Source of the DNA: a virus
Taxonomy: Duplodnaviria > Caudoviricetes
Virus record (IMG/VR): IMGVR_UViG_3300021400_001327
Coordinates: 1-64,000 of that record
Strand: one strand, 5' to 3'
DNA length: 64,000 nucleotides
Part shown: piece after piece, positions 1 through 64,000 of the stretch
How the letters are laid out: each line of letters starts with the position of its first letter
Numbering within the stretch: position 1 is the stretch's first letter
Translations under genes and position numbers: made by a program
Notes under the pieces: generated by a model
The model's database searches: none
The model's input: the letters and a program-made list of their open reading frames with translations, nothing else
Told to the model about the DNA's origin: nothing

Positions 1-315
1 GACCGCTACCTGATTCAGGATGGTGAGATCAGGCAAGTCCTGAAGGATGGCGACTACGCTTCGATTTACTCAACATCTCTGGCATACCAGCGCGGTGAGT
101 ACGAAAACTACCTGCGCTGCCGTATGAATACCGACGTTGAGCTCACGACCATTCTGATCCCGTTCATCGACGTGAATCAGAAGATCGAGTACACTTCGCC
201 GACGACGAAAGAGAAGCACCAGTACATCGTGAAGTCCGTGAACATGGATGTGTCCGGCTTCAAGATGACGATGAAGCTGGCACGGTTCTACAATTATTAT
301 CCGTTCTACGAATAA
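1..315 (+). CDS. 3' end of a putative tail/baseplate structural protein (truncated by the window edge)
   Basis: Open frame from base 1 (DRYLIQDGEIRQVL...IPFIDVNQKIEYT...YIVKSV...RFYNYYPFYE). The C-terminus resembles siphophage tail-tip/hub proteins. Confidence 0.6.
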   Translation, partial: DRYLIQDGEIRQVLKDGDYASIYSTSLAYQRGEYENYLRCRMNTDVELTTILIPFIDVNQKIEYTSPTTKEKHQYIVKSVNMDVSGFKMTMKLARFYNYYPFYE

Positions 316-326
316 GGAGAAGAATT

Positions 327-593
327 ATGGATAGAGTAGCTATGGCATTGGTAAGAGAGTATCTTGAAAATGTCCTGAAAGAGGCTGGCCTTGAAATCCC
401 GTTCGAGGTGTTCACAGTGTGGAAGTGCAAGACGCTCCAGAACTGGAAGTTCATGATTTCCAGCACAATCCCGTCCAGCGAGATTGGCGGCATGTACTTT
501 GAGATGACCTACAATGGTGATAAGAAAGAGTGGTATCTCGACGCGTACAGGAAAGTCGAGAACCGCGTGATTCAGGGCGACAAGAGATGGTAA
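327..593 (+). CDS. DUF6275-family phage protein
   Basis: Motif VW.CKTLQNWK...MYFEMTYNGDKKEWYLDAYRK.EN; AGGAG RBS upstream. Confidence 0.75.
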   Translation: MDRVAMALVREYLENVLKEAGLEIPFEVFTVWKCKTLQNWKFMISSTIPSSEIGGMYFEMTYNGDKKEWYLDAYRKVENRVIQGDKRW

Positions 594-621
594 TGTTATG
601 AACTACGCAGACGCATGAGTT

Positions 622-662
622 AAAAATAGGGCTACCGCCAATCACGGTAGCCCGCTATTTTT
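622..662 (+). terminator. Intrinsic (probably bidirectional) terminator
   Basis: GGGCTACCG-loop-CGGTAGCCC stem with an A-tract before and a T-tract after. Confidence 0.7.
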
Positions 663-704
663 GTTTTAGGAGGTGTTATTATCGGTACCGATCAGTCCAT
701 TGAC

Positions 705-1880
705 ATGGAATTTCTGAAATCATATACTGATACCGTCGTTCAGAGCGTATTGAGTTCTCTGAGCCGAGAGCATTTTGACAACTGCATAGACAGTGCATGT
801 ATTCATTCTCTTTCGGAGGATGACATGAAAGATTATTACCCGACGATCAACGGGAAAACAGTACACATCAGGGCAAAATCCCAGCAGGAGATGGCCGGGA
901 AGGTAGCTCAGATGCTTGGCAAAACTGCCGAAGGGCAGATAACGCTATCAAGCTATGCTGATAAATGGCTTGAAAGAAAGAAATCAAAACCGGCTGGTAA
1001 ACGCATCAGAGAAACGACTGTCGTAGAGTACAGCCGACAAATCATTATGATTAAACGCTTCTTTGGTGATACCACATTGGATAGCCTGTCAACAGCGCAC
1101 GTCCAACAGTTTGCCGACTGGCTCGCTCACGGCAAATCCAACGGCCTGAAGAACGACATTGCGGAGCAGACCATTGCGCGAACACTGGCCACGCTCAGGC
1201 AAATCGTGGAAGACGCTGTCGAGGTCACAGAGGTCTTGCCTCGCATGCCATACAAGCCGAAGCTGATAGAGAACAACGGCAGAAAGTCTGCTCACCACAA
1301 AGCCCTCCCACCAAAGCTGTTCGACACAGTGAGACGGGCGATACCGACGCTGGATAAACCACAAGAGCGCATACTGATGGCGCTCCTGGCCACAACAGGT
1401 ATGCGACCAGAGGAGATATATGGCCTGAGATGGGAAGACATATCGCCAGACTGGCACTATATACAAATCAAACGAGCCGTTACATATCCAGAGCGTAGCA
1501 AGCCAGTCGTGGGCAAGCCTAAGACAAACAATTCAAACCGCTTCGTTAATCTGGTCGGCTGGGTGGCTGATAGCTTGAAGCCCTATGCCCAAGAGTCCGG
1601 CTATATCTTCGGTGGTGACAACCCGCTGTGCTATTCATCAGTCAAAAGATTACAGCGCGGCGCCTGGGCAAACGTCGGTCTGAAGGGCACCGGCGTCACA
1701 CCGTATGATTTCCGCGCAAATTTTGCTACGATGTTATGCGAGAGCGGCAAGACAGATAAACAGGTCGCCGACCTGATGGGACATGCCGACACACGCATGG
1801 TCAACACTGTGTACGCGCCAGCCCGGAAAGACGGCATATTAATGCATAATTATGCATGTGAGCAGCTCTTCGGTATGTAA
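705..1880 (+). CDS. int: Tyrosine recombinase / phage integrase (start uncertain: 678/681, 705 or 825)
   Basis: TGMRPEE (Arg I), KPKT (Lys), YDFR in place of HxxR, LMGH, VY (catalytic Tyr); lies next to a tRNA-derived att core. Confidence 0.92.
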   Translation: MEFLKSYTDTVVQSVLSSLSREHFDNCIDSACIHSLSEDDMKDYYPTINGKTVHIRAKSQQEMAGKVAQMLGKTAEGQITLSSYADKWLERKKSKPAGKRIRETTVVEYSRQIIMIKRFFGDTTLDSLSTAHVQQFADWLAHGKSNGLKNDIAEQTIARTLATLRQIVEDAVEVTEVLPRMPYKPKLIENNGRKSAHHKALPPKLFDTVRRAIPTLDKPQERILMALLATTGMRPEEIYGLRWEDISPDWHYIQIKRAVTYPERSKPVVGKPKTNNSNRFVNLVGWVADSLKPYAQESGYIFGGDNPLCYSSVKRLQRGAWANVGLKGTGVTPYDFRANFATMLCESGKTDKQVADLMGHADTRMVNTVYAPARKDGILMHNYACEQLFGM

Positions 1881-1882
1881 AC

Positions 1883-2167
1883 CCACCAAAAAATCCACAC
1901 AAAAATCGTATCAATAGTCCAGTGAAATGAACAGTTTTAGTAACTCAGTCCCACCAAAAAACCCACCAAAATCCATTTATGCACCCAAAATTTCACGCCA
2001 AAAAGCGCAAAAAGAAAAGCGCTAATCTCGTTGTGAAATCAGCACTTTTCGTAGGTGGTGGGATTAGTAGGGCTCGAACCTATGACCTCCACGATGTCAA
2101 CTGAGGATTTTATACATTACTAATGAATATTATGCATTGTTTATGCAGTTGTCAGATCGCCACCAAA
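1883..2167. repeat. Candidate integrase arm-type binding sites (CCACCAAA x4)
   Basis: CCACCAAA at 1883, 1951, 1963 and 2160, on both sides of the att core. Confidence 0.55.
2056..2100 (-). other. attP core: 3' half of tRNA-Val(GAC), anticodon loop to CCA
   Basis: Minus strand reads TTGACATCGTGGAGGTCATAGGTTCGAGCCCTACTAATCCCACCA (anticodon GAC, T-loop GGTTCGA, CCA end). No D-arm or 5' acceptor strand upstream. Confidence 0.85.
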
Positions 2168-2362
2168 GCACCATCATGGGTGATGTTTTGTTGACCATCT
2201 GATCGCACTCTCTACAGATTATATGCACGATAATGCATATAATTTTACCCATTAATTGCACATTTGTATCTATTTATACGCAATAACTAAGAACTTTTCA
2301 AGCGGTTTACTTAGCGCTTTTCACAACTTTTCAATAGTTACGACACAAGTAAAATTAAAGTT

Positions 2363-2403
2363 AAAAATAGGGGCTACCGTTTTTGGCGGTAACCCCATTT
2401 TTT
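2363..2403 (-). terminator. Intrinsic terminator after the tape measure gene
   Basis: GGGGTTACCG-loop-CGGTAGCCCC followed by a T-tract on the minus strand, just downstream of the stop at 2420. Confidence 0.75.
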
Positions 2404-2419
2404 ACCGACTTATAGCCGG

Positions 2420-5400
2420 TTACGCCCCTTTGGAGTAGATGGCCTGTACGAGATAACCGGGAAGCTGAGCGATGATTGCATCGCCGAGTTCCTTCGCGTC
2501 GTTCACACCGTTGAGGACAATGTCACCGATGTCGATGGACACGTCTCCGCCAGTCGTACCCTCAAGAATCTCCGGCATATCAATACTCTTCAGCATGCTG
2601 GTCAGCAAAGACGACACCTCAGACCCACGGTTGATAGTATCGTAGTACCTCGTGAAGTCGATGCCGCTAAGCACGTCCGTCACGGGGAGTAGCTGATTGC
2701 CCATGTTGTCATAGATGTTATTGTTCGTCTTCTGTTTCTCAAGGCCGTCAATGACCATCTGATACATCTGATCGTTGATGGCGTCCTGCGCGTCTTCCAG
2801 CGCGTCCTCATCGGCCACGTAGTGGAAGCCTTGCTGGTTATCGTACAGGAGAACCCTGCGCTGTCTCGCGTCTTCGAGTTCGTTCAGCGCGTTCATCAGA
2901 TCGATTTGGCGCTGATACTCGTCATTCTGCTTTTCAAGGACCTCAATCTTCAGGTCGAGAATGGCATCGTTCCACTCCTCCTGATTGGCCTTGATGTCCA
3001 TGATTTTATCTTCGTTGTCCTGAAGCTGTTTATTCAGTTCCTGATACTTTTCAGACAGGACATCCAGCCCCTGCATCTGGTCACGAAGCTCATTGTTCTG
3101 CTCGCGCAGGTTGTCGATTTGCTTCATGCCAGCAGAGATGAGGTTCCTGTAGCTGTTGATTTCGGCGTTTCCGCCCTGCGCTTCACGCAGTCTCTGCAAG
3201 CCCTCAATCTTGTTCTGGAGATTATCCAGATAGTAAATGCTGGTTTGCAGATTGTTCATGGTGATGTTCCGCGCCTCGTCGTTTAGTTCAGACAGGTTGA
3301 CCTTTGCGTCGCTGATCGTCGAGTTGAGCTCTTCAATCTGCTTCGCGTAGTTGTACCAGTCGTCACTGCCAACCTTAATGATACCGGCGTTCACCTGATC
3401 AGTGAGCTCTGTCTGTAGCGCGTTCTGTTCCTCGCCGAGGTTCTTGATAACGCTCTCTGTCAGCTTAATGGCATCGAGATAGTCGTCTTTAGTCATTTCC
3501 TGACCATATGCTTCCTTTACCTCAATCAGCTTGTTGAACGTGTCTATTTGCTGGTTGAGCATTTCGTCAATGTTTCCGAAGCTGTTTACGATATTGTCCA
3601 GCTTCTGCTTTGACAGGTCATACAGCTGATCGTTCAGGGATTCGATGGTTTCCTCGCAACCCTTCGCTTTGTCCCACCATGTCTGGTAGGTCTGAATGGC
3701 TTTTCTGGTCTCCTCGTCGTACTCTTCGATGTCGATGGTGCCTTCCTGAATCTTCTTCACGACGTCAGCCGCAAGCCCAGCGCGGGACGCGAAGTCCTCC
3801 GCTTGCTTCTTGTAGCGGTTGACAGCCTGTGTGTTCAGATCGAGCTCGGCTCTGACGTTCTGGATGGCTTTGGTAAGCTCGCTGTTTTGCGCGAGATGAC
3901 CGATGCTCTTCTCAGAAGACTTGATGTAATCAGATGTCTTTTTCTTGAGGAGTTCGAGCGCAGTGGGAATCCAGTCGACGAGCTTCTCAGCCCATTCAAG
4001 AGCGGCTTTGATTCCGCCGCCTTTCTTGCCGCCACCGCCGCCTTTTTTCTTTGTGGTTCCAGCGGTCGTAAGAATATCGCCAGAGCCATCGACCCACGAC
4101 GCCAACGAACTCTTCCCAGACGTCTTAAATACAAACGCGTCCTCTCTCGCCCGCATGCTCGCGAACGCTCCGCCGCGTTTTACACCACCGTTTCTGAACG
4201 CGTCAAACACTCGACCGATCAAACCGCGCCGTTTGATTTTCTTCGTCTCTTCGGCGTTGTGAACAATGTCACCTTTGTTCAGGTTCGTAAACCTCGGACC
4301 GTTGTCGGTACCAAGCTCGTACGTCCCTTCGCTGACGTGCTCAATCAATTCGGCGCCCTGCTCGTCAACGAGCGACATGCCAGGGTCGGCGCTTGACGTA
4401 CCAGACGCGCTTGCTTTGCCGGACTTACGAGAGTCTGTGATATCAATTGGTTCGCCAGTGTCTCCCCCACGATAGCCGGGGTCGTTATACTGAATGTTGA
4501 CGGTGTACGTCCCGCTCTGCCCGTCAAGAGCGTTGATGCTCTGTTGCGCAGCGGCTGTATCGCCGTTTACGTCAACAGTAACGGGCTCCTCGGACACCTC
4601 TTGTACAGCGGCGGTCACCGGCTCGATGTTCGGTGCGGGCGCGTTCATCATTTCTTCCTGCGTGATATGCAGGGCCTCATCATAGGCGGACGCTTTCTCA
4701 AACGCGGCGTCCCAACCCTCTTGCACCTGCTGTAACCAGAGCAACAGACCTTTGCCGCCGTTCTCGGGCTTGTCTGCGTTTACAATACCTTGGATCGTGT
4801 CATTCTGAAGCAGTTCAGACACATAGTCATACATTGCGTCTTCGTCCAATACCTCTCCGTTGGAAAGGATTGGCGTCATGTGCAGGATAATGTCCTGATT
4901 ATACGGCTCTCCATCAGTACCGGCAGAGAACTCCATTGAATACAATGTGGCGATATCATCATCCCCGACGTCGTATCCGGCGGCTCTCATTTTCTCCGCG
5001 CCGACCTGCGGGCGCTTTCTGAGATTGACATTTTTAACAAGCTGGTCGAAGAAGTCGGCGAGACTTGCTGTTACGCCAGCAAACAGTTCCCTGTTGACAC
5101 CCATAGAACTGAGCACAGTGGCGATACTGTCGTCGTCAGCGTCCTTAAACGCGCCACCTTTATACTCCTGCCTGACCCTGTCGAAGTCATACATTGACTT
5201 CATCGTCATCATGGCCGCGTCATGCAGGTCGCCTTCGCTATCACTCAGAGATTCAAAGACTTCCTGGAATGCCTGTGCAGCCTTCTCCTCTTCTGTCGGC
5301 CCAAACTTTTCGGCATAGCCCTCCGGCGAGTAAAGCTGTGTACCTTTATACAGGGGTGCTGTTGGGAATTTGGGTTCAGGTACATCCGGCGCGTCTTCTG

Positions 5401-8400
5401 TGAATGCTTTGTATACAGACGTCGCTGTGTCCTCGGCGCCGTAAACGATTCCGGCAAAGAAGTCCGCTAACGCCTTACTCGCTCCATTAACAGCGTCGGT
5501 TCTGTTCTGACTGGCCTCTTCAGAAAACAGTTCACCAATTCCACCAAGCAAATCGCGTATCGGTGACAAGAAGAACGTCTCGGTGTCCTGAACGGCGAGT
5601 TTACGCAACGTGTCACCGATGCCGGTGAAGATGGCGTCTCCGTCAATGATTCCTTCTGCCGCGTTCGTTGCCTGAGCATTTTGTAGGTTCTCCTCAAACA
5701 TCTGATCAAGAAGAGCTTGCCGCTCTTCTGCCTCTTTCGCAAGTGCGGCAATTCTGGCAGCTTCAGCCTCGGCGGCTTCGCGTGCGGCTTCTTCAGCGGC
5801 AACCATTATTCTCTCTTGCTCAGCACGATACGCAGAGAGCGCATCATCGAACGTTGTTCCAGTTTCTAAATCTTTTGCGGCGAGATTATCGATGTTTTCT
5901 TGGTTTAATAAGAACCGCAGTACGTCTTTGCTGGACGGTTTTCTCGCTCCTGTATTTCCGGTGATTTCAGCAAATCTGGACGTCAGTTCATTAAAATCAA
6001 ACATGCTCTGCGCGACAGCCAACAATTCATCATCGTTGATATTTCCAGACTTATACTGCTCGGCGAGTCTGTATGCACTGGAGTTCTCAACTTCCTGACG
6101 GTGTTGTTCGCGCTCACGGAGCATCTGATTTGTTCGACGTGTCTCGTCTGTTAAACCAAAGCGGTCTGCGTATTCCTCCGCAAATTCATCGAACAATTCT
6201 CCGCTTTCCTGCATAGCTACGACGTCTCTGAATGCATCTACTATTGCTTTTGCCTCAGCGTCAGCACTGTCTCCAGCGGCATCCACATAGTCAAGCACCT
6301 GTCTGATAAGACTATAGTCACCAGTGCCAGGTGCACCGTTTTGAAGTGTTGCCAGTAGTTTGCCAGTCGCATCATACTCCGGCCTCTGAACAAGTCCGCC
6401 ATTAGTCGCACGAGCATACATGCCATATGTGCTTAGCAAGGCGTTGCCGTTTTTGTCCTCAAATGTCGTTGTGCCGTCTTTGGCTGTTACGCTTTCCACG
6501 TCGCCAAGCAACACCTCTGACCCATCGGCGTTAATGAAGAGTTTGCCGTTCCTGTAATCAAACTCGCTGTTGGCGATCCGATACGCATCATTCAGCGTGA
6601 GCATACCGCTCTCGTCGATTTTCGCGCTCGTGATTTTCCCGATGTCTTCTGTGTAAGTGCTGATGGCTTTGCCGTCCTCGCCGATTTTGCTCTTCGTGGC
6701 TGTGACATTGCCTTTTTCGTCCTGTTTGAGTTTCCACTCGTCATAGTCACCGAACATCATATTAAATGCATCTTCGGGGCTCTTGAAGATACCGGTGTTC
6801 CTACCCATCTCATCGAAGTACAGAATACTTCCATCTTTCCCGGCCATAAACGAGCCGCCGCGACCTTCCTGCGCGAGCATACCGTTCAGCGGGTTGACCG
6901 CGAGTGCCGCATTGAACGCAGACAGTGCGGAGGTGGCCGCTCTTACAGCCGAGGCGTTGTCGTTGAATGCCGTTGTGTCCTCACCGGCGGCGTCGGTAAA
7001 TGAGCCGAAGCTCTCTGCGGCGGCCTCGCTGGCATCTTGGACTTTTTTGTTGTACTCGGTAAAGACAGTCGAGTCCCAGCCGTCCTGCATCATCTTCACA
7101 AAGCTGTCATACACGTTACCATTGAACGTCAGCTTCCCGTTCTCATCAAGACCAGCGGCTGCACCCATGATGCTTCTGATGGTCTCAGTCACAGTCGAGC
7201 CAAGGATCGTCTGCATAGACTGATTGAGAGCACCAGTGAGATTAGACTGTATAAATTTTTGCCCATTTTCGCGGGTAAAGAATTTGCCGTTACCTTCGAT
7301 GCCGAAGTTGTCGTTCATCACTCTTGTGAGTGCGCCAAGCTGATCAGTGAGCCCACCAAACGTTGTGTCTGTCCAAACCTTCAGGGTATCACTGAAGTTA
7401 TCAAATGTCTGCGGTTGTCCATCGGCACCAAGAATAGCCTGTCCATTGCCGTCAACAAGTTTGAACTTGCCGTCCGCTGTTACATTAACATTGATTTCAG
7501 ATAGCGACGCGGCAACACTTTCCAGCGAAGCGAACGCGTTATTTGCACTCAGATTCAGTGCGGTATCTACCTGTGTGTATGTTTCCTGCGCACCGGTTAC
7601 AACGTTTGTAAGAACGCCTTGTCCCTTTTCAATAGAGAACTGAATGTTTTCACCAGCTGTGGCATATGCGTCATTGATAGCAACCACAAGACTAGCAAGC
7701 TCACTCATTGATCCGCTCGTAATTTCTGTCATCGCTTCCTGGGCAGAAGTATACACCTCGCCAGAAGACAGCCTGTACACACCATTGAGTGAATCGTAAC
7801 TGAACGACCTGTCGTCACCCATTTTCTCGAGAACGCCATTGAGTACATCAACAGACTTCTTTGGTGCTGTCATGATATCGCCGAACGCGGCGGCTATCAC
7901 TTCATCCAGTGTCTCAAACAATTTATCACCGAAGCTATACTGGCCGTCTGCCGTCATGCCGATTTTATCGAGAATGCCCTCTGCCGACAGCGCATCATTC
8001 AATGCATTGAGCCCTCTGGTAACCTCGGACGCACCTGTGCTCAGCGCCTCATTAAGGGTCTCTGTTGCGGCCTTGACTTCTGCCGCTTTGTCGGCGACGC
8101 CGGTATATTGACCGCCGATTTCGTTTATCCTATCAAGCGTACTCTGGATGCTGGTTACAGACGACGAGATAACGGCAGTGGCGCCCAACGTAAGAGTGCC
8201 GAACGTCTGCTTCTCACCCGTAGCGGTATCGGTTATCGTCTGTTGTCCCGCTTCTACAGTTGCCCTCAGGCTGGAGTCCGCCTCAGTGAGATAACTATTA
8301 ATACTCTCGATTGCGCTTGCGAGTGATGTTACAGCCTCGCCAGCAATGTCATTCAGGGCTGTCGCGGTAGACGTATACGACTTAACGAAGTTCCCCTGTT

Positions 8401-11400
8401 GGTCGAAGATGTCATACTGTTTTGTGTCCTTATTATATTTTGCCGTCTCTGTCCTGCCCATCGCCCTGAGTGTTGACTCAATAACATCAACAGAACCTGC
8501 TGTGCTTATTCCGCTAAATACGGTCTGAAGCATGCCAGCCAAATCATACTCTTCGCCGTCAACGGTAAACTTACCATTTTCGTTAATGCCAAGAGCTTTG
8601 TTGATGCCGAGGTCTGTCAGCGATTTCTGCCACGCGGCGAGTGCACTGTTTCCAAAGTCGGTACCGCTATCTGCCATCGCCTGAGCCAAACCGTCACCAA
8701 TCGGCTTCGCTTGTCCATCGGCAAGAATGATATTACCGTTAGACATATCGAGAGTGATTTTGCCGCCAGCAATGGTTTCCAGCGCGGCGGTCATTTTTGT
8801 GGCGTTGTCTCTCTCTGTTGTGATATAGTCACCGAACACGCCGGAGATAGCGGCAGCAAGGCTTTCTACTGGATTGCCGTTAACTGTCCACTGGCCATTA
8901 TCGTAGCCCATCGCGTTTTCAATACCCTTGCTTGCCGCGAGAGCATTGAAAGCCTCTACCATCGTTGATGCCTTTTGCGCGGTTTCGTTCCACATTTCGG
9001 CGACGGCGTCAATATTTTGCTCGTAACCGTCCTTCTTTCCAACGATATTACCGTTGGTGTCATAAATACGGTACCTGCCGTCATCGTCGAGCTTCAGCCT
9101 TGTCTTCAGCCCAGCCTGCGCGGCCTCTTTGTTGATTTGTATGACTTGTTTTTCAGCCTCGGTAACAATGTTTCCGTACTTCTCAGTCAGTCCATACAAA
9201 TAGTTCTGCACGTTCTCCAGCCCGACGACGGCGTTCCCGCTCGCGTCAGTAACAGGCGTACCATCATCGTAAACCAGCCGATGCTGTCCATCGCTATACG
9301 CGATTCGAGGTTTCCTCTCACCCTCTGGCATATTCAGACTCGCGATTAAAGCCGCGAGAGACATGAGCGCCGCCGTGTTGGCGTTAGTGGCCGACGTCAG
9401 GTCTGATGTTGAAGCCACGATTTGGCTGTTCATCAGGGTGGCGGCATCAATATTCTGCTCACCGGCCTTGCCCTGATAGTCATACCATGCTTTAATCAAG
9501 CCAGCCATGTCACCTTCGCCGCTGTTGTACTTCGCAACAGCTTCCTTGAAGGCGTTACTGCTCTTTACAAACTCTGTGTAGTCAGGCGCCTGCGCCTGTT
9601 CTTCGAGCGTCGGAGACTTGAGCTTGTACTTCTTACTTTCGTCAGCGATAAACTCATTGAGCTCGCCGAACATATGCTCGACCAGTTCAGAACTGATTCC
9701 CATCAGCCGCCCGATTTCTTCAGATGTGCGCTCGCCATTCAGTGTTCCATTCTTGTTCAGGATGCCAAGCTTAATAGCGTCCTCTTGGAAGTTCCTTGCG
9801 CCGTAGCCGGTGTCTTCGCTTTTCCCGGGAGCAGACTTAGTCAGGTAACGAGCCAGCAGCTTCCTCTGCTCTTCGCTCCCGTAATAGTTCCCACCAGCGC
9901 CAAGCAGGTATTCCTGTGCGGCCTTGTATTCAAGATTGCCGACACGGCCAGACTTATAGCCCTCCTCGAGTGCCTTGTATGCCTCGAGCGCTTCGTCGTA
10001 GTCGTCACCCTCCTGAGGTCCGCCCTTCGCCATCTGCCATTTGGAGTAAGCGGAGGTCGCGTCCTTGATTTGCGCAGCGAGACGATTATACAGGTCAATC
10101 TCCTGATTGATGAGGGTCATATTCTTTGTGATGTCAGCAATGCTTTCTTTCGCGAGCTTGAGCTGTTCCTCGCGGGTCTTACCAGCGACATCGGCAACGT
10201 TCTCGTTGCTGTACTTTGTGTACTCAGCAAGTGCATCCTGAAGCTTCTTGGCCTGCTGGACATACTCAGACTGCTTGCTGATCATATCAGCGTACATCTT
10301 CTCAGACGCGTCGTTCAGCTTCTTGACGACTTCTTTATTGAATGTGTCCTGATTAAACCAGATGGTCCCATGCGAGCTCTCGACTGCTTTCAGGAAATCG
10401 TAATCCCCCATGTCCACCAGAGACTGGTAGTCCTCTTCGCTGATGCCGCGAGTGCCGTAGCCGGTGTTTTTCCTGATGGTCGCGCCGGTCTGCCTGAAGC
10501 CAAGCAGGTCGGTGATTGTCTTAGACAACCCGGACGCCGTTGTCGTGCTGAGTTCGGGTGTGCCAGCAACATACAGTTCCTGCATCAGGCCAATGAAGTT
10601 TTCGATGTCAACATCGGCAGCTTTCAACTGAGCCCTGAATTTATCAAATTTCGCGTCATTCAGTACGTCCTCTGTGATTTTCACAGACTTCGCCATCTCA
10701 GTGATTTTATCATAGGTCGCCGCAAAGCCGCTGTCTGTCTTCCGAAGCTCGAGTAGTACTCTGTTGCTGTGAATGTCTGGGATGACGGTCGTGCCGATGG
10801 CGTCCCTGAACTCCCGCATGCGGGTATAAAGCTCGGTTGTCGTTTCTCCGCGAAGCTCCATCTGCTCCATACGGTCGTTCAGCGACTGATATTCCGTTAT
10901 CAGCTGTGCTTTGAGTTTCGCCGCAGACGTCCTTGTCGCTTCGCTGATATCTGCATAATTCTGATACACCATATCTGCGCTCAGACCAAGGAAGCGCATC
11001 TCATCACCGCTCGCGGCTTTGTTCTGCCAGTATGTGATTTGATCAGCGGCCTGATTCTGCATATCTCGCAGATAATTGAACATGGCAAGAGAGCCCTTGA
11101 TGTCGTTTCCGACAAAACCCTTCTCCATGTATTTGTTCGTCTGGTCAACAACCTCATCGACAGCGTTGAGCATATGCTCACTCATGACTGCGCTCATTTC
11201 CCTCTCGTCGAGTTCATAGAACGAGGCCATGTAGTCGTTAAGTTCTTCTTTTGTATCCTTTACATACTGTTCGCCGTCCGTCGTCGTGCCGAGATTAGAC
11301 AGCAGTGCTGGCAGCGACATGTTCATCTCATACTGCTTTTCCCACGCGGCCTTGTTCAGGTCATATGCAGTGTTGCCGCGCTCGGCCTCAAGCTGGCGGG

Positions 11401-14400
11401 CGATCATCAACTGTGTGCGAAGCTCTTCGGTCTGCTGTCTGAGGTCGTTCTTCGTCTGCTCGTCTGTGAAGTTCAGCGGTCCCTTGTCGACCAACGCCTG
11501 ATATTGTGCTTCGACATTGGCAAGCTCCTGTTCAAGAGACGCGACCTCATCCTTGGATTCCTTCCAAGACGCAGTGGCATCGTCTGCCGCTTGTGTAGCA
11601 ATCTGTTCAGCATTAGCCGCGTTGTTCCACGCTTCGCCGATTTTGCCAAGAGCCCACATGACAGCTGAAATAGCCGCCATCGCCCCGAGGTTGGCAAGCA
11701 ATCCTTTGAACACGCCGCCAAGCGCTTTGATTTTCATGCCAGCAACAGTGGCGCCGTCACCGACCTGAATCAAACCCTTGCTATATTTCAGAGCGAACTC
11801 GGTCGCTCCATTCATTGTATAGTTCGCACCACCCATCGACTCCTGCATTGCAGAGATAGCTTTCTGAGTGGCCACCGTTTTATCGAGCGTCTGTCCGTAG
11901 AACTTATTGTACTGCTCGACAAAATTGCCGTCTACTTTTCCAGAGCTTTTTGAGCCGAACGGGAGCAGTGATGCAAACCCTGTTAAGGCATTGCCGCCAC
12001 CGAGCTTGGCCAACCCAATCGTTCCAAGCGCACCGAACGCGGGACCGATTGCCCCGATTTTGCTGATGAGACTATCGAGCGCATTCAGGATATTGGCGCC
12101 GCCGCCATAGAACATTTTGATCATGTCGCTGTTGACGACCGTCTGCGAGAGGTTTTCCCACGACGCCGTCAACTGAGCCTGCTTGGCCGCGATAGAGTCG
12201 AGCCAGCGGGCGTGTACTTCTTCCATCGTGCCAGCAGAGTTCTCTGATGTCTTAAGGATCTCCTCTGCACGGCTCATGTTATTGAGCAACGCGGCTACTT
12301 GGTTCGATCTGACTTTACCGGCGAGCAGTTCAAGCAACGCGCTCTGCTTGATGTCCGTCATGTCGTTCCAGACTTTGGAGATACCAAGCATAATGTCATA
12401 CAGGTTCTTGTATGTGTCCTCATCCTGCATGATGTCAAAGCCGCCTTTGCCGTCAATATTCGTCAGCGCGGCGACCTGTGCGCGGAGTTTAGAAGTCGAC
12501 TCGGCCATATTTGAAGTGTCTTCTCCGGCCTCTTCTACATTTTTGTTACTCCATCCTTCTGGACGGGGGTGGGTCATTTCTGCCCACCTCTACGATTTCA
12601 TGTTGTTATATTCGTAGATCAGACCATACCTTCATCTCATGGAGATGTGTGGCATACGCATAGCTGTCACCAGCTACGCTGTGGTCGTTACGGGATTCTT
12701 GTATGAATAATTGATAAATACAAGCCTTACCCTCGGAGTTGCCCTCTTCAGGGTTTTCTCCGATTTGAGCCACATGTTTACCCGACTGTCACCAGTCGGG
12801 GGAGCAAGAAGTTTACTCTGTTTTTGCGCCACGGATACGCATAGACATCGTCCTAATAGCGTTACCGGCGCTACTCGCGTCACGCGTGACTTCCGTGATG
12901 GCCGTGATCATAGCCGTCGCCTGGTCAAGGTCGACTCCAGTCAGGTTCAGTGCGCTGGCAGAACGCTGAAGACCAGCCGCGATATCAGACGCCGTTACAG
13001 CATACGCGTTAGCTACGGCGGTCATCTTGTCGCTAACAGCTTCGGCATCGCCGACATCCAGTCCATCAAAACCACGGATGATAGCAATCAACGCGTCCGA
13101 CGCATCGTTCACGCTTTGGAAGTTACCGGTGTTCGCGAACTTCGTGGTGACTGTACCGAGCTCTTGGCTTTCAGCCAGCGAGTAGCCCATGCGGCCATAC
13201 TCGGTAGCGGTGTTGATAAGGTCTGCCACAGACGAGCCGATGGCCACAGCCGTCTTGCCGCTCTGTTTCTGGAAGCGCTCATACGCCGCCGCAGACTCGT
13301 CAGTAACTTTGCGGAGCTCAGTCATCGCCGTATCGATCTGGGTGACGTAGCCAGCCATCTTCCTGACGGTGCCCATTACCCTCTGCACAGCCATGAACGC
13401 AGAGCCAACACCGAGCACACGAGACGCGAGCTTAGACAGCTTCCCGTCATACACGCCGACCAACGCACCGCCAGACTCAAACGACTCGTTCAGCGCCTTG
13501 ACTTGGTTCTGCATGGTCGCGAACGACTCTTTCGCGGCTTCAAGGTTGCCGCCCCGGTACTGTGCTTCGTAATCTCGACGCATCTCCTGATACTGCTTGT
13601 CAAGAGCGAGTTGCGCAGGGCTCCACTTTCTACGGTCACCATTCTTGCTATTGATGGCATTGACCTGCTCTTCAAGACCTTTAGCCTGTTCGCGCAGTTT
13701 GCCAAATGCGTCAATGGTCGATATTTCCTTAAGCCTCGCCTCACACTGTTCGAGCGCCGCGTTCAGTGCCTTCAGGTTAGCTTCGCTCTGATCGGCCTGA
13801 TATGCTGAGTAAGCCCCCTCAAGCCTGTTTTTTATGGCTGTACTCTCAACCCTGTCTCCGTCTTCCCGCTCGTGTTCAAACCCGAGTAGGCCGTAGTTTT
13901 TGTCGCCTCTGACTTTCTGGTACTGCTGGACGGCTTCGACGTGCGCTCTCGCTTCATCTGAGATTTGTCCAAGCGTGGACAATTGCTGGTTAAACTCAGC
14001 CAGCCCGTTCGGCGCCCGGAGGTCAATAGCATTCAGGCTGGCCAACGCATCCCTAAGCTCCCGAATCTTCTGGAGCTTTGATGAGTCGACATCGAGCGAG
14101 TCCATCCAACCGTTCAGTGTATCATTGACATTGTTACGCTTGGTGTTTGCCCGGAAGATGTCCTGATCAATGGTCCGCTGGCCACGCATGCGCTTGATTT
14201 CTTCACCGATGCGAGCCTGAAGCTGTGTTACTGAGCCACGGTCATCGACGTTCGCGGTCTGGAAGGCGGCGAGCATATTATCGATCACAGTCGTGTCGAG
14301 CGTATGTCCCATCTTCTGATAGGCTTCGCGCAGGCCGTTGACCTGATTAACGTAGCCTTCATAGGCAGACGCACGTCTGGCTTCCAGTGTATCGTGGGTA

Positions 14401-17400
14401 TGCTCGGCATTATTGTAATTAGCGTCGGCTTTCTCGAACTCCTTCTGGGCTTCAGCCGCCGCTTTGATTTGCGCTGTCAGGTTAGCAAAGGCGTCAGCGC
14501 GGTCGCTCAGAGAACTATCATCCTTGAGCCCCGTTACCTGATTGATAGCGGCCTCAAGGTCGCTCCTTTGCTTCGCTACCATCGGGCTGTCTGTGCTCAT
14601 GCGGGACAACAGGTCGTTGGCCTCAACAAGCTGTTTATCTTCTTTGTCCCTGCGCTTCGCAGTATCCAGTAGTCCCTGAAGCCCTCTCATCTGCGTGATG
14701 CGGGATTCAAGGTCGCCGGTGCCCTTGAAACGAGACAGGGCATCGACCACTTTACGCAGGTAATCTGGCAGTTTCGGGGACGACATGCCGCCGTACGGCT
14801 GTGCCATCGTGGCAACCTGATTCCTGATGTTTTCAGCCTGTTTGTTCTGACCGGGCACCATCCTATACTGTCTGCGGTTCTGTTTGCCGAGCTTCTCGTT
14901 ACTCTGCTGGCGGCTTCTCCACTTCGGATACTTCACGTCGAGGTCATCGCGCATCGTCGCCATGTTTTCTTCGATTTCCCGCATGGCCGCATTGCGCTCA
15001 TCAGCGCTCTGCGCTTTGCGGTATCTTGCGATGGCCTTTCTCGCGGCGTCGAACTCCGGCGGCAGTCCGCCAGACCCACCGTTCATGGCGTTATATTTGT
15101 TTTTATACTGTCCCATCGTGACAGTGCTAATGCGGTTGACCTTGCGGTTCTCTTTTGCCAGACGGGTCTGTTCTTTCTGGGCTTTGTTCTGCTCTACCTG
15201 AACGCGATGTTGGTCACGGTATGCAGATGTCTGCTCACGATAAGAACGGGTAACAGCGTTCATGGCCTTTGCCATAGCGTTGTATGCGTCGACTCTGACC
15301 TGTGGGTTATCTTTGGCTGCCTGACTCTGGAAATCCTGATACGCCTTATCGAAATCACCGAAAAGCGAAGAACGACCAGCGCTATCGAACGTTTCATCTA
15401 TGCCGATTGCTCTGAACTGATTGATGAACAGTTTTCTCTGGGAAAGCATGTCCTCAACATATGTGTCCATCTTCTCGACAGCACTGCTCGCCCATTTCTT
15501 CTGCATCTGTTTATTCAGGGCGCCAACACTGATTTCTAAATCTTTTACGGCGCTTTTGGCTTCTTGCAGGGCGTTTACGTCTTCGACGTTAATAAGGTCT
15601 ATCTTCCCAGCGTCATCGACTGTGGCAATTTGCATCCACTGCTTAAGTAACTCGTTCTTGTTTGGATCGCCCTGCATGACCGGCAGTTCGTACATAGCCT
15701 TCATCTTGTTAACAAGAGCTAACCTTTGCCGCTCATACTCCCTTTGGAAAGAGTCGAGCTTGCTTTTGTTAGCCATTGTGGCGATGTTGTTGTATAGTGT
15801 AGAATACTCTATATTTCCATCGTCGCCTACATTTGCGTCAAACCTGTACTGTGCGCGAACCTGTTCGCCAGACCCATACTTTTTATCGGCACCAGAGATA
15901 TTGATGCCGCGAAGTATACCGTTGGCCCCAAACAAACCAGTAATGGTTTTCTCTATAGCGCCGCCATTGTCGCCCAGAGAATCAAAAATTCTCTGAATCT
16001 CTCCTCCAACCTCACCAAGATTCAGAGAATTCAAAACTGTTTTTAGTTGTTCGAGAGATTCAAAATACCTAATCGTTCCACCGGGTGGTAAGTCATCTCC
16101 GCCGCCGCCAGACCCGCCACCGGGTCCGCGTCCGCCGCCCCCAACGCCGCTCATCAACTGCTTGTGCTCATCGTTGGCTTTGTTCTTTTTGTCGATTTGT
16201 TCCTGAAGCTTGCCCGCGTTGCGCTGACTTTCCTGTAAGTCCTTCTGGGCAGCCTGTTCGCTCTTCTTCGCGTCTGCGGCTTCCTTCTTTGCGGTCTCGG
16301 CTTTCTGCTTCTCTTGATTGAATTTCGTTTCCGCCTTCTCAGCCTTCTTCTCCGCCTGCTCTACCTGCTTCTTCAGTCTCGCGTTTTCCTTCTGAAGGTC
16401 AGAGTTTTGCTTCGACAGGTCTTTATCTTTCTGCTTGTTCTCGCTGGCCTGCTTCTGCGCTTCCGCGTTTTTCTGCTCGAGATTAGCGACCTTCTTCTCT
16501 GCATTCTGCGCCCGCTTTTCAGCTTGCGCAACCTTCCGCTCTGCTTCCTGTCTGGCTTTGTCGCTATCTTTGGCCTGCTTCTGCGCTTCATCGAGTTTAG
16601 CCTGCGTGTCCTGATCGGTTGAGGTTTTGCCTTTTTTGCCGCTACCTTTCTTGCCGCCGCCAGAGCCGTCTTCGTTCTGCCTTGTGCTCTGTTTCTTTTG
16701 TTCTTGCTTTTGCGCGGCCTGCTTTTGTGCGTTAGCCAACTGAGCTTTTAGACTGGCAATTTCTTCGTCTTTCGCGGCAGACTCTTTGCGGGCTTGCTGA
16801 GCTTCCTGTTGGGCGTGAGCAACATCGGCTTTCGCCTTAACAGCCTCCTCTTGTGCCTTTTGCGCTTCACGCGTAGCGCGGTTTTTGGCCTGTGATTCAG
16901 CAAGTTTATCGGCGTCTTCCTTATCATATTTTGCTATATCGCTATACGCCCTTTCTATAGAATTGACAAGGCTTTCTACTTGGGATGAAAAACTGCCGAT
17001 ATCTTCAATCGCAGAGGCGGCATCACCACCGCGTAAATTCTTTATAGCTTGCCACTTATAAATATTGGCATACTCCACATTGTCGTAAATATTGGCAATA
17101 GACGCGTTGTCTCTGTGCTTTCTATAGGTTGTTCTGTCGATTGCGCCGAGAGCGTCAGTCATTTTGATTCTCTGAGCGGCGATGGCCGCATACGGGTTTG
17201 CCGCGATTTCTGCTCTTCTCTTAATATCGCTGGGATTGTTCCATATTGTTCCCTTGCCGTACGGCTTCTCGAGCGCTTCAAGAGTCTTTCTGATATCGCC
17301 GAATTCCTTCAGTGTTTGTCCATAATTGCTCATCTGAGAAGACAACTGGTCGAGCGCACTGACAAGCCTGTCTATACCTTTGTAGTTGGCATCTCCTTTT

Positions 17401-17648
17401 TCGTTATCGCCAAACCACGATTCATGGACTCTACCCCAGCCGTAGTAACGAAACTGGTCGCCGTTATTGCCGTCGCTTTTTTCATTAACTGTTTGATTGA
17501 TTGTTATGTTTGTGACGCCGCCGGACGCATTTCCACCCCTGCCATTATTTCCAAGCGCTGAATCGATCCGATCTAATATCTGGTTGAACTGCGCACCGGT
17601 TATCCCCGAATTCGGTATCTTTCCACCAATATTCACTTTTCTTGCCAT
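2420..17648 (-). CDS. Giant tail tape measure protein, spliced (exons 17648-12815 and 12537-2420; ~4,983 aa)
   Basis: TP901-type TMP motifs (IDTAMTELRKVT, ANAYAVTASDIAAGLQRSASAL, LLELLAGKVRSNQVAALL). Removing 12538-12814 gives ...MRIRGAKTE-L-EEAGEDT in frame. Confidence 0.9.
12538..12814 (-). ncRNA. Group I intron (277 nt, no homing endonuclease ORF) in the tape measure gene
   Basis: 5' exon ends in U and pairs GAGU/GCUC (P1, U-G). P4 UCGGAG/CUCCGA; R CGUAACGACCAC and S AAGGUAUGGUCU (P7 GACCA/UGGUC); ends in G. Splicing restores the frame. Confidence 0.9.
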
Positions 17649-17663
17649 GTATTTCCACCGCCT

Positions 17664-18287
17664 TTATTTCATAGATGATAATAGTTCTGAAACCGCTTCA
17701 TTGAGCGCGTTTTCATGTATCTCTGGTAGCACATCTTGTATCTCATTCAACACCATTTGCCATGCTCGTGTTTGGTCGTACTCTTCATCGTACACTTGAT
17801 AAAAATCACGCGGTGGATGGAAGTCTCCCCTGTACCGATGGTGCCTTGGCAGCGGATAACTATAGCCATAGCCACCAATGACCTGGGGCTCCAGCATACC
17901 GTCACCGCTACCCTTATCTGTTTGTCCGGGTGGTGTGATATTAATCATTTCACCGCTGAAGTTGATGTAATCGCCACTTATGGCTCCATCGGCAATATTG
18001 ATAACTACGTTGCTTGGGTCTCCAAGACCTCCACTACTTCCGCGTCTTACATAATAAGGCATCTCGTTATGATAAGCACCATAAACATACCGATGCACAC
18101 CCTGCACAACCAGACCTGATATATAATCCCATATATCTCCACCATCAGCACACAGTGTTTGTATGGCCTCCTGAAGTACGGGTAATAGCATTTCAGCAAA
18201 ATGCTTTTTGTATACGTTGTTAAAGTCTTCTAAACTAAACGCCACCCATATCACTCCAATCTTCCTATATTCAGTGCGTTTCTGCAC
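17664..18287 (-). CDS. Hypothetical protein upstream of the TMP, possibly a tail component (likely start GTG ~18245)
   Basis: ORF track and position; GGAGTG RBS precedes the internal GTG. Confidence 0.5.
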   Translation of the reverse strand: MQKRTEYRKIGVIWVAFSLEDFNNVYKKHFAEMLLPVLQEAIQTLCADGGDIWDYISGLVVQGVHRYVYGAYHNEMPYYVRRGSSGGLGDPSNVVINIADGAISGDYINFSGEMINITPPGQTDKGSGDGMLEPQVIGGYGYSYPLPRHHRYRGDFHPPRDFYQVYDEEYDQTRAWQMVLNEIQDVLPEIHENALNEAVSELLSSMK

Positions 18288-18301
18288 GTTATTTTCAATT
18301 C

Positions 18302-18336
18302 AAAAAAGCGGTCGCCAGATTTCTCCGACGACCGCG
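18302..18336 (-). terminator. Intrinsic terminator
   Basis: GCGGTCG...CGACCGC stem followed by T6 on the minus strand. Confidence 0.65.
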
Positions 18337-18342
18337 TACTGT

Positions 18343-18771
18343 TTACAGGTTTACATCCCACTGTGTCATTTCCTTCACAATGGTCTGCACATAACTGTTT
18401 CCGTGGTTCTTCTCATACGCTTCCGACATCTTGATCAGGTCTTCCTTCTCATACGCCGCAAGCTTCTTGTCATCCAAGTGTTTGTAATACATATCTGTTA
18501 TCTCGTGCCTGAGCATGGCCTGAAGCGCCAACTGTTGGTCGCCGTTCGTCTTTTTCTGCATTGACAAAAGCTCGCTGACCGCAGTCTTCAGCGATTCGAT
18601 TTCGCACTTCATATCATCCGCGTCTGTATTCCGGCGCACAAGGTTCTTAAACCGCTCACGCGCCTTCTTGCTGAGTCCGAGCACCGCGCCGGTGATAGCC
18701 GTGATGGCGCCGATCATCGACGCGAGCCAAGTGAGCAGAGATGCGATGTCAAAATTTTCCATTGAAAACAC
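18343..18771 (-). CDS. Holin-associated membrane protein
   Basis: N-terminal TM segment, coiled coil, and a C-terminal YEKNHGNSYV motif common in lysis modules of Firmicute phages. Confidence 0.55.
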   Translation of the reverse strand: MFSMENFDIASLLTWLASMIGAITAITGAVLGLSKKARERFKNLVRRNTDADDMKCEIESLKTAVSELLSMQKKTNGDQQLALQAMLRHEITDMYYKHLDDKKLAAYEKEDLIKMSEAYEKNHGNSYVQTIVKEMTQWDVNL

Positions 18772-18776
18772 TCCCT

Positions 18777-19280
18777 TTATTTGGGAGGCATCGCCTCCCC
18801 GTTTGATGCCATTTCTTTGATTGCTGTCAACACTCCAATGATTGGCGAGGTTCCGTCCTCGCCGGGTTTAATGAATTCAGTCATGTTGTCGCCAAGCGCG
18901 ATCAGGCTGTCCAGCAGTTTGTCGACAGGCTGTCTCTTGTCGGCGACCTTGTCGGCATTATCAAGCATGCGCGAGAACGCGTTGAAGTATTCCTGCCCGA
19001 GCGGCGAGTGGTCGCTCATGTATTTCAGATAGCGGGCATAGCCATACGCATACACCGCCGCCATAACCTCGTCGGCGTTGACGGTCTTATCTTTGATATC
19101 GCAGAACGTATACAGGTAAGCACTGATACGCATAAAGTCTTTGAACACAACGCCCTCATCCAGAGCCGCGTTGATCACGTTCTTGCTATACTGCATTGCT
19201 ACCATTGTCATTTCCGTATAGGAAATATTGCTCTTGAATTTCAACTCTCCGGGATTATACATATCTTTATACCTCTCCAC
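18777..19280 (-). CDS. Hypothetical protein
   Basis: 167-aa ORF co-oriented within the operon. Confidence 0.6.
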   Translation of the reverse strand: MERYKDMYNPGELKFKSNISYTEMTMVAMQYSKNVINAALDEGVVFKDFMRISAYLYTFCDIKDKTVNADEVMAAVYAYGYARYLKYMSDHSPLGQEYFNAFSRMLDNADKVADKRQPVDKLLDSLIALGDNMTEFIKPGEDGTSPIIGVLTAIKEMASNGEAMPPK

Positions 19281-19295
19281 TTAATTTATTGATGC

Positions 19296-19598
19296 TTACT
19301 CAGCCGACCCGCCGTATGCGTCCTTCTTACCGAACATTGTGTCCAACGCGTCATAGCCACCGTTCGCCGCCAGAGAGACGACCACAGCATTCAGTACATC
19401 CAGAACGACCGTGCTCCAGTTTGTCAGTGTTCCGGTCGCCAACTGAGACACGACAAGGATGACCAGCGCAAAGAAATAGCTGATCAGCTGAACGGGCACC
19501 TTGTAGCAAACCTTCTTCGTGAACTCTGTCAGGATGCCGGTAGCCAGCACACAGCCAGCAAACGTAGCGAGATATTCCCAAGTGAAAAACGTATCCAT
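19296..19598 (-). CDS. Putative holin
   Basis: 100 aa with three hydrophobic segments; GGAGG RBS; near the endolysin. Confidence 0.7.
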   Translation of the reverse strand: MDTFFTWEYLATFAGCVLATGILTEFTKKVCYKVPVQLISYFFALVILVVSQLATGTLTNWSTVVLDVLNAVVVSLAANGGYDALDTMFGKKDAYGGSAE

Positions 19599-19610
19599 AA
19601 TATTGCCTCC

Positions 19611-20834
19611 TTAATTCTTCAACTCTGGCTCACCGGCCAAAGCCTGAGCCACATAGTCCATGATCCATTCCTGCGAGACGGCGCCCATCGACCTCATCTC
19701 TGTCAGGATATCATTGCATTCCTGTGCAGCCGCAGTGCAGGCGTCAGCCGAGTCGTGAATACTCTGGGCATAGCCAGCCGCCTCCTGTGCAGAAGCCGCC
19801 GCCTCGTCCCTGTAATCGTCAACATACTCGATGTCCGCGTCCAGCACAGCGATCTGCTCGGTCAGCCGGTCGGCGATATCTTCGCACTCCCTCTGCGCCG
19901 TCTGTGCCGCAGTCGCCGCGCCACTGGCCGTGTTCATATATCCGTTCGCCGCGTTCTTCGCGTCGACCGCCAGCCCTGCCGCGACCTGAGCTTCTCGTCT
20001 TGCGTCACGCGCCATCTGAAGCTCTTCAAGATACTGGTCGGCGTAACTGCCAGACGTCTGCGCGTGCTGAAGTGAGAGGTCGGCGTAGCTTTGTGCCGCA
20101 GCGATAGAAGCATGTGCCGCGTCGACAGCCGCCTGTAAGTCCTCTGCGCTCTGAGCCGCCTCTTCAGCCGCCCGCTGTGCGTCATTGCGTTCGGTCTGCG
20201 CGACGGTAGCATGGCCGAGCGCCTGCGTGGCGTACGTCTGTGCCTGAGACGCGCTCTCCGCCGCATCGTCTTTGTAGGCACCGGCCTGCTCAGCCGCCGC
20301 CTCTGCCGCCTCCTGCGCCACGACCGCGCCGTCCTCTGCCTGTTCAGCCGCCGCCTGCGCCGCCTGGGCTGAAGCCCTCGCCTGATTGATAGCGTCATAG
20401 GTTTCTTCGTATGCCTGCTTGAGTTCCTCGACCTGCGCCAGCAAATCGAGCTCACGGTCTTTCGCCGCCTTGATAGCCGCTGCTGTCGTGAAGCTCTGAT
20501 GAATGCCGATCTTATACGTCGGGGACTTCTTCAGCCGCGTTCCGTCCAGCCACCAACCCTCGGCCTCAGCAAGTCCGCTCGGCTCAAGGTCAACGTCTGT
20601 CAACGTAGCCTTCAGCAAGCCGTTTTCTTCTGTAACGCTTTCGAGTAGGTAGACCTCGCCGTCTGCCCTGTGCCACCAGATTTCGCCGGTGCCGTCTGGG
20701 AATTTGTACTTCGCCTCAGACATGTCGATGACGATTTCGGTCGTCTCGTTCTCTGTGCTGATTGGCACATAGTTGACGATGTTTTCAACCAACTCCATCG
20801 TCTGCATCGTCAATCTCCTCCTCTCTGGTGACAT
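19611..20834 (-). CDS. BppU-like N-terminal domain plus Ala-rich coiled-coil structural protein (start probably ~20807)
   Basis: Beta-rich N-terminus (TEIVIDMS...LKATLTDVDL...KKSPTY) followed by a long Ala/Gln heptad region. Confidence 0.55.
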   Translation of the reverse strand: MSPERRRLTMQTMELVENIVNYVPISTENETTEIVIDMSEAKYKFPDGTGEIWWHRADGEVYLLESVTEENGLLKATLTDVDLEPSGLAEAEGWWLDGTRLKKSPTYKIGIHQSFTTAAAIKAAKDRELDLLAQVEELKQAYEETYDAINQARASAQAAQAAAEQAEDGAVVAQEAAEAAAEQAGAYKDDAAESASQAQTYATQALGHATVAQTERNDAQRAAEEAAQSAEDLQAAVDAAHASIAAAQSYADLSLQHAQTSGSYADQYLEELQMARDARREAQVAAGLAVDAKNAANGYMNTASGAATAAQTAQRECEDIADRLTEQIAVLDADIEYVDDYRDEAAASAQEAAGYAQSIHDSADACTAAAQECNDILTEMRSMGAVSQEWIMDYVAQALAGEPELKN

Positions 20835-21723
20835 GTTCGTATTGCTGTTCGAGCTCAGTCGCGTCGCTGTCGGTCAGGTGTTTGATGATCACCGTATACA
20901 GCTTGTCCGCGACATCCTCTTGCGGGGTGTCCTCTTCCTTGTAGTCGTCCACCGTTTCCGCGTACAGGGCGTTCCACGTCTTCGGTCCGACCACGCCGTC
21001 GACGGCCAGCTTGTAGTCCTTCTGGAAAGCCTTGACCTCCGCCTGGGTCTTTGCGTCGAAGATACCATTCTGCGTACCACAGTCATAGCCAAGCTTGCCG
21101 AGCATCTGCTGAAGCAGGAGCACACTGTCACCACGACTGCCCTTCTTGAGCAGCGTCTTAAGCTCTGGCGCGAGCGGTACGCCAAGCTCTTTGGCTACGT
21201 CCTGTCGCAGTGTATACATGTTGTAGTTCGCCCACGCTGTTCCGGGCTTGCCCCACCAATGCATCACGTCAGCGTGATTGCTGGCACAGCCTTCCGCGTG
21301 AAGCTCGCTGTGACACTTGATTTCAGACGGGCTGATATCGAACATCTTGCAGAGCTCTGTACATAAATAAACAACGCAGCCGTAGAGATACTCGACTGCG
21401 TATACTGTGTCTTTCGCCTTGGATGGCTCGCAGATTTCAAAACCCACGCACCAGTCATTGGCATTCCCTTTATTCCCGCTCCCGCTTAACCACGGGCGCT
21501 GGTCCCACGGGAGGGTCTGCATGATGCCGTTCAGGTCAATAAATGCGTTAGGGCACTTGTTGTAACTCGGGGTGTTCCATCGCCGCCAGCGGTCACGCGT
21601 TGTGCCCTTGCAACCAACGCTGTGCACCTGAATGCCGGTCGGCTTGATTTTGCGCCCCTTAGAATAGGCGCGGTTCTTCGTCATAATAAATTCCTCAATG
21701 GGATATTTACTGTTTGGCTCCAT
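20785..21723 (-). CDS. Endolysin: Amidase_2 N-acetylmuramoyl-L-alanine amidase plus PG_binding_1 domain
   Basis: GIQVHSVG, GFEICEP, HSE...SNHAD motifs; LKKGSRG..V..LQ..L...GY...FQ...L.VDGVVGPKTW. Confidence 0.9.
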   Translation of the reverse strand: MEPNSKYPIEEFIMTKNRAYSKGRKIKPTGIQVHSVGCKGTTRDRWRRWNTPSYNKCPNAFIDLNGIMQTLPWDQRPWLSGSGNKGNANDWCVGFEICEPSKAKDTVYAVEYLYGCVVYLCTELCKMFDISPSEIKCHSELHAEGCASNHADVMHWWGKPGTAWANYNMYTLRQDVAKELGVPLAPELKTLLKKGSRGDSVLLLQQMLGKLGYDCGTQNGIFDAKTQAEVKAFQKDYKLAVDGVVGPKTWNALYAETVDDYKEEDTPQEDVADKLYTVIIKHLTDSDATELEQQYEHVTREEEIDDADDGVG

Positions 21724-21739
21724 TGCTGTTCACCTCCCA

Positions 21740-23848
21740 TTATAATAGTTTGCGCATACGCAATTGCGCGTTTGCGGCCACACCGTGATTCGACCTGATA
21801 ATCAGTCTTGCTCCATCTGCTTGCTTCTCGACAACGAAGTCTGATATGGCATTGTCTCCACGCATCGACTGCCCTTCCATAATGACAGCGTTGGCGATAC
21901 GCGATATCGTAAATTTGATATGCGCCGTTCCAGACGCACTGGCAAAGCCGATGTAGTTCATCCCCGGCACCGTATTGTTCGCCCTATATCTCATATAACT
22001 ACGGTAGTGAGTGGCGTCTGTATCGTTATCGAACCATGCCAGTATATCAGTATCTGTAATGGCTCCGATCAGCAGACTGCCGACCCACACATCGCCATCT
22101 TGTAGGTTGATGTTTTCTGTGAATATGTCGCTTGTTTCTGGCACGGCGAATCGCTGCTCTCTTACTATAACACTGTCACTCGTTCCGATTCCAAGCGTCT
22201 GCTTTAGCGCGTCGACAGTTGTTTTATTCTCAAGAGCGACGACTTTGCCTCTGAGATCAGAGACGTCGCTATTGATTGTGCCGATGCTTCCATTAATACC
22301 GCTGATTTGACCGTTGATGTTCGCAATATCGCCGGACACCTGCTTGATGTTGTTTCCGCCGATATATACATTCCAACCACTGTTGATAGACACGGCTCCC
22401 GCCTCGCCCTGGTCAAGAGCTTTTGCCGCCATTCCGATACCGACCGACTTACCGCCGTTCAGGAAATGCAGAACGTACGCCGCTGTCGGCACGGCGACGG
22501 TGGCTGTCGCCTGATTGCCGATAACGTCCGTGATATAGACCGTTACGCTATGGCTGGCGTCCGCAGAGAACAACCCTCCGCCGATTTTCGATGGTGCTCC
22601 GTATGTAAACGCTGGGTCGGCCACAGTCCTGTCTGACGACTCACCGGCTATCCTGTATCTGATGACGTTGGCCGTCGAGTTTAGGTTGTTGACCATTGCG
22701 TATGTATACCACACCGTCACATTGACATATGTGCCAACGTCGCTCGTTCTTCCGTTCTCGTCACATCTCTGTGCCACGACAGATGAGATGCTTGGCGGCG
22801 CATATGGTGTCACTGTGATTTGACTCGGCGCCAACACAGTACACGTCCTCCCACGGCTGTCCGTTACGACCGCCTGTATCGCATAGTTTCCGCTTGCCGT
22901 CAGCAAGCCCGATGTTCCGACATATGCGTTGCCAGACGCGGAGCCGTTTGCACTCGAACCCCAGCCGGAGAACACAACGCTCCTGATGGTGCTGCCTCTC
23001 GCACCAGCCACGTTAGCCAGAGACAGGTTTATCCTGCTGAAGCCCTGTACATATATGTTTGACCACGACCGAGGTGCACCCGTTGTCAGCGGCGACACAG
23101 ACAGAGCGCCAGCCGTCGGGACGACATCGCTCGGTACATTGAATGTGAACGTATAGGTAACAGGAGCGCCGACCTGGGCGCCGCCGCTGTATGTTGTCAG
23201 CGTGACCGAGCCCTGTCCGCTCGCGCTGTTCGGCACATACTGGCACATATCGAGGTCGGTGACCAATGAAGACGAAGTCAGGCCAGCCGCCAGTGTCTCC
23301 GTCAGTACCGTGTGATCGCCGATTTTCCACTCGACACGGTGAGTATATGAGCTATCAACAGGCGCCACATTCAACGTGATAGTGCCGCCCGCTGTTACCG
23401 TTGTAACAGTTACGGTGCCCGTAGAGTTTGGCAGTTTATATGTGACAGTTAGCTCGATATCAGAGAATGCGCATCGCGTATACCCTACAGTTGTTCCACC
23501 GTCCGCGTGCCATGTGTATGATACCGGCAACACGCCAAACGTGCCGCCGCTCATAGAAGATAGCCACGATGTGACGTTCTTTACGTTGGCGCCGTTTCCA
23601 AGCGGCACACCGATGCCGTTCGCGATAGCATGAGCATCGCCGCCAGCCGCCTTACTAAGCGTTGTGTTCAGGGTGGCAGAGATGACAGTACTGCCTTTTG
23701 TAATAGCCGATAAATCAAAATTGACCGGCTGTGACGGAGTCGACGGCCAGCCATATATGATATCGATGGGGTCGGTGATGTACTTGACCGACCATGTTGA
23801 TTTCAGCGTAAAGCCTTCCGCTGTTCTTGTGATTACGGGATTCGCCAT
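21740..23848 (-). CDS. Minor tail protein (DUF859-like)
   Basis: YVQGFS, VTDSRGR, YAPPSI...QRCD..G, VGIG motifs typical of siphovirus DUF859 proteins. Confidence 0.75.
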   Translation of the reverse strand: MANPVITRTAEGFTLKSTWSVKYITDPIDIIYGWPSTPSQPVNFDLSAITKGSTVISATLNTTLSKAAGGDAHAIANGIGVPLGNGANVKNVTSWLSSMSGGTFGVLPVSYTWHADGGTTVGYTRCAFSDIELTVTYKLPNSTGTVTVTTVTAGGTITLNVAPVDSSYTHRVEWKIGDHTVLTETLAAGLTSSSLVTDLDMCQYVPNSASGQGSVTLTTYSGGAQVGAPVTYTFTFNVPSDVVPTAGALSVSPLTTGAPRSWSNIYVQGFSRINLSLANVAGARGSTIRSVVFSGWGSSANGSASGNAYVGTSGLLTASGNYAIQAVVTDSRGRTCTVLAPSQITVTPYAPPSISSVVAQRCDENGRTSDVGTYVNVTVWYTYAMVNNLNSTANVIRYRIAGESSDRTVADPAFTYGAPSKIGGGLFSADASHSVTVYITDVIGNQATATVAVPTAAYVLHFLNGGKSVGIGMAAKALDQGEAGAVSINSGWNVYIGGNNIKQVSGDIANINGQISGINGSIGTINSDVSDLRGKVVALENKTTVDALKQTLGIGTSDSVIVREQRFAVPETSDIFTENINLQDGDVWVGSLLIGAITDTDILAWFDNDTDATHYRSYMRYRANNTVPGMNYIGFASASGTAHIKFTISRIANAVIMEGQSMRGDNAISDFVVEKQADGARLIIRSNHGVAANAQLRMRKLL

Positions 23849-23860
23849 TTTCTCACCGCC

Positions 23861-24775
23861 TTACCCGACATATATCAGTGCCATGCCTGTATCCGTCGGG
23901 ATGAAGGCGAACTGGCCTATGGTCAGACGCGAGTTGATTTTCGCGTCAGTGATGTTCATTGTCTGATTGTTGATATATGCGACCTTCGATCCGTTGTCGT
24001 TGAACGCTAGCTCCTGATTAGACAAGTCGACCGTGAACTTATGGCCCTGAGCGTCCGGCTCGTCCTTACCGAGATGGATACCGTCAGCGTCGAATCTCTG
24101 CCACGCCGACGACTTCTTGATGTACTGGTCGTTCTCGGTTGTAATGGTCTCAACGGTCGTGAACCTGTTCTCGATTTCGTCCTGCCGCTGTGTGACAGTG
24201 GTCATTGTCTCGTTCTTGATTTGCTCAAGATCGCCCCTGTACGACTCACTGCTCCGCACAGTCGACACGATGTTGTCCGGGCTCAGCTTAATTTCTGTCT
24301 CAGTCACACGATCGGTCAGCTTGGCGATATCTTCCTCTGCATCTTCGGGCGCCGGTGTCCAGTCCGTCGGGAAAGTCCCCTGTTCCAGCATCGCCCGATG
24401 AAAGTAAAACGAACAGTCGCTGTCCAGAAAAACGTATATTGCGTCCATGTCTGGGTCGAGCTCTTCGCTGACGACGGTGATCCTCTGCCATTCATTCTTT
24501 GGCATCTCGAAGACCTCTGTCGTATCGTTCATCGTTACAATGACGCCAGCCGTCCGCGACGGCGAGATCGCACTGTTATTGTCCATATCGCTGATGGACA
24601 TGTCCACTGTAGATTCTGGGTCATCGAACGCATAAACCCACATAGAAAATGTATACGCCCCCGCTGGGTGCGGGAGCGCTTCTATTCTGTATGCCGATCC
24701 TAATGCGTCCTGTATCATGACTACTTTGTCGTTCTGGCCAGTCATGACCTCTGTCGTCAGGGTTGATATTGTCAC
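23861..24775 (-). CDS. Tail protein (Gp58-like C-terminal module)
   Basis: LEQGTFPTDWTPAPED; F.D.G.KVAYI.N..M.I.DA.I...L.IG.FAF.P. Confidence 0.7.
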   Translation of the reverse strand: MTISTLTTEVMTGQNDKVVMIQDALGSAYRIEALPHPAGAYTFSMWVYAFDDPESTVDMSISDMDNNSAISPSRTAGVIVTMNDTTEVFEMPKNEWQRITVVSEELDPDMDAIYVFLDSDCSFYFHRAMLEQGTFPTDWTPAPEDAEEDIAKLTDRVTETEIKLSPDNIVSTVRSSESYRGDLEQIKNETMTTVTQRQDEIENRFTTVETITTENDQYIKKSSAWQRFDADGIHLGKDEPDAQGHKFTVDLSNQELAFNDNGSKVAYINNQTMNITDAKINSRLTIGQFAFIPTDTGMALIYVG

Positions 24776-25197
24776 ATTGCTTCACTTCCTTTACATGACG
24801 CATAGGCGCGGTATGTGCTTACATTATAATATCCATACATTCCAAGAGCACCATTTTGGCAAGCCGCTTCTGGTACGCCTCCTGCGTGTACATAATGACC
24901 AGATACCACAACATCACTGCTTGAATACTCTGCGGCTTTTCCGTCTACTATGCGCCCGTTGTTATCTACAAACGCCAACGGTCTTCCTGCGGTTTTGCCC
25001 GTTGCATTTATAGTAAACTTGTCTCCTGCACTGCATGAAATCAAAGCACAGCGATATAATTGACTGTCACTTGGGGTTAAATCATTATCTTGATTATTCT
25101 GTATATATATAACCTTATGTTCTGTCATCGTTATGACGTTTTTCCCTGTGATGAACGTTAATGCGCTCGTTCTTTGCCTCAGAAACCTGGACAACAT
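24772..25197 (-). CDS. Hypothetical protein, fibre-domain-like fragment
   Basis: ORF track; more AT-rich than its neighbours. Confidence 0.4.
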   Translation of the reverse strand: MLSRFLRQRTSALTFITGKNVITMTEHKVIYIQNNQDNDLTPSDSQLYRCALISCSAGDKFTINATGKTAGRPLAFVDNNGRIVDGKAAEYSSSDVVVSGHYVHAGGVPEAACQNGALGMYGYYNVSTYRAYASCKGSEAM

Positions 25198-25263
25198 TGT
25201 CAGTAGCGCCGCTCATAACAACAGTGTCGAGGTTTATTACCTTCGCCATAACATCACCGCCTA

Positions 25264-25479
25264 TTACTCGATGACGTTGATCATATCGAGCAGCATCATT
25301 TTCGCCAACGCAAGCGTGATGTTGTCAGGCTCGCTATTCATAAAATCGATATCGTATAACGTTTTTTCGTCGAGAAAACTGAGATCGTAATCGTCAATAT
25401 CGTTCAGAGCGCCAAGGACTTTGGCTGTCGCCCAGCGTTTCAGAAGCCGTTTCAGCAATGTATATTCTACGACATCCAT
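25264..25479 (-). CDS. Hypothetical protein
   Basis: 71-aa ORF in the operon. Confidence 0.55.
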   Translation of the reverse strand: MDVVEYTLLKRLLKRWATAKVLGALNDIDDYDLSFLDEKTLYDIDFMNSEPDNITLALAKMMLLDMINVIE

Positions 25480-25484
25480 TTACA

Positions 25485-25703
25485 TCACACTTCTTCGCTG
25501 GCATCATGCCATTTATTGTCGTTACCGAGTATGAATATCACCTTCAGGTCTGGCGTATAAGCGACGGATCCAGGAGCGCAACGTTCAGAGGCCAGGACAC
25601 TCTGGTTGTCTGGCAGCGACGCGACATCAGATTTGCTGTCGATCAGATATGTTTTATGCATAGACGAATTATATGTCTGTCCGATTTTCAACAGTGTAAC
25701 CAC
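25485..25703 (-). CDS. Hypothetical protein (small fibre-associated family)
   Basis: AAGGAGG RBS; CAPGSVAY...ILGNDNKW motif. Confidence 0.6.
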   Translation of the reverse strand: MVTLLKIGQTYNSSMHKTYLIDSKSDVASLPDNQSVLASERCAPGSVAYTPDLKVIFILGNDNKWHDASEEV

Positions 25704-25738
25704 ACTATCGCCTCCTTATTTCATTTTCTGTATATAAT

Positions 25739-25885
25739 TTATTTTTCAAACTGTTCTCCTGTAATCTCTTCATATTCATCTTTTCTGATCCATCCCTTAA
25801 TCACAGCATTCTTAACAGCCTTCTTCTTCCAGAATCCGGCTTTATAATAACCTTTAACTAATTCAAACTTCTCACTATGTTCCAT
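25739..25885 (-). CDS. XkdX-family protein (48 aa; absent from the ORF track)
   Basis: MEHSEKFELVKGYYKAGFWKKKAVKNAVIKGWIRKDEYEEITGEQFEK; its ATG overlaps the upstream TGA. Confidence 0.85.
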   Translation of the reverse strand: MEHSEKFELVKGYYKAGFWKKKAVKNAVIKGWIRKDEYEEITGEQFEK

Positions 25886-26043
25886 CACTCTTCCTCCTCT
25901 TCATCTTCTTCTGCGTTAGGATCTTCGAGCAGACCCATCATGATATTGTAATCAGTGATCGCTTTCAGCTGCGCGGCCCTCGCCTGCGTGTTCTCACTCT
26001 CGTGCCGCTGCAGGATCGTTTCTGTCGGTCTGATAACTTTCAT
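25885..26043 (-). CDS. Small protein upstream of XkdX (52 aa; absent from the ORF track)
   Basis: MKVIRPTETILQRHESENTQARAAQLKAITDYNIMMGLLEDPNAEEDEEEE; GAGG RBS. Confidence 0.7.
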   Translation of the reverse strand: MKVIRPTETILQRHESENTQARAAQLKAITDYNIMMGLLEDPNAEEDEEEEE

Positions 26044-26108
26044 ATACCTCTTCCTTTCCGGCATTCAACAATGCCTTTACCTTCTTACAAGATTCGATAT
26101 CGATATTA

Positions 26109-26132
26109 CCCCTCCGGTGGTGGCCGGAGGGG
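26109..26132. promoter_or_regulatory. GC hairpin just downstream of the fibre gene (DGR-type target hairpin candidate)
   Basis: CCCCTCCGG-TGGTGG-CCGGAGGGG, 10 nt after the stop, with no U-tract in the sense direction. Confidence 0.5.
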
Positions 26133-26142
26133 ATGAAAAATG

Positions 26143-29100
26143 TTAAGATTTGGAAATTTTACAGGCGGGGCGCCCCCTCAGCGCCTCGGACGCGCCTGAG
26201 CCGCCGCCGACCATGCCTCCGAAGTTGACAAACCACACGTAGTGGGCGTGTGGGCGATTGCACGAACGCAAGCGCACAACGACAGGGGACGAGTGGTCGT
26301 CGAGCCTGTGGCTGATCAGGATTGGATACGTATTGCCCTGCAAGAACTTGCCGGAAAGCCCGGCCTCCTGTGCGAGCGTCTTATAATAATCCCAATCCTT
26401 ACCTTCGACATTGGCGAATTGCGGTGTGATGTAGGTCTCCTGCAGGCTCTTCAGGAAGATCCGATCCGTCGTCGTTTCGGTCGTGACAGAACCGGAAGAA
26501 TCAAAATTGTTCAATGCGGTTACAACCTCGACCGGCTCAAGGATATTCAGGAAGTCCTCGGAACACCCGGCCAGCCAGCCGCGCAGTGTCGCTGCCGCAG
26601 CAGGCGGCCTGTCCCAATCGTTCTGCGGTGTCCACCAGTCCCCGGCCGCCGCTGTAGAATTCAGGTACTGTCGCATCGCTGACTGGCTCCAGCGGTTATA
26701 TCCATACACGACACGGCTGACGGCGTTCAGCTGCCCGGACGGCGTGTGCGCGTTTGTCGCGCCGATCGTGCCAAGAGATGTTCCGCCTGTCCCGTTCGAC
26801 GTCGTACCGTGTTCCTTCGATACAGTTGAGCCCTTTGCGTATACGTTCCATGTTCTCCCGTTCGTCGGGTTGTTGGCGTTGTTCGTCCCGCAGTCAATGA
26901 CCAACTGATCACCCTCCACCATCGCGTTTGCCAGCGTGAACTTGATCGCCTTCCCGGCAACCCAGCCGCTACCGAAATTGACACCGATATCGATGTGATA
27001 CGTCCCGGCTGGCAGCCCGCCTGCCGCCGCGTAATAGATCGCCTCTGGCTCATCGAACGGTACACCGTCCGGCGTTGCGTAATGTTGCTCAAGATATGTC
27101 CCGTCAGCACCGTGATGTACCACATCCCAGGGTGCGTCGTAATTTGTACCGCCCGCAGCATTCTCCCAGGTATCAGAAATCTGTGAACCGACAGGTGCGT
27201 ACTCTTGAATCAACCCTGCTTTAACCAACTTTTTAAATGTACTCCAATTATCGATTTCATCATGGAATGCGGCTACCGTCTGAGCTAACTGTAAAACAGA
27301 AATTTCATCGCTTGTGCCGGCTTTGATTTTGAGATCGCCTGCGAGAGTCTCGTTGCCGTTCCAATCGAGAGTTCTGGCGTTAGATCTTGTATTATTTGTG
27401 CCGTTTCCAACAATCTCAACATAATTGCCTTTATGATAACTATCAGCTTCTGAATTATCCGGAACATTGAATTCACCAAAGACATGCTGCGACATATGGT
27501 TTGCAACAGTACCGGTACCTTCAGCATGAGCATTGAAGCCAGATGCGACAGTATCGCCACCTTCAGCGTGAGCATTTATGCCAGATGCGGTAGTACTGCC
27601 ACCTTCGGCGTGAGCTTGTGGACCAGATGCGGTAGTACCGCCACCTTCAGCGTGAGCGTTTACATTGGATGCGGTAGTAGTTCCGCCTTCAGCGTGAGCG
27701 TTTACACCAGACGCGGTAGCACTGTAGCCAATTGCAGAAGAATTATTACCAGACGCCAAACTGCCGTTTCCTGCAGCGATTGCGCTGGAACCAGTAGCAT
27801 CGCTGCTGCCAAGTTTTAATGAACCAGCTATCCATTCATTGCCGTTCCAGTCTAACATTCTGGCATTAGATCTTGCATTATAGGTGCCGTTTCCAACTAT
27901 CTCTACATAATTGCCTCTTTCATTACTCTCAGCTGATGAATCATCTGGAATATTATATTCGCCAAAGACATGCTGAGCATTATGGTTAGCTACAGTATTA
28001 CTTCCTTCAGCGTGAGCACATGAACCAGATGCGGTAGTACTGCCGCCTTCAGCATGAGCACATAAACCAGATGCGGTAGTACTGCCGCCTTCAGCATGAG
28101 CCTGTGCGCCAGATGCGGTAGTACTGCCGCCTTCAGCATGAGCATTTGCATCAGATGCTGTAGTGCCACTGCCTTCAGCGTGAGCACATGAACCAGATGC
28201 GGTGACGCTTCCACCCATTGCAGAAGAATAATCACCAGACGCCAGACTTCCGCCTCCCGTGGCGATTGCGCCGTACCCTGTTGCTCTTGATCCACCACCA
28301 ACAGCGAGAGCGCCGCTATTATGTGTCGCAGTGCTTCCATCACCTATAGCAATACCATGTCCAGATACAGTTTGCGACATATTGCTACTACCAAGTTTTA
28401 ATGAACCAGATATCCATTCGTTGCCGCTCCAATCAAGGGTGCGAGCGTTAGAACGACTTTGTTCAGTACCGTTACCGACGATTTCTGCATATAAACCTTC
28501 AGTGGTGGAGTTACCTGATTCTTGTATGTTGTATTTACCAAAAACATGTTGCGTTTTTCTCGAAGCAATAGTATGACCACCTTCAGCGTGAGAATTTTCA
28601 CCAATGGCTGCAGTATTATAGCCTTCAGCGTGAGAATTCATACCTGACGCTACAGTTTCATATCCTTCTGCGTGAGAATCGCTACCAGACGCTACTGTTT
28701 GATAGCCTTCGGCGTGAGAATAATAATTTGTAGCACAAGTGTTATATCCTTCGGAATGCGACGCTTGTGCTCTGGCACCAGTAAGATATTTATTTGATGA
28801 AATAGTAATTTCTTTATTATAACGGTATCCTTCTGCATGAGCTCCCTCTCCAGTTGCCTTTGTTTGGTATCCTTCTGCGTGAGATGTATTGGAAGCCTGC
28901 GTTTGACACCCTTCTGAATGACTACCTAAATCGGCAGCCATTGTTAAATATCCTTCTGAATGTGATGCATTTCCGTATGCTCCTGGTATATATGAATCAC
29001 CAGCTACATCAATACTGTTATTATTTGATCCATATCCTTCAGCATGAGCCTGAGGGCCTTTCGCGTATGTTGCGTGTCCTTCAGCATGAGAGTATGGACT

Positions 29101-30006
29101 ATCGGCCGTTGAGTATGCGCCTTCAGAGTGTGCGTATGAGCTATTCGCTTTTGTTTGGTATCCTTCTGCGTGAGAGTAAGAACCTAACGACTCTGAGTTA
29201 TATCCTTCTGCGTGTGAATTTTCACCAGAAGCAGTAGTAGCGCTACCTTCTGCATGTGATCCACTGCCGGAAGCAGTAGTGCCGCCGCCTTCTGCATGCG
29301 ATTGTGAACCTGAAGCGCTGGTACCGCCTCCTTCAGCGTGGGCATTTACACCAGACGCGGTGGTGCCAATGCCTTCAGCGTGTGAACAATTATTAGACGC
29401 TCTTGTACCGGAACCTTCAGCATGTGAGTTATCGCCGGAAGCAGTAGTACCGCCACCTTCTGCATGGGAGCCAGCTCCAGATGCTGTCGTCCCAGCACCT
29501 TCTGAGTGAGCGCCAAAAGCTGTTGCGTGAGTTGTCCCACCTTCTGCGTGAGAATAACCGCCTGTCGCTTGCGTATTATTTCCCTCTGCGTGAGACCACT
29601 CACCAGATGCAAGAGTGCCGTTGCCTTCGGCATGCGAAATTTCGCCAATGGCTGCAGTGTTATATCCCTCTGCATAGGACATATTTCCTGTTGCTGAAAC
29701 TTCGTCACCCAGCGCCACGCTCTTCGCTCCAACCGTAATCCCGGCTTTCCTTCCCATACTCAGCGTAGTATTCAGTACAGTATCTGTCTTATCAGCTTTA
29801 TCGTTCATCGCGCTCTCGACGTCCTGCATGACACCGTCAACAGACTCCTGCAGCTCCCCGACAGCGGCATCGATTATTTTCATATTACTGTCGTCCCCTG
29901 TCCCGGCGATCTTCGCACGCCAGGCAGAGAACTTCATTTGTTTGTCCTCAGCGCTATTCGAGATGAGGTTAAGTCCTAAATTTTCGGTTTGTTCCATTTT
30001 CTTCAC
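26143..30006 (-). CDS. Tail fibre/adhesin: YadA-head-like 14-aa HAEG repeats plus a DUF6273/C-lectin-like C-terminal domain
   Basis: Dozens of xSHAEGxxTxASG repeats; C-terminal YNRWSQSAMRQYLNS...DRIFL...RLRS...RPAC. Confidence 0.8.
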   Translation of the reverse strand: MKKMEQTENLGLNLISNSAEDKQMKFSAWRAKIAGTGDDSNMKIIDAAVGELQESVDGVMQDVESAMNDKADKTDTVLNTTLSMGRKAGITVGAKSVALGDEVSATGNMSYAEGYNTAAIGEISHAEGNGTLASGEWSHAEGNNTQATGGYSHAEGGTTHATAFGAHSEGAGTTASGAGSHAEGGGTTASGDNSHAEGSGTRASNNCSHAEGIGTTASGVNAHAEGGGTSASGSQSHAEGGGTTASGSGSHAEGSATTASGENSHAEGYNSESLGSYSHAEGYQTKANSSYAHSEGAYSTADSPYSHAEGHATYAKGPQAHAEGYGSNNNSIDVAGDSYIPGAYGNASHSEGYLTMAADLGSHSEGCQTQASNTSHAEGYQTKATGEGAHAEGYRYNKEITISSNKYLTGARAQASHSEGYNTCATNYYSHAEGYQTVASGSDSHAEGYETVASGMNSHAEGYNTAAIGENSHAEGGHTIASRKTQHVFGKYNIQESGNSTTEGLYAEIVGNGTEQSRSNARTLDWSGNEWISGSLKLGSSNMSQTVSGHGIAIGDGSTATHNSGALAVGGGSRATGYGAIATGGGSLASGDYSSAMGGSVTASGSCAHAEGSGTTASDANAHAEGGSTTASGAQAHAEGGSTTASGLCAHAEGGSTTASGSCAHAEGSNTVANHNAQHVFGEYNIPDDSSAESNERGNYVEIVGNGTYNARSNARMLDWNGNEWIAGSLKLGSSDATGSSAIAAGNGSLASGNNSSAIGYSATASGVNAHAEGGTTTASNVNAHAEGGGTTASGPQAHAEGGSTTASGINAHAEGGDTVASGFNAHAEGTGTVANHMSQHVFGEFNVPDNSEADSYHKGNYVEIVGNGTNNTRSNARTLDWNGNETLAGDLKIKAGTSDEISVLQLAQTVAAFHDEIDNWSTFKKLVKAGLIQEYAPVGSQISDTWENAAGGTNYDAPWDVVHHGADGTYLEQHYATPDGVPFDEPEAIYYAAAGGLPAGTYHIDIGVNFGSGWVAGKAIKFTLANAMVEGDQLVIDCGTNNANNPTNGRTWNVYAKGSTVSKEHGTTSNGTGGTSLGTIGATNAHTPSGQLNAVSRVVYGYNRWSQSAMRQYLNSTAAAGDWWTPQNDWDRPPAAAATLRGWLAGCSEDFLNILEPVEVVTALNNFDSSGSVTTETTTDRIFLKSLQETYITPQFANVEGKDWDYYKTLAQEAGLSGKFLQGNTYPILISHRLDDHSSPVVVRLRSCNRPHAHYVWFVNFGGMVGGGSGASEALRGRPACKISKS

Positions 30007-30021
30007 CTCGTGTTAAGTAGA

Positions 30022-30048
30022 CGGCTGCCGCCACAAAAGCGGCAGCCG
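30022..30048. terminator. Hairpin, possible terminator or processing stem
   Basis: CGGCTGCCGC-loop-GCGGCAGCCG. Confidence 0.4.
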
Positions 30049-30064
30049 GTGTAAAATTGTTACT

Positions 30065-30316
30065 TTATTCTAATGCAACGTTACAATTCAGATACGTCTT
30101 ATACGCATCATCACTACCCGTCGCTGTATTCGGATTGAGCGTGATCTTATTCGGATCGTTGTTCCATATGACACTCGGAGTCGTAGAGATCCAGGACTGG
30201 CTCTGCCGCCCGTCGCGGTATCCTTCGTCGTAAGCATCATTGATCAGTTTCTTGATCTCAGCTTCCGGGATCTCAATCTTGCCGTCTTTGTCTTTAACTA
30301 AGATAATAGGTTTCAT
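30065..30316 (-). CDS. Hypothetical protein
   Basis: AGGAGGT RBS; 83 aa. Confidence 0.65.
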   Translation of the reverse strand: MKPIILVKDKDGKIEIPEAEIKKLINDAYDEGYRDGRQSQSWISTTPSVIWNNDPNKITLNPNTATGSDDAYKTYLNCNVALE

Positions 30317-30354
30317 AATAATACCTCCTCTGTGTTGGTCATGCTGTCACATCA

Positions 30355-31221
30355 TCATGACAGGAGAGCAAGCAGCGCTTTCAGCTGGGCCGGGGTGATG
30401 GTCACTTCGTCATCGGTTCCCATGCCCAATGTCAGACCACCAGCCAGCTTCTCATTACCGGACCAATCAAGGGTACGGGCGTTGGAAAGTTTGTGAGAAT
30501 TAGCACCATTGCCAACGATTTCCGCGAAATTGCCGCGACTCGTTGCCGCAGCACTCGAATCGTCTACCACATTATATTCGCCAAATACATGCTGTGACGC
30601 ATGGTTAGCCACAGTACCCAAACCCTCAGCGTGGGCATAAGACCCGGAAGCCGTTGTCTCGCATCCCTCAGCGTGCGCGTAATCTTTTGATGCTGTTGTC
30701 GAATATCCTTCGGCATGCGAACAGGAACCACTTGCAACAGTGTTGCTACCTTCCGCATGAGAATAGTTTCCAGACGCCGCTGTGGAATTACCCTCAGCAT
30801 GAGAGGCGATTTTTGATGCCTGTGAAGACTTGCCCTCAGCATGCGAACCGGAGCCGCTTGCAACAGCGCCGTTGCCTTCTGCGTGAGAATTACCGGCAAT
30901 GGCTTGCGTGTCACTTCCTTCTGCGTGACTACACATACCAGACGCAAGTGTGTGAGAACCCTGTGCTGTGGCGCCAAATCCAGAAGCCGTCGTGCTGTTT
31001 CCGACGGCAGCAGCATAGTCCGCCGACACCGTGCAGATTCCAGTAACAAACCTCCCGGTCGCCGGGAAGTGCGCCTCAAGATCCCCCACCCTCGTTTTCG
31101 CATTGCCGACTTCAGTGTCGATTATTTCAAGGTTAGAATTGTAAGTGCCGTCATGACTATTCAACAGATCAAGACCCAAATTGTCTGTCTGGTGTACCTC
31201 TACAATGATTGTATCTGACAT
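30355..31221 (-). CDS. HAEG-repeat fibre protein, paralogue 2
   Basis: SHAEG repeats and the QHVFGEYN...EIVGNG...NARTLDWSGNE module. Confidence 0.75.
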   Translation of the reverse strand: MSDTIIVEVHQTDNLGLDLLNSHDGTYNSNLEIIDTEVGNAKTRVGDLEAHFPATGRFVTGICTVSADYAAAVGNSTTASGFGATAQGSHTLASGMCSHAEGSDTQAIAGNSHAEGNGAVASGSGSHAEGKSSQASKIASHAEGNSTAASGNYSHAEGSNTVASGSCSHAEGYSTTASKDYAHAEGCETTASGSYAHAEGLGTVANHASQHVFGEYNVVDDSSAAATSRGNFAEIVGNGANSHKLSNARTLDWSGNEKLAGGLTLGMGTDDEVTITPAQLKALLALLS

Positions 31222-31239
31222 ATATTTCCATCTCCTTTA

Positions 31240-32688
31240 TCAAGGTGTAACCGCAGGCTCTTCTGCTTCTTCGGCAGGCGGCTCAACTGTCGGGTCTTCG
31301 TTGTTGCCAGACCCACCGCCGGTTGTGGGCTCTTCGACCACAGCGGGCTCTTCATTGCCGCCAGACTCGCCGCCAGTAGCGGGCTCAACGGCTGGCTCCT
31401 CCTCCTGTTGCCACCCAGGTGTGCCAATCAATGTTCTGATGAGCGCGATCTCATCGGTCGATGGGACATTGTCTGCCTTACCAGACACTGTCTTCAGCGC
31501 CGCCAGTTCGCTGATAGACAGGTACGCGTCTCTGAAAGTGCTCTCTCCGCTGACGGGGTCTTCTTCCTCCCAGCCAATCTTGATACCGGCAGCCTGTCCG
31601 ATGTTGATATAGGGATAGTTGTTCCCGTCTGCGCCGTCCTGAATCAACGTCGTGTTGATGACGAGCGTCTTGTTTTTCTGGGTGTTCGGTATTTCAACGC
31701 CTGCCGTTTGTAATTTGCCAGCCAGCATCTCATTGCCGCTCCAGTCCAGTGTGCGTGCATTGGCTCTCGTCGTCGGGCCATTACCGCGGCCGACGATTTC
31801 AATGTAATCGCCCCTCGCCGTGTTCGCCGCGCTCGATCCGTCTTCGGCATTATACTCACCGAACACATGCTGGCTCTTGTGATTCGCGATAGTTCCGTAA
31901 CCCTCGGCGTGAGAATAATTGCCGGACGCCGTCGTACTGCCGCCCTCCGCATGGCTGGCCATAGCCGAGGCTGTTGCGTTGTTTGTTCCTTCAGCGTGAG
32001 CATAATTGCCAGTAGCCCTGGTTGTGCCGCCTTCGGCGTGGCTACCAGTACCAGTCGCCTGAGTAGAGGCGCCCTCAGCGTGGCTGTTTTCGCCAGTTGC
32101 CTGCGTTGAGCCGCCCTCAGCATGGCTCCCGTCGCTGGTTGCAAGTGTTGCTGATCCCTCCGCGTGGCTCGACTCAGCCGATGCCTCAGACAAACGCCCC
32201 TCTGCATGACTCGCATAGCCAGAAGCCGTCGTGCTCATTCCTTCTGCGTGACTATACGCGCCCGTCGCGGTGTTTCCGCCTGACGTATTGCCGTAATAGC
32301 CCTCGACATGAGAGCCAGAGCCACTCCCGACATCATACGTCGACATTGTGACAGCCAAGACCTGGCTGGCCAAGAATGAATATGTGCCAGTACCGCTCCT
32401 GTCAGGAGCTCTCCAGCGATACAGCGTGTTGTCACAGATAAACAGTTCGCCGTGCTTAATCGGTAAGTTGACCACGCCGCCGGTCGTTACGCGATTGGCG
32501 GGTACGAAATACGAGCCAAGATCACCGGTCTCTGTCTGTAGGTCGGTGATAGCGGCCTCGGCGCTTGTCGTTCTTGTTTGCAGGTCAGAGACGGCGGTGT
32601 CGCTGGCCGCGATGCCATCTTCCATCCTGTTGAGGTCGGCAGAGGTGATTTTATTCGCCTTCGCCCACGTCTTTTTATTGTATGACAT
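31240..32688 (-). CDS. HAEG-repeat fibre protein, paralogue 3
   Basis: N-terminal YNKKTW...ITSADLNRMEDGI anchor; HAEG repeats; acidic Pro/Glu-rich tail. Confidence 0.75.
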   Translation of the reverse strand: MSYNKKTWAKANKITSADLNRMEDGIAASDTAVSDLQTRTTSAEAAITDLQTETGDLGSYFVPANRVTTGGVVNLPIKHGELFICDNTLYRWRAPDRSGTGTYSFLASQVLAVTMSTYDVGSGSGSHVEGYYGNTSGGNTATGAYSHAEGMSTTASGYASHAEGRLSEASAESSHAEGSATLATSDGSHAEGGSTQATGENSHAEGASTQATGTGSHAEGGTTRATGNYAHAEGTNNATASAMASHAEGGSTTASGNYSHAEGYGTIANHKSQHVFGEYNAEDGSSAANTARGDYIEIVGRGNGPTTRANARTLDWSGNEMLAGKLQTAGVEIPNTQKNKTLVINTTLIQDGADGNNYPYINIGQAAGIKIGWEEEDPVSGESTFRDAYLSISELAALKTVSGKADNVPSTDEIALIRTLIGTPGWQQEEEPAVEPATGGESGGNEEPAVVEEPTTGGGSGNNEDPTVEPPAEEAEEPAVTP

Positions 32689-32698
32689 ACGATCACTC

Positions 32699-33904
32699 CT
32701 ATTCAGTTAATATTGAAACATCAGCGATAGCGAAGTCTGCCATCGGCGCGGGAGCGATTTCGCCATGATGTCCGTCCCACGTCACATCCCTCGAAAACCT
32801 GATGTAATTTCTGCTGCCGATTTTCATCGAATCCCTGAACGTTTCCGACCGCGTGACCTTGGCCGCGATCAGGTCGTCCGCCATATTGATGAACGCATTC
32901 TCGGCGATGCCGGTGATTTGTCCGTTGCCCTCGTTCTCGATATAGTCCTCGACGCCGAGCTTCAGGTATTGGTTGCCCCTGATATCCATCGTATTGATGG
33001 CCGCGATGGTGCCCTCTCTCGCAAACAGTGTGTCTACATCGATGTTTGCCGCGATCAGCTGTCTGATAATAGCACTGTCCGCGAAGATATCTTGCACGTT
33101 TAGCGTCCTCGCCGTGATACTGTTCTCGATCATCTTGACGTCGCCGTTAATGGTCTGGTCGGCGATTTTCCCGCCGGTGACTGCGAGGTCGTCGATATCA
33201 CTGGTGACAACATGTTTCTTCGTCGCAATGACTTTAGGGTTATCCCGGTCTGATTTTGGGTCGATACCAATAGAGTAGAACGCGCCGTCTGGCCCCTTGA
33301 CCATAAGCTCGCCGACAGACAGTGACACCATATTGGCTTCTGTAACGGCAAGGTCGGCCACATAAAGTTTTCCGTTGACGCCCTTGTGGATGATGCTGTT
33401 CTCGGCCACAAGGTCCTTCACGTTCGCCCATGTAATGTTCGCCCAGTCGATTTGCGTTGATCCGATTTTAGCGTTCGCGATTCGGGCGTCCGCAATATTG
33501 GCGGCATGTGCGTCGAGTTGGTCGACCTGCGCATAGTTGATAGTAGCATTTTCTATTTCTGCCTTCGCGATTCTGGCGACCTCGGCAGTCAGGTCTGTGA
33601 TTTGCGCCTTGTCTATTTGGGCGCTCCTGATAATCAGACCGACGTTCTCATCAAACCTGACGATTTGACTGATATCGATATTACTGTTAGCAATAGCGCT
33701 GACAATCACCTGATTGAGTCCGATGACGTCGCCTGCGTTCACGCTCGCCGCCATGCCGACGTTGATTTCGCCGCTGATTTGCGACGCGTCGATGGTGGCG
33801 TTCGATATCATGCTCTTCACGTTCGGGCTAATAATCTTCATACAGGTGGAGACGATTTGTTGGGCCAGCGCCTGTACGACGTCGCTGTAATTATCTGCCG
33901 CCAT
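32699..33904 (-). CDS. Minor tail protein
   Basis: A.I..A.I pentapeptide-like repeats, VGELMVKG.DG.FY, IGSRNYI motifs. Confidence 0.65.
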   Translation of the reverse strand: MAADNYSDVVQALAQQIVSTCMKIISPNVKSMISNATIDASQISGEINVGMAASVNAGDVIGLNQVIVSAIANSNIDISQIVRFDENVGLIIRSAQIDKAQITDLTAEVARIAKAEIENATINYAQVDQLDAHAANIADARIANAKIGSTQIDWANITWANVKDLVAENSIIHKGVNGKLYVADLAVTEANMVSLSVGELMVKGPDGAFYSIGIDPKSDRDNPKVIATKKHVVTSDIDDLAVTGGKIADQTINGDVKMIENSITARTLNVQDIFADSAIIRQLIAANIDVDTLFAREGTIAAINTMDIRGNQYLKLGVEDYIENEGNGQITGIAENAFINMADDLIAAKVTRSETFRDSMKIGSRNYIRFSRDVTWDGHHGEIAPAPMADFAIADVSILTE

Positions 33905-34448
33905 GCTCCATCGCCTCCGTCATTGCCCTGATATCGTACCGCTCGTTGACCTTTAGTAACCGCGTCGGTATCTTGTAGCCCATAAGTCTCGCGTCATCAT
34001 GGTTGATAGACTTTTTGTTTAGCGCATCGGTGTAGGTGATAAAGGCTGCGATGGGTATACACCACGTCTCTGCCGCGTTCCTGAAGTTGATGACAATACT
34101 TGGGTAAACACCCTTGAAGACCGCCGCCTCCTGCAATTCCTTTATCTGATGCTTCTTGATTTCAAAAGTGTGCTTTTTTCCGTCGTGCTCGAAGTCCTCG
34201 CGCCAAAACGTGATAGACATAGCTGTTGACTTGAGCTCGACGCAGTGCAGACCTGTTCCCGTATATATCAAACAGTCGAACGGGTTGGTCGGCGAATACT
34301 TGGATGCGCCGCCAGTCCACCCGACGGCTGGGTCTTTCAGTCTCAAATAATAGAAGTCGTCGGGGACGGACTTCTTGAAGTTCTGTTCAAATACTTTGCC
34401 TGTATTCACACAAGCCCATCTCCTCTCATGCGAAAAGGAGGACTGCAT
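33891..34448 (-). CDS. recU: Holliday junction resolvase, RecU-like (likely start GTG ~34409)
   Basis: NTGKVFEQNFKKS, NPFDCLIY, VELKST, IKKHQIKEL. Confidence 0.8.
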   Translation of the reverse strand: MQSSFSHERRWACVNTGKVFEQNFKKSVPDDFYYLRLKDPAVGWTGGASKYSPTNPFDCLIYTGTGLHCVELKSTAMSITFWREDFEHDGKKHTFEIKKHQIKELQEAAVFKGVYPSIVINFRNAAETWCIPIAAFITYTDALNKKSINHDDARLMGYKIPTRLLKVNERYDIRAMTEAMEHGGR

Positions 34449-34497
34449 TAGAACAGTCCTCCTCAGATATATCTTCCGTTACATCAGAGGGGTCCTC

Positions 34498-35031
34498 TCA
34501 ATGTCTCTTTTTATGCCTATTGCTTCCGTAATGTTTATAGTTGTCACTCGCGTATCTTTTCGGCTGGGTGTTATTCTCTGTCCTCGCCTCGGTCGTGACC
34601 GACTCGGGCTGTTCCGACTTAACGTCCTTCTCGACGGCGATATAACCACTCGTCACAGGATAACGCGTCTCACCGGTCTCGCCGTCAACAACGGTATATC
34701 CGGCGTCCAGCGCGTTCTGCGACAAGTCGTCCACAACGACAGGAGTAGCCTCTTCCTCTTCCTCTTCTGGCTCGCCGATCAATTCAATAATCAGGTCGTA
34801 GGATGGGGAATCCTTCCATTTGTTGGCCTCAGCCTCTTCAAGGATTATTTTGATCTCATCCTCGGCCAGCATGCCGTTAGAGTATTTCCACAACGCGAAA
34901 TAAACATCATAATGCTCTGCGGTACACGCTACGGTGCGCCACGTCTTTCCAATCTTTTTATCACATGTGTCACACGCGAAATACGGTTTTCCACAAATGC
35001 GGCAAATATGGTTTGGCTCACCGTGTTTCAT
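34498..35031 (-). CDS. Hypothetical protein with an N-terminal CxxC zinc-binding motif
   Basis: CRICGKPYFACDTC...WRTVAC; lies downstream of the tail tube gene. Confidence 0.65.
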   Translation of the reverse strand: MKHGEPNHICRICGKPYFACDTCDKKIGKTWRTVACTAEHYDVYFALWKYSNGMLAEDEIKIILEEAEANKWKDSPSYDLIIELIGEPEEEEEEATPVVVDDLSQNALDAGYTVVDGETGETRYPVTSGYIAVEKDVKSEQPESVTTEARTENNTQPKRYASDNYKHYGSNRHKKRH

Positions 35032-35094
35032 ATCGCAAATCCTCCAGATAAGACCCGCCGCAATGACGATCCATCACGGCGGGAATAATGTCGA

Positions 35095-36292
35095 TTACTG
35101 CTCGGGTACAGTGACGGTGAACAGCTTCTTCTCGTGGTCGCAGTAGTCCTGCATGCAGCGCAGCGTGAAGGGATGCTGACCATCGGTGGTGAAGTCAACG
35201 TCGAACTCAGAGCTCAGCTTCGCAGCCGGGAAGTCGACATAGGCATAGTACTTGGTGGTGATATCGCAGGTGTCGTGGCCGAGGACCTCAAGCAGGAAGC
35301 GGCCAGCATCCGGGAAGTTGATGGCGTCCGCCACAGCCTGCACAGCGCCGTTGCCATCAGTGCCATCGGCGGTGTAGGTGTAGAAGGCCAGCACCTTGGT
35401 GTCCACAGTCACATTGGTGGGCGGGGTGATGGTCTTGGTCGCCGCGTTCACAGAGAACACATTAGCACCGGCAGAAGCCGCAACTTCGTACTTGGTGCCG
35501 AGGGTGCCGTCGGGGTTCACGACGTACAGATAGGGAACTTCCGCACCGGCGGTGCCAATCGGGATATGCTTCAGCTGAACGGTCACGCCGTTCTTGATGG
35601 TGAGCTCTTCGGAGACGGTAACGTCAATGGTAGCATTGGCGGCAGCCGTCTTCTTCTGAGTACCAGACTGAGCGGCCAGCAGGCCAAGGTCAAACAGCGC
35701 GTTGGCGGCGCTGAACTCACACTGCTTATTGCGCTCAACTTTTTGTTGTGCCATGCTCGCTACACATGACAGGCTGATTACTCAGCGCCTTGTACTTTCG
35801 CACAAGAACAGACTATATCTTCTCCCGCTTTGGGAGTGCATTACTTCGACCGTCAATCGCTTACGGTCTACTCCATATAGGATAGTCGTTGAACCTTCCT
35901 GTTTCCAGACTCGGCTGCTGATTGTCCATTGTTTGGCGTTTAGGTTTTACCCATGCGTCATACATACACTTTTTTCTGCTTTCGCTCTATTACGTTTGCG
36001 TTTCTCTCTATCGCTCCGTTTTAGCAGTATGTCTTTAGGATGTCCCAGCAATTCTATGCATCAATTATTACGCCGCTTTCGCGACGCCGACGCTCTGTTG
36101 CGCGTTGGGTTACGCTAACCACGTCATGATCGGTACACCGATAGCGTCAACAGCATCTTCGGAGTCCGCAGTCATGCTGAGGGACGGGTCGGTGATCTGG
36201 GTCAGAGTCCAGAGCAGATCAAAGGTACCCTTCTTGAACATCGTGCCACGGATGGCGCGATCAATAACAAAAGAAGAAATATCAAATGCCAT
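35095..36292 (-). CDS. Major tail (tube) protein, spliced (exons 36292-36121 and 35738-35095; 271 aa)
   Basis: Splicing gives ...DAIGVPIMT-F-ERNKQCEFSAANALFDLGLLAAQSG...; codon usage looks highly expressed; lies after the neck genes. Confidence 0.85.
35739..36120 (-). ncRNA. Group I intron (382 nt, no ORF) in the tail tube gene
   Basis: P AAUUGCUGGGACA, Q AAUCAGCAGCC, R GUUCAACGACUA, S AAGAUAUAGUC; P1 GACGU/GCGUC; U before the 5' splice site and terminal G. Confidence 0.93.
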
Positions 36293-36361
36293 AGTGATTC
36301 ATCCTTTCTATAAATTTGCTAACAAAAAAGCGCCGGTATCCCAGCGCTGTTGTCGCCCTTA

Positions 36362-37141
36362 TCAGGCTTTGCCATCGTACAGGTCTCTCAGCCCGTCCAG
36401 ATACTTCTTCTGTATCTTGTCCGGGTTGAGCTTTCCGGCATAAATGCCGTTGAGCAACAGGTTCGACGAGTTGATCGTGCAGATACGTCTGACGCTGTCA
36501 AAGAACGGGAAGATATGCATGTCGTTCATCTCATTGACGCCGGTCTTGCTTCCTCCGCTGTTCGCGAGGAAGGAAGCCAGCGGCATCAGGGTAGACTTAT
36601 ACGGCTTATCTCTCATCCTTGTCTTCAGCATTCTGTCCTCTTCCACCATGAATCGACGTGTGGTCATATTGCCCGCGAACTCCGGCGTCTTCTTGATGCC
36701 GTGTATCGTCGATACATAGTTGAAGATGTGACTATACAGCCACACATCTATTTTCAGACCGGTGTCCGGGTCATACATACAGTAGGTATCATTGGTCACC
36801 TGCTTGTACCAGCCGAACTTCGTGAAGTCGATATCGCCAAACAGTATGCGTGTGCGCTCGACTGGCTGGCCGACCATGCACTGCTTGAACATCTCAAAGT
36901 CCTGCACGTCGCCCCAGTACACGCCGTTGTCGGCGAGCTCGCACTTCATGTCTGACGGGATGATGGTGACCATGTTCACAAGTCCCCAGTAATCCCGCTC
37001 GCCATAGTTGACGATTTCCCCCACAGTCGGTTGATGAATCGTTATCCGGTCGTTGACTTTATAATCCCGTCCAAAGTACGCGGCTGCATAATCGATAGGT
37101 TCAACGGGCAGTCTATCTGACGAGCGCGTCTCCATAGACAT
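36362..37141 (-). CDS. Conserved morphogenesis protein of SPbeta-like phages
   Basis: Synteny; ITIHQPTVGEIV.YGE..YW motif. Confidence 0.6.
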   Translation of the reverse strand: MSMETRSSDRLPVEPIDYAAAYFGRDYKVNDRITIHQPTVGEIVNYGERDYWGLVNMVTIIPSDMKCELADNGVYWGDVQDFEMFKQCMVGQPVERTRILFGDIDFTKFGWYKQVTNDTYCMYDPDTGLKIDVWLYSHIFNYVSTIHGIKKTPEFAGNMTTRRFMVEEDRMLKTRMRDKPYKSTLMPLASFLANSGGSKTGVNEMNDMHIFPFFDSVRRICTINSSNLLLNGIYAGKLNPDKIQKKYLDGLRDLYDGKA

Positions 37142-37619
37142 TCCATCCCTTTATCCTGTACACCATGTCCTTTGTCCGGTGATCAGATGAGAACACGATT
37201 CTGTACCCCTCCCTCGGCTCACATTTCTGAAAGCCCATATCGGTAGAGTTGTTGATCAGCGCGTCGATGCGCGAGCACAGAAGGTCGCGGCGTATTTGTC
37301 CGCGCCCGTCCTCGTCGATGAAGTTCATATAGTTTTTGTGTACGCTGACATAAATATGAAGATCAAAGTTTCTTGCCGTGGGACTCGTAGCATACTGCTC
37401 GTCGATCTCAATACAGATCATAGCCTTGGCTTCTTTGACCGTTTCATCAATGTAATCATACAGAAATACGTTCTTGCCAATAAGGTCTGCGGCGGGAAGC
37501 TTGTGTCCCTTCTCTCCAGTCAGGAGCTCGACACACATCTCATCCCTCACGATCAGATTAGCAAGCCGTCTCTTAAATTCCGTAAACTCGCTCAGAAAAG
37601 GCATATATCCTCCTGTCAA
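37113..37619 (-). CDS. Putative tail terminator/completion protein
   Basis: Synteny, size and a beta-rich pattern. Confidence 0.5.
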   Translation of the reverse strand: MTGGYMPFLSEFTEFKRRLANLIVRDEMCVELLTGEKGHKLPAADLIGKNVFLYDYIDETVKEAKAMICIEIDEQYATSPTARNFDLHIYVSVHKNYMNFIDEDGRGQIRRDLLCSRIDALINNSTDMGFQKCEPREGYRIVFSSDHRTKDMVYRIKGWNVYGDALVR

Positions 37620-38476
37620 GCCATGTCTATCCAGCCACCGCCATCACTCTCTGGGATATCCTCCGGCGAGTCATAGCCTTGGTTGATACCATGCTTCTCT
37701 ATCCATTTACTGTTATCCGCTATCATGTTTTCGACATCATCTGTCTGTAAAAGCTCGTCCTCAACCGCCATCAGGCGCACCAGCCCATATCCGTCCCAAT
37801 GGTCATTTTCTGTATCGACCTGGGACACCTTCCACGCCGTAGGGTGATAGGTGTTCCTGTCGTGCAGGAAACGGTAGTCATTATCAAAGAGGATAGTCTC
37901 CTCGTTCGCGGGGAAGTAGTACAGCCTCTGGGACGACACGTTGACCATATAGTCGGTCGACCGTTCGCCGGAGTTGTACTGCGTCGCGTTATGTACGACC
38001 ACGGGATAGCGCACGGGCTTGAACGTTTTGAGTGATGTGAAGTTCAGGAAGGAGTTGCAGTAGTACAGGATGCCCTTGCTGTACAGTCGGTTGTCGTCGA
38101 TCAATGAAATAACCAACCACCACCGCCCGTCGATCAGCAGGAGGTCGCCGCACTGTATCATCCCGATGGGTGTCAGTATCTGACGCTCCTTCATCTTGTT
38201 ATAACTGTTCTCCACCTGATCCAGCACCATCGCCCTGATGGCGTGAGGCTCATTGTACGGACTGTTCCCGTATACGTTCACCGTGCGGGCAAAATCTGTG
38301 CTCAGGATACTGTTTTCAAAGGCGTATCGCCAGTCCCTGAACTCATCATTCTCATACCCGCCCAGCACGTCTGCTTCCATTAGATACCATTCTGCGGCCA
38401 TCGGTATCACCTCAGTCCCCGTACCAAGACGTCTTCTGTTTGTTGATAAAGTCCGCCGCCGCGTTTCTGGCCTCAA
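37616..38476 (-). CDS. Putative head closure protein (likely start ~38401)
   Basis: Synteny; GAGGTGA RBS before MAAEW. Confidence 0.55.
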   Translation of the reverse strand: MRPETRRRTLSTNRRRLGTGTEVIPMAAEWYLMEADVLGGYENDEFRDWRYAFENSILSTDFARTVNVYGNSPYNEPHAIRAMVLDQVENSYNKMKERQILTPIGMIQCGDLLLIDGRWWLVISLIDDNRLYSKGILYYCNSFLNFTSLKTFKPVRYPVVVHNATQYNSGERSTDYMVNVSSQRLYYFPANEETILFDNDYRFLHDRNTYHPTAWKVSQVDTENDHWDGYGLVRLMAVEDELLQTDDVENMIADNSKWIEKHGINQGYDSPEDIPESDGGGWIDMA

Positions 38477-38810
38477 GAAGCTCGTTGTATGTGTACTTCT
38501 TTGTCTCGCCGTTACCGTTCAGCTTGATGTCGTTTGTGATGATATTGTTGATCTTATTCACACGGCTGAGTTCGCGCTCAACATACATCACCTGCATGAG
38601 CCGCGCCATCGTATGAAGCACCACGTACGGTGTCTCGTCGTCGAAGGCGCCGGTCCTCATATTGAAGTGATTATTACCGATTTCGAGCTCATACTGCGCG
38701 AGCGCCTGATTGAACCACATGTCCTCAAGCCCCTCCGGCAGTTTCGTCCTCTCGCGAATCAGCGTGTGGAATGACTCGATCACATCGGTCTTTGTGAACA
38801 AGATAACCAC
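38412..38810 (-). CDS. Putative head-tail adaptor
   Basis: Synteny; helical ~130-aa protein. Confidence 0.5.
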   Translation of the reverse strand: MVILFTKTDVIESFHTLIRERTKLPEGLEDMWFNQALAQYELEIGNNHFNMRTGAFDDETPYVVLHTMARLMQVMYVERELSRVNKINNIITNDIKLNGNGETKKYTYNELLEARNAAADFINKQKTSWYGD

Positions 38811-38819
38811 CTCTTAAGT

Positions 38820-39272
38820 TTAGTCGAGTCTGGCCGAAGCCATATTCTCAATATACCGAATCTTGGCGTAATCATTCACGCCTTTGCGCTTGATATAGTC
38901 CAGGATTCGATGTACCTCATGCGGGTACCTCAGGAAATCAGCAATGTGCTTCTCGAATGTGGTCTGCGTTTTGTACTCGAAGACCTTATCGAGAAAGGCG
39001 TCGGTCGGTACCTTCTGATCGTCTGGAATCTGAAACTGGTCTCGCAGTTCCTTGTCCTGAATGATGATCCTTGCGTGAGCGCCATGCCCGTCGTAGCCGA
39101 CGAACATCTCATTTTTGTTATAGCACTGCTGCTCGACTTCATCCCTTTCAAGGGAGATGGTCGCCCCGGCGGCGATACCAATATCGCCAGCGTTCAGCAG
39201 GCGCTTGAAATGTACAGGCCACGGTGCCAGATTTGTGACATTAACCCTCGTGGGTTTCTGATTCTCCGCCAT
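38820..39272 (-). CDS. Hypothetical virion-associated protein
   Basis: ORF downstream of the capsid gene, with RBS. Confidence 0.55.
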   Translation of the reverse strand: MAENQKPTRVNVTNLAPWPVHFKRLLNAGDIGIAAGATISLERDEVEQQCYNKNEMFVGYDGHGAHARIIIQDKELRDQFQIPDDQKVPTDAFLDKVFEYKTQTTFEKHIADFLRYPHEVHRILDYIKRKGVNDYAKIRYIENMASARLD

Positions 39273-39558
39273 TTGCTGTTTCCTCCATTACCTTATTTAC
39301 GGCGTGGTCAAGACGGTCGATGTTCTGCATGATGTAACGCAGCTTCTCCACGGGAGCCCATCTCGCCCACTTAAACAAACCCCATTCGACCAGCGCTTTT
39401 GTCAGCGCCTCGCCCTTCACGAACACCCAGTACGGTTTCCCGCTTACCTGATTCTTGCCCTTACTCTCGTAGTCTAGACCACAGGCTTTCAGGAAGTGCA
39501 TCATGACAGCCGAATAACAGTAGAACAGGGTTTCCTCTCTCACATTCTTCGGTTCCAT
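39241..39558 (-). CDS. DUF5659-like protein
   Basis: FYCYS....FL...G..Y...G.N..SGKPYWVF.KGE.L..AL.EW. Confidence 0.65.
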   Translation of the reverse strand: MEPKNVREETLFYCYSAVMMHFLKACGLDYESKGKNQVSGKPYWVFVKGEALTKALVEWGLFKWARWAPVEKLRYIMQNIDRLDHAVNKVMEETANGGESETHEG

Positions 39559-39611
39559 GTTTCATTAAAGGGGCGGGAAGCCCCGCCCCATCCTCCTCAT
39601 TCTATGTCAGA

Positions 39612-40724
39612 TTACAGTGCCATACTCGCAGCAGGAGTGATGCTGGTGTCGTTCAGCATACCAATCTTATACTCCTGGCCCTTGGCAACGTCAGCCGCGA
39701 TGGTCAGGTCGTAGCGGGTCATCAGACGACCGGTGCTCACATCGTTGCCGCTGAAGGAGGTGATGCCGCCGACCGTCCAGGTCGCGATCGGGGAATCGAC
39801 GCCATTCGGCAGGACATACACAATGCCCTCGGGAGACAGGACTTCAAAGTCCGTGCCAGCCGCGTTCATCTTGCCGAAGTCATAAGCCATCGGGATCTCA
39901 CGGATGATAGAGCCGTTGTAGTAGCCCAGCAGGCCGGTGCGACGGATCTCTTCCATCGCGGCGTCACTGATGTTCAGGAAGGGAGTCGCCTGGTTGTTGC
40001 TGTAGGGAGCGAAGTCATTAATCTGGGAGACAGTGGCGTACGCGCCCAGGATGGTGGTCTGACCGAACTTGCGGACAGCCTTCACAACACCGTCGAGACC
40101 GCTCTTGGTGATGCTGGAGTCTTCAGCGAAGTACTTCACGCCGTTCGCGTTCTTGATAGCGTTGTAGACCTTCTTGACGACATAGTCTGTCGCCTTGTTG
40201 ATCATTTCGCTGTGAATGCGCTGGATGGCCGCGTTCTCACGAGTCATGTCGCCCATCGACAGCGTGCGATAGTCCACCTGATAACCGGCGGAGATGTTGA
40301 TGGGCTGCACGAGGTAGCGCTCGGCAGTCGTCACGGGGAAGCGGACAGTGCCGTTCAGAGCCTGCACACGGGCGGTGTCAGTCGACACGCCCCAGACTTC
40401 GCGCTCGACGGTCTCGTTCGCGCCAAGAGACTGATAAGAGCCGAAGATGCTCAGAAGCTGCATTTCCTGCATCGCCACGGGGTTGATGACTTCGCGGCGA
40501 ATCTGGTTGAGTTCAGAGACAGAAGCGATGTCGCCTTCAGCGGCCTTGCTCGCGAGGTTCTTGATGTACTCAACAGCGCGATCGGCGACCTTGCTGTCGG
40601 CATAGCGGGGCAGTTCCCTGCCGTTGACCATCGCGGAGAACACTTCAACCACAGGGGAAGTGCTCTTGATCTTGGGATTCTCAACGTCACGATGGGCGTT
40701 GTTCATTTCAAAAGAGTAATTCAT
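39612..40724 (-). CDS. Major capsid protein
   Basis: 370 aa, strong codon bias, lies after the scaffold and decoration genes; hairpin at 39569-39589 downstream. Confidence 0.8.
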   Translation of the reverse strand: MNYSFEMNNAHRDVENPKIKSTSPVVEVFSAMVNGRELPRYADSKVADRAVEYIKNLASKAAEGDIASVSELNQIRREVINPVAMQEMQLLSIFGSYQSLGANETVEREVWGVSTDTARVQALNGTVRFPVTTAERYLVQPINISAGYQVDYRTLSMGDMTRENAAIQRIHSEMINKATDYVVKKVYNAIKNANGVKYFAEDSSITKSGLDGVVKAVRKFGQTTILGAYATVSQINDFAPYSNNQATPFLNISDAAMEEIRRTGLLGYYNGSIIREIPMAYDFGKMNAAGTDFEVLSPEGIVYVLPNGVDSPIATWTVGGITSFSGNDVSTGRLMTRYDLTIAADVAKGQEYKIGMLNDTSITPAASMAL

Positions 40725-40753
40725 AACTCATTCTCTCCTTTCTTCAGTAATCA

Positions 40754-41203
40754 TCAGTCCGCAGCCTTAACGACCTTGACACGGACGCCGGGGACAGCGC
40801 CGACCATGATCTTGTCGATGACCTTGAAGGTCACGGCGGTAGCCACGCCAGACTTGCTCAGCTTGCCATTGGCGTCAGCCTTCAGGGTGTCGCCAACAGC
40901 GATAGCGGACATGTCGCCAGCGATGTTGGACTTAGTCGCGAGCATTTCGCGGCCATTCCACGCGGCCAGGTCATACAGGTTCAGGGGAGAACCGGCGGGG
41001 ATAACAGCGCCCTCGAGATTCTGGTCATCGCCCAGAAGGTCATTGATGGCCACGTACAGTTCAGTGGCGGAGGCGCTGGGAGCGGCGATAGCGCCATCAT
41101 CGATAGTGCAGATGTACCCGTTCGGGACATCGTTCGCGGCTTTCAGCGTGGGGAAGTTACGAGCGCTATGCTCAATAGACTCGATTTCATGCCATACAAA
41201 CAT
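40754..41203 (-). CDS. Capsid decoration/cement protein
   Basis: 149 aa between scaffold and capsid; strong codon bias. Confidence 0.6.
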   Translation of the reverse strand: MFVWHEIESIEHSARNFPTLKAANDVPNGYICTIDDGAIAAPSASATELYVAINDLLGDDQNLEGAVIPAGSPLNLYDLAAWNGREMLATKSNIAGDMSAIAVGDTLKADANGKLSKSGVATAVTFKVIDKIMVGAVPGVRVKVVKAAD

Positions 41204-41228
41204 ATCGTTTCACCATTCCTTTCGTAGA

Positions 41229-42374
41229 TTAGAAGATGCTGGCTTCTCCGTCGCTGCCATTGCTGACAGGGGCAAAGATGTCGAGCTCATCATGATTGTC
41301 GTCATGCTCATTTTTGCGGTTAGCGACGATGCTGACGCAGATTTTGTTCACGACGCTATTGATTTCGCAGTTCATGGGGTCGGCCTTGAACGCGTCAATC
41401 TCATCTTTCGCGTAAGCCTGCTCGGCTTCGCTATAGTCCTTCAGAGCACTCTCCAGTTCGGCAACGCGCTCTTTCTTCGCGTACTCCTCGACCTTCTGTT
41501 CGAGCTCCGCGATTTTGGCTTCCTGTGCAGTCGCCTCTTCTTTCAGCTGATTAACCTCGGCTTCCAGAGCAGCAACCTTTTCGTTCGCGGCGTTCAATTC
41601 CGCGTCCTTGGCTTCGATGCTCTCGTTCAGCTGATTGATCTCGTTCGTGTGATTTGCAGTATCATCAAGCACGGCATGCAATTCCGTCTTAATTTCATCA
41701 ACAAATCCACGGAGCTTGGTTTCATCCATGCTACCATCCTCCTTGTTGTTTAGTTCGAGTACATGACAAGACGTATCGGCTGGCGGTACAGCGCCAGACA
41801 GAATTGCATAGCCAGAGTACTCATATTGCATCGGGACGCGGCCTTCATCTTTATACCCGTCCTCGTACACAATCACATTGTTATTTTCCGGTGTGCCGAC
41901 GATCTCGACACTGCCCATCACGTTGCCGTTCGGGATTTCCTTCTTCAGGTAATCCACCAGCCCAGGGCAGCGATGTTCATACAGGACGCCCTCCGCCAGC
42001 AGTACCTTCGTGGGTGTACCGTCGATATCGACCGTCGTGATCTCGCCGCCGGTAATACTGCCGACAACCTCGGACGTTGTGCTGAACAAAGGCATCGGCT
42101 TGCCGTCGTAATCCTCTGTTTCGCCAAGATGTCCGTGTCCCGCGATCTCGGTCTCGTCAGCAGTCAGTCCTTTCTCAAGATACTCGACGACGATTTCCGA
42201 TGGCGCGAGCCGCTTCATGGCCTCGCGGACATATTCCTCTTTCCACGAGATGCCGTTGTACTGGAAGTCTTCCGGCGAGTCCATGATCCTGTGCAGTATC
42301 ATTTTGATGGGGCGCTTTCCGCCTCTCACCTGAGCTTCACTGAGTTCGTAGATTCTGGTTTTGATCTGTTCCAT
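41229..42374 (-). CDS. Prohead protease/scaffold
   Basis: N-terminal protease-like domain (GSVEIVG...YSGYAIL) plus an acidic coiled-coil C-terminus. Confidence 0.7.
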   Translation of the reverse strand: MEQIKTRIYELSEAQVRGGKRPIKMILHRIMDSPEDFQYNGISWKEEYVREAMKRLAPSEIVVEYLEKGLTADETEIAGHGHLGETEDYDGKPMPLFSTTSEVVGSITGGEITTVDIDGTPTKVLLAEGVLYEHRCPGLVDYLKKEIPNGNVMGSVEIVGTPENNNVIVYEDGYKDEGRVPMQYEYSGYAILSGAVPPADTSCHVLELNNKEDGSMDETKLRGFVDEIKTELHAVLDDTANHTNEINQLNESIEAKDAELNAANEKVAALEAEVNQLKEEATAQEAKIAELEQKVEEYAKKERVAELESALKDYSEAEQAYAKDEIDAFKADPMNCEINSVVNKICVSIVANRKNEHDDNHDELDIFAPVSNGSDGEASIF

Positions 42375-42388
42375 GCAGAATCACCTCC

Positions 42389-43951
42389 TCAGTCGCTTGG
42401 GCTCGGCAGCGCATTGCCGCCATTGGCGCGGGTCGTCAAAGTCTTCGGGTTGTGGGTGTCCTCGTCTATGGGACGGCCACCCCCATTGCCGCCATTGTCA
42501 GCGCCAAACGTAAATGACGTCTGATGCACAGGATACTTATGTTCGACATCGTTCTCGAGCTCTTCATCGAGCATATCGAAGAACGCGTCGGCGCCGATGC
42601 CGACAGCGGTCGCCCACATCGACAGCGAGCCCTTGCCGTTCAGGTACAGGTCCTTCGACATCTCAACAAACTGCTTACGGTTCGTATAAGTGATCGGCAG
42701 GTACCGGATATCCACACGGTATTTGCTGTCCTGTACAATGTTGGCGTTGATGACTTTATTGAGCTCCTCGACAATCATGTCGATGACCTCGAACACCTCT
42801 GCTGTAATCAGCTGAAGGTTGTTCTCCTGAGCGCTGAAAGACGACGTGCCCTCGCCTGTCAGCAGGCTTCCGGCAAAGCCAAGACCGAGGGAAATATTCT
42901 TCCTCAGGTTCTGGCTGTTGTCTTCGTCGAGGATGCTCACGTCTGGCTTTAACACATCCAGCTTTGTTCCAGCCGCCACAGAAAAGAATGTTGTGGCGCC
43001 GGTAGAGCCGTTCGTGCCCTTAATGGCGTCACGCACCGTATCGTGCTGTAGCTTCTGCTGCTTATCGGTCAGTGCGCTCTCGCCCTTGTTCTTTCCCTCG
43101 GGGTATGTCTCATAAATGATGCGTTTGTTGATCTCATCGATAGCCAGCCGCTTCGACCGTGTCATCAGCGCGTCATACAGGATATCGTCGATAGCCGCCA
43201 GTGCCAGCGGCCTGCCGTATGGCTCAGACTTCTTCGCCCTGAACTTGATGGCGACGGTCTTGCTCGTATCGAGCACGCGCCACTGTTTGCCGTGCCCGGA
43301 CCGCCATTGCGCATAAGCATCCCTGATTTCCTTTGGATACCGGCGTAGCTTCTCCTCGGCTGGTTCATTACCGCTCAGCAGGAAGTATTCCAGATTGAAC
43401 GACAGCACATATGACCCGTTCCGTATGCCAACGATGCGTGTGTAGTCGGGATCAAGGTAGATAACAGCGGCGTTCAGCAGCGTGTTCTGTTCGTTGATCT
43501 CGACGATGTTATTGACCTGCCAGTCGCTCAGCGTGGTCTCCGTGCTCAGCGGGCGCTTCCGCGTTTCAAAGTACGCGAAATACACGCCGTCGATCAGCGT
43601 ATTGAAAAGCGCATCGCGAACGAGCTCCTTGTCCCGCACGATACGCAGTACGTCCTTGACGAGATTTTTATATTTCTGTTTCTTGTTCTTGCTGTCACCG
43701 TGCGCCACAAGCACATGATTGAGCGTCGGCAATGCCGTACAATAGTCTATGACGTTAGTGACGACGCCGTTACAGGAGTACAGCGTCCTGCTGAGCTCTC
43801 TGATCTCGCGGTTGAAAGTCATCGGCTCTTTGACGATTTCCTGTATCTTATCGATATCATACAGATCGAGGATATTGCATCCATACACCGGACGCCATGA
43901 TACATTATCCCATCGGGAACTGGCTTCATAGCTTGGGCTTTCCTCAGCCAT
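42389..43951 (-). CDS. Portal protein
   Basis: 520 aa directly after the terminase; C-terminal GGRP motif. Confidence 0.8.
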   Translation of the reverse strand: MAEESPSYEASSRWDNVSWRPVYGCNILDLYDIDKIQEIVKEPMTFNREIRELSRTLYSCNGVVTNVIDYCTALPTLNHVLVAHGDSKNKKQKYKNLVKDVLRIVRDKELVRDALFNTLIDGVYFAYFETRKRPLSTETTLSDWQVNNIVEINEQNTLLNAAVIYLDPDYTRIVGIRNGSYVLSFNLEYFLLSGNEPAEEKLRRYPKEIRDAYAQWRSGHGKQWRVLDTSKTVAIKFRAKKSEPYGRPLALAAIDDILYDALMTRSKRLAIDEINKRIIYETYPEGKNKGESALTDKQQKLQHDTVRDAIKGTNGSTGATTFFSVAAGTKLDVLKPDVSILDEDNSQNLRKNISLGLGFAGSLLTGEGTSSFSAQENNLQLITAEVFEVIDMIVEELNKVINANIVQDSKYRVDIRYLPITYTNRKQFVEMSKDLYLNGKGSLSMWATAVGIGADAFFDMLDEELENDVEHKYPVHQTSFTFGADNGGNGGGRPIDEDTHNPKTLTTRANGGNALPSPSD

Positions 43952-43965
43952 CGGCGCTCACCTCC

Positions 43966-45795
43966 TTAATTGACATATACATGGTATTCATACTGACTTG
44001 ATGTAGACAGAAAGTCGTGCTCAAGCAGGGATGCAAAGTAAACGCCATAGCTGACAGACGTGTATCTGTCCTTGGTGTTGTTCCCTTGCTCCGATATCCT
44101 GATGATACCGGTGTCCGGCATTCTGTCATAAGTCAGACTGATCATTTCATTGATAAGGGCTCGCGTCTCGATGAACGGTCCCTCATAGAACATCTGTGTA
44201 TCGAGGTCAATGGCGTCAGCGTATCCCTTGACCTTCGGTAATATATCGTCGACCGCTACGTCGTACTGAGCCAGCAGGTGCATCCTGTGCTCGACGAACT
44301 CACGCCGCGTGACCTGCGCAATCTCACTGTTGATCCTTGATGAGGCGTTGACGGCAAACAACACCTCCATCGCGCCCTCAACGCGGACACGATTGGCTGT
44401 GTTCTCGTCATTCATGCATTTGAAGGCAGGCATCTCGGTCTGTGAGCTCTCATCATAGGTCGGTCTGGCCAGCATGTCGTATACTGCCACGCCGCCGTTC
44501 CGCATATCCAGCACCACATAGTCACAGCCTGTATCAAAGAAGACAGTCTTGATCCTTTTGGCTTGCTCCATCGTGTCGCCGCCATGAATGTGCTCCATAT
44601 AGACGACATGCTTCTGATATGCCATACTCCCGTTCTCGAAGTATTCCGGTAATAGCCTGATAACAGAAAACACAGAGTTGTCGTTGTTCTTCTTGTCGAC
44701 GAACGCCATATCACACGACAGAATCCTGATCTCGCCGTCCTGATGCTTCAGCGTCTCGCCTCTCTTAATCTGGTTGTAGCTGTCCTTGCGCGGGTAGATG
44801 GGCGGCTGCTGTATCGTCTGCGCCGCCGCGAGCATCTCATAGTCGAAGTAGGCGTTCTCGTTCTCGCCGACCATGATATTTTCGCTCTCGATTAACCAGG
44901 TGGTCGGGTCGTCCCTGCGCTTGTCCTTAATCAGCTGATTCCGTGTTTTGATTTTATGGTACAGTGTGATGACGTAATCGAACGCCAGCAACGAGTACCG
45001 CATGTTTCCATGCGCTACCTGCTGGGCGGTATCCCTGATTGTCTTCCACATCCAGTGCGATCTGTACCACGCGGACGATATATAGATGGTCTTGCTCTCT
45101 TCTGGCTCGATGTCCTTATACTCTGGAAGGTCCTTGTACGGCGCGTTGCGCACATGCTGGAATTTACTCAAGACAGAGTCGATGATGAACTTTTTGATCA
45201 TGCGGCACTCTTCCAGTATCAGGATAGTCGAGCGGTAGCCACGGGCGTTATCGTTGCCGACGACGACTACAATAGAGCTCTCGTTTCTGAACAGCACCTC
45301 GATATCGTCGCCCCGCGTCTTGATCGATTTGATTTCAGCGCGGAGGTTAGGCGATACCGGCATAAGCTCCTTCTCTATCTTTTCAGACACGATGAGCTTC
45401 GCCTGCTTCAGCGTGCCAGATGCGATAACGATTTGGCTCTTCGGTCTGAGGATGGCTTCGCAACAGGCGAAGATAGCCAGTACATAAGACTTGGATGTGG
45501 CGCGGGCGGCAATACACATTGACTCGTCCGCGTTGCCGAGCTCGTACAGCATCATCCGCTGGTATGGGTACAGCTTGAGCCCGAGGTAGTGTTCAGCGAA
45601 CCGGTGGATATTATGCCGGTAGAAGTCACACCAATCGATCAGAGCGTTGACGTGCTCCTGATCGCTCAGCCACCCGTCCTCGAAACGCTCAGCCAAAGCC
45701 CTCTGGTTTTTATCGAGCAATCGTTCGTTAGCCATCGTCGTCGCCTCCGATGCTATCGAACGCCGCCGCCTCCTCGTCGGTGATAGAGAGCTCAT
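43966..45795 (-). CDS. terL: Terminase large subunit (likely start ~45736)
   Basis: LKLYPYQ, AARATSKS (Walker A variant), ARGYRSTILILEE (Walker B), YISSAW, ILSCDMA and KDRYTS nuclease motifs. Confidence 0.9.
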   Translation of the reverse strand: MSSLSPTRRRRRSIASEATTMANERLLDKNQRALAERFEDGWLSDQEHVNALIDWCDFYRHNIHRFAEHYLGLKLYPYQRMMLYELGNADESMCIAARATSKSYVLAIFACCEAILRPKSQIVIASGTLKQAKLIVSEKIEKELMPVSPNLRAEIKSIKTRGDDIEVLFRNESSIVVVVGNDNARGYRSTILILEECRMIKKFIIDSVLSKFQHVRNAPYKDLPEYKDIEPEESKTIYISSAWYRSHWMWKTIRDTAQQVAHGNMRYSLLAFDYVITLYHKIKTRNQLIKDKRRDDPTTWLIESENIMVGENENAYFDYEMLAAAQTIQQPPIYPRKDSYNQIKRGETLKHQDGEIRILSCDMAFVDKKNNDNSVFSVIRLLPEYFENGSMAYQKHVVYMEHIHGGDTMEQAKRIKTVFFDTGCDYVVLDMRNGGVAVYDMLARPTYDESSQTEMPAFKCMNDENTANRVRVEGAMEVLFAVNASSRINSEIAQVTRREFVEHRMHLLAQYDVAVDDILPKVKGYADAIDLDTQMFYEGPFIETRALINEMISLTYDRMPDTGIIRISEQGNNTKDRYTSVSYGVYFASLLEHDFLSTSSQYEYHVYVN

Positions 45796-46768
45796 CGTCC
45801 ACCTTCTGAGACGCCCTATTCAGCAGGTTCATCGTCGGGCGCCGCACGAAGCGGTCATAGTACGTTCCCTGCTTATCGACGTCCTTGTACGGCGTGTTCT
45901 TAACATACTGGGCTGGCGTATATTTCTCGATATATCCCAACAGTACACCGATCGGCGGGACGTCGTTGTCGTCCTTGGGGTTAACGACAGAGTCGAAGCC
46001 GCTCTCGGCGATAGACTTTCGCAGGGCGGAAGACAGCGCCGAAGCATTGGGCTTGTCATTCTTGATAGCCTCCATGCATCGGTATTCAAGTGCGGCCAGA
46101 AAGCGGGCGCTCTTCAACTGACCAGCGGTGGCCGTATCACCCAATGGGTCGATATAGCCACGGTAGATTCTGTACATATAGCCGTACGCCTTTTCCTCAA
46201 AGCCCTCGCCAAAAATATTGACAGCCCTGCTGAGGTCGTCCGTCGATAAACCGGCGTCGGCCAAAGTGACGACATTTCCGCCCCCAGAATACACACGGTC
46301 GCCCTCATCCTGAAGTGTGTCGTCAAAAGATTTATTGATAGAGGATACACTCATCCGAATACGGTGAAGGTATTCCTCCATCCCTTGTTTTTCCGGCAAT
46401 ATGCGGTCCATGATTTTCGGATCATAATACGCGTCGATCCACTCACAGGTTCGACGAACAGCCTTCTGCATATCACCAGAATACATCTCCATGTGGTCGT
46501 TGAAGAATTTTTCGATGCAGTCCATACACACGGCTGTGTAACTGTAATTGCCCGCGTATGTGCTCGATCCAACCTGCGGGAAATATGTCCTCTGCATGGG
46601 ATATGTTTTCCCGCACATCGGACATTTGGTCGGCACATCAGGGACTTTAGGTTTCTCTCGTGGCGGCGGAGACTTGTCTTTGTTCGCCGCCGCGCCTTGT
46701 CCCTTGTTGCGCGTCCTTTTCTCCTTCACGATCACCTGTTCTTTGATTACAACTGGTATCGCTGGCAT
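45728..46768 (-). CDS. Putative terminase small subunit / Zn-finger protein
   Basis: CPMC...VCMDC; immediately upstream of TerL. Confidence 0.5.
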   Translation of the reverse strand: MPAIPVVIKEQVIVKEKRTRNKGQGAAANKDKSPPPREKPKVPDVPTKCPMCGKTYPMQRTYFPQVGSSTYAGNYSYTAVCMDCIEKFFNDHMEMYSGDMQKAVRRTCEWIDAYYDPKIMDRILPEKQGMEEYLHRIRMSVSSINKSFDDTLQDEGDRVYSGGGNVVTLADAGLSTDDLSRAVNIFGEGFEEKAYGYMYRIYRGYIDPLGDTATAGQLKSARFLAALEYRCMEAIKNDKPNASALSSALRKSIAESGFDSVVNPKDDNDVPPIGVLLGYIEKYTPAQYVKNTPYKDVDKQGTYYDRFVRRPTMNLLNRASQKVDDELSITDEEAAAFDSIGGDDDG

Positions 46769-46796
46769 CTTTCAACATTCCTTTATTCCCAAAAAT

Positions 46797-46829
46797 ACAA
46801 AAACCCCGTGGGCGCAAAGACCCACGGGA
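46797..46829 (-). terminator. Intrinsic terminator within the late cluster
   Basis: CCCGTGGG-loop-CCCACGGG-GTTTTT on the minus strand. Confidence 0.6.
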
Positions 46830-46916
46830 CCCACTACAATCGCATTAAGGCAGCGAAACGCCATATGTTACGGCTCGCTGGCATAAGCCACCAACAGCGG
46901 CGCAGCCTGTAACTTC

Positions 46917-48173
46917 TTAGTCATCGTCTTCTTCCTCCGCGTACTCGTTGTGATCGAGCGTCACATTATATATACACTCCACTGTCCGACGGTTCGACGT
47001 GATGACCACCGTCTGCTCCACCGGCGCGAACAGACGCTTGTTGAAAGCGTAGCTGTCGGCGCCAGACAGGCATCCACACTGAATCACTCTCGTCTTTCCG
47101 ATAGTGTTATAAGCGCTGTGGTGCATATGCCCCATCAGGATAATATCGGGGATGCGTCCGTAAATCTGCGTCATGTTTCCGGCGACCTTATCCATGCTGT
47201 CGAGGTCACCATGCACGATGACCACGTCACGTCCGGCCTTCGTTTTGAATAGCTGGTTATAATGGTACGATGCGTCACCGCTCGGCATAACCAGTATACG
47301 GCTGTTGCTCGCAGTCGCGGCCTCCAGATAAAACGGGATCAGGTCATCAAGGTTGTCGCCAGGGATATTATCCTCTTTGTTCGAGTTGACCCTGCTGTGG
47401 TTGCCGCTGACGCTATAGATGTAGATTTGCCCGAAGACGCCGCTCAGTTGATAGAGAAACCAGCTGATCTCGCGGCATACGAACTTGATTTGCTGGACAG
47501 TGTTCATGTTGTTCGTAGCGGTGATTGAGGCATGGATACTGCCACTGATCTGGTCGCCCAGAAGGCAGAGATGACATACACCAATATGATGCCGCTCCTG
47601 TATCTCCTTGAGATTTTCGAGATACTCGGCCAGCCTGTTATGCAGTACACTGTGGTCATAGTCATTCATCAGATTGCTGGCCGTAACGCCGACATGCATG
47701 TCAGACAGACACACGATAGCTTCACAGTCCGTGTCGCCCTTATGTTTCGGCTCCATGACCTTTACAGGACACTGCTCTACCAGCACGTCTCTGAGCGCGT
47801 CCATGAATGACTCCTTGCGGGCTTCCTCGCGAAGCTGGCGGTTGAACTGGTTGCGCTCGTCTCTGAGGCGGGTGCGCTCCTTATACAGTTCCTGTTTTGC
47901 CTCGCGAAGCTCCCGGACGAGCTCATCCTCCCCTTTGTTGGCGAAGACCTCGTTATAGTATGTCATCGCCTGAGTATATGGTTTCCGGTACGTTGCGCTG
48001 TCGAAATGACAGCCAAGCTGGTCGTTCAGGACATCTGTGAGCTCATCCCATGTCATGTCGAGTTCGCCGTGGTCCTTCATGGTGGCCAGCCTGTAGATAT
48101 ATTGTATCCGGCTTTCCTCATCTCTTTTCTTCAATTCCTGTTCCAATCTCATCGCTCCTCGAATATATATCAT
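46917..48173 (-). CDS. Calcineurin-like metallophosphoesterase (YonJ-like)
   Basis: LSDMHVG, LGDQISG, SGNHSR, VHGD, MGHMHH. Confidence 0.85.
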   Translation of the reverse strand: MIYIRGAMRLEQELKKRDEESRIQYIYRLATMKDHGELDMTWDELTDVLNDQLGCHFDSATYRKPYTQAMTYYNEVFANKGEDELVRELREAKQELYKERTRLRDERNQFNRQLREEARKESFMDALRDVLVEQCPVKVMEPKHKGDTDCEAIVCLSDMHVGVTASNLMNDYDHSVLHNRLAEYLENLKEIQERHHIGVCHLCLLGDQISGSIHASITATNNMNTVQQIKFVCREISWFLYQLSGVFGQIYIYSVSGNHSRVNSNKEDNIPGDNLDDLIPFYLEAATASNSRILVMPSGDASYHYNQLFKTKAGRDVVIVHGDLDSMDKVAGNMTQIYGRIPDIILMGHMHHSAYNTIGKTRVIQCGCLSGADSYAFNKRLFAPVEQTVVITSNRRTVECIYNVTLDHNEYAEEEDDD

Positions 48174-48903
48174 CAGCCCACTCGGCGACCTGGCCGCGCC
48201 GCGACTTGGTCAACTGTGTATAATCACACAGGTCTGGCCGCTTCATAAAATGCTCTATATATGGCACAAAACCGCTGAGACGTTTGTTTGGCAGGTCGAT
48301 TTGCTCGCGATGGCCGATGACCACCACAAGGCTATTGTCGAACACACGCGTCAGCAAAAGCCGCATTTCGTCTACCGTGGCGTTCTGCGCCTCGTCGATG
48401 ATAACGATGGCCCTGTTGTCCGGGTCATTACTGCCGAGGTTGCACCCACGCATATACATCTGCCCACTACAATAGATAGGGTTGTCGATGGCTGTCTCTT
48501 CGTCGATGTCGCCATAGCATATCTTCCTGTCGGGGCTGAGACCGGCAGTGATAAGCGCTTGCTCCACAGGGATGAAGTACGGCTTCGTCTTCTCCAGAAG
48601 ACCCGGCCTGTATCCTACCTTTGATTCAGCAGAGCCGCCCATTGCGCGGATGTAATAGGTTTTGTTGGCAAGTCCGTAGTCCATAGCGATCACAGCCAGC
48701 AGTACTGCCAGCGTAGTCTTACCAGACCCGCTCTTGCCTTCAACAAAAACCACCTTCCCGTTTTTGGCGCCCCGCCACATCAGATCAACATAGTGGCGCT
48801 GCTCATCGTTCATGCTCTTTGCGAGCCCGAAGAATGGTGAGTCCTCGAGCGTTTCCGGCGGTGCCTCGCGTTCTGCGGGACGTGTACTCTTTCTTGTTGC
48901 CAA
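48118..48903 (-). CDS. phoH: PhoH-family ATPase
   Basis: GKSGSGKT, YMRGCNL, IIDEAQN, LLTRV...VVVIGH..QID. Confidence 0.88.
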   Translation of the reverse strand: MATRKSTRPAEREAPPETLEDSPFFGLAKSMNDEQRHYVDLMWRGAKNGKVVFVEGKSGSGKTTLAVLLAVIAMDYGLANKTYYIRAMGGSAESKVGYRPGLLEKTKPYFIPVEQALITAGLSPDRKICYGDIDEETAIDNPIYCSGQMYMRGCNLGSNDPDNRAIVIIDEAQNATVDEMRLLLTRVFDNSLVVVIGHREQIDLPNKRLSGFVPYIEHFMKRPDLCDYTQLTKSRRGQVAEWADDIYSRSDEIGTGIEEKR

Positions 48904-48930
48904 GCGGTCTCCACATCCTTTCGTAAAAGA

Positions 48931-49626
48931 TCAGAAGATAATATCTTCAACCTTTGTGATGATGGCATCAGCAATACCGCAGTCAACGGCCTCAGCAGAA
49001 CTCATATATGTATCTGTCTGCATAAACCGTTCCACATTAACACGCGGTATCTTCGTGCGGTCAACAACCATATCAACCATATCGACGACCTGCATATCCC
49101 ACTGCTTCATGCTGTTATGCGCAGACCTGTGGTCCATACTCATGCCATCCACAGACCCGCGATGCATCATGAACCAGCTATGCTTCGTCGCGAAGCGCTT
49201 GTGGCAGGCCAGATAGATAAAGAACGCCGCGCTGTAAGCGATACCGAAGTTGATACCATAGACAGGCGTGGTGCTCATTTGAATGGCGTCATACAACTGC
49301 ATACAGGCATCGAGCTCTCCGCCGTGTGAGTTGATCATGATACAGATAGGCAGGCGCTTGTCCACCGGCGTTTCTGTGTCATCACGATTCCACTGGATGA
49401 TGCGCCGCACGATTTTCGTGGCGCCCTCTACATCGATATCGTCGTCGATCCACACGATACGGTTCATGTCGTCCTGCATGGCTTGCAACTCATCAGGTCC
49501 CGGCACTGAGCCAAGATTGCCATCGCAGTCACAATCGTCGAGTACGATCCCCATCTCTTTGGCTTGTTCCTCAGTGATATACTGAATGTTTTCCTCACTT
49601 TTCATACTGCCGCTTCTCCTTCTCAA
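48931..49626 (-). CDS. clpP: ClpP-family protease
   Basis: INSHGG, AYSAA (Ser), MMHRG (His), TDTYMSSAEAV..GIAD. Confidence 0.85.
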   Translation of the reverse strand: MRRRSGSMKSEENIQYITEEQAKEMGIVLDDCDCDGNLGSVPGPDELQAMQDDMNRIVWIDDDIDVEGATKIVRRIIQWNRDDTETPVDKRLPICIMINSHGGELDACMQLYDAIQMSTTPVYGINFGIAYSAAFFIYLACHKRFATKHSWFMMHRGSVDGMSMDHRSAHNSMKQWDMQVVDMVDMVVDRTKIPRVNVERFMQTDTYMSSAEAVDCGIADAIITKVEDIIF

Positions 49627-49771
49627 AATTCTTCAGCGCGTTCAGCACCTTCATGCTCTCCTCCACATAATACCTGTGGCGTTGGCTATGGGCTTTCATC
49701 GTTCTGACAATGTTGAGATTGGGGAATCGACCTCTCAAATATTCCGCTTCTTCTTTGCCGATAAGTACCAT
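49595..49771 (-). CDS. Small hypothetical protein (MVLIGKEEAEYLR...RYYVEE)
   Basis: Internal ATG preceded by an AAGGAG RBS. Confidence 0.6.
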   Translation of the reverse strand: MVLIGKEEAEYLRGRFPNLNIVRTMKAHSQRHRYYVEESMKVLNALKNFEKEKRQYEK

Positions 49772-49798
49772 ACAAAGAACTCCTTCACGTAAATTCCC

Positions 49799-49864
49799 GA
49801 TACAGATCGGGTGATACAACTATGATGATACAAGTTGGCCGATACATAATTATATATCATAGTT
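49799..49864. promoter_or_regulatory. Phased GATACA x4 array upstream of the late operon
   Basis: GATACA at 49799, 49813, 49827 and 49841 (exact 14-bp period), plus the inverted pair AACTATGAT/ATCATAGTT. Confidence 0.55.
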
Positions 49865-49882
49865 TCCTATAACACGACGAAA

Positions 49883-50569
49883 TCAGCGAGAACCAAGACG
49901 CAGAGCCGCATACAGCGCCTCGATGTCGTTGTCGATAAGTTCGTGCTCTCCTGTATTTTTATATGGCACAAGCAGTTTGAAGCATGACACAGAGCGGCGA
50001 TATTTTGAGAAACGACCAGCGGCCTTGCCTTTGTCTGTATCTACCTTTGCGATGTATTGCCACTCGCACAGGCGGCGGATATTGCGCCCGCGAACGTTGG
50101 CGCCTTTCATATCCAGCCAATTAGCCAGTTGCTCGGTTGACGCCTGAAACACCCCACGCCTGTCAGCGAACGCCTTTGCATTGCACAACAGGGCAAGCGC
50201 CACCTTCCTGTCTGTCTCTGTCGGCGCATGGTCCACGATATTCTGGGCGTCTGTCTCTGATACGAACACACGACAGCCACTGTGAAGCTCGGCTTCATTG
50301 ATGTACGCAGCGTTGACGCACTGAAGGAGATTCAGCCCGTTCGTCTTGTGGCCATTCAGCCAATCACGAATAAAGGAGACGGCGTCCACTGGGGACTCGC
50401 CGTCTGCCTTCATCAGCTTGGATATCATATAACATGCCCGATACAGCCGACTCTGCTCCTCTGGCGGCTGTCCAGACATATACTTCTTAACTTCCGCGAC
50501 CTCGTCAATCATCGTCATCCTCCAGAAAATCAAAGATGCCCGGTTCAAGCGAGATGTCCATCTCGTCAC
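49883..50569 (-). CDS. Hypothetical protein with a possible winged-helix domain (likely start ~50512-50518)
   Basis: STEQLANWLDMKGANVRGRNIRRLCEWQYI resembles a wHTH; lies directly after the RNAP gene. Confidence 0.5.
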   Translation of the reverse strand: MTRWTSRLNRASLIFWRMTMIDEVAEVKKYMSGQPPEEQSRLYRACYMISKLMKADGESPVDAVSFIRDWLNGHKTNGLNLLQCVNAAYINEAELHSGCRVFVSETDAQNIVDHAPTETDRKVALALLCNAKAFADRRGVFQASTEQLANWLDMKGANVRGRNIRRLCEWQYIAKVDTDKGKAAGRFSKYRRSVSCFKLLVPYKNTGEHELIDNDIEALYAALRLGSR

Positions 50570-53330
50570 TGTTCATCGGGACCATCGTGTAGTGACGCCC
50601 AAGATAGCTGAGCTCGCCATCATCATCGCGCTTTGGCACCATGATGCCAGCCTGCGGCTTCACGTTCGCCACGACACCGTCCGGCGCCACGACCCAAGGG
50701 AACTTCCTTCCGCGCCCTTTGTACACCTCATGCACGAGCTTTGTAGCAATATTGGCCAGCACCCGCTGGTCATCACAAACCTCAGCGCACAGCTTCCTAT
50801 ACTTCTGATACAGCGCGTCCCAGTCGGCGATGAAGGTAGTCGCCTCGTACTTCGTAAACTGCTGTCTGATCTCACGGTCAGAGTACCGCCTGACTTTCGT
50901 CTGGTATTTCTGGAGCTCGTTCGTCTCCTTGCAGAAGTCTTTGAATATCTTGGCCACCGCGTCGAACTGCTCTTGTGTGTAGGCAATGCTCTCGTCGCAC
51001 ATCACACTGTAGTCGAATCGCTCCTTCCGCCGCCACTTAAGCTCACGTTCCCATTTCTCGAGCTCACGGCAGAGGCGGTTCATATTGCTCGGCGCTTTTG
51101 AAAGTTCCATCCTTGCGTAGTACGGCGACCGATACCGCATAAAATACGGGAGGGGTCTGCCCCACTTACTGATTACGCGGGGCATTGAATAAAGGACGCC
51201 GGTTTTTGCGTAATCGATGCTCTTCCCGACGATGGTACTGATAATGTCCTCATACTTCTCGTACCGCTCCTTCTGCTCATCTGTCTTCGGGCAGCGGTTC
51301 AGATATACACTCGCGTAGTTGCTGTACTCGCCAATCATATTCTTTGTTGTTCTGGTCAACAGCAGGACGCGACCGGCGGCGTCGTTGTTTTCCTTCAGGG
51401 CTGTGACCTTGTCTTCCATGTCGATAACGATAGTGGCGTTTTTGTCCGACCCGTCCAGGAAGAGCGGGTTGTCATTGACCAGTACGATATCACCCATAAC
51501 CCACCGGCTTTCGCCGATGGCCGGACTATTTCTTTACCCATTGCTGGGCAGCTGGCACTTCGCCGACTGGAGTTTCACCAGCCAGCTACTCCTTACGGAT
51601 AGTCTCTACACCTTCCTCTCACGAGGCTTGGCACGGCATTGTCCTGCGCTCATGCGTTTAGAGTTTTGCCGTTAGCCGACCCAAAAGTCCATATATTATT
51701 GATAGTGGTCATTTGGTCCGACACCCCAGTTGTCTGGGTTCACCAGCTTTTCATCATCACGTTACCGTGATGCGCGACAGTGTTACTTATCGAAATCCGC
51801 ACCGTTCAATCTCTGCGCCACTAAGCTCTTTATGTTCAGCATAGCCACATTTGTCAGGTGGCCGCACCATTTCCAAATCTCGTCCGCGTTATTCACTCGG
51901 AGCACTACGTTCTCGCTCCGGCAGATGTGCGGGTTTCTTGTCACGACGTATTCCCCGTCGTACGTGATGCCCTTGCCTTTCGTCCAGAACTCATCGGCGC
52001 CGAGACAGCCGACAACCGGAAGTCCGCCAATGTGTTCCGCAAACGCGATCAGGTCTGGGGCGATAAACTTGAAGCATGACTTAATGTACAGCTTACCGCA
52101 CTTCATATCGTTGATAAACTTGTCCAGCAGGGACATGATGTATTTGTTCACTGTTGGCTCTTTCATCATGGCGTCGTTCTTAGCAATCGCCGCCACGTAC
52201 GCGTTCAGCGCGTTGCACTTCCCGTCTACGATACCAAGGAAGCATTTGGTAAAAAGCTCGTCTCCGCTAACGATGCGCTCAATCCACCTCGCAGACTGGT
52301 GGGCCAAGGTCTTGAAGTCCTCATAGGGCAGGTCCAGCGTCTGCAAGACCTGATAATTGCTCCGTGTGTACACCGGCTCTTCCTCTTCGGTGAAGTTGGC
52401 GCGGGCAATAGAAATACAGTGTTCGTATTTATAGAACGCATCCCAGTACCGTTGCCAGTCCCTTGCGTCGCCGTACTGCTTGAAGTAGCCGAGCCCCTTG
52501 TACATGCTCTCGCTCAGGATGATCATCTCTTCGTGGATGCTGTGCTTCTGCCCCCACAGGTCCTCAATATACTCGACGCCGCGCTCCTCGTAGAAGCCCT
52601 CGTAGTCGAAGACGTGAAGACACCCTTTAATGAACGGCTGCCTGTAGATGACGGTGGTGATGGGCGTTGTGCTGTTGGTCAGCGTCTCCATCCAGTGAGC
52701 CACGTTCTTATGCATGATGCCAACACCATCGAACGCGTTGATCTCGTAGTCGAACACGCCCTCGGCGATGTCCTTCTGCGTAAAGTTGAACTCTTTGCCT
52801 TCAGAGTTCGTGTACGTGGTCACCTTATCAACAAGGTGTTTGATGCGCTGGTTCTTGATGGTCGTCATCATGTCCGGCACAACGATCATCTTCGGCACAT
52901 AGTTCTCGATGCAGTGTGCTGATGAAAGCGCGAGCCCGCGATAGGCGTACCACTTGCTCAGTACCGTCTTGTCGATTTTCAGCCCCATCGTCACGCGCTC
53001 TGTGAGCTCGTCCGCTATCGAGGCATCGACCATCGACAGTACGCCCTGGCGCACCATAGACGCGCTGCGCTCGCCGAGCACGAACGGTCGCCCGCGTATC
53101 TTGATACCCTCCAGCGCAAGCCGCGACAGTGTAACAGCGATATCCTTGTGGTAGTTAATGTCCACGAAGATGATATACGGGTTGTACTTCGACGTCACGC
53201 CGGTGATGCGCCTGATCTGTCTCAGGTACTGGCTGTCGGCCTGCTTGATGAAATACTTCTTCTCTTCCTCTGGCGAGATATCCAGACTGAAATCTGCCTT
53301 TACGATCGTACGCAGATCAATCGAGCGCAC
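50505..53330 (-). CDS. yonO: YonO-like single-subunit (cellular RdRP-fold) DNA-dependent RNA polymerase, spliced (exons 53330-51789 and 51494-50505; ~843 aa)
   Basis: SASMVRQG, AFDGVG, RQPFIKG, VTRNPHI..SE, RLNGADFD|GD, GKSIDYAKTG; heads an SPbeta-like late cluster. Confidence 0.88.
51495..51788 (-). ncRNA. Group I intron (294 nt, no ORF) inside the RNAP catalytic DFDGD motif
   Basis: P1 CGAU/GUCG; P UAACGGCAAAA; Q AAUGCCGUGC; R GUGUAGAGACUA; S AAGAAAUAGUCC; P9 GAAA hairpin; terminal G. Confidence 0.93.
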
Positions 53331-53372
53331 GATATACTGCTTAGGCGCCTGTATGTTGCAACACCGCCCTTC

Positions 53373-53573
53373 TTAATCTTCTTCGAGCTCCCGTATGCTG
53401 AAGCCCGCCTGAGCCCATGTCTCTTCCCTCGCTACCTCATAGGCGCGTTCTGGAGACTCGAACTCATCATCGTAGTCATTTGGGTAATAATAGCCGCAGT
53501 ACTGCTCGCCTTCCTTCCCGCAACCCGTCAGCCGCCAGTAACAGGTCGCGCATGAATACTTTGATTTGATCAA
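53373..53573 (-). CDS. Small Cys-rich hypothetical protein
   Basis: CATCYW...C...CGYY. Confidence 0.6.
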   Translation of the reverse strand: MIKSKYSCATCYWRLTGCGKEGEQYCGYYYPNDYDDEFESPERAYEVAREETWAQAGFSIRELEED

Positions 53574-54004
53574 CCCTCATCACCGGCCTCTGCGGCATCG
53601 CCGCCTTCTTCTATGAAAAGACTGGGATTGCTGGCCATGTACGCAGATTTCGCGCTTGGTACGACGTGATTGTTCAGATCCAGTACAAACTCCTGTAACC
53701 GCTGCAACGTGACCTCCGGCGGCAACAGTCCCTGAGCCATCGCATCCATCATAATGGCCACGACCTGCGCCGGTTCACACATCATGGGCTCCATAGCCAC
53801 CACCTTTGAGTGCTTCAGGATGAACGCCTTTACCTTCGGCGTGAACTTGGTCACCCCTACATTCACGAACACGTTGGCGAGGTCTACCATCACCGTATCC
53901 CCCATACCATCCACATACACGCGCTGAACACCGCACGTCTTCGGCGGCGCCCCCTCTTCTGTCTGTTCCATCAACGCCACCTTGAACCAATGCTTTACTT
54001 CCAT
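53570..54004 (-). CDS. Hypothetical protein
   Basis: AGGAGG RBS; chained with neighbouring genes. Confidence 0.6.
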   Translation of the reverse strand: MEVKHWFKVALMEQTEEGAPPKTCGVQRVYVDGMGDTVMVDLANVFVNVGVTKFTPKVKAFILKHSKVVAMEPMMCEPAQVVAIMMDAMAQGLLPPEVTLQRLQEFVLDLNNHVVPSAKSAYMASNPSLFIEEGGDAAEAGDEG

Positions 54005-54019
54005 GCTTCCCGCTACCTC

Positions 54020-54328
54020 CTATTTGATTTCTGCCTGTAAACCATATTTCTTGAACAGCGCCTCGACATGCTGCCTGATTGTCTCCTCACGCATAAGCTC
54101 CGGCTGTCTGTTCGCCAAAGACAAAGCTTCGAGCATTACAGACTGCACTTCCTGTATCGCGAAGACGACCAGCATCCCCTCCCTGTAGGCCACTGCCTTT
54201 CCAAGGTCAATGATCGGCTGTACGTCGTCCAGCACAGCCGACGGCGACCCGAACCTCGTCTTGCCGATAAACTCATTGACGAAATGGTCAATAGTAAGGG
54301 CGACCCACTCACCCGTCACGTCAGCCAT
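54020..54328 (-). CDS. Hypothetical protein
   Basis: Translationally coupled ORF. Confidence 0.6.
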   Translation of the reverse strand: MADVTGEWVALTIDHFVNEFIGKTRFGSPSAVLDDVQPIIDLGKAVAYREGMLVVFAIQEVQSVMLEALSLANRQPELMREETIRQHVEALFKKYGLQAEIK

Positions 54329-54686
54329 CGGCGCTCACCTTCAACTTCAGCTTCTCGACCATCTTGTCGTCGACCAGCTTGGCGCGGTCAATAAACTTCC
54401 GCATGTCGTCCCATACATCCTCAAGGGTTTTGGTCCCGCGCCGGTTGATCGACTCTCGCATCTGCGCCGATACGATAGCCTGGAGCACACCGCCAAGCGT
54501 CGTGTAATAACCGACAGCCACATAGTTCTCTTTGCCGATGTTCTCCTGCTTGGGCTGTTTGCCGGTGCCGCCGCCTTTGACCTTCGTTCGCCGGTACAAA
54601 ATCAAACAGTAGTTGTCCGCGCCGAGGAACCACTCATCAACGATCGGTATGACCTTCGGCTCCCTTTTCTCTTCTGCCAAACCCAC
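54321..54686 (-). CDS. Hypothetical protein (DUF5405-like)
   Basis: GADNYCLILY...VGYYTTLGGVLQAI; GGAGGTG RBS. Confidence 0.55.
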   Translation of the reverse strand: MGLAEEKREPKVIPIVDEWFLGADNYCLILYRRTKVKGGGTGKQPKQENIGKENYVAVGYYTTLGGVLQAIVSAQMRESINRRGTKTLEDVWDDMRKFIDRAKLVDDKMVEKLKLKVSADG

Positions 54687-54718
54687 TCACCTCCATAAAT
54701 ATCCTTAAAACTAATTTG

Positions 54719-54767
54719 AACAAATCGCCACGCGTTTCCACGAAGCGAGCCGATAACTTGTTAGGGT
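54719..54767 (+). repeat. Bipartite site, copy A (AACAAAtCGCCA-N20-CGATAACTTGTTAGGGT)
   Basis: An inverted copy lies at 58585-58633. Confidence 0.7.
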
Positions 54768-54815
54768 GTTTTTCCATCGGCCTTCACGATCTCTAAAATA
54801 TTGATTTCAGATTGC

Positions 54816-55211
54816 TTACTTCTTTTTTCTGCTCTGCTCGACCCTGTCCTCAATGATTTCGGCGATCCTCGGGTCTTTGACGATCTCTTCGGCGTCCGCG
54901 TCGGTCGGTACACGATAAGCGCTCTGCACGTAGTTGTAGAAAGCCCCTTTCATCTTTTGACCGAGACCGGCGACAGAGATCATGCCGCCGTTCCAAGCGT
55001 CGGCCAGTACGTTGATATCCGAGTACGCCGGGGTCGAAAGTTTACAGCAGGTACACTCGATCCAATATGCGTGAAGGTTTTTGAATATAGCCTTACTGCC
55101 GCAGAGGGGGCACGTCTTTATCTTCGGCTGTTGCTCGGGCAGCTCAACGTATGCCGTCTCGGTAAGGGACTGAACGCCATAACCAGTGTTCCAGAATGCA
55201 CCGCTTGCCAT
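54816..55211 (-). CDS. Lar-family (restriction alleviation-like) Zn-finger protein
   Basis: IKTCPLCGSKA...WIECTCC...AWN. Confidence 0.6.
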   Translation of the reverse strand: MASGAFWNTGYGVQSLTETAYVELPEQQPKIKTCPLCGSKAIFKNLHAYWIECTCCKLSTPAYSDINVLADAWNGGMISVAGLGQKMKGAFYNYVQSAYRVPTDADAEEIVKDPRIAEIIEDRVEQSRKKK

Positions 55212-55516
55212 TACGCATCCCGTTCCTTCCGGTACCAGTCATTGAATATCTCACAGGCGAGCCACAACTGATGCCATATCTGGCCAATATCGATCTCCGC
55301 GATCTCGGTGAACGGTCTGTCGCCCACGAAGTGAAGCTCTGGCGGTTCCTTGCCGGAGAAGTACCAGTAGGCCAGCGTGAAGCAGTAAGCTCTGCCGGAG
55401 CTCTCCCTGGTCCATTTGACGAGCTCTACGTAAGGCTGGCCGTCGCCGAGACTCTTTGTTGTTCGTATTTCAAACTCACCGTATTTCCAATTGAAGTCGA
55501 ATTGATTGGTCTCCAT
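55211..55516 (-). CDS. Hypothetical protein (METNQFDFNWKYGEFEIR...)
   Basis: Internal ATG of the 55211-55783 ORF, with an AAGGAG RBS. Confidence 0.6.
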   Translation of the reverse strand: METNQFDFNWKYGEFEIRTTKSLGDGQPYVELVKWTRESSGRAYCFTLAYWYFSGKEPPELHFVGDRPFTEIAEIDIGQIWHQLWLACEIFNDWYRKERDA

Positions 55517-55719
55517 GCATACTCTCCTTTGATGCCATCCATCCTCGCTCCGCACTCGGGGCAGAAGTTGGTCATTGCAAAATCTCCAGCCTTGTCCTCT
55601 ATCGCGAAGGTCAAACAGTTTGAGCAGAACGGCTCGACGCCGTGTTCGTTCGCCACCCATTCCGCATGAGGCTGGGATGGACACTTCCCGCACTGGTCTG
55701 TGGCATAAGTCCACGTCAT
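55426..55719 (-). CDS. Zn-ribbon protein
   Basis: AEW...FCSNC...NFCPECGARMD, a common phage early-gene motif. Confidence 0.6.
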   Translation of the reverse strand: MTWTYATDQCGKCPSQPHAEWVANEHGVEPFCSNCLTFAIEDKAGDFAMTNFCPECGARMDGIKGEYAWRPINSTSIGNTVSLKYEQQRVSATASLT

Positions 55720-56054
55720 TTCTTTCCGGCCTCCTCGGCTGCGGTCGCCGCGATGAAGCGGTCCCTGAACTCGATCGCCGCACGGCTCATGTAGGCAGCG
55801 CCGTCGGTGGCCTCGTCCAAAGTATCGGGCAGGCGTCCGGCCAGAAACTCACCGAATAGCAGGTGAACGCCGAGCGTGATCATGTCCCGCTTATGCCGGT
55901 TGCGGCCAGCGCCCTTGATGGCGACAGCGCAGACCTCTGCCAGGTACTGGTCCCAATGTTTATAGAAGCCGGTCTCAGGCGCGATCTTGAACCCGCAGAC
56001 TTCCATCATTTTCTTCAACACATCATCCATGCTTGATGGCCTCCTCAAATTCAT
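55716..56054 (-). CDS. Hypothetical protein (likely start 56030)
   Basis: GAGGAGG RBS before MDDVLKK. Confidence 0.55.
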   Translation of the reverse strand: MNLRRPSSMDDVLKKMMEVCGFKIAPETGFYKHWDQYLAEVCAVAIKGAGRNRHKRDMITLGVHLLFGEFLAGRLPDTLDEATDGAAYMSRAAIEFRDRFIAATAAEEAGKK

Positions 56055-56406
56055 CCAATAGCTTAGCCGCCCTCAACATCAGTGCGCCGGTGCAATCACC
56101 GAGGGACTTTCCGTGGTCGGTTCCCGTTACGCAGTCACTGCACGTCTCATCGTTATACGGCAGGCTGCACCGCTTGAGAGACATCGACGTCTGTTGTACC
56201 TCGCCGAGAAGGACGGCGTTCTGGATAACCTTCATCTCCTCGATCTCGTGACGATCGCGCTCAAGGGACAAGTCCTTCCTCAGCTGGCTGATCTCGTTCT
56301 CCGCGTCACGCATCCTGTGCGCGTCCGTGATGTGCATAATGACGAGCAGAAGGCATAGCGCCGTAAATAAAAAATAAATGACCCGAAGGTCAGTCTCAAT
56401 GTTCAT
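56023..56406 (-). CDS. Hypothetical membrane-anchored protein
   Basis: MNIETDLR start with GGAGGTG RBS; one TM segment. Confidence 0.55.
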   Translation of the reverse strand: MNIETDLRVIYFLFTALCLLLVIMHITDAHRMRDAENEISQLRKDLSLERDRHEIEEMKVIQNAVLLGEVQQTSMSLKRCSLPYNDETCSDCVTGTDHGKSLGDCTGALMLRAAKLLDEFEEAIKHG

Positions 56407-56656
56407 GGGGCACCTCCAATACTTCTGCCGGTACGCTCCAGCACTCCCATGTGACCCCGTACTCATTCAATGGCAACATGTACCTGTGCTTCGCGCTCTC
56501 GAACAGGTAAACACCGCTATCCTGCATAAGGAAGAACGTTGGCTCCTGGCACCACACTTCGTCTGGGTCACAGCAGGTGATAACGACGAGCTCGTTCTCC
56601 TCCAGACATTTAACGTCGAGGAGAGTCATCTTAGTTATCTTGCTCATCGAACTCAT
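56396..56656 (-). CDS. Hypothetical protein
   Basis: ORF with RBS; YGVTWECW motif. Confidence 0.55.
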   Translation of the reverse strand: MSSMSKITKMTLLDVKCLEENELVVITCCDPDEVWCQEPTFFLMQDSGVYLFESAKHRYMLPLNEYGVTWECWSVPAEVLEVPHEH

Positions 56657-56743
56657 TCCTTCCTCCTGCGCTCACCAGCGCCATACAAAAAATGCCAACC
56701 ATCGCTGACAGGGGAACGATCCAGAACAGATGCCATATACTAA

Positions 56744-57412
56744 TCATTGCTCCACCTTTCTGATCACGTACCGGTGATCCCTGAACTCAGATTCCTTATC
56801 CATCTTCTCAACGCTGCGCACAATAATGTTGCAGTCGCCCTTAGCTGTATTTACGAGCGCGATATCCCCAGGCTTCAGTTTCTCCGCCAGCGCCTTGTCC
56901 GCGTACCACTGGAAGTCCACTGTGTCGGTCGCGTGATGGACGCCGTGCACCACGTACAGATCCCTCTCATCGTCGTGCAAAGCATCGATATGGCAGAGCA
57001 CGTTCCACAGGCTTTGCTGTACCTGCTTCGCCTCAGCGCCGATACGCTCGATTTCGTCCTTGTACCGTTTCATGGTTTCGCCCAAGCCCTCAGCCTTTCG
57101 CTGAAGCTCTAGCTTTCGCGCCATGAGTGCGCTGTACTGGTGCTCCCTCTTCACATGCTCGACAGGCGGAGGCGTGAACTTGATTGAGGCCAGCATCTCC
57201 TCCGGCGTGAGCTCATGCTCGAGCACCCACTGCTTCTTCTTCACGTCCTTGCCGTTGTCTGTTACGACAGCAACATCATACATTTGCCAGGAGTCATCGG
57301 CCATGTCATAATAACCAACGGTCGAATACGGGTCCTTCCTTAACTTCCAGAGCCATTTGCCCTCGCCCGTGTCCTGATTGATAAAATATCCAATGCTTCC
57401 CTGATACATCAA
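56744..57412 (-). CDS. Hypothetical protein with a coiled coil
   Basis: GGGAGG RBS; 222 aa. Confidence 0.6.
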   Translation of the reverse strand: MMYQGSIGYFINQDTGEGKWLWKLRKDPYSTVGYYDMADDSWQMYDVAVVTDNGKDVKKKQWVLEHELTPEEMLASIKFTPPPVEHVKREHQYSALMARKLELQRKAEGLGETMKRYKDEIERIGAEAKQVQQSLWNVLCHIDALHDDERDLYVVHGVHHATDTVDFQWYADKALAEKLKPGDIALVNTAKGDCNIIVRSVEKMDKESEFRDHRYVIRKVEQ

Positions 57413-57507
57413 AACCTCCCGTTATCGTACCAGTCAGATAGTACAGCCATGATTAACACGATACAGAATAAACCGAGAATGATCGTCATGTCCGCTAAGT
57501 CCCCCAC
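57409..57507 (-). CDS. Small hydrophobic peptide (~26-32 aa)
   Basis: AAGGAGGTGA RBS at 57516-57525; ...MTIILGLFCIVLIMAVLSDWYDNGRF. Confidence 0.45.
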   Translation of the reverse strand: MGDLADMTIILGLFCIVLIMAVLSDWYDNGRF

Positions 57508-57605
57508 AATGAAGGTCACCTCCTTTGCGTAAATAAAAAACGGCGAGCCTTCGCGCCCGCTCAGAGATATGTAAAAGGCAGACACCTGGTCTGCCCTGTA
57601 AGAAT

Positions 57606-57634
57606 AATATAACACATCGTGGCCGCTGCGTCAA
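57606..57634 (-). promoter_or_regulatory. SigA-type promoter for the early minus-strand operon
   Basis: TTGACG-17 bp-TATATT with an extended -10 TG. Confidence 0.65.
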
Positions 57635-57659
57635 ATTAGGTTGGCGGCTCCGTTCTATC

Positions 57660-58450
57660 CATTGGATAAACTCTGGATGTATATTTTAAAATCGACGAAT
57701 CTTTTGTAATATCAGATTAATTAAATTATTTTTAATCTGTTTTTTGAAAAATTCTCTATCATTAGTATAGTATATATAATAAGACTAATAATCAGATTAG
57801 TACTCAGTTAGATGAGAACTACTGTACAGTAGAACTCAATCAGTTGAGAACTCCTGTAGATGAGTCCTAATTTTTTAAAAACTAATAAGACCGGTCTTAA
57901 TAGCTTATACTCTCTATGGACATAATGGTATACCATTCTCTCTATGAGGTACATGTAGAATAAGCTATTCTGTAACGATATAATATTATAAGCTTAGATG
58001 CAATATAATATAAACTATTACACTCAATAAACTTAGATGCAATATATAAGCTATTAAGCTCAAGTAACTTAGATACGTCTACTATGATACATAATAATAT
58101 AATCTATGACTTAACGGCTTATATAAGCTATTACCTAACGGCTTATACCAGATGTCACTTAATAGCTTATACTCTCCAGTCTTAAGGGCTTATATCTCAT
58201 AGAGTCCTTGATTCTAACTGCTGATATATTCATTTATAGCCATGAAGCAAATAAATGAATATATCAGCAGAGAGTAATAGAAGAATATAGAGAAGACTGT
58301 CCATAGAGTACATGTAGAGCGTAATAGCTTAGTAACGTATCAAGGACTCGTTACAGAATAGCTTATACCTCTCGGTGCTTATATGCTTACCATTATGTTC
58401 TAATCTCTTAATAGCTTTTAAGATAATGGGTCTCGGCAAAAAATTTTCTT
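57660..58450. repeat. AT-rich noncoding region with iteron-like repeats; putative replication origin
   Basis: AATAGCTTAT/ATAAGCTATT repeated in both orientations; CTTAGAT tandem units; perfect 20-bp inverted repeat at 58218-58270; no ORF. Confidence 0.55.
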
Positions 58451-58584
58451 GGGTCGGATGGCTTCGGGGCGCCGGTGACTGACGGCTGATGACGCAGCGG
58501 CTGGCGATTTATCGCCAGGAAGTTTTGCGGCGGGCGCGTATCTGTATTTTTAATTCTAACAAATCCCTGAACGTCTCCGGCTGG

Positions 58585-58633
58585 ACCCTAACAAGTTATC
58601 GACCTTTACGAAAGAATTGGCTGGCGGTTTGTT
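58585..58633 (-). repeat. Bipartite site, copy B (inverted relative to copy A)
   Basis: Minus strand reads AACAAAcCGCCA-N20-CGATAACTTGTTAGGGT. Confidence 0.7.
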
Positions 58634-58655
58634 AGAATTTAATATACGTGTATTT

Positions 58656-59492
58656 TCACTCGTCGTCGTCAGTGTCGAGCGCGTACTGGTAGCTGAGTTC
58701 CATGCTCTTCACGGCAGTTTTGCCTAGTACAAAATCAGAAACACCGCGCCGGAGACTGCTGGTACGCGGGAGCCGACATCCGATGTAAGCCATCGTGGTC
58801 GTCTGGTTCGCGTGACGAAGCATCAGGGATGTGTCCGCCATAGCGAGCGCCGCGTTCTGGATGTCTCGGGACGTAGAGGCTATCGTGTTGGCGATGGTGG
58901 CGAAGGTCTTACGCATCGTGTGTGTAGAGGTCCTGAGGTATGGAGCCGCTGCGCGTAAGCCGGTACGCAATAACCGGTTGGCGGCGTCGGTCGCCATCGG
59001 GGTTTTGCCCTTGCCTTTGTTCGAGGCGAAGAGGTAGTTGTCCTGGGTGAACGGCATGGTCCAGCGGCACTCGTTGATGTAGAGGCTGACGTACTGCTTG
59101 ATGGCGTCCGTGATCAGCATCTCGTCGTCCTGAGAGCAGGTGCGCTTGCCGGTCTTGATCTCGATGATGTCGATAGCCCGCCTGAACGTGATGGGGTTCG
59201 TGGAGATCAGAAGGTCGGATACCTTGAGAGCGCAGAGGTCAGAAATACGAAGGCCGGTACATACACCAGTCACGAACATAGCGGCTTCCCTGAACTTGCG
59301 CTGGGAGAGGAAGTGATCGATGACCGCCTTTACCTGAGCATAGGACTCAAGGGGCTGCGCGGCCTTGATGGCAGAGACGCCCTTCGCCAACTGCTTCTGG
59401 CGCGGGGTAAGATTTTCGTCCTCTACGGTATAAGCCAGAGAGGTCATGTTCACAGAGTCCGCGCCGGGGAACGCAATGATCTTACCGCTCAT
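58656..59492 (-). CDS. Second tyrosine recombinase (essentially the catalytic domain only)
   Basis: TGLRISDL, EIKTGK, HTMRKTF, LRH...TMAYIG. Confidence 0.88.
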   Translation of the reverse strand: MSGKIIAFPGADSVNMTSLAYTVEDENLTPRQKQLAKGVSAIKAAQPLESYAQVKAVIDHFLSQRKFREAAMFVTGVCTGLRISDLCALKVSDLLISTNPITFRRAIDIIEIKTGKRTCSQDDEMLITDAIKQYVSLYINECRWTMPFTQDNYLFASNKGKGKTPMATDAANRLLRTGLRAAAPYLRTSTHTMRKTFATIANTIASTSRDIQNAALAMADTSLMLRHANQTTTMAYIGCRLPRTSSLRRGVSDFVLGKTAVKSMELSYQYALDTDDDE

Positions 59493-59549
59493 AATAGCCT
59501 CCGATTAGATGTAGGATCTGGTACGGTGGACCTGACTTCCACCGAAATC

Positions 59550-59578
59550 AGTGTACCACAAAATGTCGGTTTTGTCAA
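59550..59578 (-). promoter_or_regulatory. SigA-type promoter of the recombinase, overlapped by an AAAATGTCGGT direct repeat
   Basis: TTGACA-17 bp-TACACT with TG; repeat copies at 59560 and 59582. Confidence 0.75.
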
Positions 59579-60171
59579 GAGAAAATGTCGGTCTCCCGGG
59601 CGTTTTCGCGAGGTCGATGTCGGCCTGTGCGATTGAATGCGGGGATGGCGGAAGTGGTCTGGCGACGATGAGGAGCTTGGTGTGCAGCGGCTACGGAAGA
59701 TCAGGCGGCGCCCACACGTTAAAAGAAGGGGACGTAAAGGCCACTACATCATCATGGAAAATGTTTTCCAATCCCCTTTCCCTGTGACTCCCTGGTCCCA
59801 TTTCTTTTGCTTTTCCCAGAGCTCAGAAATGGGACCAGACTACTGGGAGGGAAGGGGATAAGCCGGGAGGCGCAGAGGGTGGGTATACACTCTTTTCGGT
59901 GGTGATTGGTGTCGCGTTTGGGGTCGCAGGGGGAGGAGGTGGTTTTGGGGGTTGAGAGGGGGATTTTGGTGGATGGGAAATAAATTTTGGGGGTTGGGAG
60001 GAGAGGCAGCTTGGCCGGGCCAGGCTGGTCGCTCGGTGGGCTGAGATGTAAACGGGGCGGGGGATGTCGGGTTTCTGTCGAAAACCGATATTCTGCGGCG
60101 GTCGCGGTCGCGGCATAAAAAGAGCAGGGGCGGCGGCGCGTCCCTGCTTCTGTTGCGGTGGTGGTCAATGG

Positions 60172-61008
60172 TTAGTCGGTCACGAGTTCCAGCTTTCCGG
60201 CACTGGTTACTTTCAGCAGCCCAGCCTTTACAAGGACTTTTACAAGGTAGGGCTTGACGGATGAGGGATTTTTCACTTTTTCCCCGTGTCCCTCCACCAT
60301 CCTTTTCATATCCTGCGCCTGCTTCGCTGTGCACTTCCCCATTCGTTCCCGCTCTGCGATGGCTTCCAGCGCTCTCTCGGTCCAGTCCATGACGGCGCTT
60401 GTCTCGGCAAGGCGGCGTTCTGCGGCACTGGTGGCGCTTCGCTCGTGTACGTGCTCGACAGGCGTTCCCTCTTTCGCGCTTCTTGTGACAATCCGCTTCT
60501 CAAGCCTGCCGCAAGCCCTACACGCTTCGATGAATGCACTGTGATGGTCGGCGTAATAATCACCCTCAAGCTCGGCAGGTATCATGACGGTGTACTGTGC
60601 CGCCTCCGCTTCTGCTTCACTGATAGCGAGAGCGGCGGTCTGTATCATGTCGGCATAATGACGAATGTAGACGTTCTTGTCTGCGGTCGCGCCGCGCCTG
60701 ATAGCACCCTTGATTTTCGCGGCTACCACACGCCGCGCAAGGTCATATACAGGGCCTGAAAAAACGGCGCGTCCTGCGGCGGCTTCCTCTGCTCGGTGAT
60801 TGATGGGGGCTGTGGTGGTGGCCTTCCTATTAGTGGCGGCGGCGGTGGTGGTCGTGACGGCGGCGGCGGTGGGGATGGTGTAGGCGTTCATGCGCTCTAA
60901 CACCCTGATGATACGAGCGGTGAAGCTATGCGGTGTGCGGGGGTCTCTGATAGCCTTAACGGCGGCGGCGATACGGGCGGCGGCGGTGGTGGTGTTGGTG
61001 GTTTTCAT
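60172..61008 (-). CDS. Hypothetical protein with a Thr/Ala-rich N-terminus; weak sigma-region-2-like segment
   Basis: GAAAGGA RBS before MKTTNTT; HYADMIQTAALAI. Confidence 0.5.
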   Translation of the reverse strand: MKTTNTTTAAARIAAAVKAIRDPRTPHSFTARIIRVLERMNAYTIPTAAAVTTTTAAATNRKATTTAPINHRAEEAAAGRAVFSGPVYDLARRVVAAKIKGAIRRGATADKNVYIRHYADMIQTAALAISEAEAEAAQYTVMIPAELEGDYYADHHSAFIEACRACGRLEKRIVTRSAKEGTPVEHVHERSATSAAERRLAETSAVMDWTERALEAIAERERMGKCTAKQAQDMKRMVEGHGEKVKNPSSVKPYLVKVLVKAGLLKVTSAGKLELVTD

Positions 61009-61269
61009 AGTGGTGTTCCTTTCTGCCCTGTGGGCTGTCGGTGTAGTGTGTGTCTTACTGAATGACACTAAAGTAAGAATTCGACAAAAATTTCTGAATT
61101 CCTGCAAAAAATCTCGATTGCCATAATTTTGACATATTTCCTGGGCGCTCTCGGGTGCATGGTGGGTGTAATCGTTCATCGATGATGAATCGATGATGAT
61201 TCATCAATCAGTGTTTAATAATGATTGATGGTATCCAAACAAGTTGTATCTGTTCCATGCCAACCGTTG

Positions 61270-61692
61270 GATTCATCGGGCGCGAAAGTGCCCGAGATGG
61301 TACGAGCGGCGGACCTGGACGGGCGCTTGCCCGCTGGATAGCTGGAAGTCCAGACGTTGAGTCCCAGCGCAAAAGCTCGATTTGCAGGATGAAGAGCAAA
61401 CACAGAAACGACGCTGCTTAGCAGAAAGCGCGACGTGCGAAAGCACAGCGGCTTGCCTGATAGCCTTCGGCGATTCAGGATTTCCGGCAAAGCCTTCGGC
61501 GATGTCGGCTTGCTTAGTGCTGGGCTCACCCACCGCATTTGCATCTCTGAGCGCATGGTGCCGAGACTGTGACTGACAAAGCAATCAACAGCCGCAAGGC
61601 TGATTTTGCCCACGGTGCAAGCCCGTGGGCCTTATGCCAGCGCTGGCCGCATGAAGCTGGCGCGGTAATAAAATCGCTGGTTAAACCAGCAG
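61270..61692 (+). ncRNA. Candidate large structured noncoding RNA
   Basis: Dense GNRA/UUCG-capped hairpins on the + strand and a long-range helix; no credible ORF. Confidence 0.65.
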
Positions 61693-61704
61693 AAAGAGGT
61701 ACCT

Positions 61705-62631
61705 ATGTATAAGCAGAATGATTACACCGAGAAGAAGTCCGCTGCTCAGGCCAAGCTCGACGCCTACATCGAGAAGGTCAACGCTGACAAGCCGCAGGCC
61801 AACGAAATCACCGGCGCGAAGGAAGCGCTCGACAAGGCCGTCGCCGATTACAACACGCTCGTCGTGTCCGACGCCTACGAGCGCCTGTTCCTGCTGACCG
61901 CCGACGACGCTGAGGTCGGCTCCCTGCCTGATCCAGCCGCACACCTGAAGGCCACTGACCCGCTGGGGCGTGCCTTCCGTGGCTATCGCTTCTCCGGCCT
62001 GATGAAGGCCAGCATAAAGCGCGACAAGCAGACCGACCGTGTAGACACAGGCAAGACGTCGCTGGTCTGTGTCGCCGACGATGACGCCGACGAGAAAAAG
62101 CAGGTCTACCACCTGCGCGACATCGCCGCGAAGTGGGACGAGCTCCAGACTGCCGCAGGCGTGACCCAGAAGGCCGAGCTCATGGCTTCGCCAATGTGGG
62201 GCTCGCTGGTCCAGAAGGTCCGGCGGCTGTTCATCGCTCGCTCGCTGTCGCTGGGCGGCTACGCCATCCCTTCCGGCGTGACCAATGACTATATCGTCTA
62301 CACCGCTGACGGGCAGGCCGTGGCTGTCGCTGACCTGACCGCTGAGCAAAAGAAGGCGCTCGACGACAAGGTCACCGTCAAGGCGCTCAAGGCCGAGCTT
62401 CAGGCGCTCGTTGACGCTGTCTACTTCGACGCGACTGGCCGCAAGAACGGCTCCAACAAGTACCGTGTCAACGAGAAGGACGTGCACTGGCTCGTGGACA
62501 ACGCTCATCGGTTTGATGAGCGCTCCCACAAGACCGTCCTGATGAGTGACGCGAAGGCGTACGAGTTGGCCTTCTGCATGGTCGCCCACATCGTGACCGG
62601 CGAGTCCTACAGCGCTCTTCTGGGGGAGTAA
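61705..62631 (+). CDS. Hypothetical protein, probably highly expressed
   Basis: GAGGT RBS; strong codon bias; 308 aa. Confidence 0.8.
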   Translation: MYKQNDYTEKKSAAQAKLDAYIEKVNADKPQANEITGAKEALDKAVADYNTLVVSDAYERLFLLTADDAEVGSLPDPAAHLKATDPLGRAFRGYRFSGLMKASIKRDKQTDRVDTGKTSLVCVADDDADEKKQVYHLRDIAAKWDELQTAAGVTQKAELMASPMWGSLVQKVRRLFIARSLSLGGYAIPSGVTNDYIVYTADGQAVAVADLTAEQKKALDDKVTVKALKAELQALVDAVYFDATGRKNGSNKYRVNEKDVHWLVDNAHRFDERSHKTVLMSDAKAYELAFCMVAHIVTGESYSALLGE

Positions 62632-62740
62632 TTCCCCCCTTTGCCCCGCATGGCTCAAGCCTCCACGCGGCGCGGGGTGGGTAACGCCGATTGAGTCAGA
62701 CCTTGTCAACTGAGCGAGAACGTGATATATTTATACAGGG

Positions 62741-62971
62741 GTGGTGATATTGGCAAAAGAAAAAGATCGGCACAAGAATCCGAACTATAAGAACGAGTAT
62801 GCCCGCGCAAACTATGAACGTGTTACGTTTATGTACAAACATGACCAACGTTATAAAGAGCGCATCAAAGCGCAGGCTGAATACGATGGTATGTCCATCA
62901 ACGCCTGGATTCTTCGCGCAATTGATACACAGCTTCGCCGCGAGTCCGGCGAGCTTACAGGAGAGGAGTGA
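62741..62971 (+). CDS. Ribbon-helix-helix (Arc/HicB-like) DNA-binding protein
   Basis: YERVTF...KERIKAQAEYDGMSINAWILRAIDTQL. Confidence 0.7.
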   Translation: MVILAKEKDRHKNPNYKNEYARANYERVTFMYKHDQRYKERIKAQAEYDGMSINAWILRAIDTQLRRESGELTGEE

Positions 62972-62977
62972 TACACC

Positions 62978-63670
62978 CTGAAGTTTCTTGATGACCTTGA
63001 CCCGCGACTGATAACCGACGAGCAACGACAACAACTCCGTGAACTCTATGAACGCGACCCGTACGCGTTCTACAACCTGTGGCGCGATCCCGCCCAAGCT
63101 CAAATCTGGGCAGAAGGCGAGAACTTCAAGACAGAGCCCGCCAACGACCTGTATCAGAAAATCGGCGCTTTGAGGCTCGCCGGTGCGCCCGAGCATGTTA
63201 TTGACTTCTGGAAAGACACACTTACGCACAAGGGCAGAGACGAAAGGAGTGATTTACTGCCACCAGCAACAAAACCTGTTCCAGAGAAGCTTAAGCAAAT
63301 CGACGAGCTTTGCGCGTATCTCGACGGTTTATTGAACTGGGTCGAAGACAATCGGCTCGAACTCGATGACAATGCCGACGAGCTTCCAGACGTTCTGCCA
63401 ATTGCTGGCAAGTGGGAGCGTTTGATGCGGCGAGCGACGACGGGCAAAGACGTGATTGAACATCACAACGGCGCCGTGCGTCACTACAAAGCGACTGATG
63501 ACGTTGTAGAGGCCAACATGGGCGTCGAGGTCGTAGAAGTGATATTAAGAGAGGGCGCAGACATCGAGCTCGATATCGAAGACTGGGACAACAACTACAT
63601 CAAGCCCGGAAGCTGCCGCATAGACAGCAACGGCAACATCCTGTTATACTTCTATCACTGTTACGAATGA
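62978..63670 (+). CDS. Hypothetical protein (230 aa if started at CTG 62978)
   Basis: Frame is open from 62972 through the listed 63170-63670 ORF; GGAGTGA RBS 6 nt before the CTG. Confidence 0.6.
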   Translation: MKFLDDLDPRLITDEQRQQLRELYERDPYAFYNLWRDPAQAQIWAEGENFKTEPANDLYQKIGALRLAGAPEHVIDFWKDTLTHKGRDERSDLLPPATKPVPEKLKQIDELCAYLDGLLNWVEDNRLELDDNADELPDVLPIAGKWERLMRRATTGKDVIEHHNGAVRHYKATDDVVEANMGVEVVEVILREGADIELDIEDWDNNYIKPGSCRIDSNGNILLYFYHCYE

Positions 63671-63731
63671 AGCTGATATCACAAGCCTGTAAGTAAAACC
63701 GCATAACGACGCAATGAACCGACCACCAGCA

Positions 63732-63753
63732 ACCGCCTACGGGCGGTTTTTTT
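63732..63753 (+). terminator. Intrinsic terminator
   Basis: ACCGCC-TACG-GGCGGT followed by a T-run. Confidence 0.8.
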
Positions 63754-63856
63754 ATGCCCAAAAATCCTGCACGAGGGATTGATGAGCGAGCGTTTTTTTG
63801 CGACCACTGGTTAGTCGGAACCAGAAATGAAAACGGAATCAGAAAGGAGACCAAAA

Positions 63857-63991
63857 ATGCAGACATTCATTATCAGCAAGAAGCAGTTCAAGCGCCTCAT
63901 GAAAATTATCAGCAAGGGACGCACCATCCAGCGCAAAGCTGAACGGAAAAACAAGAGGCTCGAACGCCTTTTGGCCGAGGTGTTCGGATGA
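63857..63991 (+). CDS. Small basic hypothetical protein (MQTFIISKKQFKRLMKIISKG...)
   Basis: GAAAGGAG RBS; open frame to a TGA near 63991. Confidence 0.5.
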   Translation: MQTFIISKKQFKRLMKIISKGRTIQRKAERKNKRLERLLAEVFG

Positions 63992-64000
63992 TGATTCCAA

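Follow-up and report, generated by a model that had tools for sequence, protein, structure and literature searches.

The window analysed here is a stretch of 64,000 nucleotides from an uncultured phage of 107 kb, and all genes in the region concerned are on the minus strand. Two very long open reading frames lie there one behind the other, and the question raised by this locus is whether they are two genes or the two exons of a single tape-measure gene. The initial annotation had placed a 277-nt group I intron (12538-12814) between two ORFs of a tape-measure protein of about 4,983 aa; the reading frame, the intron-less alleles and the covariation of related introns agree with this proposal. 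The 277 nt at 12814..12538 are very probably an IA-like self-splicing group I intron without a homing endonuclease, located in the PF10145 core of the tape-measure gene.

The product of ORF1 matched PF10145 with 61 bits (curated cut-off 33.2) over residues 1467-1605, corresponding to positions 4-145 of the 201 of the profile, and the match ended at the exon end. When exon 2 was searched alone with Pfam, the final 56 positions of PF10145 were not recovered. In the intron-less relatives L002 and L003 the profile was uninterrupted from position 4 to 201 over the homologous point. The profile phrog_4211 (tape measure) passed from one ORF to the other, with positions 587-785 in ORF1 and 808-1878 in ORF2; PHROG matches described as 'tail length tape measure protein' were phrog_4211, phrog_28, phrog_14917 and others, and the closest matches in isolated phages were annotated tape-measure proteins. 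The interruption of the PF10145 tape-measure core by the insert is supported by these alignments. Concerning the neighbourhood, a YomN-like gene is directly upstream of the tape-measure gene in relatives, a tail protein (phrog_372) was found at 21740-23848 in the window, and the two ORFs immediately upstream of the tape-measure gene had no PHROG match.

Joining of 17648..12815 with 12537..2420 in silico gave a single frame of 4,983 codons plus stop, reading ...MSMRIRGAKTE-L-EEAGEDTSNMAES. The frame is restored by this ligation, and the length of the junction and its Leu are the same as in the intron-less relatives L002 (98% aa identity) and L003 (63%), which are continuous across the site (RGAKTQLEEAGE and RGAKTELESAGE, respectively). 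In G001, another relative that lacks the intron, the homologous region is covered by a single open frame of 4,216 aa. It had also been stated that excision would yield RIRGAKTE-L-EEAGED inside a conserved core, and both the joined frame and the position of PF10145 are in accordance with it. The predicted ligated RNA junction is ACAGAGU joined to UAGAAGAG, and the predicted tryptic junction peptide is TELEEAGEDTSNMAESTSK. Exon 1 starts with the ATG at 17648, directly preceded by AGGCGGTGG, and its start region and N-terminus (MARKVNIGGKIP) are similar to those of the ORF1-like protein P0002 (MAEPVNIGGKIP). All ORF1-like proteins P0002-P0005 terminate in ...MRIRGAKTE, and homologous introns are present at the same codon on their contigs. 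The coordinates of the features are detailed in Table 1.

Table 1. Coordinates of the open reading frames, the predicted exons and the parts of the proposed group I intron in the window.
Feature	Coordinates	Strand	Description
ORF1	17648..12813	-	1611 aa; stop TAA (ORF list)
ORF2 as listed	12577..2420	-	3385 aa (ORF list)
Tape-measure exon 1 (predicted)	12815..17648	-	1611 codons, then the U that begins the split Leu codon
Tape-measure exon 2 (predicted)	2420..12537	-	Opens with UA (completes Leu), then EEAGED; 3,371 codons and stop
Group I intron (predicted)	12538..12814	-	277 nt; starts AAACUUCUUGCUC, ends ...AACAAAAAUG
P1	12802..12818	-	Exon GAGU and intron AA paired with internal guide UUGCUC
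P2	12781..12800	-	8-bp stem, GUGA (GNRA) loop; 4/8 pairs compensated; GUGA or GCGA loop in relatives
P3 5' strand	12769..12774	-	UGUGGC; partner 12648-12653; 4/6 pairs compensated, 100% of cells paired
P3 3' strand	12648..12653	-	GCCACA
P4-P5 domain	12734..12762	-	CGGAG ... CCCU GAAG AGGG ... CUCCG
P6 and P6a	12692..12732	-	Alignment A2; P6a loop is the site of the endonuclease gene in L012, L017 and L024
P7 5' strand	12682..12686	-	GACCA; partner UGGUC at 12622-12626
P7 3' strand	12622..12626	-	UGGUC; preceded by J8/7 GAAGGUA
P7.1	12658..12679	-	Extra 9-bp hairpin, GUGA loop, between P7 and P3'; insertion relative to RF00028
P8	12633..12647	-	CAUCUC CAU GAGAUG; mostly invariant
P9	12618-12589	-	3/7 pairs compensated
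P9.1	12588-12568	-	3/6 pairs compensated
P9.2	12566-12551	-	5/6 pairs compensated
3' tail	12538..12550	-	AGUAACAAAAAUG; terminal G 12538 at 3' splice site
P10 exon 2 partner	12532..12536	-	AGAAG; complementary to CUUCU 12811-12807 in P1 loop; 5 Watson-Crick pairs

The last base of exon 1, U, and the first two of the intron, AA, together make a UAA stop in frame. A shift of both boundaries by one base to the left would also remain in frame, giving E-V-E; the boundaries of the initial annotation are nevertheless the correct ones, since neither the U.G pair nor the terminal G would survive the shift, and the intron-less relatives have Leu. The U.G wobble of P1 is formed at the 5' splice site by U 12815 and G 12805. 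It was found in 6/6 introns of alignment A2 (six distinct introns) and in 8/8 of alignment A3 (eight family members without endonuclease, introns at other sites among them), and in A3 the other P1 pairs covary with the target site in introns at different sites. Neither AGUAAC nor the final G varies among the six distinct introns of A2 and the eight of A3. For ten family introns the exon frame determined where they end, and each of them ends in G. Support from P10 was modest, with helices of 3.7 bp on average between introns and their own exons across the family versus 2.7 bp for mismatched intron/exon pairs. A homing-endonuclease ORF was sought in the 277-nt intron and none was found.

At the gathering threshold, Rfam gave no match in the whole window. 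In a permissive search the intron obtained 22.5 bits against RF00028, with an alignment that spans positions 1-253 of the model and contains the P/Q/R/S core (E-value 0.002 in the local search of 751 nt and 6.9e-5 in the genome search). The cmsearch suggested in the initial annotation was thus favourable as regards the full-length alignment but not as regards the score, which is under the gathering cut-off of 50 bits, an automatic annotation threshold and not a definition of the group I class. The four candidate introns of this genome are all sub-threshold for RF00028 (17.6-31.8 bits).

The minimum free energy of the intron was -105.4 kcal/mol versus -69.0 +/- 5.4 kcal/mol for shuffles (z -6.74). 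In A2, 96.1% of cells were paired and 27 of the 82 pairs were changed on both sides; slid alignments gave 0-6 compensated pairs as controls, and the observed values were reached in 0/500 shuffles. In A3, 35/71 pairs were compensated, and RNAalifold recovered P1, P2, P3, P4, P5, P6, P7.1, P8, P9, P9.1 and P9.2. In three relatives, A.A stands in the place of one of the P4 pairs. Covariation with related introns, also suggested initially, backs the fold from P1 to P9.2 by compensatory changes, including the P3/P7 pseudoknot, and on these structural and comparative grounds the identification of the insert as a group I intron is supported.

P7 is GACCA/UGGUC here versus GACUA/UAGUC in the Rfam consensus, which had been described as a compensatory change. 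It is a true one: the fourth pair is C-G in three and U-A in three of the A2 introns, and among 14 distinct family members, counted with a search pattern that permitted all four combinations, it is C-G in 11, U-A in three and mismatched in none. On the other hand, GACCA/UGGUC is the majority form of the family and no peculiarity of this intron. The two CUG-GUGA-CAG hairpins reported initially were located at 12800-12781 (P2) and 12679-12658 (P7.1). The latter had 4/9 pairs compensated in A2, and more in A3. Subgroup IA (IA1/IA2) is characterised by additional helices, P7.1/P7.2 or P7.1/P7.1a, located between P7 and P3'. The presence of P7.1 in this position points to an IA-like intron; it is a single hairpin, and a second helix was not seen.

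According to this fold, the intron would adopt the P1-P10 structure within the late transcript. The guide UUGCUC would pair with the exon end GAGU and set the U.G wobble at the 5' splice site, which would be attacked by a guanosine bound in P7. The freed exon end would then attack after the terminal G (12538); a 5-bp P10, in which CUUCU pairs with the beginning of exon 2, would help to place this G. Ligation would complete the Leu codon, U plus UA, and produce a single mRNA for the 4,983-aa tape-measure protein, while in unspliced RNA the UAA at the exon/intron edge would halt the ribosomes there. We infer catalysis and splicing in vivo; the boundaries, the fold, its covariation and the intron-less and endonuclease-bearing alleles are shown by the sequences. 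That the intron is active is suggested by the conserved fold, by a frame that has stayed intact over 15 kb and by the fact that the gene is essential.

A homologous intron was found at the same codon in nine other metagenomic phage assemblies, three of them with an endonuclease gene in the P6a loop. The intron homologs are L004, L012-L017, L024, L029 and L030. The endonuclease ORFs, of 310-318 aa, are those of L012, L017 and L024; matches of these ORFs were to phrog_559 (6.5e-63 and 1e-57) and phrog_9084 'homing endonuclease', with DUF4379/CapR zinc fingers, those of L012 and L017 are homing endonucleases, and the L012 ORF had no match among PDB sequences. The intron belongs to a family that inhabits the tape-measure gene in related phages of gut and rumen and, since some members keep the P6a endonuclease, the present copy is a derivative or relative unable to home by itself. 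Against the intron-less L002, 19 of the 43 mismatches are within -4 to +35 nt of the insertion site, a patch that resembles a co-conversion tract. Searched against 50,697 phage records, neither the 2.3-kb region (megablast) nor the intron (blastn) matched an isolated phage, and therefore no close relative has been studied experimentally. Family members occur in genomes of Clostridia and Lachnospiraceae from gut or rumen, and such bacteria are the probable hosts.

The locus could also be read as a truly split gene, in which the 277 nt are a dead or irrelevant intron remnant and ORF1 and ORF2 jointly constitute the tape measure. The insert does contain, in P9.1, an ATG (12577) in the frame of ORF2, with GAGG about 10 nt upstream, where translation could in principle start on unspliced RNA, and essential phage genes that are split and yet work as two peptides are known (PMC10448857). 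This AUG, however, is in the invariant loop of P9.1, and of 10 family members only two have it in an open frame that continues into exon 2; the break falls in the middle of PF10145, near-identical and distant relatives encode one continuous protein, and a functionless remnant would not retain 27 compensated pairs. A split gene is consequently considered highly unlikely. That the insert arose in assembly, or is an element of another kind (group II intron, IStron, intein or insertion sequence), is hardly credible, even if the record is a metagenomic assembly and the Rfam score is sub-threshold, given that the same element is at the same codon in independent IMG/VR, ENA and Logan assemblies, its 277 nt contain no ORF, terminal inverted or direct repeats are not needed as an explanation, and covariation is seen in the group I core, P3/P7 pseudoknot included. 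Stop codons rule out an intein; together with the length of only 277 nt, the covarying core and the many independent assemblies, they are the grounds on which these readings were rejected.

A functional intron whose partial splicing is regulatory, giving in a set ratio the full form and a truncated 1,611-aa form that unspliced RNA would yield through the splice-site stop, is very unlikely. In favour of it, all family members at this site (site A) form a UAA or UAG stop precisely at the 5' splice site, and the intron is conserved above its exons (95% and 86% versus 71-74%, window versus L004). Stop codons placed right at the intron or shortly within it are nevertheless common in phage group I introns and are usually explained as keeping the ribozyme free of ribosomes, e.g. 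in work on T4 td; moreover, 98%-identical relatives manage without the intron, so no essential regulatory role is indicated. An extended proposal is a very improbable one: a lineage specialised in the tape-measure genes of phages of gut and rumen Clostridia, with its guide retuned to at least four sites in the PF10145 core, in which incomplete splicing and the stop would together set the ratio of 4,983-aa to 1,611-aa protein. If true, splicing of the tape-measure intron would be a control of tail assembly and not neutral baggage.

With the self-splicing intron as the preferred reading, gene callers give two proteins here, as they also do in every relative; in this phage one essential 4,983-aa protein would be meant, and the Rfam cut-off misses the intron. 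The alleles constitute a natural series for one intron family in one gene (intron-less, intron-only, intron plus endonuclease, and several neighbouring target sites), useful for the study of group I intron retargeting and endonuclease loss.

In lambda, the tail measures about 1.5 Angstrom per tape-measure residue; from 4,983 aa, a tail of about 0.75 micrometre is predicted. The tape measure of P23-45 and P74-26 has about 5,000 aa. The length of the spliced tape-measure gene is also near-record. The longest known tail is that of P74-26, nearly 1 micrometre (PMC10034513), and the predicted tail is close to this record.

Several phage introns are comparable. Those of T4 td and Staphylococcus phage Twort orf142 are of group IA2, with P7.1 and P7.2, and interrupt enzyme or other genes. 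The present, IA-like intron shares with them an extra helix between P7 and P3', the U.G pair, the terminal G and a stop near the 5' splice site; unlike them it has a single P7.1 hairpin, and the likeness noted is a structural one. In Cluster J mycobacteriophages, capsid genes and minor tail genes are interrupted by group I introns, with demonstrated splicing (Pope et al. 2013, PMC3706429). These are also late structural genes, and the introns are likewise present in some cluster members only, whereas here the tape-measure gene is interrupted and the host of Cluster J is a high-GC actinobacterium. The tape-measure gene has been described as a frequently interrupted gene; that of Vibrio phage ICP1 contains three introns and an HNH-3 endonuclease, and their splicing was established by RNA-seq and RT-PCR (Barth et al. 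2023, PMC10448857). Both systems have introns of the self-splicing type in the tape-measure gene and an endonuclease content that varies among isolates, in ICP1 with near-identical exons; in contrast to ICP1, where splicing was seen in RNA, there is one intron here, without endonuclease, and its splicing is predicted from the sequence.

Another close parallel, in gene and allele pattern, comes from prophages of the Bacillus cereus group, whose tape-measure genes contain the group I introns TMP-IVS1, IVS2 and IVS3 (Tourasse & Kolsto 2008, PMC2504315). The gene interrupted here is about four times longer, the hosts are probably the gut or rumen bacteria mentioned above, and blastn gave no nucleotide similarity to isolated-phage records. 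Both sets comprise small group I introns, of type IA or IA-like, within the tape-measure gene, at several sites per gene; in both, related introns have a P1/P10 guide adapted to different sites, a complete homing-endonuclease gene is missing from most copies, and intron-plus and intron-minus alleles occur among related phages. The present intron is real and well supported by its relatives, but it is of a phage-intron kind known since 2008, and current understanding is unchanged, since tape-measure introns have been documented and shown to splice in other phages.

In silico excision of the 277-nt intron joined ...ACAGAGU to UAGAAGAG... and yielded a single frame of 4,983 codons, translated across the join as ...MSMRIRGAKTE-L-EEAGEDTSNMAES... 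The start at 17648 is preceded by a Shine-Dalgarno-like sequence, AGGCGGTGG, and the N-terminus of ORF1, which carries exon 1, agrees with that of a relative. The window covers the first 64 kb of a complete IMG/VR virus record (107,314 bp, direct terminal repeats). Judged from its profile matches, the interrupted gene is a tape measure, broken within its conserved domain. PF10145 (PhageMin_Tail) was found on ORF1 with 61 bits and broke off at profile position 145 (profile length 201), where ORF1 reaches its final residues, and phrog_4211 (tape measure) was matched over profile positions 587-785 in ORF1 and 808-1878 in ORF2. Among isolated phages, the closest matches came from Bacillus, Brevibacillus, Enterocloster and Clostridioides phages (22-35% identity), in each case to a protein annotated as a tape measure. 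No domain was detected in the 3,385-aa C-terminal part by the Pfam search. The features are located in the table.

Location of the tape-measure features, the intron-encoded endonuclease and the insertion sites of the intron family
Feature	Location	Strand	Description
ORF1	17648..12813	-	1611 aa, TAA stop; contains exon 1
Tape-measure intron	12814..12538	-	277 nt, group I
ORF2 as listed	12577..2420	-	3385 aa; contains exon 2
Intron-encoded endonuclease	L012:7564-8520; L017:6229-7161; L024		repeated treble-clef zinc fingers (DUF4379/CapR/DUF723) and C-terminal nuclease part
Site A	RGAKTE|L		window and same-codon homologues
Site B	four codons downstream of site A		L020
Site C	near AEWSRLG|Y; domain order places it ~70-90 residues upstream		L021; L022/L026/L028 offset by 5 nt
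Site D	MEDED|TYK, ~38 residues downstream		L023

IMG/VR contains three relatives. The insertion site is uninterrupted in L002 (98% aa identity; RGAKTQLEEAGE) and in L003 (63%; RGAKTELESAGE), and PF10145 spans the insertion point in both (profile 4-201). At the junction the predicted spliced product has the same length as both and an identical Leu; this continuity, equal length and Leu fix the intron boundaries. The joining of two ORFs by a 277-nt excision and the insertion within the conserved tape-measure core, both proposed in the initial annotation, were thus borne out. In the complete 116-kb genome containing L003 the tape measure is one uninterrupted frame of 4,216 aa (G001:C1, around 67572-79598), and a protein of Brevibacillus phage Sundance and one human-gut contig are also uninterrupted at this point. 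Boundaries placed one base further left would remain in frame (E-V-E), but they were rejected because they would forfeit the U.G pair as well as the terminal G and the conserved Leu. The terminal G was present in 10 of 10 introns with fixed 3' ends, and the split codon U|UA in every site-A member with fixed ends. Exon 2 AGAAG (12536-12532) is complementary to CUUCU (12811-12807), as a putative P10; across the family this helix averaged 3.7 bp with the intron's own exon versus 2.7 bp for mismatched pairs, which lends modest backing to a family-wide P10 pairing.

RF00028 could be aligned over the whole model (1-253) to 12824..12603, including the usual core, although the score, 22.5 bits, was below the 50-bit cut-off. 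The helix order drawn from the intron and its relatives was P1, P2, P3, P4, P5, P6, P6a, P7, P7.1, P3', P8, P7', P9, P9.1 and P9.2, plus P10. In six distinct sequences 96.1% of the cells were paired, and two-sided changes occurred in 27 of 82 pairs, versus 0-6 when the partners were shifted by 1-3 columns; none of 500 shuffles attained any observed pairing measure. Compensated pairs were distributed over P3 (4/6), P2 (4/8), P7.1 (4/9), P9 (3/7), P9.1 (3/6) and P9.2 (5/6). RNAalifold, given eight endonuclease-free members, some from other target sites, with the drawn structure withheld, recovered the same nested helices (compensated pairs 35/71). The splice-site U.G was retained in all eight, and the remaining P1 pairs covary with the target sequence. 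The minimum free energy of the intron was -105.4 kcal/mol (z -6.74 relative to shuffles). The covariation and the end-to-end core alignment agree with the group I assignment made initially.

A compensatory change in P7 had also been claimed (GACCA/UGGUC in the window, GACUA/UAGUC in the Rfam consensus). A pattern permitting all four combinations at the variable pair retrieved 14 distinct family sequences, with C-G in 11, U-A in three and a mismatch in none; since the pair is never mismatched, the change is truly compensatory, C-G being the commoner state in this family. The two GUGA hairpins noticed at the outset correspond to P2 (loops GUGA/GCGA) and P7.1 (GUGA/GUAA), GNRA throughout the 10 aligned family introns. 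Across these alignments the P9.1 loop CAGAAAUGA (window 12568-12588, minus strand) and the 3' tail AGUAAC (12538-12550, minus strand) were invariant while the surrounding stems vary, which suggests a tertiary contact.

Alternatively, two separate proteins could be made, ORF2 starting at ATG 12577 as listed. That ATG, however, sits in the invariant P9.1 loop, and only in two of 10 family members does it lead into exon 2 in an open frame, so it is no conserved start; moreover, the split would fall mid-domain and the relatives encode a single protein. Separate products are therefore very improbable. We are highly confident that the insert is indeed a group I intron and that one tape-measure protein depends on it, and from the sequence comparisons we infer that it splices.

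A homologous intron of 312 nt occupies the same codon in L004; identity with the window was higher in the ribozyme (95% and 86%) than in the exons (71-74%), a sign of mobility at the DNA level. A protein search with the C-terminus of ORF1 returned four clusters, each ending in ...MRIRGAKTE, on whose contigs the introns measured 275 nt (L013, L014 and L015, identical) and 273 nt (L016). On others of these contigs, long introns of 1,228 nt (L012) and 1,225 nt (L017) carry in the P6a loop an ORF of 310-318 aa matching phrog_559 (6.5e-63, 1e-57), phrog_9084 'homing endonuclease' and treble-clef zinc fingers (DUF4379/CapR). No relative was found in the PDB by sequence, and despite the PHROG label HNH, no HNH domain was found in the Pfam search. 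The ribozymes of L013 and L012 are 98-100% identical and differ by the endonuclease gene, which points to a gene gained or lost recently. Between the window and intron-less L002, a 1.3-kb stretch shows 43 mismatches, 19 of them within -4..+35 nt of the insertion; this patch has the look of co-conversion or of a difference in the homing site and is another sign of DNA-level mobility.

Besides 12 IMG/VR loci, the core pattern was found on three contigs from bacterial genomes, two of them MAGs (uncultured Clostridia and Faecalicatena) and one a Lachnospiraceae isolate; this hints at the host range. The family occupies at least four places in the tape-measure core (PF10145), and at the sites other than A the guide sequences are altered to match each target. 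Weaker second matches to the 5' half of the intron (L030:11599-11680, L021:7960-8009) lie ~2 kb from the main intron, so some tape-measure genes may hold two introns of this family.

Other candidate group I introns were observed in the same genome. One, at 51502-51732 (minus strand; RF00028 31.8 bits, E 1.1e-7, genome search), lies between ORFs 53330..51783 (phrog_8308) and 51497..50505; its alignment to the tape-measure intron revealed no close paralogy. Another, at 35789-36035 (minus strand; 25 bits), is directly upstream of ORF 35754..35095, whose match to phrog_2729 'virion structural protein' begins only at profile position 57, so that ORF 36292..36110 is likely its short upstream exon. 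A weaker RF00028 match (17.6 bits, E 0.002) lies outside the window at G000:C1:93329-93531 (plus strand; L011).

The tape measure is very long, with 4,983 aa in the window (2420-17648, minus strand), 4,216 aa in the 116-kb relative and at least 4,736 aa in L012. At about 1.5 Angstrom per residue (the lambda rule), tails of 0.6-0.75 micrometre are predicted, which approaches the record, the tail of phage P74-26 at nearly 1 micrometre (PMC10034513). In B. cereus-group prophages, tape-measure group I introns of subgroups IA1/IA2 occur at three sites, mostly without a complete endonuclease gene and with guides fitted to the differing sites (PMC2504315). Splicing of the ICP1 tape-measure transcript was demonstrated by RNA-seq and RT-PCR, and the TMP was termed a frequently interrupted gene (PMC10448857); in Cluster J mycobacteriophages introns are spliced in capsid and tail genes (PMC3706429). 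Tape-measure group I introns are already known, and the intron of the window adds one more example.

Follow-up and report, generated by a model that had tools for sequence, protein, structure and literature searches.

Introns and interrupted genes

The window analysed here (positions 1 to 64,000 of IMG/VR record IMGVR_UViG_3300021400_001327, part of a 107-kb phage genome) contains three genes that are each interrupted by a putative group I intron, I1 to I3 (Table 1). The tape-measure-like gene was identified by PF10145 and tape-measure PHROGs. After splicing it is an open reading frame for a 4983-aa protein, in which PF10145 is the sole Pfam domain found. The tail tube gene was recognised from the fold of its intronless homologue, which matches that of SPR-type tail tube proteins, most closely 8xkn_B and 8ygm_A (E 6e-15, TM 0.70-0.77). 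The third gene encodes a single-subunit RNA polymerase, identified by homology to YonO. A literature search on introns in YonO found nothing relevant.

Table 1. Introns and exons in the window
Feature	Position	Strand	Remarks
Tape-measure-like gene, exon 2	2420..12537	-	spliced reading matches intronless L011
Intron I1	12538..12814	-	277 nt, group I, ORF-free; tape-measure-like gene
Tape-measure-like gene, exon 1	12815..17648	-	1611 codons + 1 nt; PF10145 domain cut at exon end
Tail tube gene, exon 2	35095..35738	-	phrog_2729
Intron I2	35739..36120	-	382 nt, group I, ORF-free, IA2-like core with putative P7.1/P7.2; tail tube gene
Tail tube gene, exon 1	36121..36292	-	57 codons + 1 nt
YonO-like RNA polymerase, exon 2	50505..51494	-	begins GDIVL..
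Intron I3	51495..51788	-	294 nt, group I, IA2-like core, ORF-free; YonO-like RNA polymerase gene
YonO-like single-subunit RNA polymerase, exon 1	51789..53330	-	ends ..NGADFD

The intron borders were set by comparison with relatives that do not have the intron, and these confirm to the base the three lengths given in the initial annotation. Excision at the exact borders yields continuous genes that are colinear with their intronless homologues. The spliced tape-measure reading (..RIRGAKTELEEAGED..) matches the intronless reading of the locus L011 (..RIRGAKTQLEEAGES..), and an intronless tail tube protein reads ..PIMTFERNKQCEFS.. at the I2 site. I3 splits the catalytic DFD/GD motif of the polymerase (the slash marks the intron position), and the intronless protein of Thomasclavelia phage TR-TP1 aligns as ..DFD/GD.. 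across the join. In all three cases, the last exon base (position -1) is U and the final intron base is G. In at least six clusters of tail tube homologues (90% identity), the N-terminus consists of intron-derived residues that precede VER[NA]K.CEFS; these are exon-2 ORFs of intron-bearing alleles.

Each intron has an in-frame stop 0-4 codons from the 5' splice site, as had been noticed before: U/AA in I1, straddling the splice site, T/GG TTA GCG TAA in I2, and AAG TAA in I3. No homing endonuclease ORF was found within I1-I3. The longest stop-free stretches (60, 125 and 59 codons, respectively, the second antisense) include no credible candidate, and neither the antisense 138-codon ORF across I2 nor the plus-strand ORF at 25458-25847 has a Pfam match. 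When all six frames of the complete genome were searched with Pfam, there were no matches in the window to HNH, HNH_3, GIY-YIG, LAGLIDADG_1, LAGLIDADG_3, DUF2726 or DUF4379, which bears out the claim that the window is free of stand-alone HNH, GIY-YIG and LAGLIDADG genes. A tRNA scan found none.

The search of the rest of the genome, which the initial annotation had proposed, found two HNH ORFs, at genome positions 92859-93449 and 77371-77898, and one additional intron. One of the HNH ORFs (HNH_3/NUMOD4) is located inside this fourth intron, in the DNA polymerase III alpha gene, and the other inside a methyltransferase gene. The fourth intron is a paralogue of I3. The statement that all introns are in late genes is correct within the window, but fails genome-wide, because DNA polymerase III alpha is a replication gene.

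RNA structure

Rfam reports no match at the gathering threshold, and I1-I3 are seen only in permissive scans, as sub-threshold RF00028 matches at the exact intron positions (22.5 bits for I1, in a full-length alignment, 25.0 bits for I2 and 33.7 bits for I3, with a gathering score of 50). Related introns in TR-TP1 and in Enterocloster phage CB457P2 score 54.6 and 95.9 bits. Taken alone, the low scores would fit broken genes (pseudogenes or assembly errors), with junk as the intervening DNA. This is extremely improbable, since base-exact borders restore frame and homology in three out of three cases, the terminal bases follow the U/G rule, P1 and P10 pairings to the exons can be drawn, the P7 and J8/7 motifs are conserved, and covariation favours the fold.

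The P1 pairings were read off the sequence and the cmscan alignments. In I1, exon GAGU pairs with the guide UUGCUC, and CUUCU pairs with exon AGAAG to form P10; in I3, exon CGAU pairs with the guide GUCG. I1 has canonical P2-P9. It has a single hairpin between P7 and P3', the place of P7.1 and P7.2 in subgroup IA2, whereas I2 and I3 show two there. In its P4-P6 region, I3 has two further hairpins, located between P3 and P4, that cannot be placed in the standard scheme. When five sequences of the I3 family are compared over the structure including the P3/P7 pseudoknot, 91.4% of cells are paired, whereas slid controls reach 34-42%. Changes on both sides occur in 26 pairs, and in 3-7 in the controls. 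This covariation concerns the I3 family; the core helices of I1 and I2 were assigned by CM alignment and motif identity only.

Pairwise comparison of I1, I2 and I3 detects no significant similarity. I2 and I3 nevertheless have standard core motifs in common (GACTATCC..GGAGTAG and AAGA[TA]ATAGTC). The "different core sequences" of the initial annotation are thus better described as different lineages than as different cores.

Distribution among relatives

The presence of the three introns among related phages is sporadic. I1 is missing from L011, a 99% identical relative, I2 from L012 and L013, and I3 from L009 and L010. Of two complete relatives, G001 has none of the three introns, and in G002 the I2 and I3 sites are both empty and RF00028 has no match at all. 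L008 has I3 together with a second intron. Each intron is present or absent independently of the others and has its own separate relatives elsewhere. Together with the missing pairwise similarity and the lack of an endonuclease gene in all three, this supports the suggestion that they were acquired independently.

I1 has no DNA-level match in records of cultured phages, and its relatives are found only in IMG/VR. The I1-like introns of L030 and L038 bear zinc-finger/CapR and DUF2726 ORFs. The genome differs from L011 at 37 of 992 positions, and 20 of the 37 differences fall between -4 and +44 of the I1 site. The intron-bearing alleles (this genome and L029) have CAGAGT/TAGAAGA in common, whereas intronless alleles read ..AGC/T[TG]G... 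This block of sharp divergence, some 45 nt next to the site, looks like co-conversion. The direction could also be the opposite, with I1 lost from L011 by conversion from an intronless donor.

The I2 core resembles those of introns from Enterocloster, Bacillus, Staphylococcus and T5-like phages. It is 70-79% identical to three introns that, unlike I2, contain an ORF: the tape-measure intron of TR-TP1 (ORF annotated as HNH), the CB457P2 intron (GIY-YIG), and the intron of the IMG/VR locus L014, which occupies the identical tail tube site (294-aa LAGLIDADG ORF). The endonuclease ORFs lie at differing positions inside these introns. About 75 nt of I2 were considered as a remnant of the L014 ORF. 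This reading was dropped, since in the CB457P2 intron the same nucleotides form part of an uninterrupted non-coding backbone, so that loss of an endonuclease gene from I2 and its absence from the beginning both stand, and the ORF-free state could be either ancestral or derived.

Discussion

We consider it likely, with a probability of roughly 85%, that I1-I3 are three real and unrelated self-splicing group I introns of the phage IA type, and that they are selfish mobile elements, at the stage of the homing cycle in which the endonuclease gene is absent. Their ordinary selfish character is suggested by close relatives, which either do without them or have endonuclease-bearing versions. The self-splicing activity and the route of acquisition, as we infer them from sequence comparison, would be as follows. 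Splicing would proceed by two transesterifications. A short internal guide sequence would direct them by pairing both with the end of the upstream exon, with U.G at the splice site, and with the start of the downstream exon. The early in-frame stop would, as is usual, halt ribosomes, so that the ribozyme can fold. Each intron probably entered this phage lineage separately, by recombination with an intron-bearing relative in a co-infection, bringing a short piece of adjoining exon along, and is still polymorphic in the population.

The introns could, alternatively, still be mobilised in trans, by an endonuclease that is encoded elsewhere and cuts intronless alleles. Candidates are the HNH enzymes encoded in the polymerase III alpha intron and inside the methyltransferase gene, or the enzyme of a co-infecting phage. 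Both HNH ORFs are outside the window, and the intron bearing one of them is the I3 paralogue. In T4, free-standing endonucleases are documented to mobilise introns that lack an ORF or are defunct (PMC2790892, PMC3984707), and the I1 flank resembles a recent conversion tract. However, the target sites have only CGAT before the insertion point in common, and ordinary recombination, or the donor phage's own endonuclease, would leave the same conversion tract. Mobilisation in trans is possible but unlikely.

The initial annotation had also suggested a domesticated, layered splicing gate. Under this reading, regulated or slow splicing would time or throttle the synthesis of the RNA polymerase and of the tail tube and tape-measure proteins. 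All three introns lie in a single long minus-strand cluster, with the polymerase gene at one end and the tape-measure gene at the other, and unspliced I3 RNA would specify a dead polymerase, because the DFDGD motif is cut. Coordination of splicing and translation is accepted as necessary in reviews (PMC3984707). Against a gate, the 99% identical relative dispenses with I1, the complete relatives G001 and G002 dispense with I2 and I3 at these sites, and the fourth, related intron is in the replication polymerase. Moreover, phage introns generally have early stops and insert at conserved catalytic sites (PMC2504315).

In a permissive Rfam scan that covered the window from end to end, no riboswitch, aptamer or other regulatory RNA was found near I1-I3, which also argues against a gate. 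The Clostridioides difficile c-di-GMP type of allosteric group I intron has a ligand-binding aptamer that adjoins the ribozyme; in the same scan, I1-I3 have no aptamer of this type. Domestication as a gate is thus very improbable, and we do not uphold this part of the initial annotation.

With respect to known systems, the introns in orf142 of Staphylococcus phage Twort and in td, nrdB and nrdD of T4 are small, belong to subgroup IA2 and have P7.1/P7.2. They reside in protein-coding genes, some are without a working endonuclease, and for splicing they require that ribosomes stall at an early stop. Twort has three introns in one gene, and the T4 introns are in genes of nucleotide metabolism, whereas I1-I3 interrupt virion genes and the gene of a single-subunit RNA polymerase. 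Prophages of the Bacillus cereus group also have group I introns, in genes for tape measure, tail tube and terminase (Tourasse and Kolsto 2008, PMC2504315). With these, the present introns share the tape-measure and tail tube hosts, the occurrence of several introns per phage, the ORF-less members, which are numerous in the prophages, the stop at the 5' splice site or a few codons after it, and the sporadic distribution, and the prophage introns have asymmetric co-conversion tracts. The lineage is a different one (a YonO-type, SPbeta-like metagenome phage), and the insertion sites differ. Phage group I introns in general have such in-frame stops (PMC2504315, PMC3984707). Where ORF-less group I introns with early stops interrupt tape-measure and tail tube genes, they are already known as textbook phage parasites, and the gate reading is unsupported.

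The I3 family is found at three sites in two polymerase genes, each after a [C/U]GAU that matches the guide. The first site follows ..UUCGAU in the DFD/GD motif of the RNA polymerase, the second, found in relatives, lies 282 nt further downstream in that gene and follows ..AUCGAU, and the third follows ..GGCGAU in the GD/IDTD motif of DNA polymerase III alpha. At the third site, G001 has GGUGAU together with a compensating guide change, so that exon and guide co-vary relative to the present genome. The DNA polymerase III alpha copy occurs both with and without the HNH gene. Within this lineage of phages, the family may have moved between non-homologous sites by means of a 4-6-nt guide, through reverse splicing or other guide-constrained ectopic insertion, a proposal that we put forward tentatively and regard as possible rather than probable. 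Scans of viral contigs for more family members found generic IA2-type cores only and no new close relatives, so that the guide-sequence argument rests on three sites. Related group I introns at different rDNA sites have been taken as evidence of transposition by reverse splicing (PMC3984707). As in these rDNA introns, each of the different sites of the I3 family is preceded by 4-5 nt that pair with the guide; the targets are phage protein-coding genes instead of rRNA.

For annotation, the findings mean that, unless sub-threshold Rfam introns are sought, the genes for tail tube, tape measure and YonO-type polymerase in gut/rumen-type phages will be miscalled as split. The lineage also represents a compact natural series, in which the same sites are empty, or contain an ORF-free or an endonuclease-bearing intron, in genomes that are 70-99% identical. 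Such a series lends itself to quantifying how introns are gained, lost and co-converted during the homing cycle. Finally, the occurrence of one intron family at three guide-matched sites makes the old and unproven idea of guide-directed transposition testable by phage crosses. If true, it would provide a natural, phage-borne and protein-coding case of a pathway that has so far been supported only circumstantially, in rDNA.

Three group I introns

At the curated threshold Rfam found no family, and none of I1, I2 and I3 attains the curated score. Permissive scans returned exactly three minus-strand matches to the group I intron model (RF00028), all in gaps that separate two collinear ORFs. The exact intron borders were set by comparison with intronless relatives. 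For I3, the intronless 864-aa protein of phage TR-TP1 aligns with exon 1 as far as ..RLNGADFD and picks up again at GDIVLV.., exactly 294 nt on and with the frame unchanged, and in an IMG/VR relative (L009) the DNA is colinear with ours once these 294 nt are left out. For I2, the related loci L012 and L013 run straight through the 36121|35738 junction, which leaves out 382 nt, and the L012 protein reads ..IPIMTFERNKQCEFS.. across the site. For I1, locus L011 lacks the 277 nt between flanks that are 96-99% identical; the spliced reading ..RIRGAKTELEEAGED.. agrees with ..RIRGAKTQLEEAGES.. in L011, and removal of the intron leaves an open product of 4983 aa.

Each intron is preceded by U and ends in G. 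The in-frame stop spans the splice site in I1 (U|AA); in I2 it is codon four (T|GG TTA GCG TAA) and in I3 codon two (AAG TAA). Judged by the intronless relatives and the re-read stops, the intron lengths, coordinates and stops of the initial annotation were all correct. Its statement that the introns hold no endonuclease ORF was also borne out: there is no plausible ORF inside I1, I2 or I3, the longest stop-free runs being 60, 125 (antisense, no Pfam match) and 59 codons.

By inspection, P1 in each intron puts a U.G wobble at the splice site, and a P10 pairs with the downstream exon (I1: P1 guide UUGCUC with exon GAGU, P10 CUUCU with exon AGAAG; I2: P1 GCGUC with GACGU; I3: P1 GUCG with CGAU). 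The cmscan alignment of I1 has textbook P2-P9. The phage IA2-type motifs GACTATCC..GGAGTAG (P7 to P7.1) and AAGA[TA]ATAGTC (J8/7 to P7) are present in I2 and I3 and, in a whole-genome motif scan, are confined to introns; the cores of both introns match those in many cultured phages. The hand-built structure of the I3 family, P3/P7 pseudoknot included, is 91.4% paired over five aligned sequences, compared to 34-42% with slid partners, and 26 pairs are changed on both sides, compared to 3-7 in the slid controls. In the P4-P6 region of I3, two additional hairpins after P3 could not be reconciled with the standard scheme.

Two other ribozyme candidates lie in the window, a minimal HDV-like one without P4 (RF00094, 37.4 bits, gathering score 50; E 0.0025 for a scan of 1.8 kb), and a twister-sister-like one (RF02681, 28.5 bits, gathering score 34).

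Coordinates of introns, genes and candidate elements (window positions unless a genome or locus is named)
Feature	Coordinates	Strand	Remarks
I1, in tape-measure-like gene	12538-12814	-	RF00028 match 12603-12824 (-), 22.5 bits
I2, in tail tube gene	35739-36120	-	RF00028 match 35789-36035 (-), 25.0 bits
I3, in RNA polymerase gene (site 1)	51495-51788	-	RF00028 match 51502-51798 (-), 33.7 bits
RNA polymerase site 2, this genome	about 51213/51212		empty
RNA polymerase site 2 intron, relatives	L008:5084-5389; L010:4825-5127		I3 homologue
Fourth group I intron, in DNA polymerase III alpha	genome 92707-93549; L004:879-1721	+	
HNH ORF 1	genome 92859-93449		196 aa, HNH_3 + NUMOD4; inside fourth intron
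HNH ORF 2	genome 77371-77898		175 aa; inside C5 DNA methyltransferase gene, other frame
C5 DNA methyltransferase gene	genome 76600-78330	+	HNH-interrupted; outside window
YonO-like RNA polymerase	53330-50505	-	start of long minus-strand cluster
Tail tube gene	35095-36292	-	
Giant tape-measure-like gene	17648-2420	-	far end of cluster
1287-aa protein	26143-30006	-	
482-aa neighbour	31240-32688		
Low-GC gap	25198-26142		
129-aa ORF	25458-25847	+	
HDV-like candidate	62641-62700	+	
Twister-sister-like candidate	61587-61653	+	

Genes that host the introns

The window covers the initial 64 kb of an IMG/VR record of 107,314 bp, which has a terminal repeat of 107 bp and carries the rating 'complete'. 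Among cultured phages, the nearest relatives are TR-TP1 and TR-TP2 of Thomasclavelia, whose RNA polymerase is 44% identical, and the phages of Enterocloster bolteae; SPbeta-like Bacillus phages are more distantly related, via YonO. In the minus-strand cluster, the RNA polymerase gene is followed by genes for a ClpP-like protease, PhoH, an exonuclease, terminase, portal and head proteins, then by the tail tube, tail and lysis genes, and finally by the giant tape-measure-like gene. A 945-nt gap of low GC content (0.42), with a lone plus-strand ORF that has no Pfam match, interrupts the cluster. The 1287-aa protein has eight stretches matching phrog_25468 (function unknown), and its 482-aa neighbour has the same repeat.

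The gene names of the initial annotation are correct. The RNA polymerase is homologous to YonO; by analogy with SPbeta YonO, it presumably drives late transcription without its gene being a late structural one. The AlphaFold model of an intronless tail tube homologue (mean pLDDT 85.7) has SPR-type tail tube proteins as its best PDB matches (8xkn_B and 8ygm_A; E 6e-15, TM 0.70-0.77). The fold is like that of SPR/SPbeta-type tail tubes, which trigger the DSR2 defence system. The tape measure is identified by PF10145 and tape-measure PHROGs. PF10145 (approximately residues 1467-1670) is the sole recognisable domain of the spliced protein, and the other ~4700 residues have no Pfam match. Its gene lies downstream of the endolysin gene, which is unusual. 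Tape measures usually account for ~1.5 Å per residue, and if the 4983-aa protein really sets tail length, the tail would measure roughly 0.7 micrometres.

Endonucleases and a fourth intron

Whole-genome six-frame searches (HNH, HNH_3, GIY-YIG, LAGLIDADG_1, LAGLIDADG_3, DUF2726, DUF4379) found no endonuclease domain of these seven families within the 64-kb window, in agreement with the initial annotation, which had recognised no free-standing HNH, GIY-YIG or LAGLIDADG gene there. The genome-wide search that it had proposed yielded two HNH ORFs and a fourth intron, all beyond the window. The fourth intron is a paralogue of I3 and interrupts the gene for DNA polymerase III alpha at ..EIGD|IDTD.., probably the catalytic aspartate motif, as likeness to E. 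coli DnaE suggests. The claim that all introns reside in late genes therefore holds within the window and fails genome-wide. Compared with the complete relative G001, the second HNH ORF is inserted sequence; at about 526 nt, the insertion is too small for a ribozyme. In addition, the interrupted methyltransferase gene seems to have a frameshift at its GSPC catalytic motif.

The polymerase III alpha intron of G001 keeps a strong, orphan AAAGGAGGT ribosome-binding site just before the point where the HNH ORF begins in our genome, i.e. at the deletion point, which suggests that it has lost its endonuclease gene.

Patchwork distribution and recent exchange

When the genome is set against two complete relatives and a number of fragments, intron presence forms a patchwork, which supports the proposal of independent, endonuclease-free acquisitions.

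Intron occupancy in this genome and its relatives (cells left empty where no entry applies)
Record	I1 site	I2 site	I3 site (site 1)	RNA polymerase site 2	Polymerase III alpha
This genome	277 nt, ORF-free	382 nt, ORF-free	294 nt, ORF-free	empty	843 nt, HNH-bearing
G001 (116 kb)	empty	empty	empty	303 nt	325 nt, ORF-free
G002 (113 kb; no RF00028 match in record)		empty	empty	empty	
L008 (RNA polymerase region)			259 nt	306 nt	
L009 (RNA polymerase region)			empty	empty	
L011 (I1 region; 99% identical)	absent				
L014 (I2 region)		1215 nt, 294-aa LAGLIDADG ORF			

Among database proteins, at least six clusters of tail tube homologues open with residues that derive from the intron and continue with VER[NA]K.CEFS. 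They correspond to the exon-2 ORFs of alleles that bear the intron; many other homologues are full length. Three phages have the I2 backbone with a nuclease ORF, of a different kind and at a different position in each. I1-like introns are also present in a dozen further viral contigs. They are ORF-free in L029, L031, L033 and L040, with exon flanks in L029 that match the tape-measure site of our genome, and some hold 220-310-aa ORFs (treble-clef zinc finger and CapR domain in L030, DUF2726 domain in L038).

An alignment of 992 positions around the I1 site has 37 differences between our genome and L011, and 20 of them lie between -4 and +44 from the insertion point, nearly all in the 3' exon. 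The intron-bearing alleles (this genome, L029) share CAGAGT|TAGAAGA, the guide-pairing sequence; the intronless ones (L011, G001) read ..AGC|TTG.. or ..AGC|TGG.., with C and not U at -1. This looks like exon co-conversion during homing or recombination, and asymmetric co-conversion tracts have been described for Bacillus introns (PMC2504315). Equally, L011 could have lost I1 when its site was converted by a donor that lacked the intron. In either direction, the event is recent.

The I3 family at guide-matched sites

Homologous introns occupy RNA polymerase site 1, site 2 in relatives (282 nt downstream, in ..KSID|YAKTG..) and polymerase III alpha, with 68% mean column identity in the family alignment. 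Scans of viral contigs found no further members. The 5' exons end in ..TTCGAT, ..ATCGAT and ..GGCGAT, respectively; in G001 the polymerase III alpha exon ends in ..GGTGAT, matched by a G-to-A change in the guide. Past those few exon bases, the sites have nothing in common. Related introns at unrelated guide-matching sites are circumstantial evidence for reverse-splicing transposition in rDNA (PMC3984707), and the I3 family is similar in having kept its guide while occupying such sites. Transposition of the reverse-splicing type is a lead, not a demonstration, because a functional insertion must match the guide by any DNA-level route.

Selfish elements or a splicing gate

The observation that drew attention to these introns is confirmed, and the pattern is already known. 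In the work of Tourasse and Kolsto, tape-measure genes have introns at three sites, a tail tube gene and terminase genes also host introns, one prophage has several, and phage group I introns have early stops (PMC2504315). Of the interpretation in the initial annotation, the independent acquisitions stand and the layered gate, in which the introns would regulate through splicing, does not. The gate is without support because near-identical and related phages dispense with the introns, a paralogue occupies a replication gene, and no regulatory RNA adjoins the introns in a permissive Rfam scan of the whole window. Mobilisation of the ORF-free introns in trans is possible, and has a precedent in T4 (PMC2790892). 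The early in-frame stops would, in a known manner (PMC2504315), keep ribosomes out of the folding ribozyme, a ribosome-stalling rationale that has been reviewed by Hausner (PMC3984707). I1, I2 and I3 are best read, from their sequences, as three independent, ordinary, selfish group I introns, which would be at the endonuclease-free stage of the homing cycle.

Follow-up and report, generated by a model that had tools for sequence, protein, structure and literature searches.

Why is the catalytic motif of a YonO-like RNA polymerase gene in this phage divided between two open reading frames, and is the sequence between them removed from the RNA, endured as a break in the gene, or used for control? 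The window (the whole 64,000-nt stretch of DNA that was analysed) belongs to a 107-kb gut phage whose genome record has terminal repeats and is complete, and whose relatives lie in Clostridia genomes; a megablast search turned up no near relative of it in the phage collection. The polymerase gene is on the minus strand, where an upstream ORF (53330..51783) translates to ...QRLNGADFDK followed by a stop and a downstream ORF (51497..50505) begins MGDIVL. A sequence-only reading had proposed that the insert at 51495-51788 is a self-splicing group I intron separating DFD from GD, and its coordinates proved exact. We consider it highly probable (about 0.88) that the insert is an ORF-less, IA-like group I intron lying between the second Asp and the Gly codons of NGADFD/GD in the gene of a YonO-type single-subunit polymerase, that splicing would yield an 843-aa polymerase, and that the intron is a tolerated mobile element.

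The boundaries are defined by the reading frame. Exon 1 (51789..53330) runs for 514 codons from a GTG at 53330 to NGADFD, its last base being T at 51789; the open frame reaches back to 53354, and the codon there is ATG in homologues but ATA in this phage. The intron (51495..51788, 294 nt) opens AAG-TAA, with the in-frame stop TAA at 51785..51783, two codons in, and closes on the terminal (omega) G that had been claimed for it, G51495. The ATG at 51497 that starts the downstream ORF falls in the last 3 nt of the intron, and exon 2 (50505..51494) starts GDIVLVNDN and has 329 codons plus a stop. With 51789 joined to 51494 the sequence runs in frame through NGADFDGDIVL without a stop, as anticipated, and exact removal of the 294 nt gives a protein that aligns without gaps to uninterrupted homologues. 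Against one of these, P0007, exon 1 matches residues 9-522 (86% identity, no gaps) and exon 2 residues 523-851 (84% identity, 93% positives, no gaps), so that the exons meet gaplessly between residues 522 and 523. The predicted ligated junction is GATTTCGAT followed directly by GGTGATATC. The intron allele is not an assembly artefact, since an identical exon-1 protein (P0003) is present on 12 contigs. No public RNA run was found that covers the stretch, and among contigs of three gut metatranscriptomes from the same sample none matched the polymerase gene, a negative that is silent on expression and splicing.

The identification of the host gene also held up. A local blastp of the protein from the joined exons against SPbeta YonO gives an alignment that runs through the DxDGD motif (E 3e-23), and the uninterrupted, 86%-identical homologue P0007 passes the RdRP family PF05183 with 53.5 bits over residues 77-648. 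Neither exon on its own has a Pfam match; exon 1 matches PHROG 8308 (E 2e-53), and the NGADFDGD metal-binding motif is complete after the exons are joined. When the family alignment was used as a profile against the PDB, no relative with a solved structure came up. In YonO the Asp triad is catalytic and essential, and the enzyme transcribes the late genes of SPbeta (PMC5467207); homology to it suggests that the polymerase of this phage may have a late-gene role as well. The two proteins are of similar length (839 aa in SPbeta, 843 aa here) and 25% identical, aligned through the catalytic Asp motif, and the neighbourhood here likewise includes a gene for a YonJ-like metallophosphatase, whereas yonO of SPbeta is uninterrupted and the polymerase gene here is split by the intron.

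All helices of the proposed ribozyme structure were verified in window coordinates, on the minus strand. The P, Q, R and S elements named by the sequence-only reading are present as GCUAACGGCAAAAC, ACAAUGCCGUGCC, GGUGUAGAGACUAUCC and AAAGAAAUAGUCCGG, and so is the P1 helix (51773..51794), in which exon UUCGAU (51794..51789) pairs with the guide UGUCGCG (51779..51773) at 6 of 7 positions and the U51789.G51778 wobble marks the 5' splice site. Exon and guide covary in P1 (columns 5/26 are UG, UA or AU), and in one homologue, L113, a U in the exon and an A in the guide replace the C-G pair of the window; the guide sequence thus tracks the exon across homologues. P2 (51755..51772, CAUCACG/CGUGAUG) carries double compensatory changes in 6 of its 7 pairs. 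The 5' strand of P3 (51742..51747, GCUGGU) pairs with GCCAGC (51556..51551) in a pseudoknot with P7, and its G-C becomes U-A in three introns at a second site described below. The P4-P6 domain (51611..51672) contains P4 (ACGGCA/UGCCGU, 51672..51667 with 51638..51633), in which C-G becomes G-C in second-site introns, P5 (51656..51647) and P6/P6a (51631..51611), the last with a GUGA loop. Two extra hairpins occupy 51675..51738, between the P3 5' strand and P4, an unusual place outside the textbook core: hairpin A (51738..51725) has three pairs with double changes, and hairpin B (51722..51675) exceeds by 35 nt its counterpart in the closest relatives at the same site.

The guanosine-binding helix P7 is formed by GACUA (51600..51604, the R element) with UAGUC (51528..51524, the S element). 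It is invariant in 8 of 8 homologues, as is P7.1 (51599..51590), and covariation cannot test either helix. P7.1 and P7.2 (51586..51562; 6 of 9 pairs with double changes) are extra helices between P7 and P3', and their region is a 41-nt insertion relative to the Rfam model RF00028. Such helices in this position are typical of subgroup IA. We describe the architecture as IA-like, with P7.1/P7.2 present and atypical hairpins between P3 and P4. P8 (51535..51550, UGCCCA GCAA UGGGUA) shows double changes in 5 of 6 pairs. In P9 (51502..51519, CAUCGGC GAAA GCCGGUG) a G-C becomes A-U in L011/L114, and L111 and L113 have compensatory forms of other kinds; this covariation was read by eye among introns at this site only, because MAFFT misaligns P9 by one column between the two sites. 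P10 (51491..51494) pairs exon-2 GGUG at 4 of 4 positions with CACU (51782..51779), directly 5' of the guide G; in second-site introns the P10 columns, read from the alignment, hold UAU complementary to AUG.

Comparison of eight homologous introns supports this fold as a whole. With the P3/P7 pseudoknot included, pairing is present in 98.5% of cells and falls to 32-41% when the structure is slid, and double compensatory changes occur in 26 of 59 pairs, although the eight introns, being related members of two clades, do not amount to eight independent events in these counts. None of 500 shuffles reached the observed covariation score. RNAalifold applied to the eight homologues recovers P1, P2, P3, P4, P5, P7.1, P7.2 and P8 (25 of 60 pairs compensatory), and in the single-sequence fold the minimum free energy lies at z = -4.3 relative to 200 dinucleotide-preserving shuffles, not one of which gave as good a fold.

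The group I model search that had been suggested as a check gave a divided answer. RF00028 matches over its full length (1-253) at 51798..51502(-), with E 8e-7 locally and 7.5e-5 over the whole 64-kb window on both strands, and since the match is full-length at these values chance can be excluded for the intron. However, the score of 33.7 bits is below the gathering score of 50, and at gathering thresholds Rfam gives no match in the window. In relatives, the scores of homologous and neighbouring introns range over 30.8-42 bits, apart from one at 104.6; the single RF00028 model is weak for this intron lineage, and the gathering score is a database threshold and not a biological criterion. The RF00028 match is the only Rfam match in the window at E<=0.01. 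Weak matches to CRISPR-DR37 and group II D1-D4 lie inside P6 and P7.2 and were set aside as chance. An intein was rejected on account of the in-frame stops, the insert length of only 98 codons and the RNA structure, and translational bypass or frameshifting on account of the length of the insert and its ribozyme core.

Relatives of the phage supply precise intron-less alleles. At about 81% nucleotide identity, L006/L008/L116 have gene positions 1542 and 1837 joined directly, with exactly 294 nt missing. L008/L116, a ~110-kb relative, has an intron neither here nor at the second site, the conserved motif GKSIDYAKTG within exon 2, whereas L009 lacks the intron described here and carries a homologous one at GKSID/YAKTG, which is also occupied in L011 and L112. 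The exon base at position -1 is T in all six intron-bearing alleles and C in two of three intron-less ones. A near-identical intron-less twin was not found, and a metagenome scan for the junction returned one contig, the known 81% relative. More widely, the motif is encoded contiguously at 77 of 103 related loci; among the best 120 homologue clusters about 40% are truncated inside the catalytic motif, and the interruptions fall at three or more different points and are caused by different intron lineages.

Judged by homology, the intron belongs to a mobile lineage that is also found at the second motif in relatives and in DnaE. The DnaE gene of the same phage holds a homologous copy encoding an HNH_3/NUMOD4 endonuclease, and at least three more group I elements lie in unrelated genes of this phage, including DnaE and a tape-measure-like gene. 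No endonuclease ORF is present in the 294-nt polymerase intron; homologous introns with ORFs include L004, with HNH_3/NUMOD4, and L113, with a 246-aa ORF of no known family. The three sites DFD/GD and SID/YAK in the RNA polymerase and GD/IDTD in DnaE share CGAT 5' of the insertion point and have nothing in common 3' of it. It is conceivable, although we would not favour it at present, that one lineage was retargeted by its short guide (GUCG with exon ...CGAU) to three Asp-codon sites in two unrelated polymerases through ectopic transposition by reverse splicing, the guide then co-adapting to each exon and the YonO motif serving as a recurrent landing pad.

The sequence-only reading had gone further and suggested that splicing could serve lytic development as a GTP/Mg-sensitive checkpoint. 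In such a scheme a real intron would have been co-opted so that its splicing gates the polymerase and with it late transcription. Splicing is needed for an active polymerase, since the intron has a stop two codons in; the late genes of SPbeta are transcribed by YonO (PMC5467207), and by established chemistry group I splicing requires guanosine and Mg2+. However, the intron is dispensable, as both sites are empty in L008/L116 and this one is empty in L009, and most related loci (77 of the 103) have a contiguous motif. Unrelated introns interrupt that motif at three or more points, group I elements also sit in the tape-measure-like gene and DnaE of the same phage, and there is no ligand-sensing domain or riboswitch nearby and no other Rfam match in the window. 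With the intron absent or relocated in close relatives and several intron lineages in the motif, we do not uphold the checkpoint, which seems improbable. That the polymerase depends on splicing is trivial, and the use of this dependence for control is without support. The intron-less and relocated alleles, the other group I elements and the multiple insertion points in the motif instead indicate selfish mobile introns and not an evolved regulator, and this one is best seen as a selfish element tolerated in a conserved target.

Readings in which the insert no longer splices fare worse. A decayed remnant might leave a polymerase assembled from two polypeptides, one of 515 aa and one of 330 aa from the ATG at 51497, an in-frame start at the 3' end of the intron with GGTGG before it; gene callers in public data do list the halves as separate proteins. 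But GGTGG is part of the P9 stem and 3 nt separate it from the ATG, two chains would have to share the catalytic Asp triad, and compensatory change has kept the ribozyme core and guide, which implies selection for splicing. Moreover, related introns at this site are 257, 259, 263, 281 and 284 nt long and several have no start codon at the exon-2 border (same-site homologues end CG, AACG or AGG). Because these introns are not multiples of 3 and several lack the start codon, separate translation of the halves is disfavoured, and we regard it as very unlikely. Less credible still is a pseudogene inactivated by the insertion in a phage that relies on host RNA polymerase. Although neither half alone passes Pfam, both exons are stop-free and gapless relative to an uninterrupted homologue (86% and 84% identical, 92-93% similar, about 81% nucleotide identity), the genome record is complete with its terminal repeats, and the same allele recurs on the 12 contigs.

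If the insert is a splicing intron, as we prefer, its removal can be outlined by canonical group I chemistry, from which the steps are drawn; the boundaries, fold, guide-exon tracking and colinearity were obtained from the sequence. The gene would be transcribed as a precursor, and unspliced RNA would be translated to the TAA, giving a 515-aa fragment without the third catalytic Asp. In the folded intron P1 (UUCGAU with guide GUCGCG) would set U51789.G51778 at the 5' splice site, and free guanosine or GTP bound in P7 would attack after U51789. G51495 would then fill the G site while P10 (exon-2 GGUG with CACU) aligned the 3' exon, and ligation of the exons would produce an mRNA for the 843-aa polymerase with an intact NGADFDGD.

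The finding leaves knowledge of how group I introns or YonO work unchanged and bears on annotation and on intron mobility. For roughly half of the clusters of this polymerase family gene callers give pieces about 520 or 625 aa long with no Pfam domain. Because callers report such Pfam-less fragments, YonO-type phage RNA polymerases are undercounted in gut viromes, and recognising the introns restores the fragmented polymerases to annotation. The metal-binding motif of the two-barrel polymerase is a hot spot in which at least two intron lineages have hit three or more positions, and one lineage, which occupies three sites preceded by ...CGAT in two polymerases within one phage group, provides material on how group I introns acquire sites. 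The locus also makes it conceivable, as a testable idea, that introns or their endonucleases mediate competition between gut phages that infect the same cell.

Classical phage group IA introns include those of T4 td, nrdB and sunY, of Staphylococcus phage Twort, of the SPO1 and Bastille DNA polymerases and of SPbeta bnrdE and bnrdF. They are small, self-splicing and located in conserved codons of essential genes, with P7.1/P7.2 and GNRA-capped peripheral hairpins; they are polymorphic for presence among relatives and have optional endonuclease ORFs in peripheral loops. The intron described here shares with them its small size, a conserved-codon site, P7.1/P7.2, GNRA-capped hairpins and presence/absence polymorphism, and differs in its host gene, in the two extra hairpins between P3 and P4 and in its sub-threshold RF00028 score. 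The literature searched holds no record of a YonO/RdRP-type polymerase as a group I intron host gene, and this looks like an ordinary mobile phage intron in a host gene without an earlier report, not a purpose-built switch. Gut 'Jug' jumbo phages have many short (~200 nt) ORF-less group I introns per genome, which fragment terL, nrdD and DNA polymerase, and gene callers split such genes (PMC12880540); the phage here is of 107 kb, has its relatives in Clostridia genomes and carries the intron in a different target gene. A parallel in the kind of host gene is PhiPA3, in which a group I intron with the HNH endonuclease gp210 lies in the gene for a phage RNA polymerase beta subunit (PMC11620839). 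Both introns follow directly on conserved aspartates of a phage two-barrel-type RNA polymerase, and both have related phages without them (PMC11620839). In PhiPA3, however, the host gene encodes a subunit of a multisubunit polymerase and the intron has its own HNH nuclease, used in phage competition (PMC11620839), whereas here the site is the metal-binding DxDGD itself in a YonO-type single chain and the copy is ORF-less, with an HNH homologue in DnaE. To the one documented intron in a phage RNA polymerase, that of PhiPA3, the present locus adds a single-subunit polymerase.

The virus record is complete (107,314 bp, with direct terminal repeats), and the window comprises its first 64 kb. On the minus strand, an upstream ORF (53330..51783, 515 aa) ends in ...QRLNGADFDK* and a downstream ORF (51497..50505, 330 aa) begins with MGDIVLVNDN. 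The 294-nt insert that separates the two exons (51788..51495, minus strand) has the 5' end AAGTAAC, which places a stop two codons into the insert, and the 3' end UUAUG. The last whole codon of exon 1 is GAT, with its final base at T51789, and the first codon of exon 2 is GGT from 51494; joining these positions gives a 2532-nt frame without an internal stop, whose 843-aa product reads NGADFDGDIVL across the junction. In the closest uninterrupted homologue, P0007 (851 aa), residues 9-522 match exon 1 with 86% identity and residues 523-851 match exon 2 residues 2-330 with 84% identity, with neither gap nor overlap between the exons at 522|523. Gene positions 1542 and 1837 directly adjoin in two related loci (L006 and L008) and in the 110-kb contig L116 (~81% DNA identity), so exactly the 294 nt are absent there and, judged from these alignments, the intron boundaries are set by intron-less alleles. 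Two further loci (L009 and L007) lack the insert at this first site but carry a 303-nt insert at a second one, the GKSID|YAKTG motif of exon 2, and L005 and L011 have inserts at both. At the other end of the gene, the polymerase frame stays open for a further 8 codons ahead of the listed GTG (53330-53354, minus strand), and these codons align with homologue N-termini, with ATA here in place of the homologues' ATG. This ATA, preceded by GAAGGGCGG, may be a non-canonical start of the polymerase.

In tblastn searches the matches included SPbeta yonO, at 25% identity and E 3e-15, as well as genes labelled "RdRP" in phages of Thomasclavelia and Enterocloster. Aligned with the 839-aa YonO, the joined product gave E 3e-23, and the alignment ran unbroken through the catalytic motif, across LNGADFDGDIVLV / LLQFDNDGDKALI. 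Pfam searches with each window exon alone gave no match; the uninterrupted homologues matched PF05183 at 53.5 and 58 bits (cut-off 23.8) over residues ~70-650, a span that includes both intron sites. L516, G518, D520, D522, G523 and D524 are invariant in the 18 full-length homologues aligned. YonO, which transcribes the late operon of SPbeta, loses its activity when the Asp triad is changed to Asn (PMC5467207); we infer by homology that the window polymerase may have a late-gene role. Its downstream neighbours, ClpP, PhoH and a metallophosphatase, are syntenic with those on the contig of P0007, and relatives of the phage are found in Clostridia genomes.

The sole Rfam match in the window at E ≤ 0.01 was to RF00028, full-length (model 1-253) at 51798..51502 on the minus strand, with 33.7 bits (E 8e-7 local, 7.5e-5 window-wide), below the gathering score of 50. 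The window intron, flanked by 10 and 8 bases of exon, was aligned with four close site-1 homologues (L011, L111, L112, L114) and three site-2 homologues (L009, L011, L112). RNAalifold independently drew P1, P2, P3, P4, P5, P7.1, P7.2 and P8 from these 8 introns, with double-sided changes that kept pairing in 25 of 60 pairs. In an explicit structure including the P3/P7 pseudoknot, 98.5% of 470 cells were paired, compared with 84% after column shuffling and 32-41% when the 3' partners were slid by 1-3 columns. Double changes occurred in 26 of its 59 pairs and none of 500 shuffles reached the observed covariation score, although the introns form two clades and are thus not eight independent tests, and P7, being invariant among them, is not tested by the score. 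Despite this kinship, more than one kind of base pair, indeed several, occurs in each of P2, P7.2 and P8. Folded alone, the window intron formed these helices as well (dG -109 kcal/mol, z = -4.3). P1 to P10 and the terminal G were all confirmed in window coordinates on the minus strand: P1 with its wobble U51789.G51778, P3 (51747..51742 with 51556..51551), P7 (GACUA/UAGUC), P10 (exon-2 GGUG with CACU immediately 5' of the guide G), G51495 and, within the intron, P2, P4/P5/P6/P6a, P7.1, P7.2, P8 and P9. Two further hairpins between the P3 5' strand and P4 (51738..51675, minus strand) are well supported, if not textbook. By sequence and predicted fold the intron is group I, and P7.1/P7.2 indicate an IA-type intron. 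The sequence-only reading, which had described a group I intron at 51495-51788 dividing a YonO-like polymerase, is thus borne out: its ORF ends and in-frame NGADFDGD after excision are as given, the YonO alignment and PF05183 uphold the polymerase, and the RF00028 match, covariation, full helix set and terminal G51495 uphold the group I assignment.

Related loci encode a contiguous catalytic motif in 77 of 103 cases, and insertions among them fall at this motif and at GKSID|YAKTG. The DxD|GD point is used in the window and in L011, L087, L102, L104 and L111-L114, and D|FDGD in L081, L082 and L100, where the intron 5' end is unrelated; proteins that break off after QRLN suggest a further, third point in the catalytic motif. 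Among the 120 best-scoring homologue clusters, the protein is full length in about 55; it ends within the catalytic motif in about 49, and at site 2 in about 17. Several of the insertions are ~1 kb long and contain ORFs, and RF00028 matched other inserts at 104.6 bits (L100, site 2) and 30.8-42 bits (L081, L104, L112, L113). In a 73%-identical relative, L113, the 1021-nt site-1 intron carries a 246-aa ORF (L113:4176-4916) without a Pfam match, which may be an unclassified homing endonuclease. The site-2 motif, GK(S/A)ID|YAKTG, is intact in the window (50505-51215 region) and is a second intron hot spot in many relatives (L009, L011, L071, L076, L080, L083, L084, L086, L087, L100, L104, L112), with inserts of 274-1227 nt at slightly different points. 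Near the polymerase gene of related prophage or phage loci we also observed a ROOL RNA (L100:10065-10405, 179 bits, truncated by the locus edge) and a RAGATH-18 RNA (L104:1599-1671, 66.6 bits).

Exon 2 might instead be translated independently as a separate polypeptide, for which its ORF has a start codon in the window. Against this, several related site-1 introns have no start codon ahead of exon 2, and none of the related lengths (257, 259, 263, 281 and 284 nt) is a multiple of three. The guide also changes with the exon: at P1 position 5/26 the window has U.G, L112 has U-A and the site-2 introns have A-U, and exon and guide read ...UUUGAU/GUCA in L113 and L104 versus ...UUCGAU/GUCG in the window. 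Exon position -1 is T in all six intron-bearing site-1 alleles and C in two of three intron-less ones. The tracking of the exon by the guide, the kept T, the intron lengths and the missing start codons are consistent with selection for splicing at the RNA level and speak against a separately translated exon 2. A search of RNA sequencing runs gave none that covers the locus.

The window contains two other group-I-like elements, both on the minus strand. The element at 12578-12812 (~235-277 nt; RF00028 at 12603-12824, 22.5 bits), whose P7 appears to be GACCA/UGGUC, sits exactly between co-linear giant ORFs at 17648..12813 (1611 aa, with a C-terminal PhageMin_Tail domain) and 12577..2420 (3385 aa), and its splicing would imply a tape-measure-like protein of ~5000 aa. 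The element at 35755-36120 (RF00028 at 35789-36035, 25 bits), in which R (GUUCAACGACUAUCC) and S (AGAUAUAGUC) are close to their textbook forms, separates a short ORF that starts with the ATG at 36291 (MAFDISSFVIDRAIRG...) from an ORF at 35754..35095 (219 aa). An intron probably divides a single gene into these two ORFs; Pfam searches with either half gave no match. Outside the window, the DnaE-type DNA polymerase III alpha gene of the same phage (L004, genome 91829-95031), in which the PF07733 match is divided at profile position 103|104, holds an 843-nt group I intron (L004:879-1721, genome 92707-93549) at ...EIGD|IDTD.... Both halves of its core share 75-79% identity with the RNA polymerase intron, and its P6 region contains an HNH_3/NUMOD4 endonuclease ORF. 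Its 5' exon ends in GGCGAT, and the guide is GGUCGCC. On the 5' side, all that the three insertion sites (site 1, site 2 and that in DnaE) have in common is ...CGAT|, and on the 3' side (GGTGAT, TATGCA and ATAGAT) no common sequence is obvious. This fits guide-directed ectopic insertion, but the routes may also have been endonuclease-driven or recombinational.

Overall, these comparisons support a real mobile group I intron in the polymerase gene, one that lacks an ORF and is probably active. The further suggestion that its splicing is a GTP/Mg-sensitive checkpoint found no support, since close relatives lack the intron, intron lineages and positions are many, unrelated genes of the same phage contain several introns and nothing points to a sensor. 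Among the papers covered by our literature search for YonO-type polymerases and introns, none links the two. A group I intron has been described in a phage RNA polymerase subunit gene, that of PhiPA3 (PMC11620839), and gut phages carry dense ORF-less introns with metatranscriptomic proof (PMC12880540).

Follow-up and report, generated by a model that had tools for sequence, protein, structure and literature searches.

Composite DNA elements at the borders of an origin and early-gene module in SPbeta-like phages, adjoining a gene for a catalytic-domain-only tyrosine recombinase

Genes and features of the locus

The analyzed window, a stretch of 64,000 nucleotides, comes from a gut phage with a circular genome of 107,314 bp (G000 in the comparisons). 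By its sequence, this is a phage of the SPbeta-like group with a YonO-type polymerase. The single-chain RNA polymerase gene, present as two ORFs at 50505–53330 (−), shares 25% identity with SPbeta YonO over 423 aa (E 2e-21) and corresponds to the RNAP mentioned in an earlier note on this DNA. About eight small genes of mostly unknown function form a block at 54816–57615 (−), which includes a Lar-like zinc-ribbon gene (54816–55211) and represents the fast-diverging part of the region. The block is headed by a sigma-A-type promoter-like site at 57606–57634 (−), TTGACG-17-TATATT with an extended TG, in agreement with the promoter that the earlier note placed at 57606; two hairpins with T-runs come after it (57543–57560 and about 57570–57595). 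An AT-rich, origin-like region with several iteron families and nested inverted repeats lies at 57640–58450. The AT-richest 500 nt of the genome, the iteron families and the genome-wide minimum of cumulative G-C coincide at 57.6–58.3 kb, supporting the ori-like character proposed earlier.

A tyrosine recombinase of 278 aa (P0121), consisting of the catalytic domain only, is encoded at 58656–59492 (−). Its Pfam match to PF00589 (E 1.3e-11) starts at residue 53, and in the AlphaFold model (pLDDT 82) residues 1–23 are disordered, one short helix spans residues 30–37 and the catalytic fold begins at about residue 50; neither the model nor the start of the Pfam match leaves an N-terminal core-binding domain. 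The catalytic residues R82, K113, H191, R194, H227 and Y236 are conserved and align with the XerA motifs. Across 35 homologues with identities as low as 35%, as well as all six phage copies, the R-K-HxxR-H-Y signature does not vary, and with all catalytic residues kept the protein looks catalytically competent. The best structural and sequence matches were XerA, lambda Int and Cre; in NCBIfam, ‘tyrosine-type DNA invertase’ matched weakly (E 0.0011), far below the cut-off. Metagenomes contain 336 homologues at E≤1e-20. The possibility that this is the integrase-type recombinase of the phage was rejected, because a second, full-length tyrosine recombinase of 391 aa, a candidate prophage integrase, is encoded at 705–1880 (+), at the far end of the tail module.

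The 17-mer CGATAACTTGTTAGGGT is found at 54751–54767 (+) and again, as a perfect inverted copy, at 58585–58601 (−), as the earlier note had described; both positions were located by sequence and pattern search. No further match was found in the window at up to three mismatches, and the whole genome holds only the two copies even at four mismatches. The chance expectation is 0.08, and none of 100 shuffles gave two matches. Since there are only two copies genome-wide, and not the many dispersed ones that the earlier note had named as a sign of an operator or promoter, a dispersed motif of this type is rejected. Both copies are intergenic, and in this phage neither overlaps a consensus promoter.

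Each core is preceded, exactly 20 nt upstream, by an outer box, AACAAAYCGCCA, in line with the second motif seen earlier. In the distal element A, the box AACAAATCGCCA (54719–54730, +) faces away from the enclosed segment, and the core lies between the stop of the Lar-like gene (54816) and the start (54686) of a 121-aa gene just outside the element (54321–54686, −), which has a weak match to PHROG 154 (‘replication initiation protein’). In the proximal element B, the box AACAAACCGCCA occupies 58622–58633 (−). Its proximity to the recombinase stop codon (58656) is confirmed, with the box starting at 22 nt and the 17-mer at 54 nt from it. Site B is separated from the origin-like region by 135 nt and site A by 2.9 kb. 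An inverted repeat around copy B had also been noted; it is present, its arms however are not 12 bp long but 20 nt with 90% complementarity (58544–58563 and 58628–58647, the palindrome spanning 58544–58647), and each arm carries CTAACAAA. The left-right complementarity score of 16 is significant against 2000 random positions (p=0.002). Within the core itself, the dyad is limited to TAAC-TT-GTTA, and the canonical recombinase site of two inverted 9–13-bp arms around a 6–8-bp spacer is absent.

Conservation in related phages

The locus was compared with those of three SPbeta-like phages, L429/G006, L431/G005 and L001/G002, whose recombinases are 62, 57 and 46% identical to that of the window phage. 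The same core, GATAnCTTGnTAGGGT, is present in all three. Its proximal copy lies 55–135 nt past the stop of the same catalytic-domain-only recombinase, beside an AT-rich iteron origin, and its distal copy is 3.7–9 kb off, at the far border of the fast-diverging early-gene block. In L429 and L431, the distal core occupies the position equivalent to core A, and the 121-aa gene is conserved in these two phages and in G002. A PWM of the core, with a null rate of 1.3 matches per Mb, gave no match in 11 YonO-bearing relatives without a recombinase of the 278-aa type and none in SPbeta. Two further genomes, G003 and G004, encode a 37%-identical recombinase and have no recognizable intergenic core.

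Genomes with the element carry two to four copies. The two copies are inverted in G000, G005 and G002, with the origin near one of the inverted sites also in the latter two, and form direct repeats in G006. Partner cores are identical in G000 (17/17) and in an additional inverted pair of G002, which surrounds its integrase gene (the homologue of the 391-aa recombinase), 40 kb from the origin. They differ in three of the five pairs: at 2 positions in G006, at 6 in G005 and at 5, central ones, in the origin pair of G002. The distal element of G002 sits between a stop codon and a terminator. A local palindrome around the core is significant in 5 of 10 elements, and its sequence varies between phages.

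All four phages have the enclosed block in one orientation and with its genes in the same order. Outside the sites, the nucleotide sequence resembles those of G005 and G006 without a break (67–80%); between them, short patches of similarity are left, and the 9 kb enclosed in G002 have no gene in common with G000. The outer halves of the elements are alike within each phage, whereas the inner halves are not; the proximal inner half of G005 matches the distal inner half of G006 (score 26, null maximum 14). The element flanks are chimeric between phages.

The elements are real and specific, are conserved in four phages and sit at module borders, with one of them always adjoining the recombinase gene. 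Because of this constant neighbor, which has kept its catalytic residues, ‘recombinase-related sites’ is a reasonable description of these sites, which are far beyond chance expectation, and the earlier note is supported to that extent.

Weighing the explanations

The earlier note had further read the two sites as borders of a dedicated invertible segment. Under programmed inversion, the recombinase would join A and B and flip the 3.8-kb segment with the origin and early promoter, either as a switch that separates the promoter at 57606 from the genes running towards YonO and the late genes, or as Flp-like fork redirection (double rolling circle). The inverted, 17/17 identical G000 cores with their outer boxes at equal spacing would suit such a reaction, as would the competent-looking recombinase, the 2-micron geometry (origin beside one site, with the other 3 kb away, a layout kept in G005 and G002) and the perfect inverted pair around the G002 integrase gene. 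The direct repeats in G006, the differing partner cores in G006, G005 and the G002 origin pair (there central in the motif), and the constant segment orientation in the four phages argue against it. No flipped segment was seen in any genome compared or any contig. Four metagenome runs, drawn from three studies, gave contigs that contained no strand-changing joint; because these contigs cross the sites in the reference orientation only, roughly equimolar isomers like those of the 2-micron plasmid are excluded, while a rare flipped form, which contigs would miss, is compatible with them. We regard programmed inversion as unlikely, and the same counter-evidence weighs on the 2-micron-like flipping suggested earlier; the fallback given in the earlier note, resolution or protein-binding sites, fits the evidence best. 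Orientation independence and tolerated core differences are also typical of a binding site, which raises a rather different explanation: the recombinase-fold protein, or another DNA-binding protein of the phage, may bridge both elements as an architectural regulator and not as an enzyme. In lysogeny, the resulting loop would keep the origin and early promoter insulated or silent, in the manner of MrpR of SPbeta on SPBRE; half of the elements are two-fold symmetric, and the extra G002 copies around the integrase gene would fit a regulon. MrpR (YopR), identified as the SPbeta repressor in 2023, has a recombinase fold that lost crucial catalytic residues, and SPBRE comprises about ten promoter-located copies (PMC10516654). 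The window phage belongs to the same group, with its YonO-type polymerase, and likewise pairs a recombinase-fold protein with a short repeated intergenic element. Unlike MrpR, however, the 278-aa protein retains its six catalytic residues, invariant across the family, and shows no detectable sequence relation to YopR (hhalign probability 0.1%) or, more broadly, to MrpR or YopP (<1%). Our k-mer reconstruction of SPBRE from ten bound promoter regions gave an AT-rich motif (about AAAAATATGTATA) unrelated to the core. Moreover, there are merely two to four sites per genome (two in G000), none overlapping a recognizable promoter, and the distal one of G002 has a stop codon on one side and a terminator on the other. 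We consider an architectural role of this kind fairly unlikely.

The elements could instead serve replication or packaging, as auxiliary sites of an initiator (P1 incA-like control, fork barriers) or of the terminase (pac), the recombinase gene being adjacent by inherited synteny. In every case the proximal element borders directly on the iteron origin, the phage-specific boxes change along with the origin module, and the outer boxes of G006 (TTAGATAC, twice) resemble origin repeats of G000 and G005. Part of the core is DnaA-box-like (TTATCCAC) in G002 and in the G006 proximal element, and the pac site of SPbeta is located in the region upstream of yonP-yonO (bioRxiv 10.1101/2021.11.22.469490). 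On the other hand, the outer boxes are unlike the origin iterons in G000, G005 and G002, the likeness to a DnaA box is absent in G005 and weak in G000, one G002 pair surrounds the integrase gene 40 kb from the origin, and the flipped G006 proximal element speaks against a polar fork barrier. Such a function appears fairly unlikely. Far less probable is that the elements act as folded nucleic acid, either at the RNA level, with a hairpin for processing or stability, or as a hairpin of single-stranded DNA that serves as an attC-like recombination substrate or priming signal. The core is nested in a phage-variable palindrome that is significant in 5 of 10 elements, and in most elements the core is predicted to lie inside a long-range stem. 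Nevertheless, fold energies are not clearly better than those of shuffles (z from 0.9 to −3.2), two elements, G000 site A among them, lack an outer stem, no Rfam match was found, and if transcribed with the genes, the 17-mer of one copy would read as the complement.

Proposed docking sites at module borders and known systems

The reading that we favor, with a probability of roughly 0.4, is that these composite sites, at which the 278-aa recombinase would dock, delimit the origin module. The two sites are conserved cores, each within a composite cis-acting element of about 60–110 bp of DNA, in which the core, (R)GGT-N-GATAnCTTGnTAGGGT, is accompanied by phage-specific flanking boxes 14–31 bp away and often by a local palindrome. 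Such an element stands at each border of a module composed of the origin and fast-evolving early genes in a small clade of gut and rumen phages of the SPbeta-like type, the proximal one directly behind the gene of the catalytic-domain-only recombinase. The recombinase may dock on the elements, probably with the help of an accessory DNA-binding protein by which the phage-specific boxes are recognized. The normal reaction would take place between like elements on different genome copies and not as routine flipping of the 3.8 kb, so that replication products are resolved or joined and, over evolutionary time, core-adjacent sequence is exchanged. From the sequences we infer that the recombinase is most likely the protein that binds the elements, and the type of its reaction is proposed on the same grounds.

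The varying orientation and core identity fit docking or like-with-like recombination better than inversion of A by B. Several points count against docking: the adjacency of the recombinase could be mere synteny with the origin, the four phages being related; the core, with only TAAC-TT-GTTA, has no canonical arms and spacer; G003 and G004 have the recombinase and no recognizable core; for dimer resolution, one site would suffice; and in G000 the copies are identical and inverted, which would mechanically permit inversion.

SPbeta-like phages are a model group in which the roles of several recombinase-fold proteins are only beginning to emerge. The present element is a previously undescribed cis element, tied by position and co-occurrence to an uncharacterized family of minimal tyrosine recombinases common in metagenomes. 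If the recombinase acts on the border elements, this would be a tractable case of site-specific recombination organizing a phage replication module, and the compact recombinase-site pair could be a possible tool. Even without such activity, the limits of the origin module can be recognized by these elements, which is useful for annotating this phage group.

Cre/loxP of phage P1, XerS/difSL and XerH/difH likewise combine a simple tyrosine recombinase with a specific site within about 100 bp of its gene, and by analogy a role in handling the replication products of a circular replicon is plausible. Unlike these enzymes, the 278-aa protein has no core-binding domain. A Xer/dif site is a single sequence of 28–31 bp with two inverted arms of about 11 bp and a 6–8-bp spacer. 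The elements contain neither this architecture nor, more generally, a 28–34-bp site with two inverted arms and such a spacer as in Cre and Xer systems; they have only the short core dyad, occur in at least two (two to four) copies per genome versus one, and bring phage-specific outer boxes. In the Flp/FRT system of the yeast 2-micron plasmid (Futcher model), 599-bp perfect inverted repeats, with the origin near one site, yield equimolar isomers. Inverted sites, the asymmetric origin and a recombinase on the same replicon are shared with it; in contrast, the phage repeats are short (17–100 bp) and imperfect, direct in one relative and with differing cores in most pairs, and no equimolar orientation isomers are seen in the contigs. 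FimB/FimE-type invertases and invertons resemble the locus in the small recombinase without the classic N-terminal domain and in the short inverted repeats around a promoter-bearing segment, but here the segment measures 3.8–9 kb with an origin and many genes, and repeat orientation and identity are not conserved.

Another reading, which we hold to be quite doubtful, is a natural ‘cassette exchange’ or fork-redirecting system, made of the catalytic-domain-only recombinase and paired, partly heterospecific border elements. By recombination at the cores, the block of origin and early genes would be flipped or exchanged between different genome copies or between co-infecting relatives; if true, phage mosaicism or concatemer formation would thereby have a site-specific route. 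To our knowledge, such a route has not been described for phages, and we know of no natural phage cassette-exchange system of this kind. The locus has neither an integron integrase signature nor an attC consensus; the conserved part of the element is central, whereas that of attC is at the stem base, and fold z-scores are weak, with a significant palindrome in 5 of 10 elements. As in laboratory cassette exchange with two heterospecific sites and in integron cassettes, non-identical sites of the same family flank a variable module, and the chimeric element flanks would, across the four genomes, point to exchange between phages.

Paired sites at the borders of an origin-like module

The 17-mer CGATAACTTGTTAGGGT lies at 54751-54767 (+; site A, distal) and recurs as a perfect inverted copy at 58585-58601 (-; site B, proximal), enclosing 3.8 kb, just as the earlier note had described. 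A window pattern search returned two matches in 0 of 100 shuffles. No third copy was detected in the window at up to 3 mismatches (0.08 expected by chance) or in the whole circular genome (107,314 bp, terminal overlap 107 bp) at up to 4 mismatches, leaving a genome-wide count of only two. Both cores are accompanied by the box AACAAAYCGCCA, exactly 20 nt away on the side facing out of the enclosed segment, so the spacing noted earlier holds at A and B alike. Site B begins 22 nt past the stop of the recombinase gene (58656-59492, -) and is nested in a local palindrome found by inverted-repeat search (arms 58544-58563 and 58628-58647), in agreement with the previously proposed position and nesting. 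A degenerate 16-mer search of IMG/VR returned chance-level matches only. Outward sigma-A promoters within the elements (TTGTTA/TTGTTC-16-TATTTT/TATTTA) were considered and rejected: they failed the consensus scan, the one at site B would read into the recombinase gene from its 3′ end, and the element is reversed in the related phage G006.

The phage is a 107-kb siphovirus type related to SPbeta, with terminase, portal, tail and giant tape-measure genes on the minus strand from ~46 kb down to 2.4 kb. AT content over 500 nt peaks genome-wide in the region at 57.6-58.4 kb, which also contains several families of iterons along with nested inverted repeats and coincides with the cumulative G-C minimum of the whole genome; from these features we infer a replication origin. 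Within it, a perfect 19-nt inverted repeat (57960-57978 / 58348-58366) surrounds 369 nt of iterons, and a perfect 20-nt hairpin (58218-58237 / 58251-58270, loop 13 nt) sits near its centre.

The promoter that the note had placed at 57606 corresponds to a well-matched sigma-A-type site at 57634-57606 (-) in a consensus scan. It heads approximately eight small genes, mostly of unassigned function and one Lar-like, which reach site A; past site A, a 121-aa gene, the YonO-type single-chain RNA polymerase and the late genes follow on the same strand. The polymerase is encoded in two ORFs (50505-53330, -; 25% identity to SPbeta YonO over 423 aa, E 2e-21). It is this gene, and neither of the tape-measure ORFs, that the note's RNA polymerase denotes. 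The latter two adjoin (2420-12577, -, 3385 aa; 12813-17648, -, 1611 aa), both match tape-measure PHROGs, and jointly would form an exceptionally long tape measure. The promoter itself (TTGACG-17-TATATT) is followed within ~90 nt by two T-run hairpins (GGCAGACC...GGTCTGCC, and GCGGGCGCGAAGGCTCGC then TTTTTT), with the first ribosome-binding site and ORF only beyond both. The stretch (57540-57634, -) resembles a terminated leader or small RNA and is perhaps an antitermination point; related loci L429 (5840-5960) and L431 (5300-5395) have an equivalent layout.

Compared with the related phages G005 or G006, nucleotide similarity is continuous at 67-80% on either side of the region and drops to a few short patches between the two sites. 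In a third relative, G002, the enclosed 9 kb share zero genes with the window phage, and the distance between the Lar-like gene and the distal element is 2.6 kb greater. Judged by this drop in similarity and by the lack of shared genes, the elements delimit the module comprising the origin and early genes, and no other part of the region is as variable.

A catalytic-domain-only recombinase

The 278-aa recombinase next to site B matches PF00589 (E 1.3e-11) as well as integrase PHROGs. R82, K113, H191, R194, H227 and Y236 are invariant across 35 homologues, at identities down to 35%, and likewise in six phage copies. In its AlphaFold model (pLDDT 82) the N-terminus is disordered, the catalytic fold begins at approximately residue 50 and a core-binding domain is absent; by structure the protein comes closest to XerA, lambda Int and Cre. 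Since a separate, full-length integrase-type tyrosine recombinase of 391 aa is encoded at 705-1880, the 278-aa protein is not the integrase-type enzyme. No serine recombinase was found in the genome.

Ten homologues with 57-65% identity were recovered from ENA and Logan, and a codon-pattern scan for the C-terminal motif retrieved only the two relatives already known. Among the matches listed in recombinase-query scans of IMG/VR, JGI metagenomes and GTDB, most were unrelated integrases. Against GenBank phages, blastn gave no match; tblastn against GenBank phages and plasmids gave at most 32% identity, to small recombinases of Bacillus, Streptococcus and Clostridioides elements. Many GenBank phages of Streptococcus, the Bacillus cereus group, Listeria and Clostridioides carry such small recombinases (22-32% identical), aligned mainly over the catalytic-domain part (62-82% of the query) and encoded mid-genome, away from the attachment site.

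Conservation of the elements in related phages

Five related loci were compared, following the core with a position-weight matrix built from known sites; the comparison of elements draws on four phages and weaker relatives, with L431 and L429 located via their YonO gene. In G002 (the IMG/VR contig of L001; recombinase 46% identical), the proximal element lies ~135 nt past the recombinase stop, beside AT-rich repeats, and the distal one ~9 kb off in inverted orientation; the arms of this origin pair span ~100-140 nt, are 73% alike and contain GGATATCTTGGTAGGGT / GGATACTTTATAAGGGT. G005 (L431; 57%) carries an inverted pair, 57 nt past the stop and, as in the window phage, between the Lar-like and 121-aa genes. 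The distal element of G006 (L429; 62%) occupies the orthologous place and the proximal one lies 130 nt past the stop; here the pair is direct, the entire proximal element being reversed. G002 has an additional inverted pair with identical cores, GGATAAGTTGTAAGGGT, at 41232-41248 (+) and 43054-43070 (-), 1.8 kb apart, which brackets a homologue of the 391-aa integrase among neighbouring genes rearranged relative to the window phage.

In unrelated loci totalling 4.5 Mb the matrix matched 1.3 times per Mb; it gave no match in SPbeta or in eleven YonO-bearing relatives without this recombinase in the 10 kb read. The more distant recombinase-bearing phages G001c (43%), G003 and G004 (both 37%) showed no convincing element: the 27-nt inverted repeats of G003 and G004 are terminator-like hairpins around different genes, their matrix candidate falls within a gene, and the 22-nt, 82% repeat of G001c is not significant alone. 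The paired sites are a real and conserved feature.

An alignment of the ten elements on their core gives the shared motif (R)GGT-N-GATAnCTTGnTAGGGT, with AGGGT and a central TT invariant. Outer (left) halves are alike within each phage (scores 14-30 versus a null 99th percentile of 13) and dissimilar between phages. Inner (right) halves show no such grouping, and the proximal inner half of G005 matches the distal one of G006 (score 26, null maximum 14). Five of the ten elements have their core within a significant local palindrome, the sequence of which is phage-specific. RNA fold energies were not clearly better than those of shuffles, and an Rfam search of the elements gave no match. Taken together, these patterns are read as a putative composite protein-binding element with a conserved core and phage-specific boxes; over evolutionary time, its flanks appear to have been swapped at the core or close to it. 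That the elements act as a signal in folded RNA or single-stranded DNA is very improbable.

Possible roles of the paired sites

We prefer, tentatively and at a probability of roughly 0.4, the reading in which the neighbouring minimal recombinase uses the sites as docking or recombination elements. The enzyme would dock or recombine at these borders of the origin module, in a reaction between like sites whose use is not routine flipping of the segment. Programmed inversion, proposed earlier as either promoter uncoupling or 2-micron/Flp-like switching, is quite unlikely. The window phage has identical sites in inverted orientation and, as in the 2-micron plasmid, an origin that adjoins one of them; however, the G006 repeats are direct, the cores are unequal in three of five pairs (the G002 origin pair differs at the motif centre), and the genes of the enclosed block keep one order and one orientation across the four phages. 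Logan contigs from four runs of three studies, placed on 53000-61000, spanned both sites co-linearly (X1, X5) or each separately (X3), and no strand-changing joint at the sites appeared in contigs of the four runs, which at 9-16x depth lose rare variants. A contig break in X6 at 58561-58587 was set aside as one of many in a low-depth, fragmented run. On balance, the two orientations are not in a 2-micron-like equilibrium at roughly equimolar amounts, and a rare or conditional flip could still occur.

As the phage is SPbeta-like, the precedent of MrpR (YopR), the SPbeta repressor with a recombinase fold, was also tested. In contrast to MrpR, the recombinase family here retains its catalytic residues; no sequence relation to YopR/MrpR or YopP was detected (hhalign probability <1%), and the core is unlike the MrpR-binding element SPBRE (approximately AAAAATATGTATA), rebuilt by k-mer search of ten bound promoters. 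An architectural, MrpR-like role is accordingly rather doubtful, and we give a similarly low standing to the idea that the sites serve the replication or packaging machinery.

Other repeats accompany recombinase genes in these phages. The 391-aa integrase gene lies between inverted 50-nt terminator-like hairpins (619-668 / 2356-2405) and likewise between the arms of a 23-nt, 91% inverted repeat (776-798 / 2132-2154), one of which is inside its 5′ end. In the Ruminococcus-MAG phage contig L233, a perfect 20-nt palindrome, ATTGAAAATGTATTTTCAAT, occurs at least four times (279-299, 1926-1945, 5513-5533 and 6935-6954); it is scattered around the recombinase and early region of that contig and resembles an operator.
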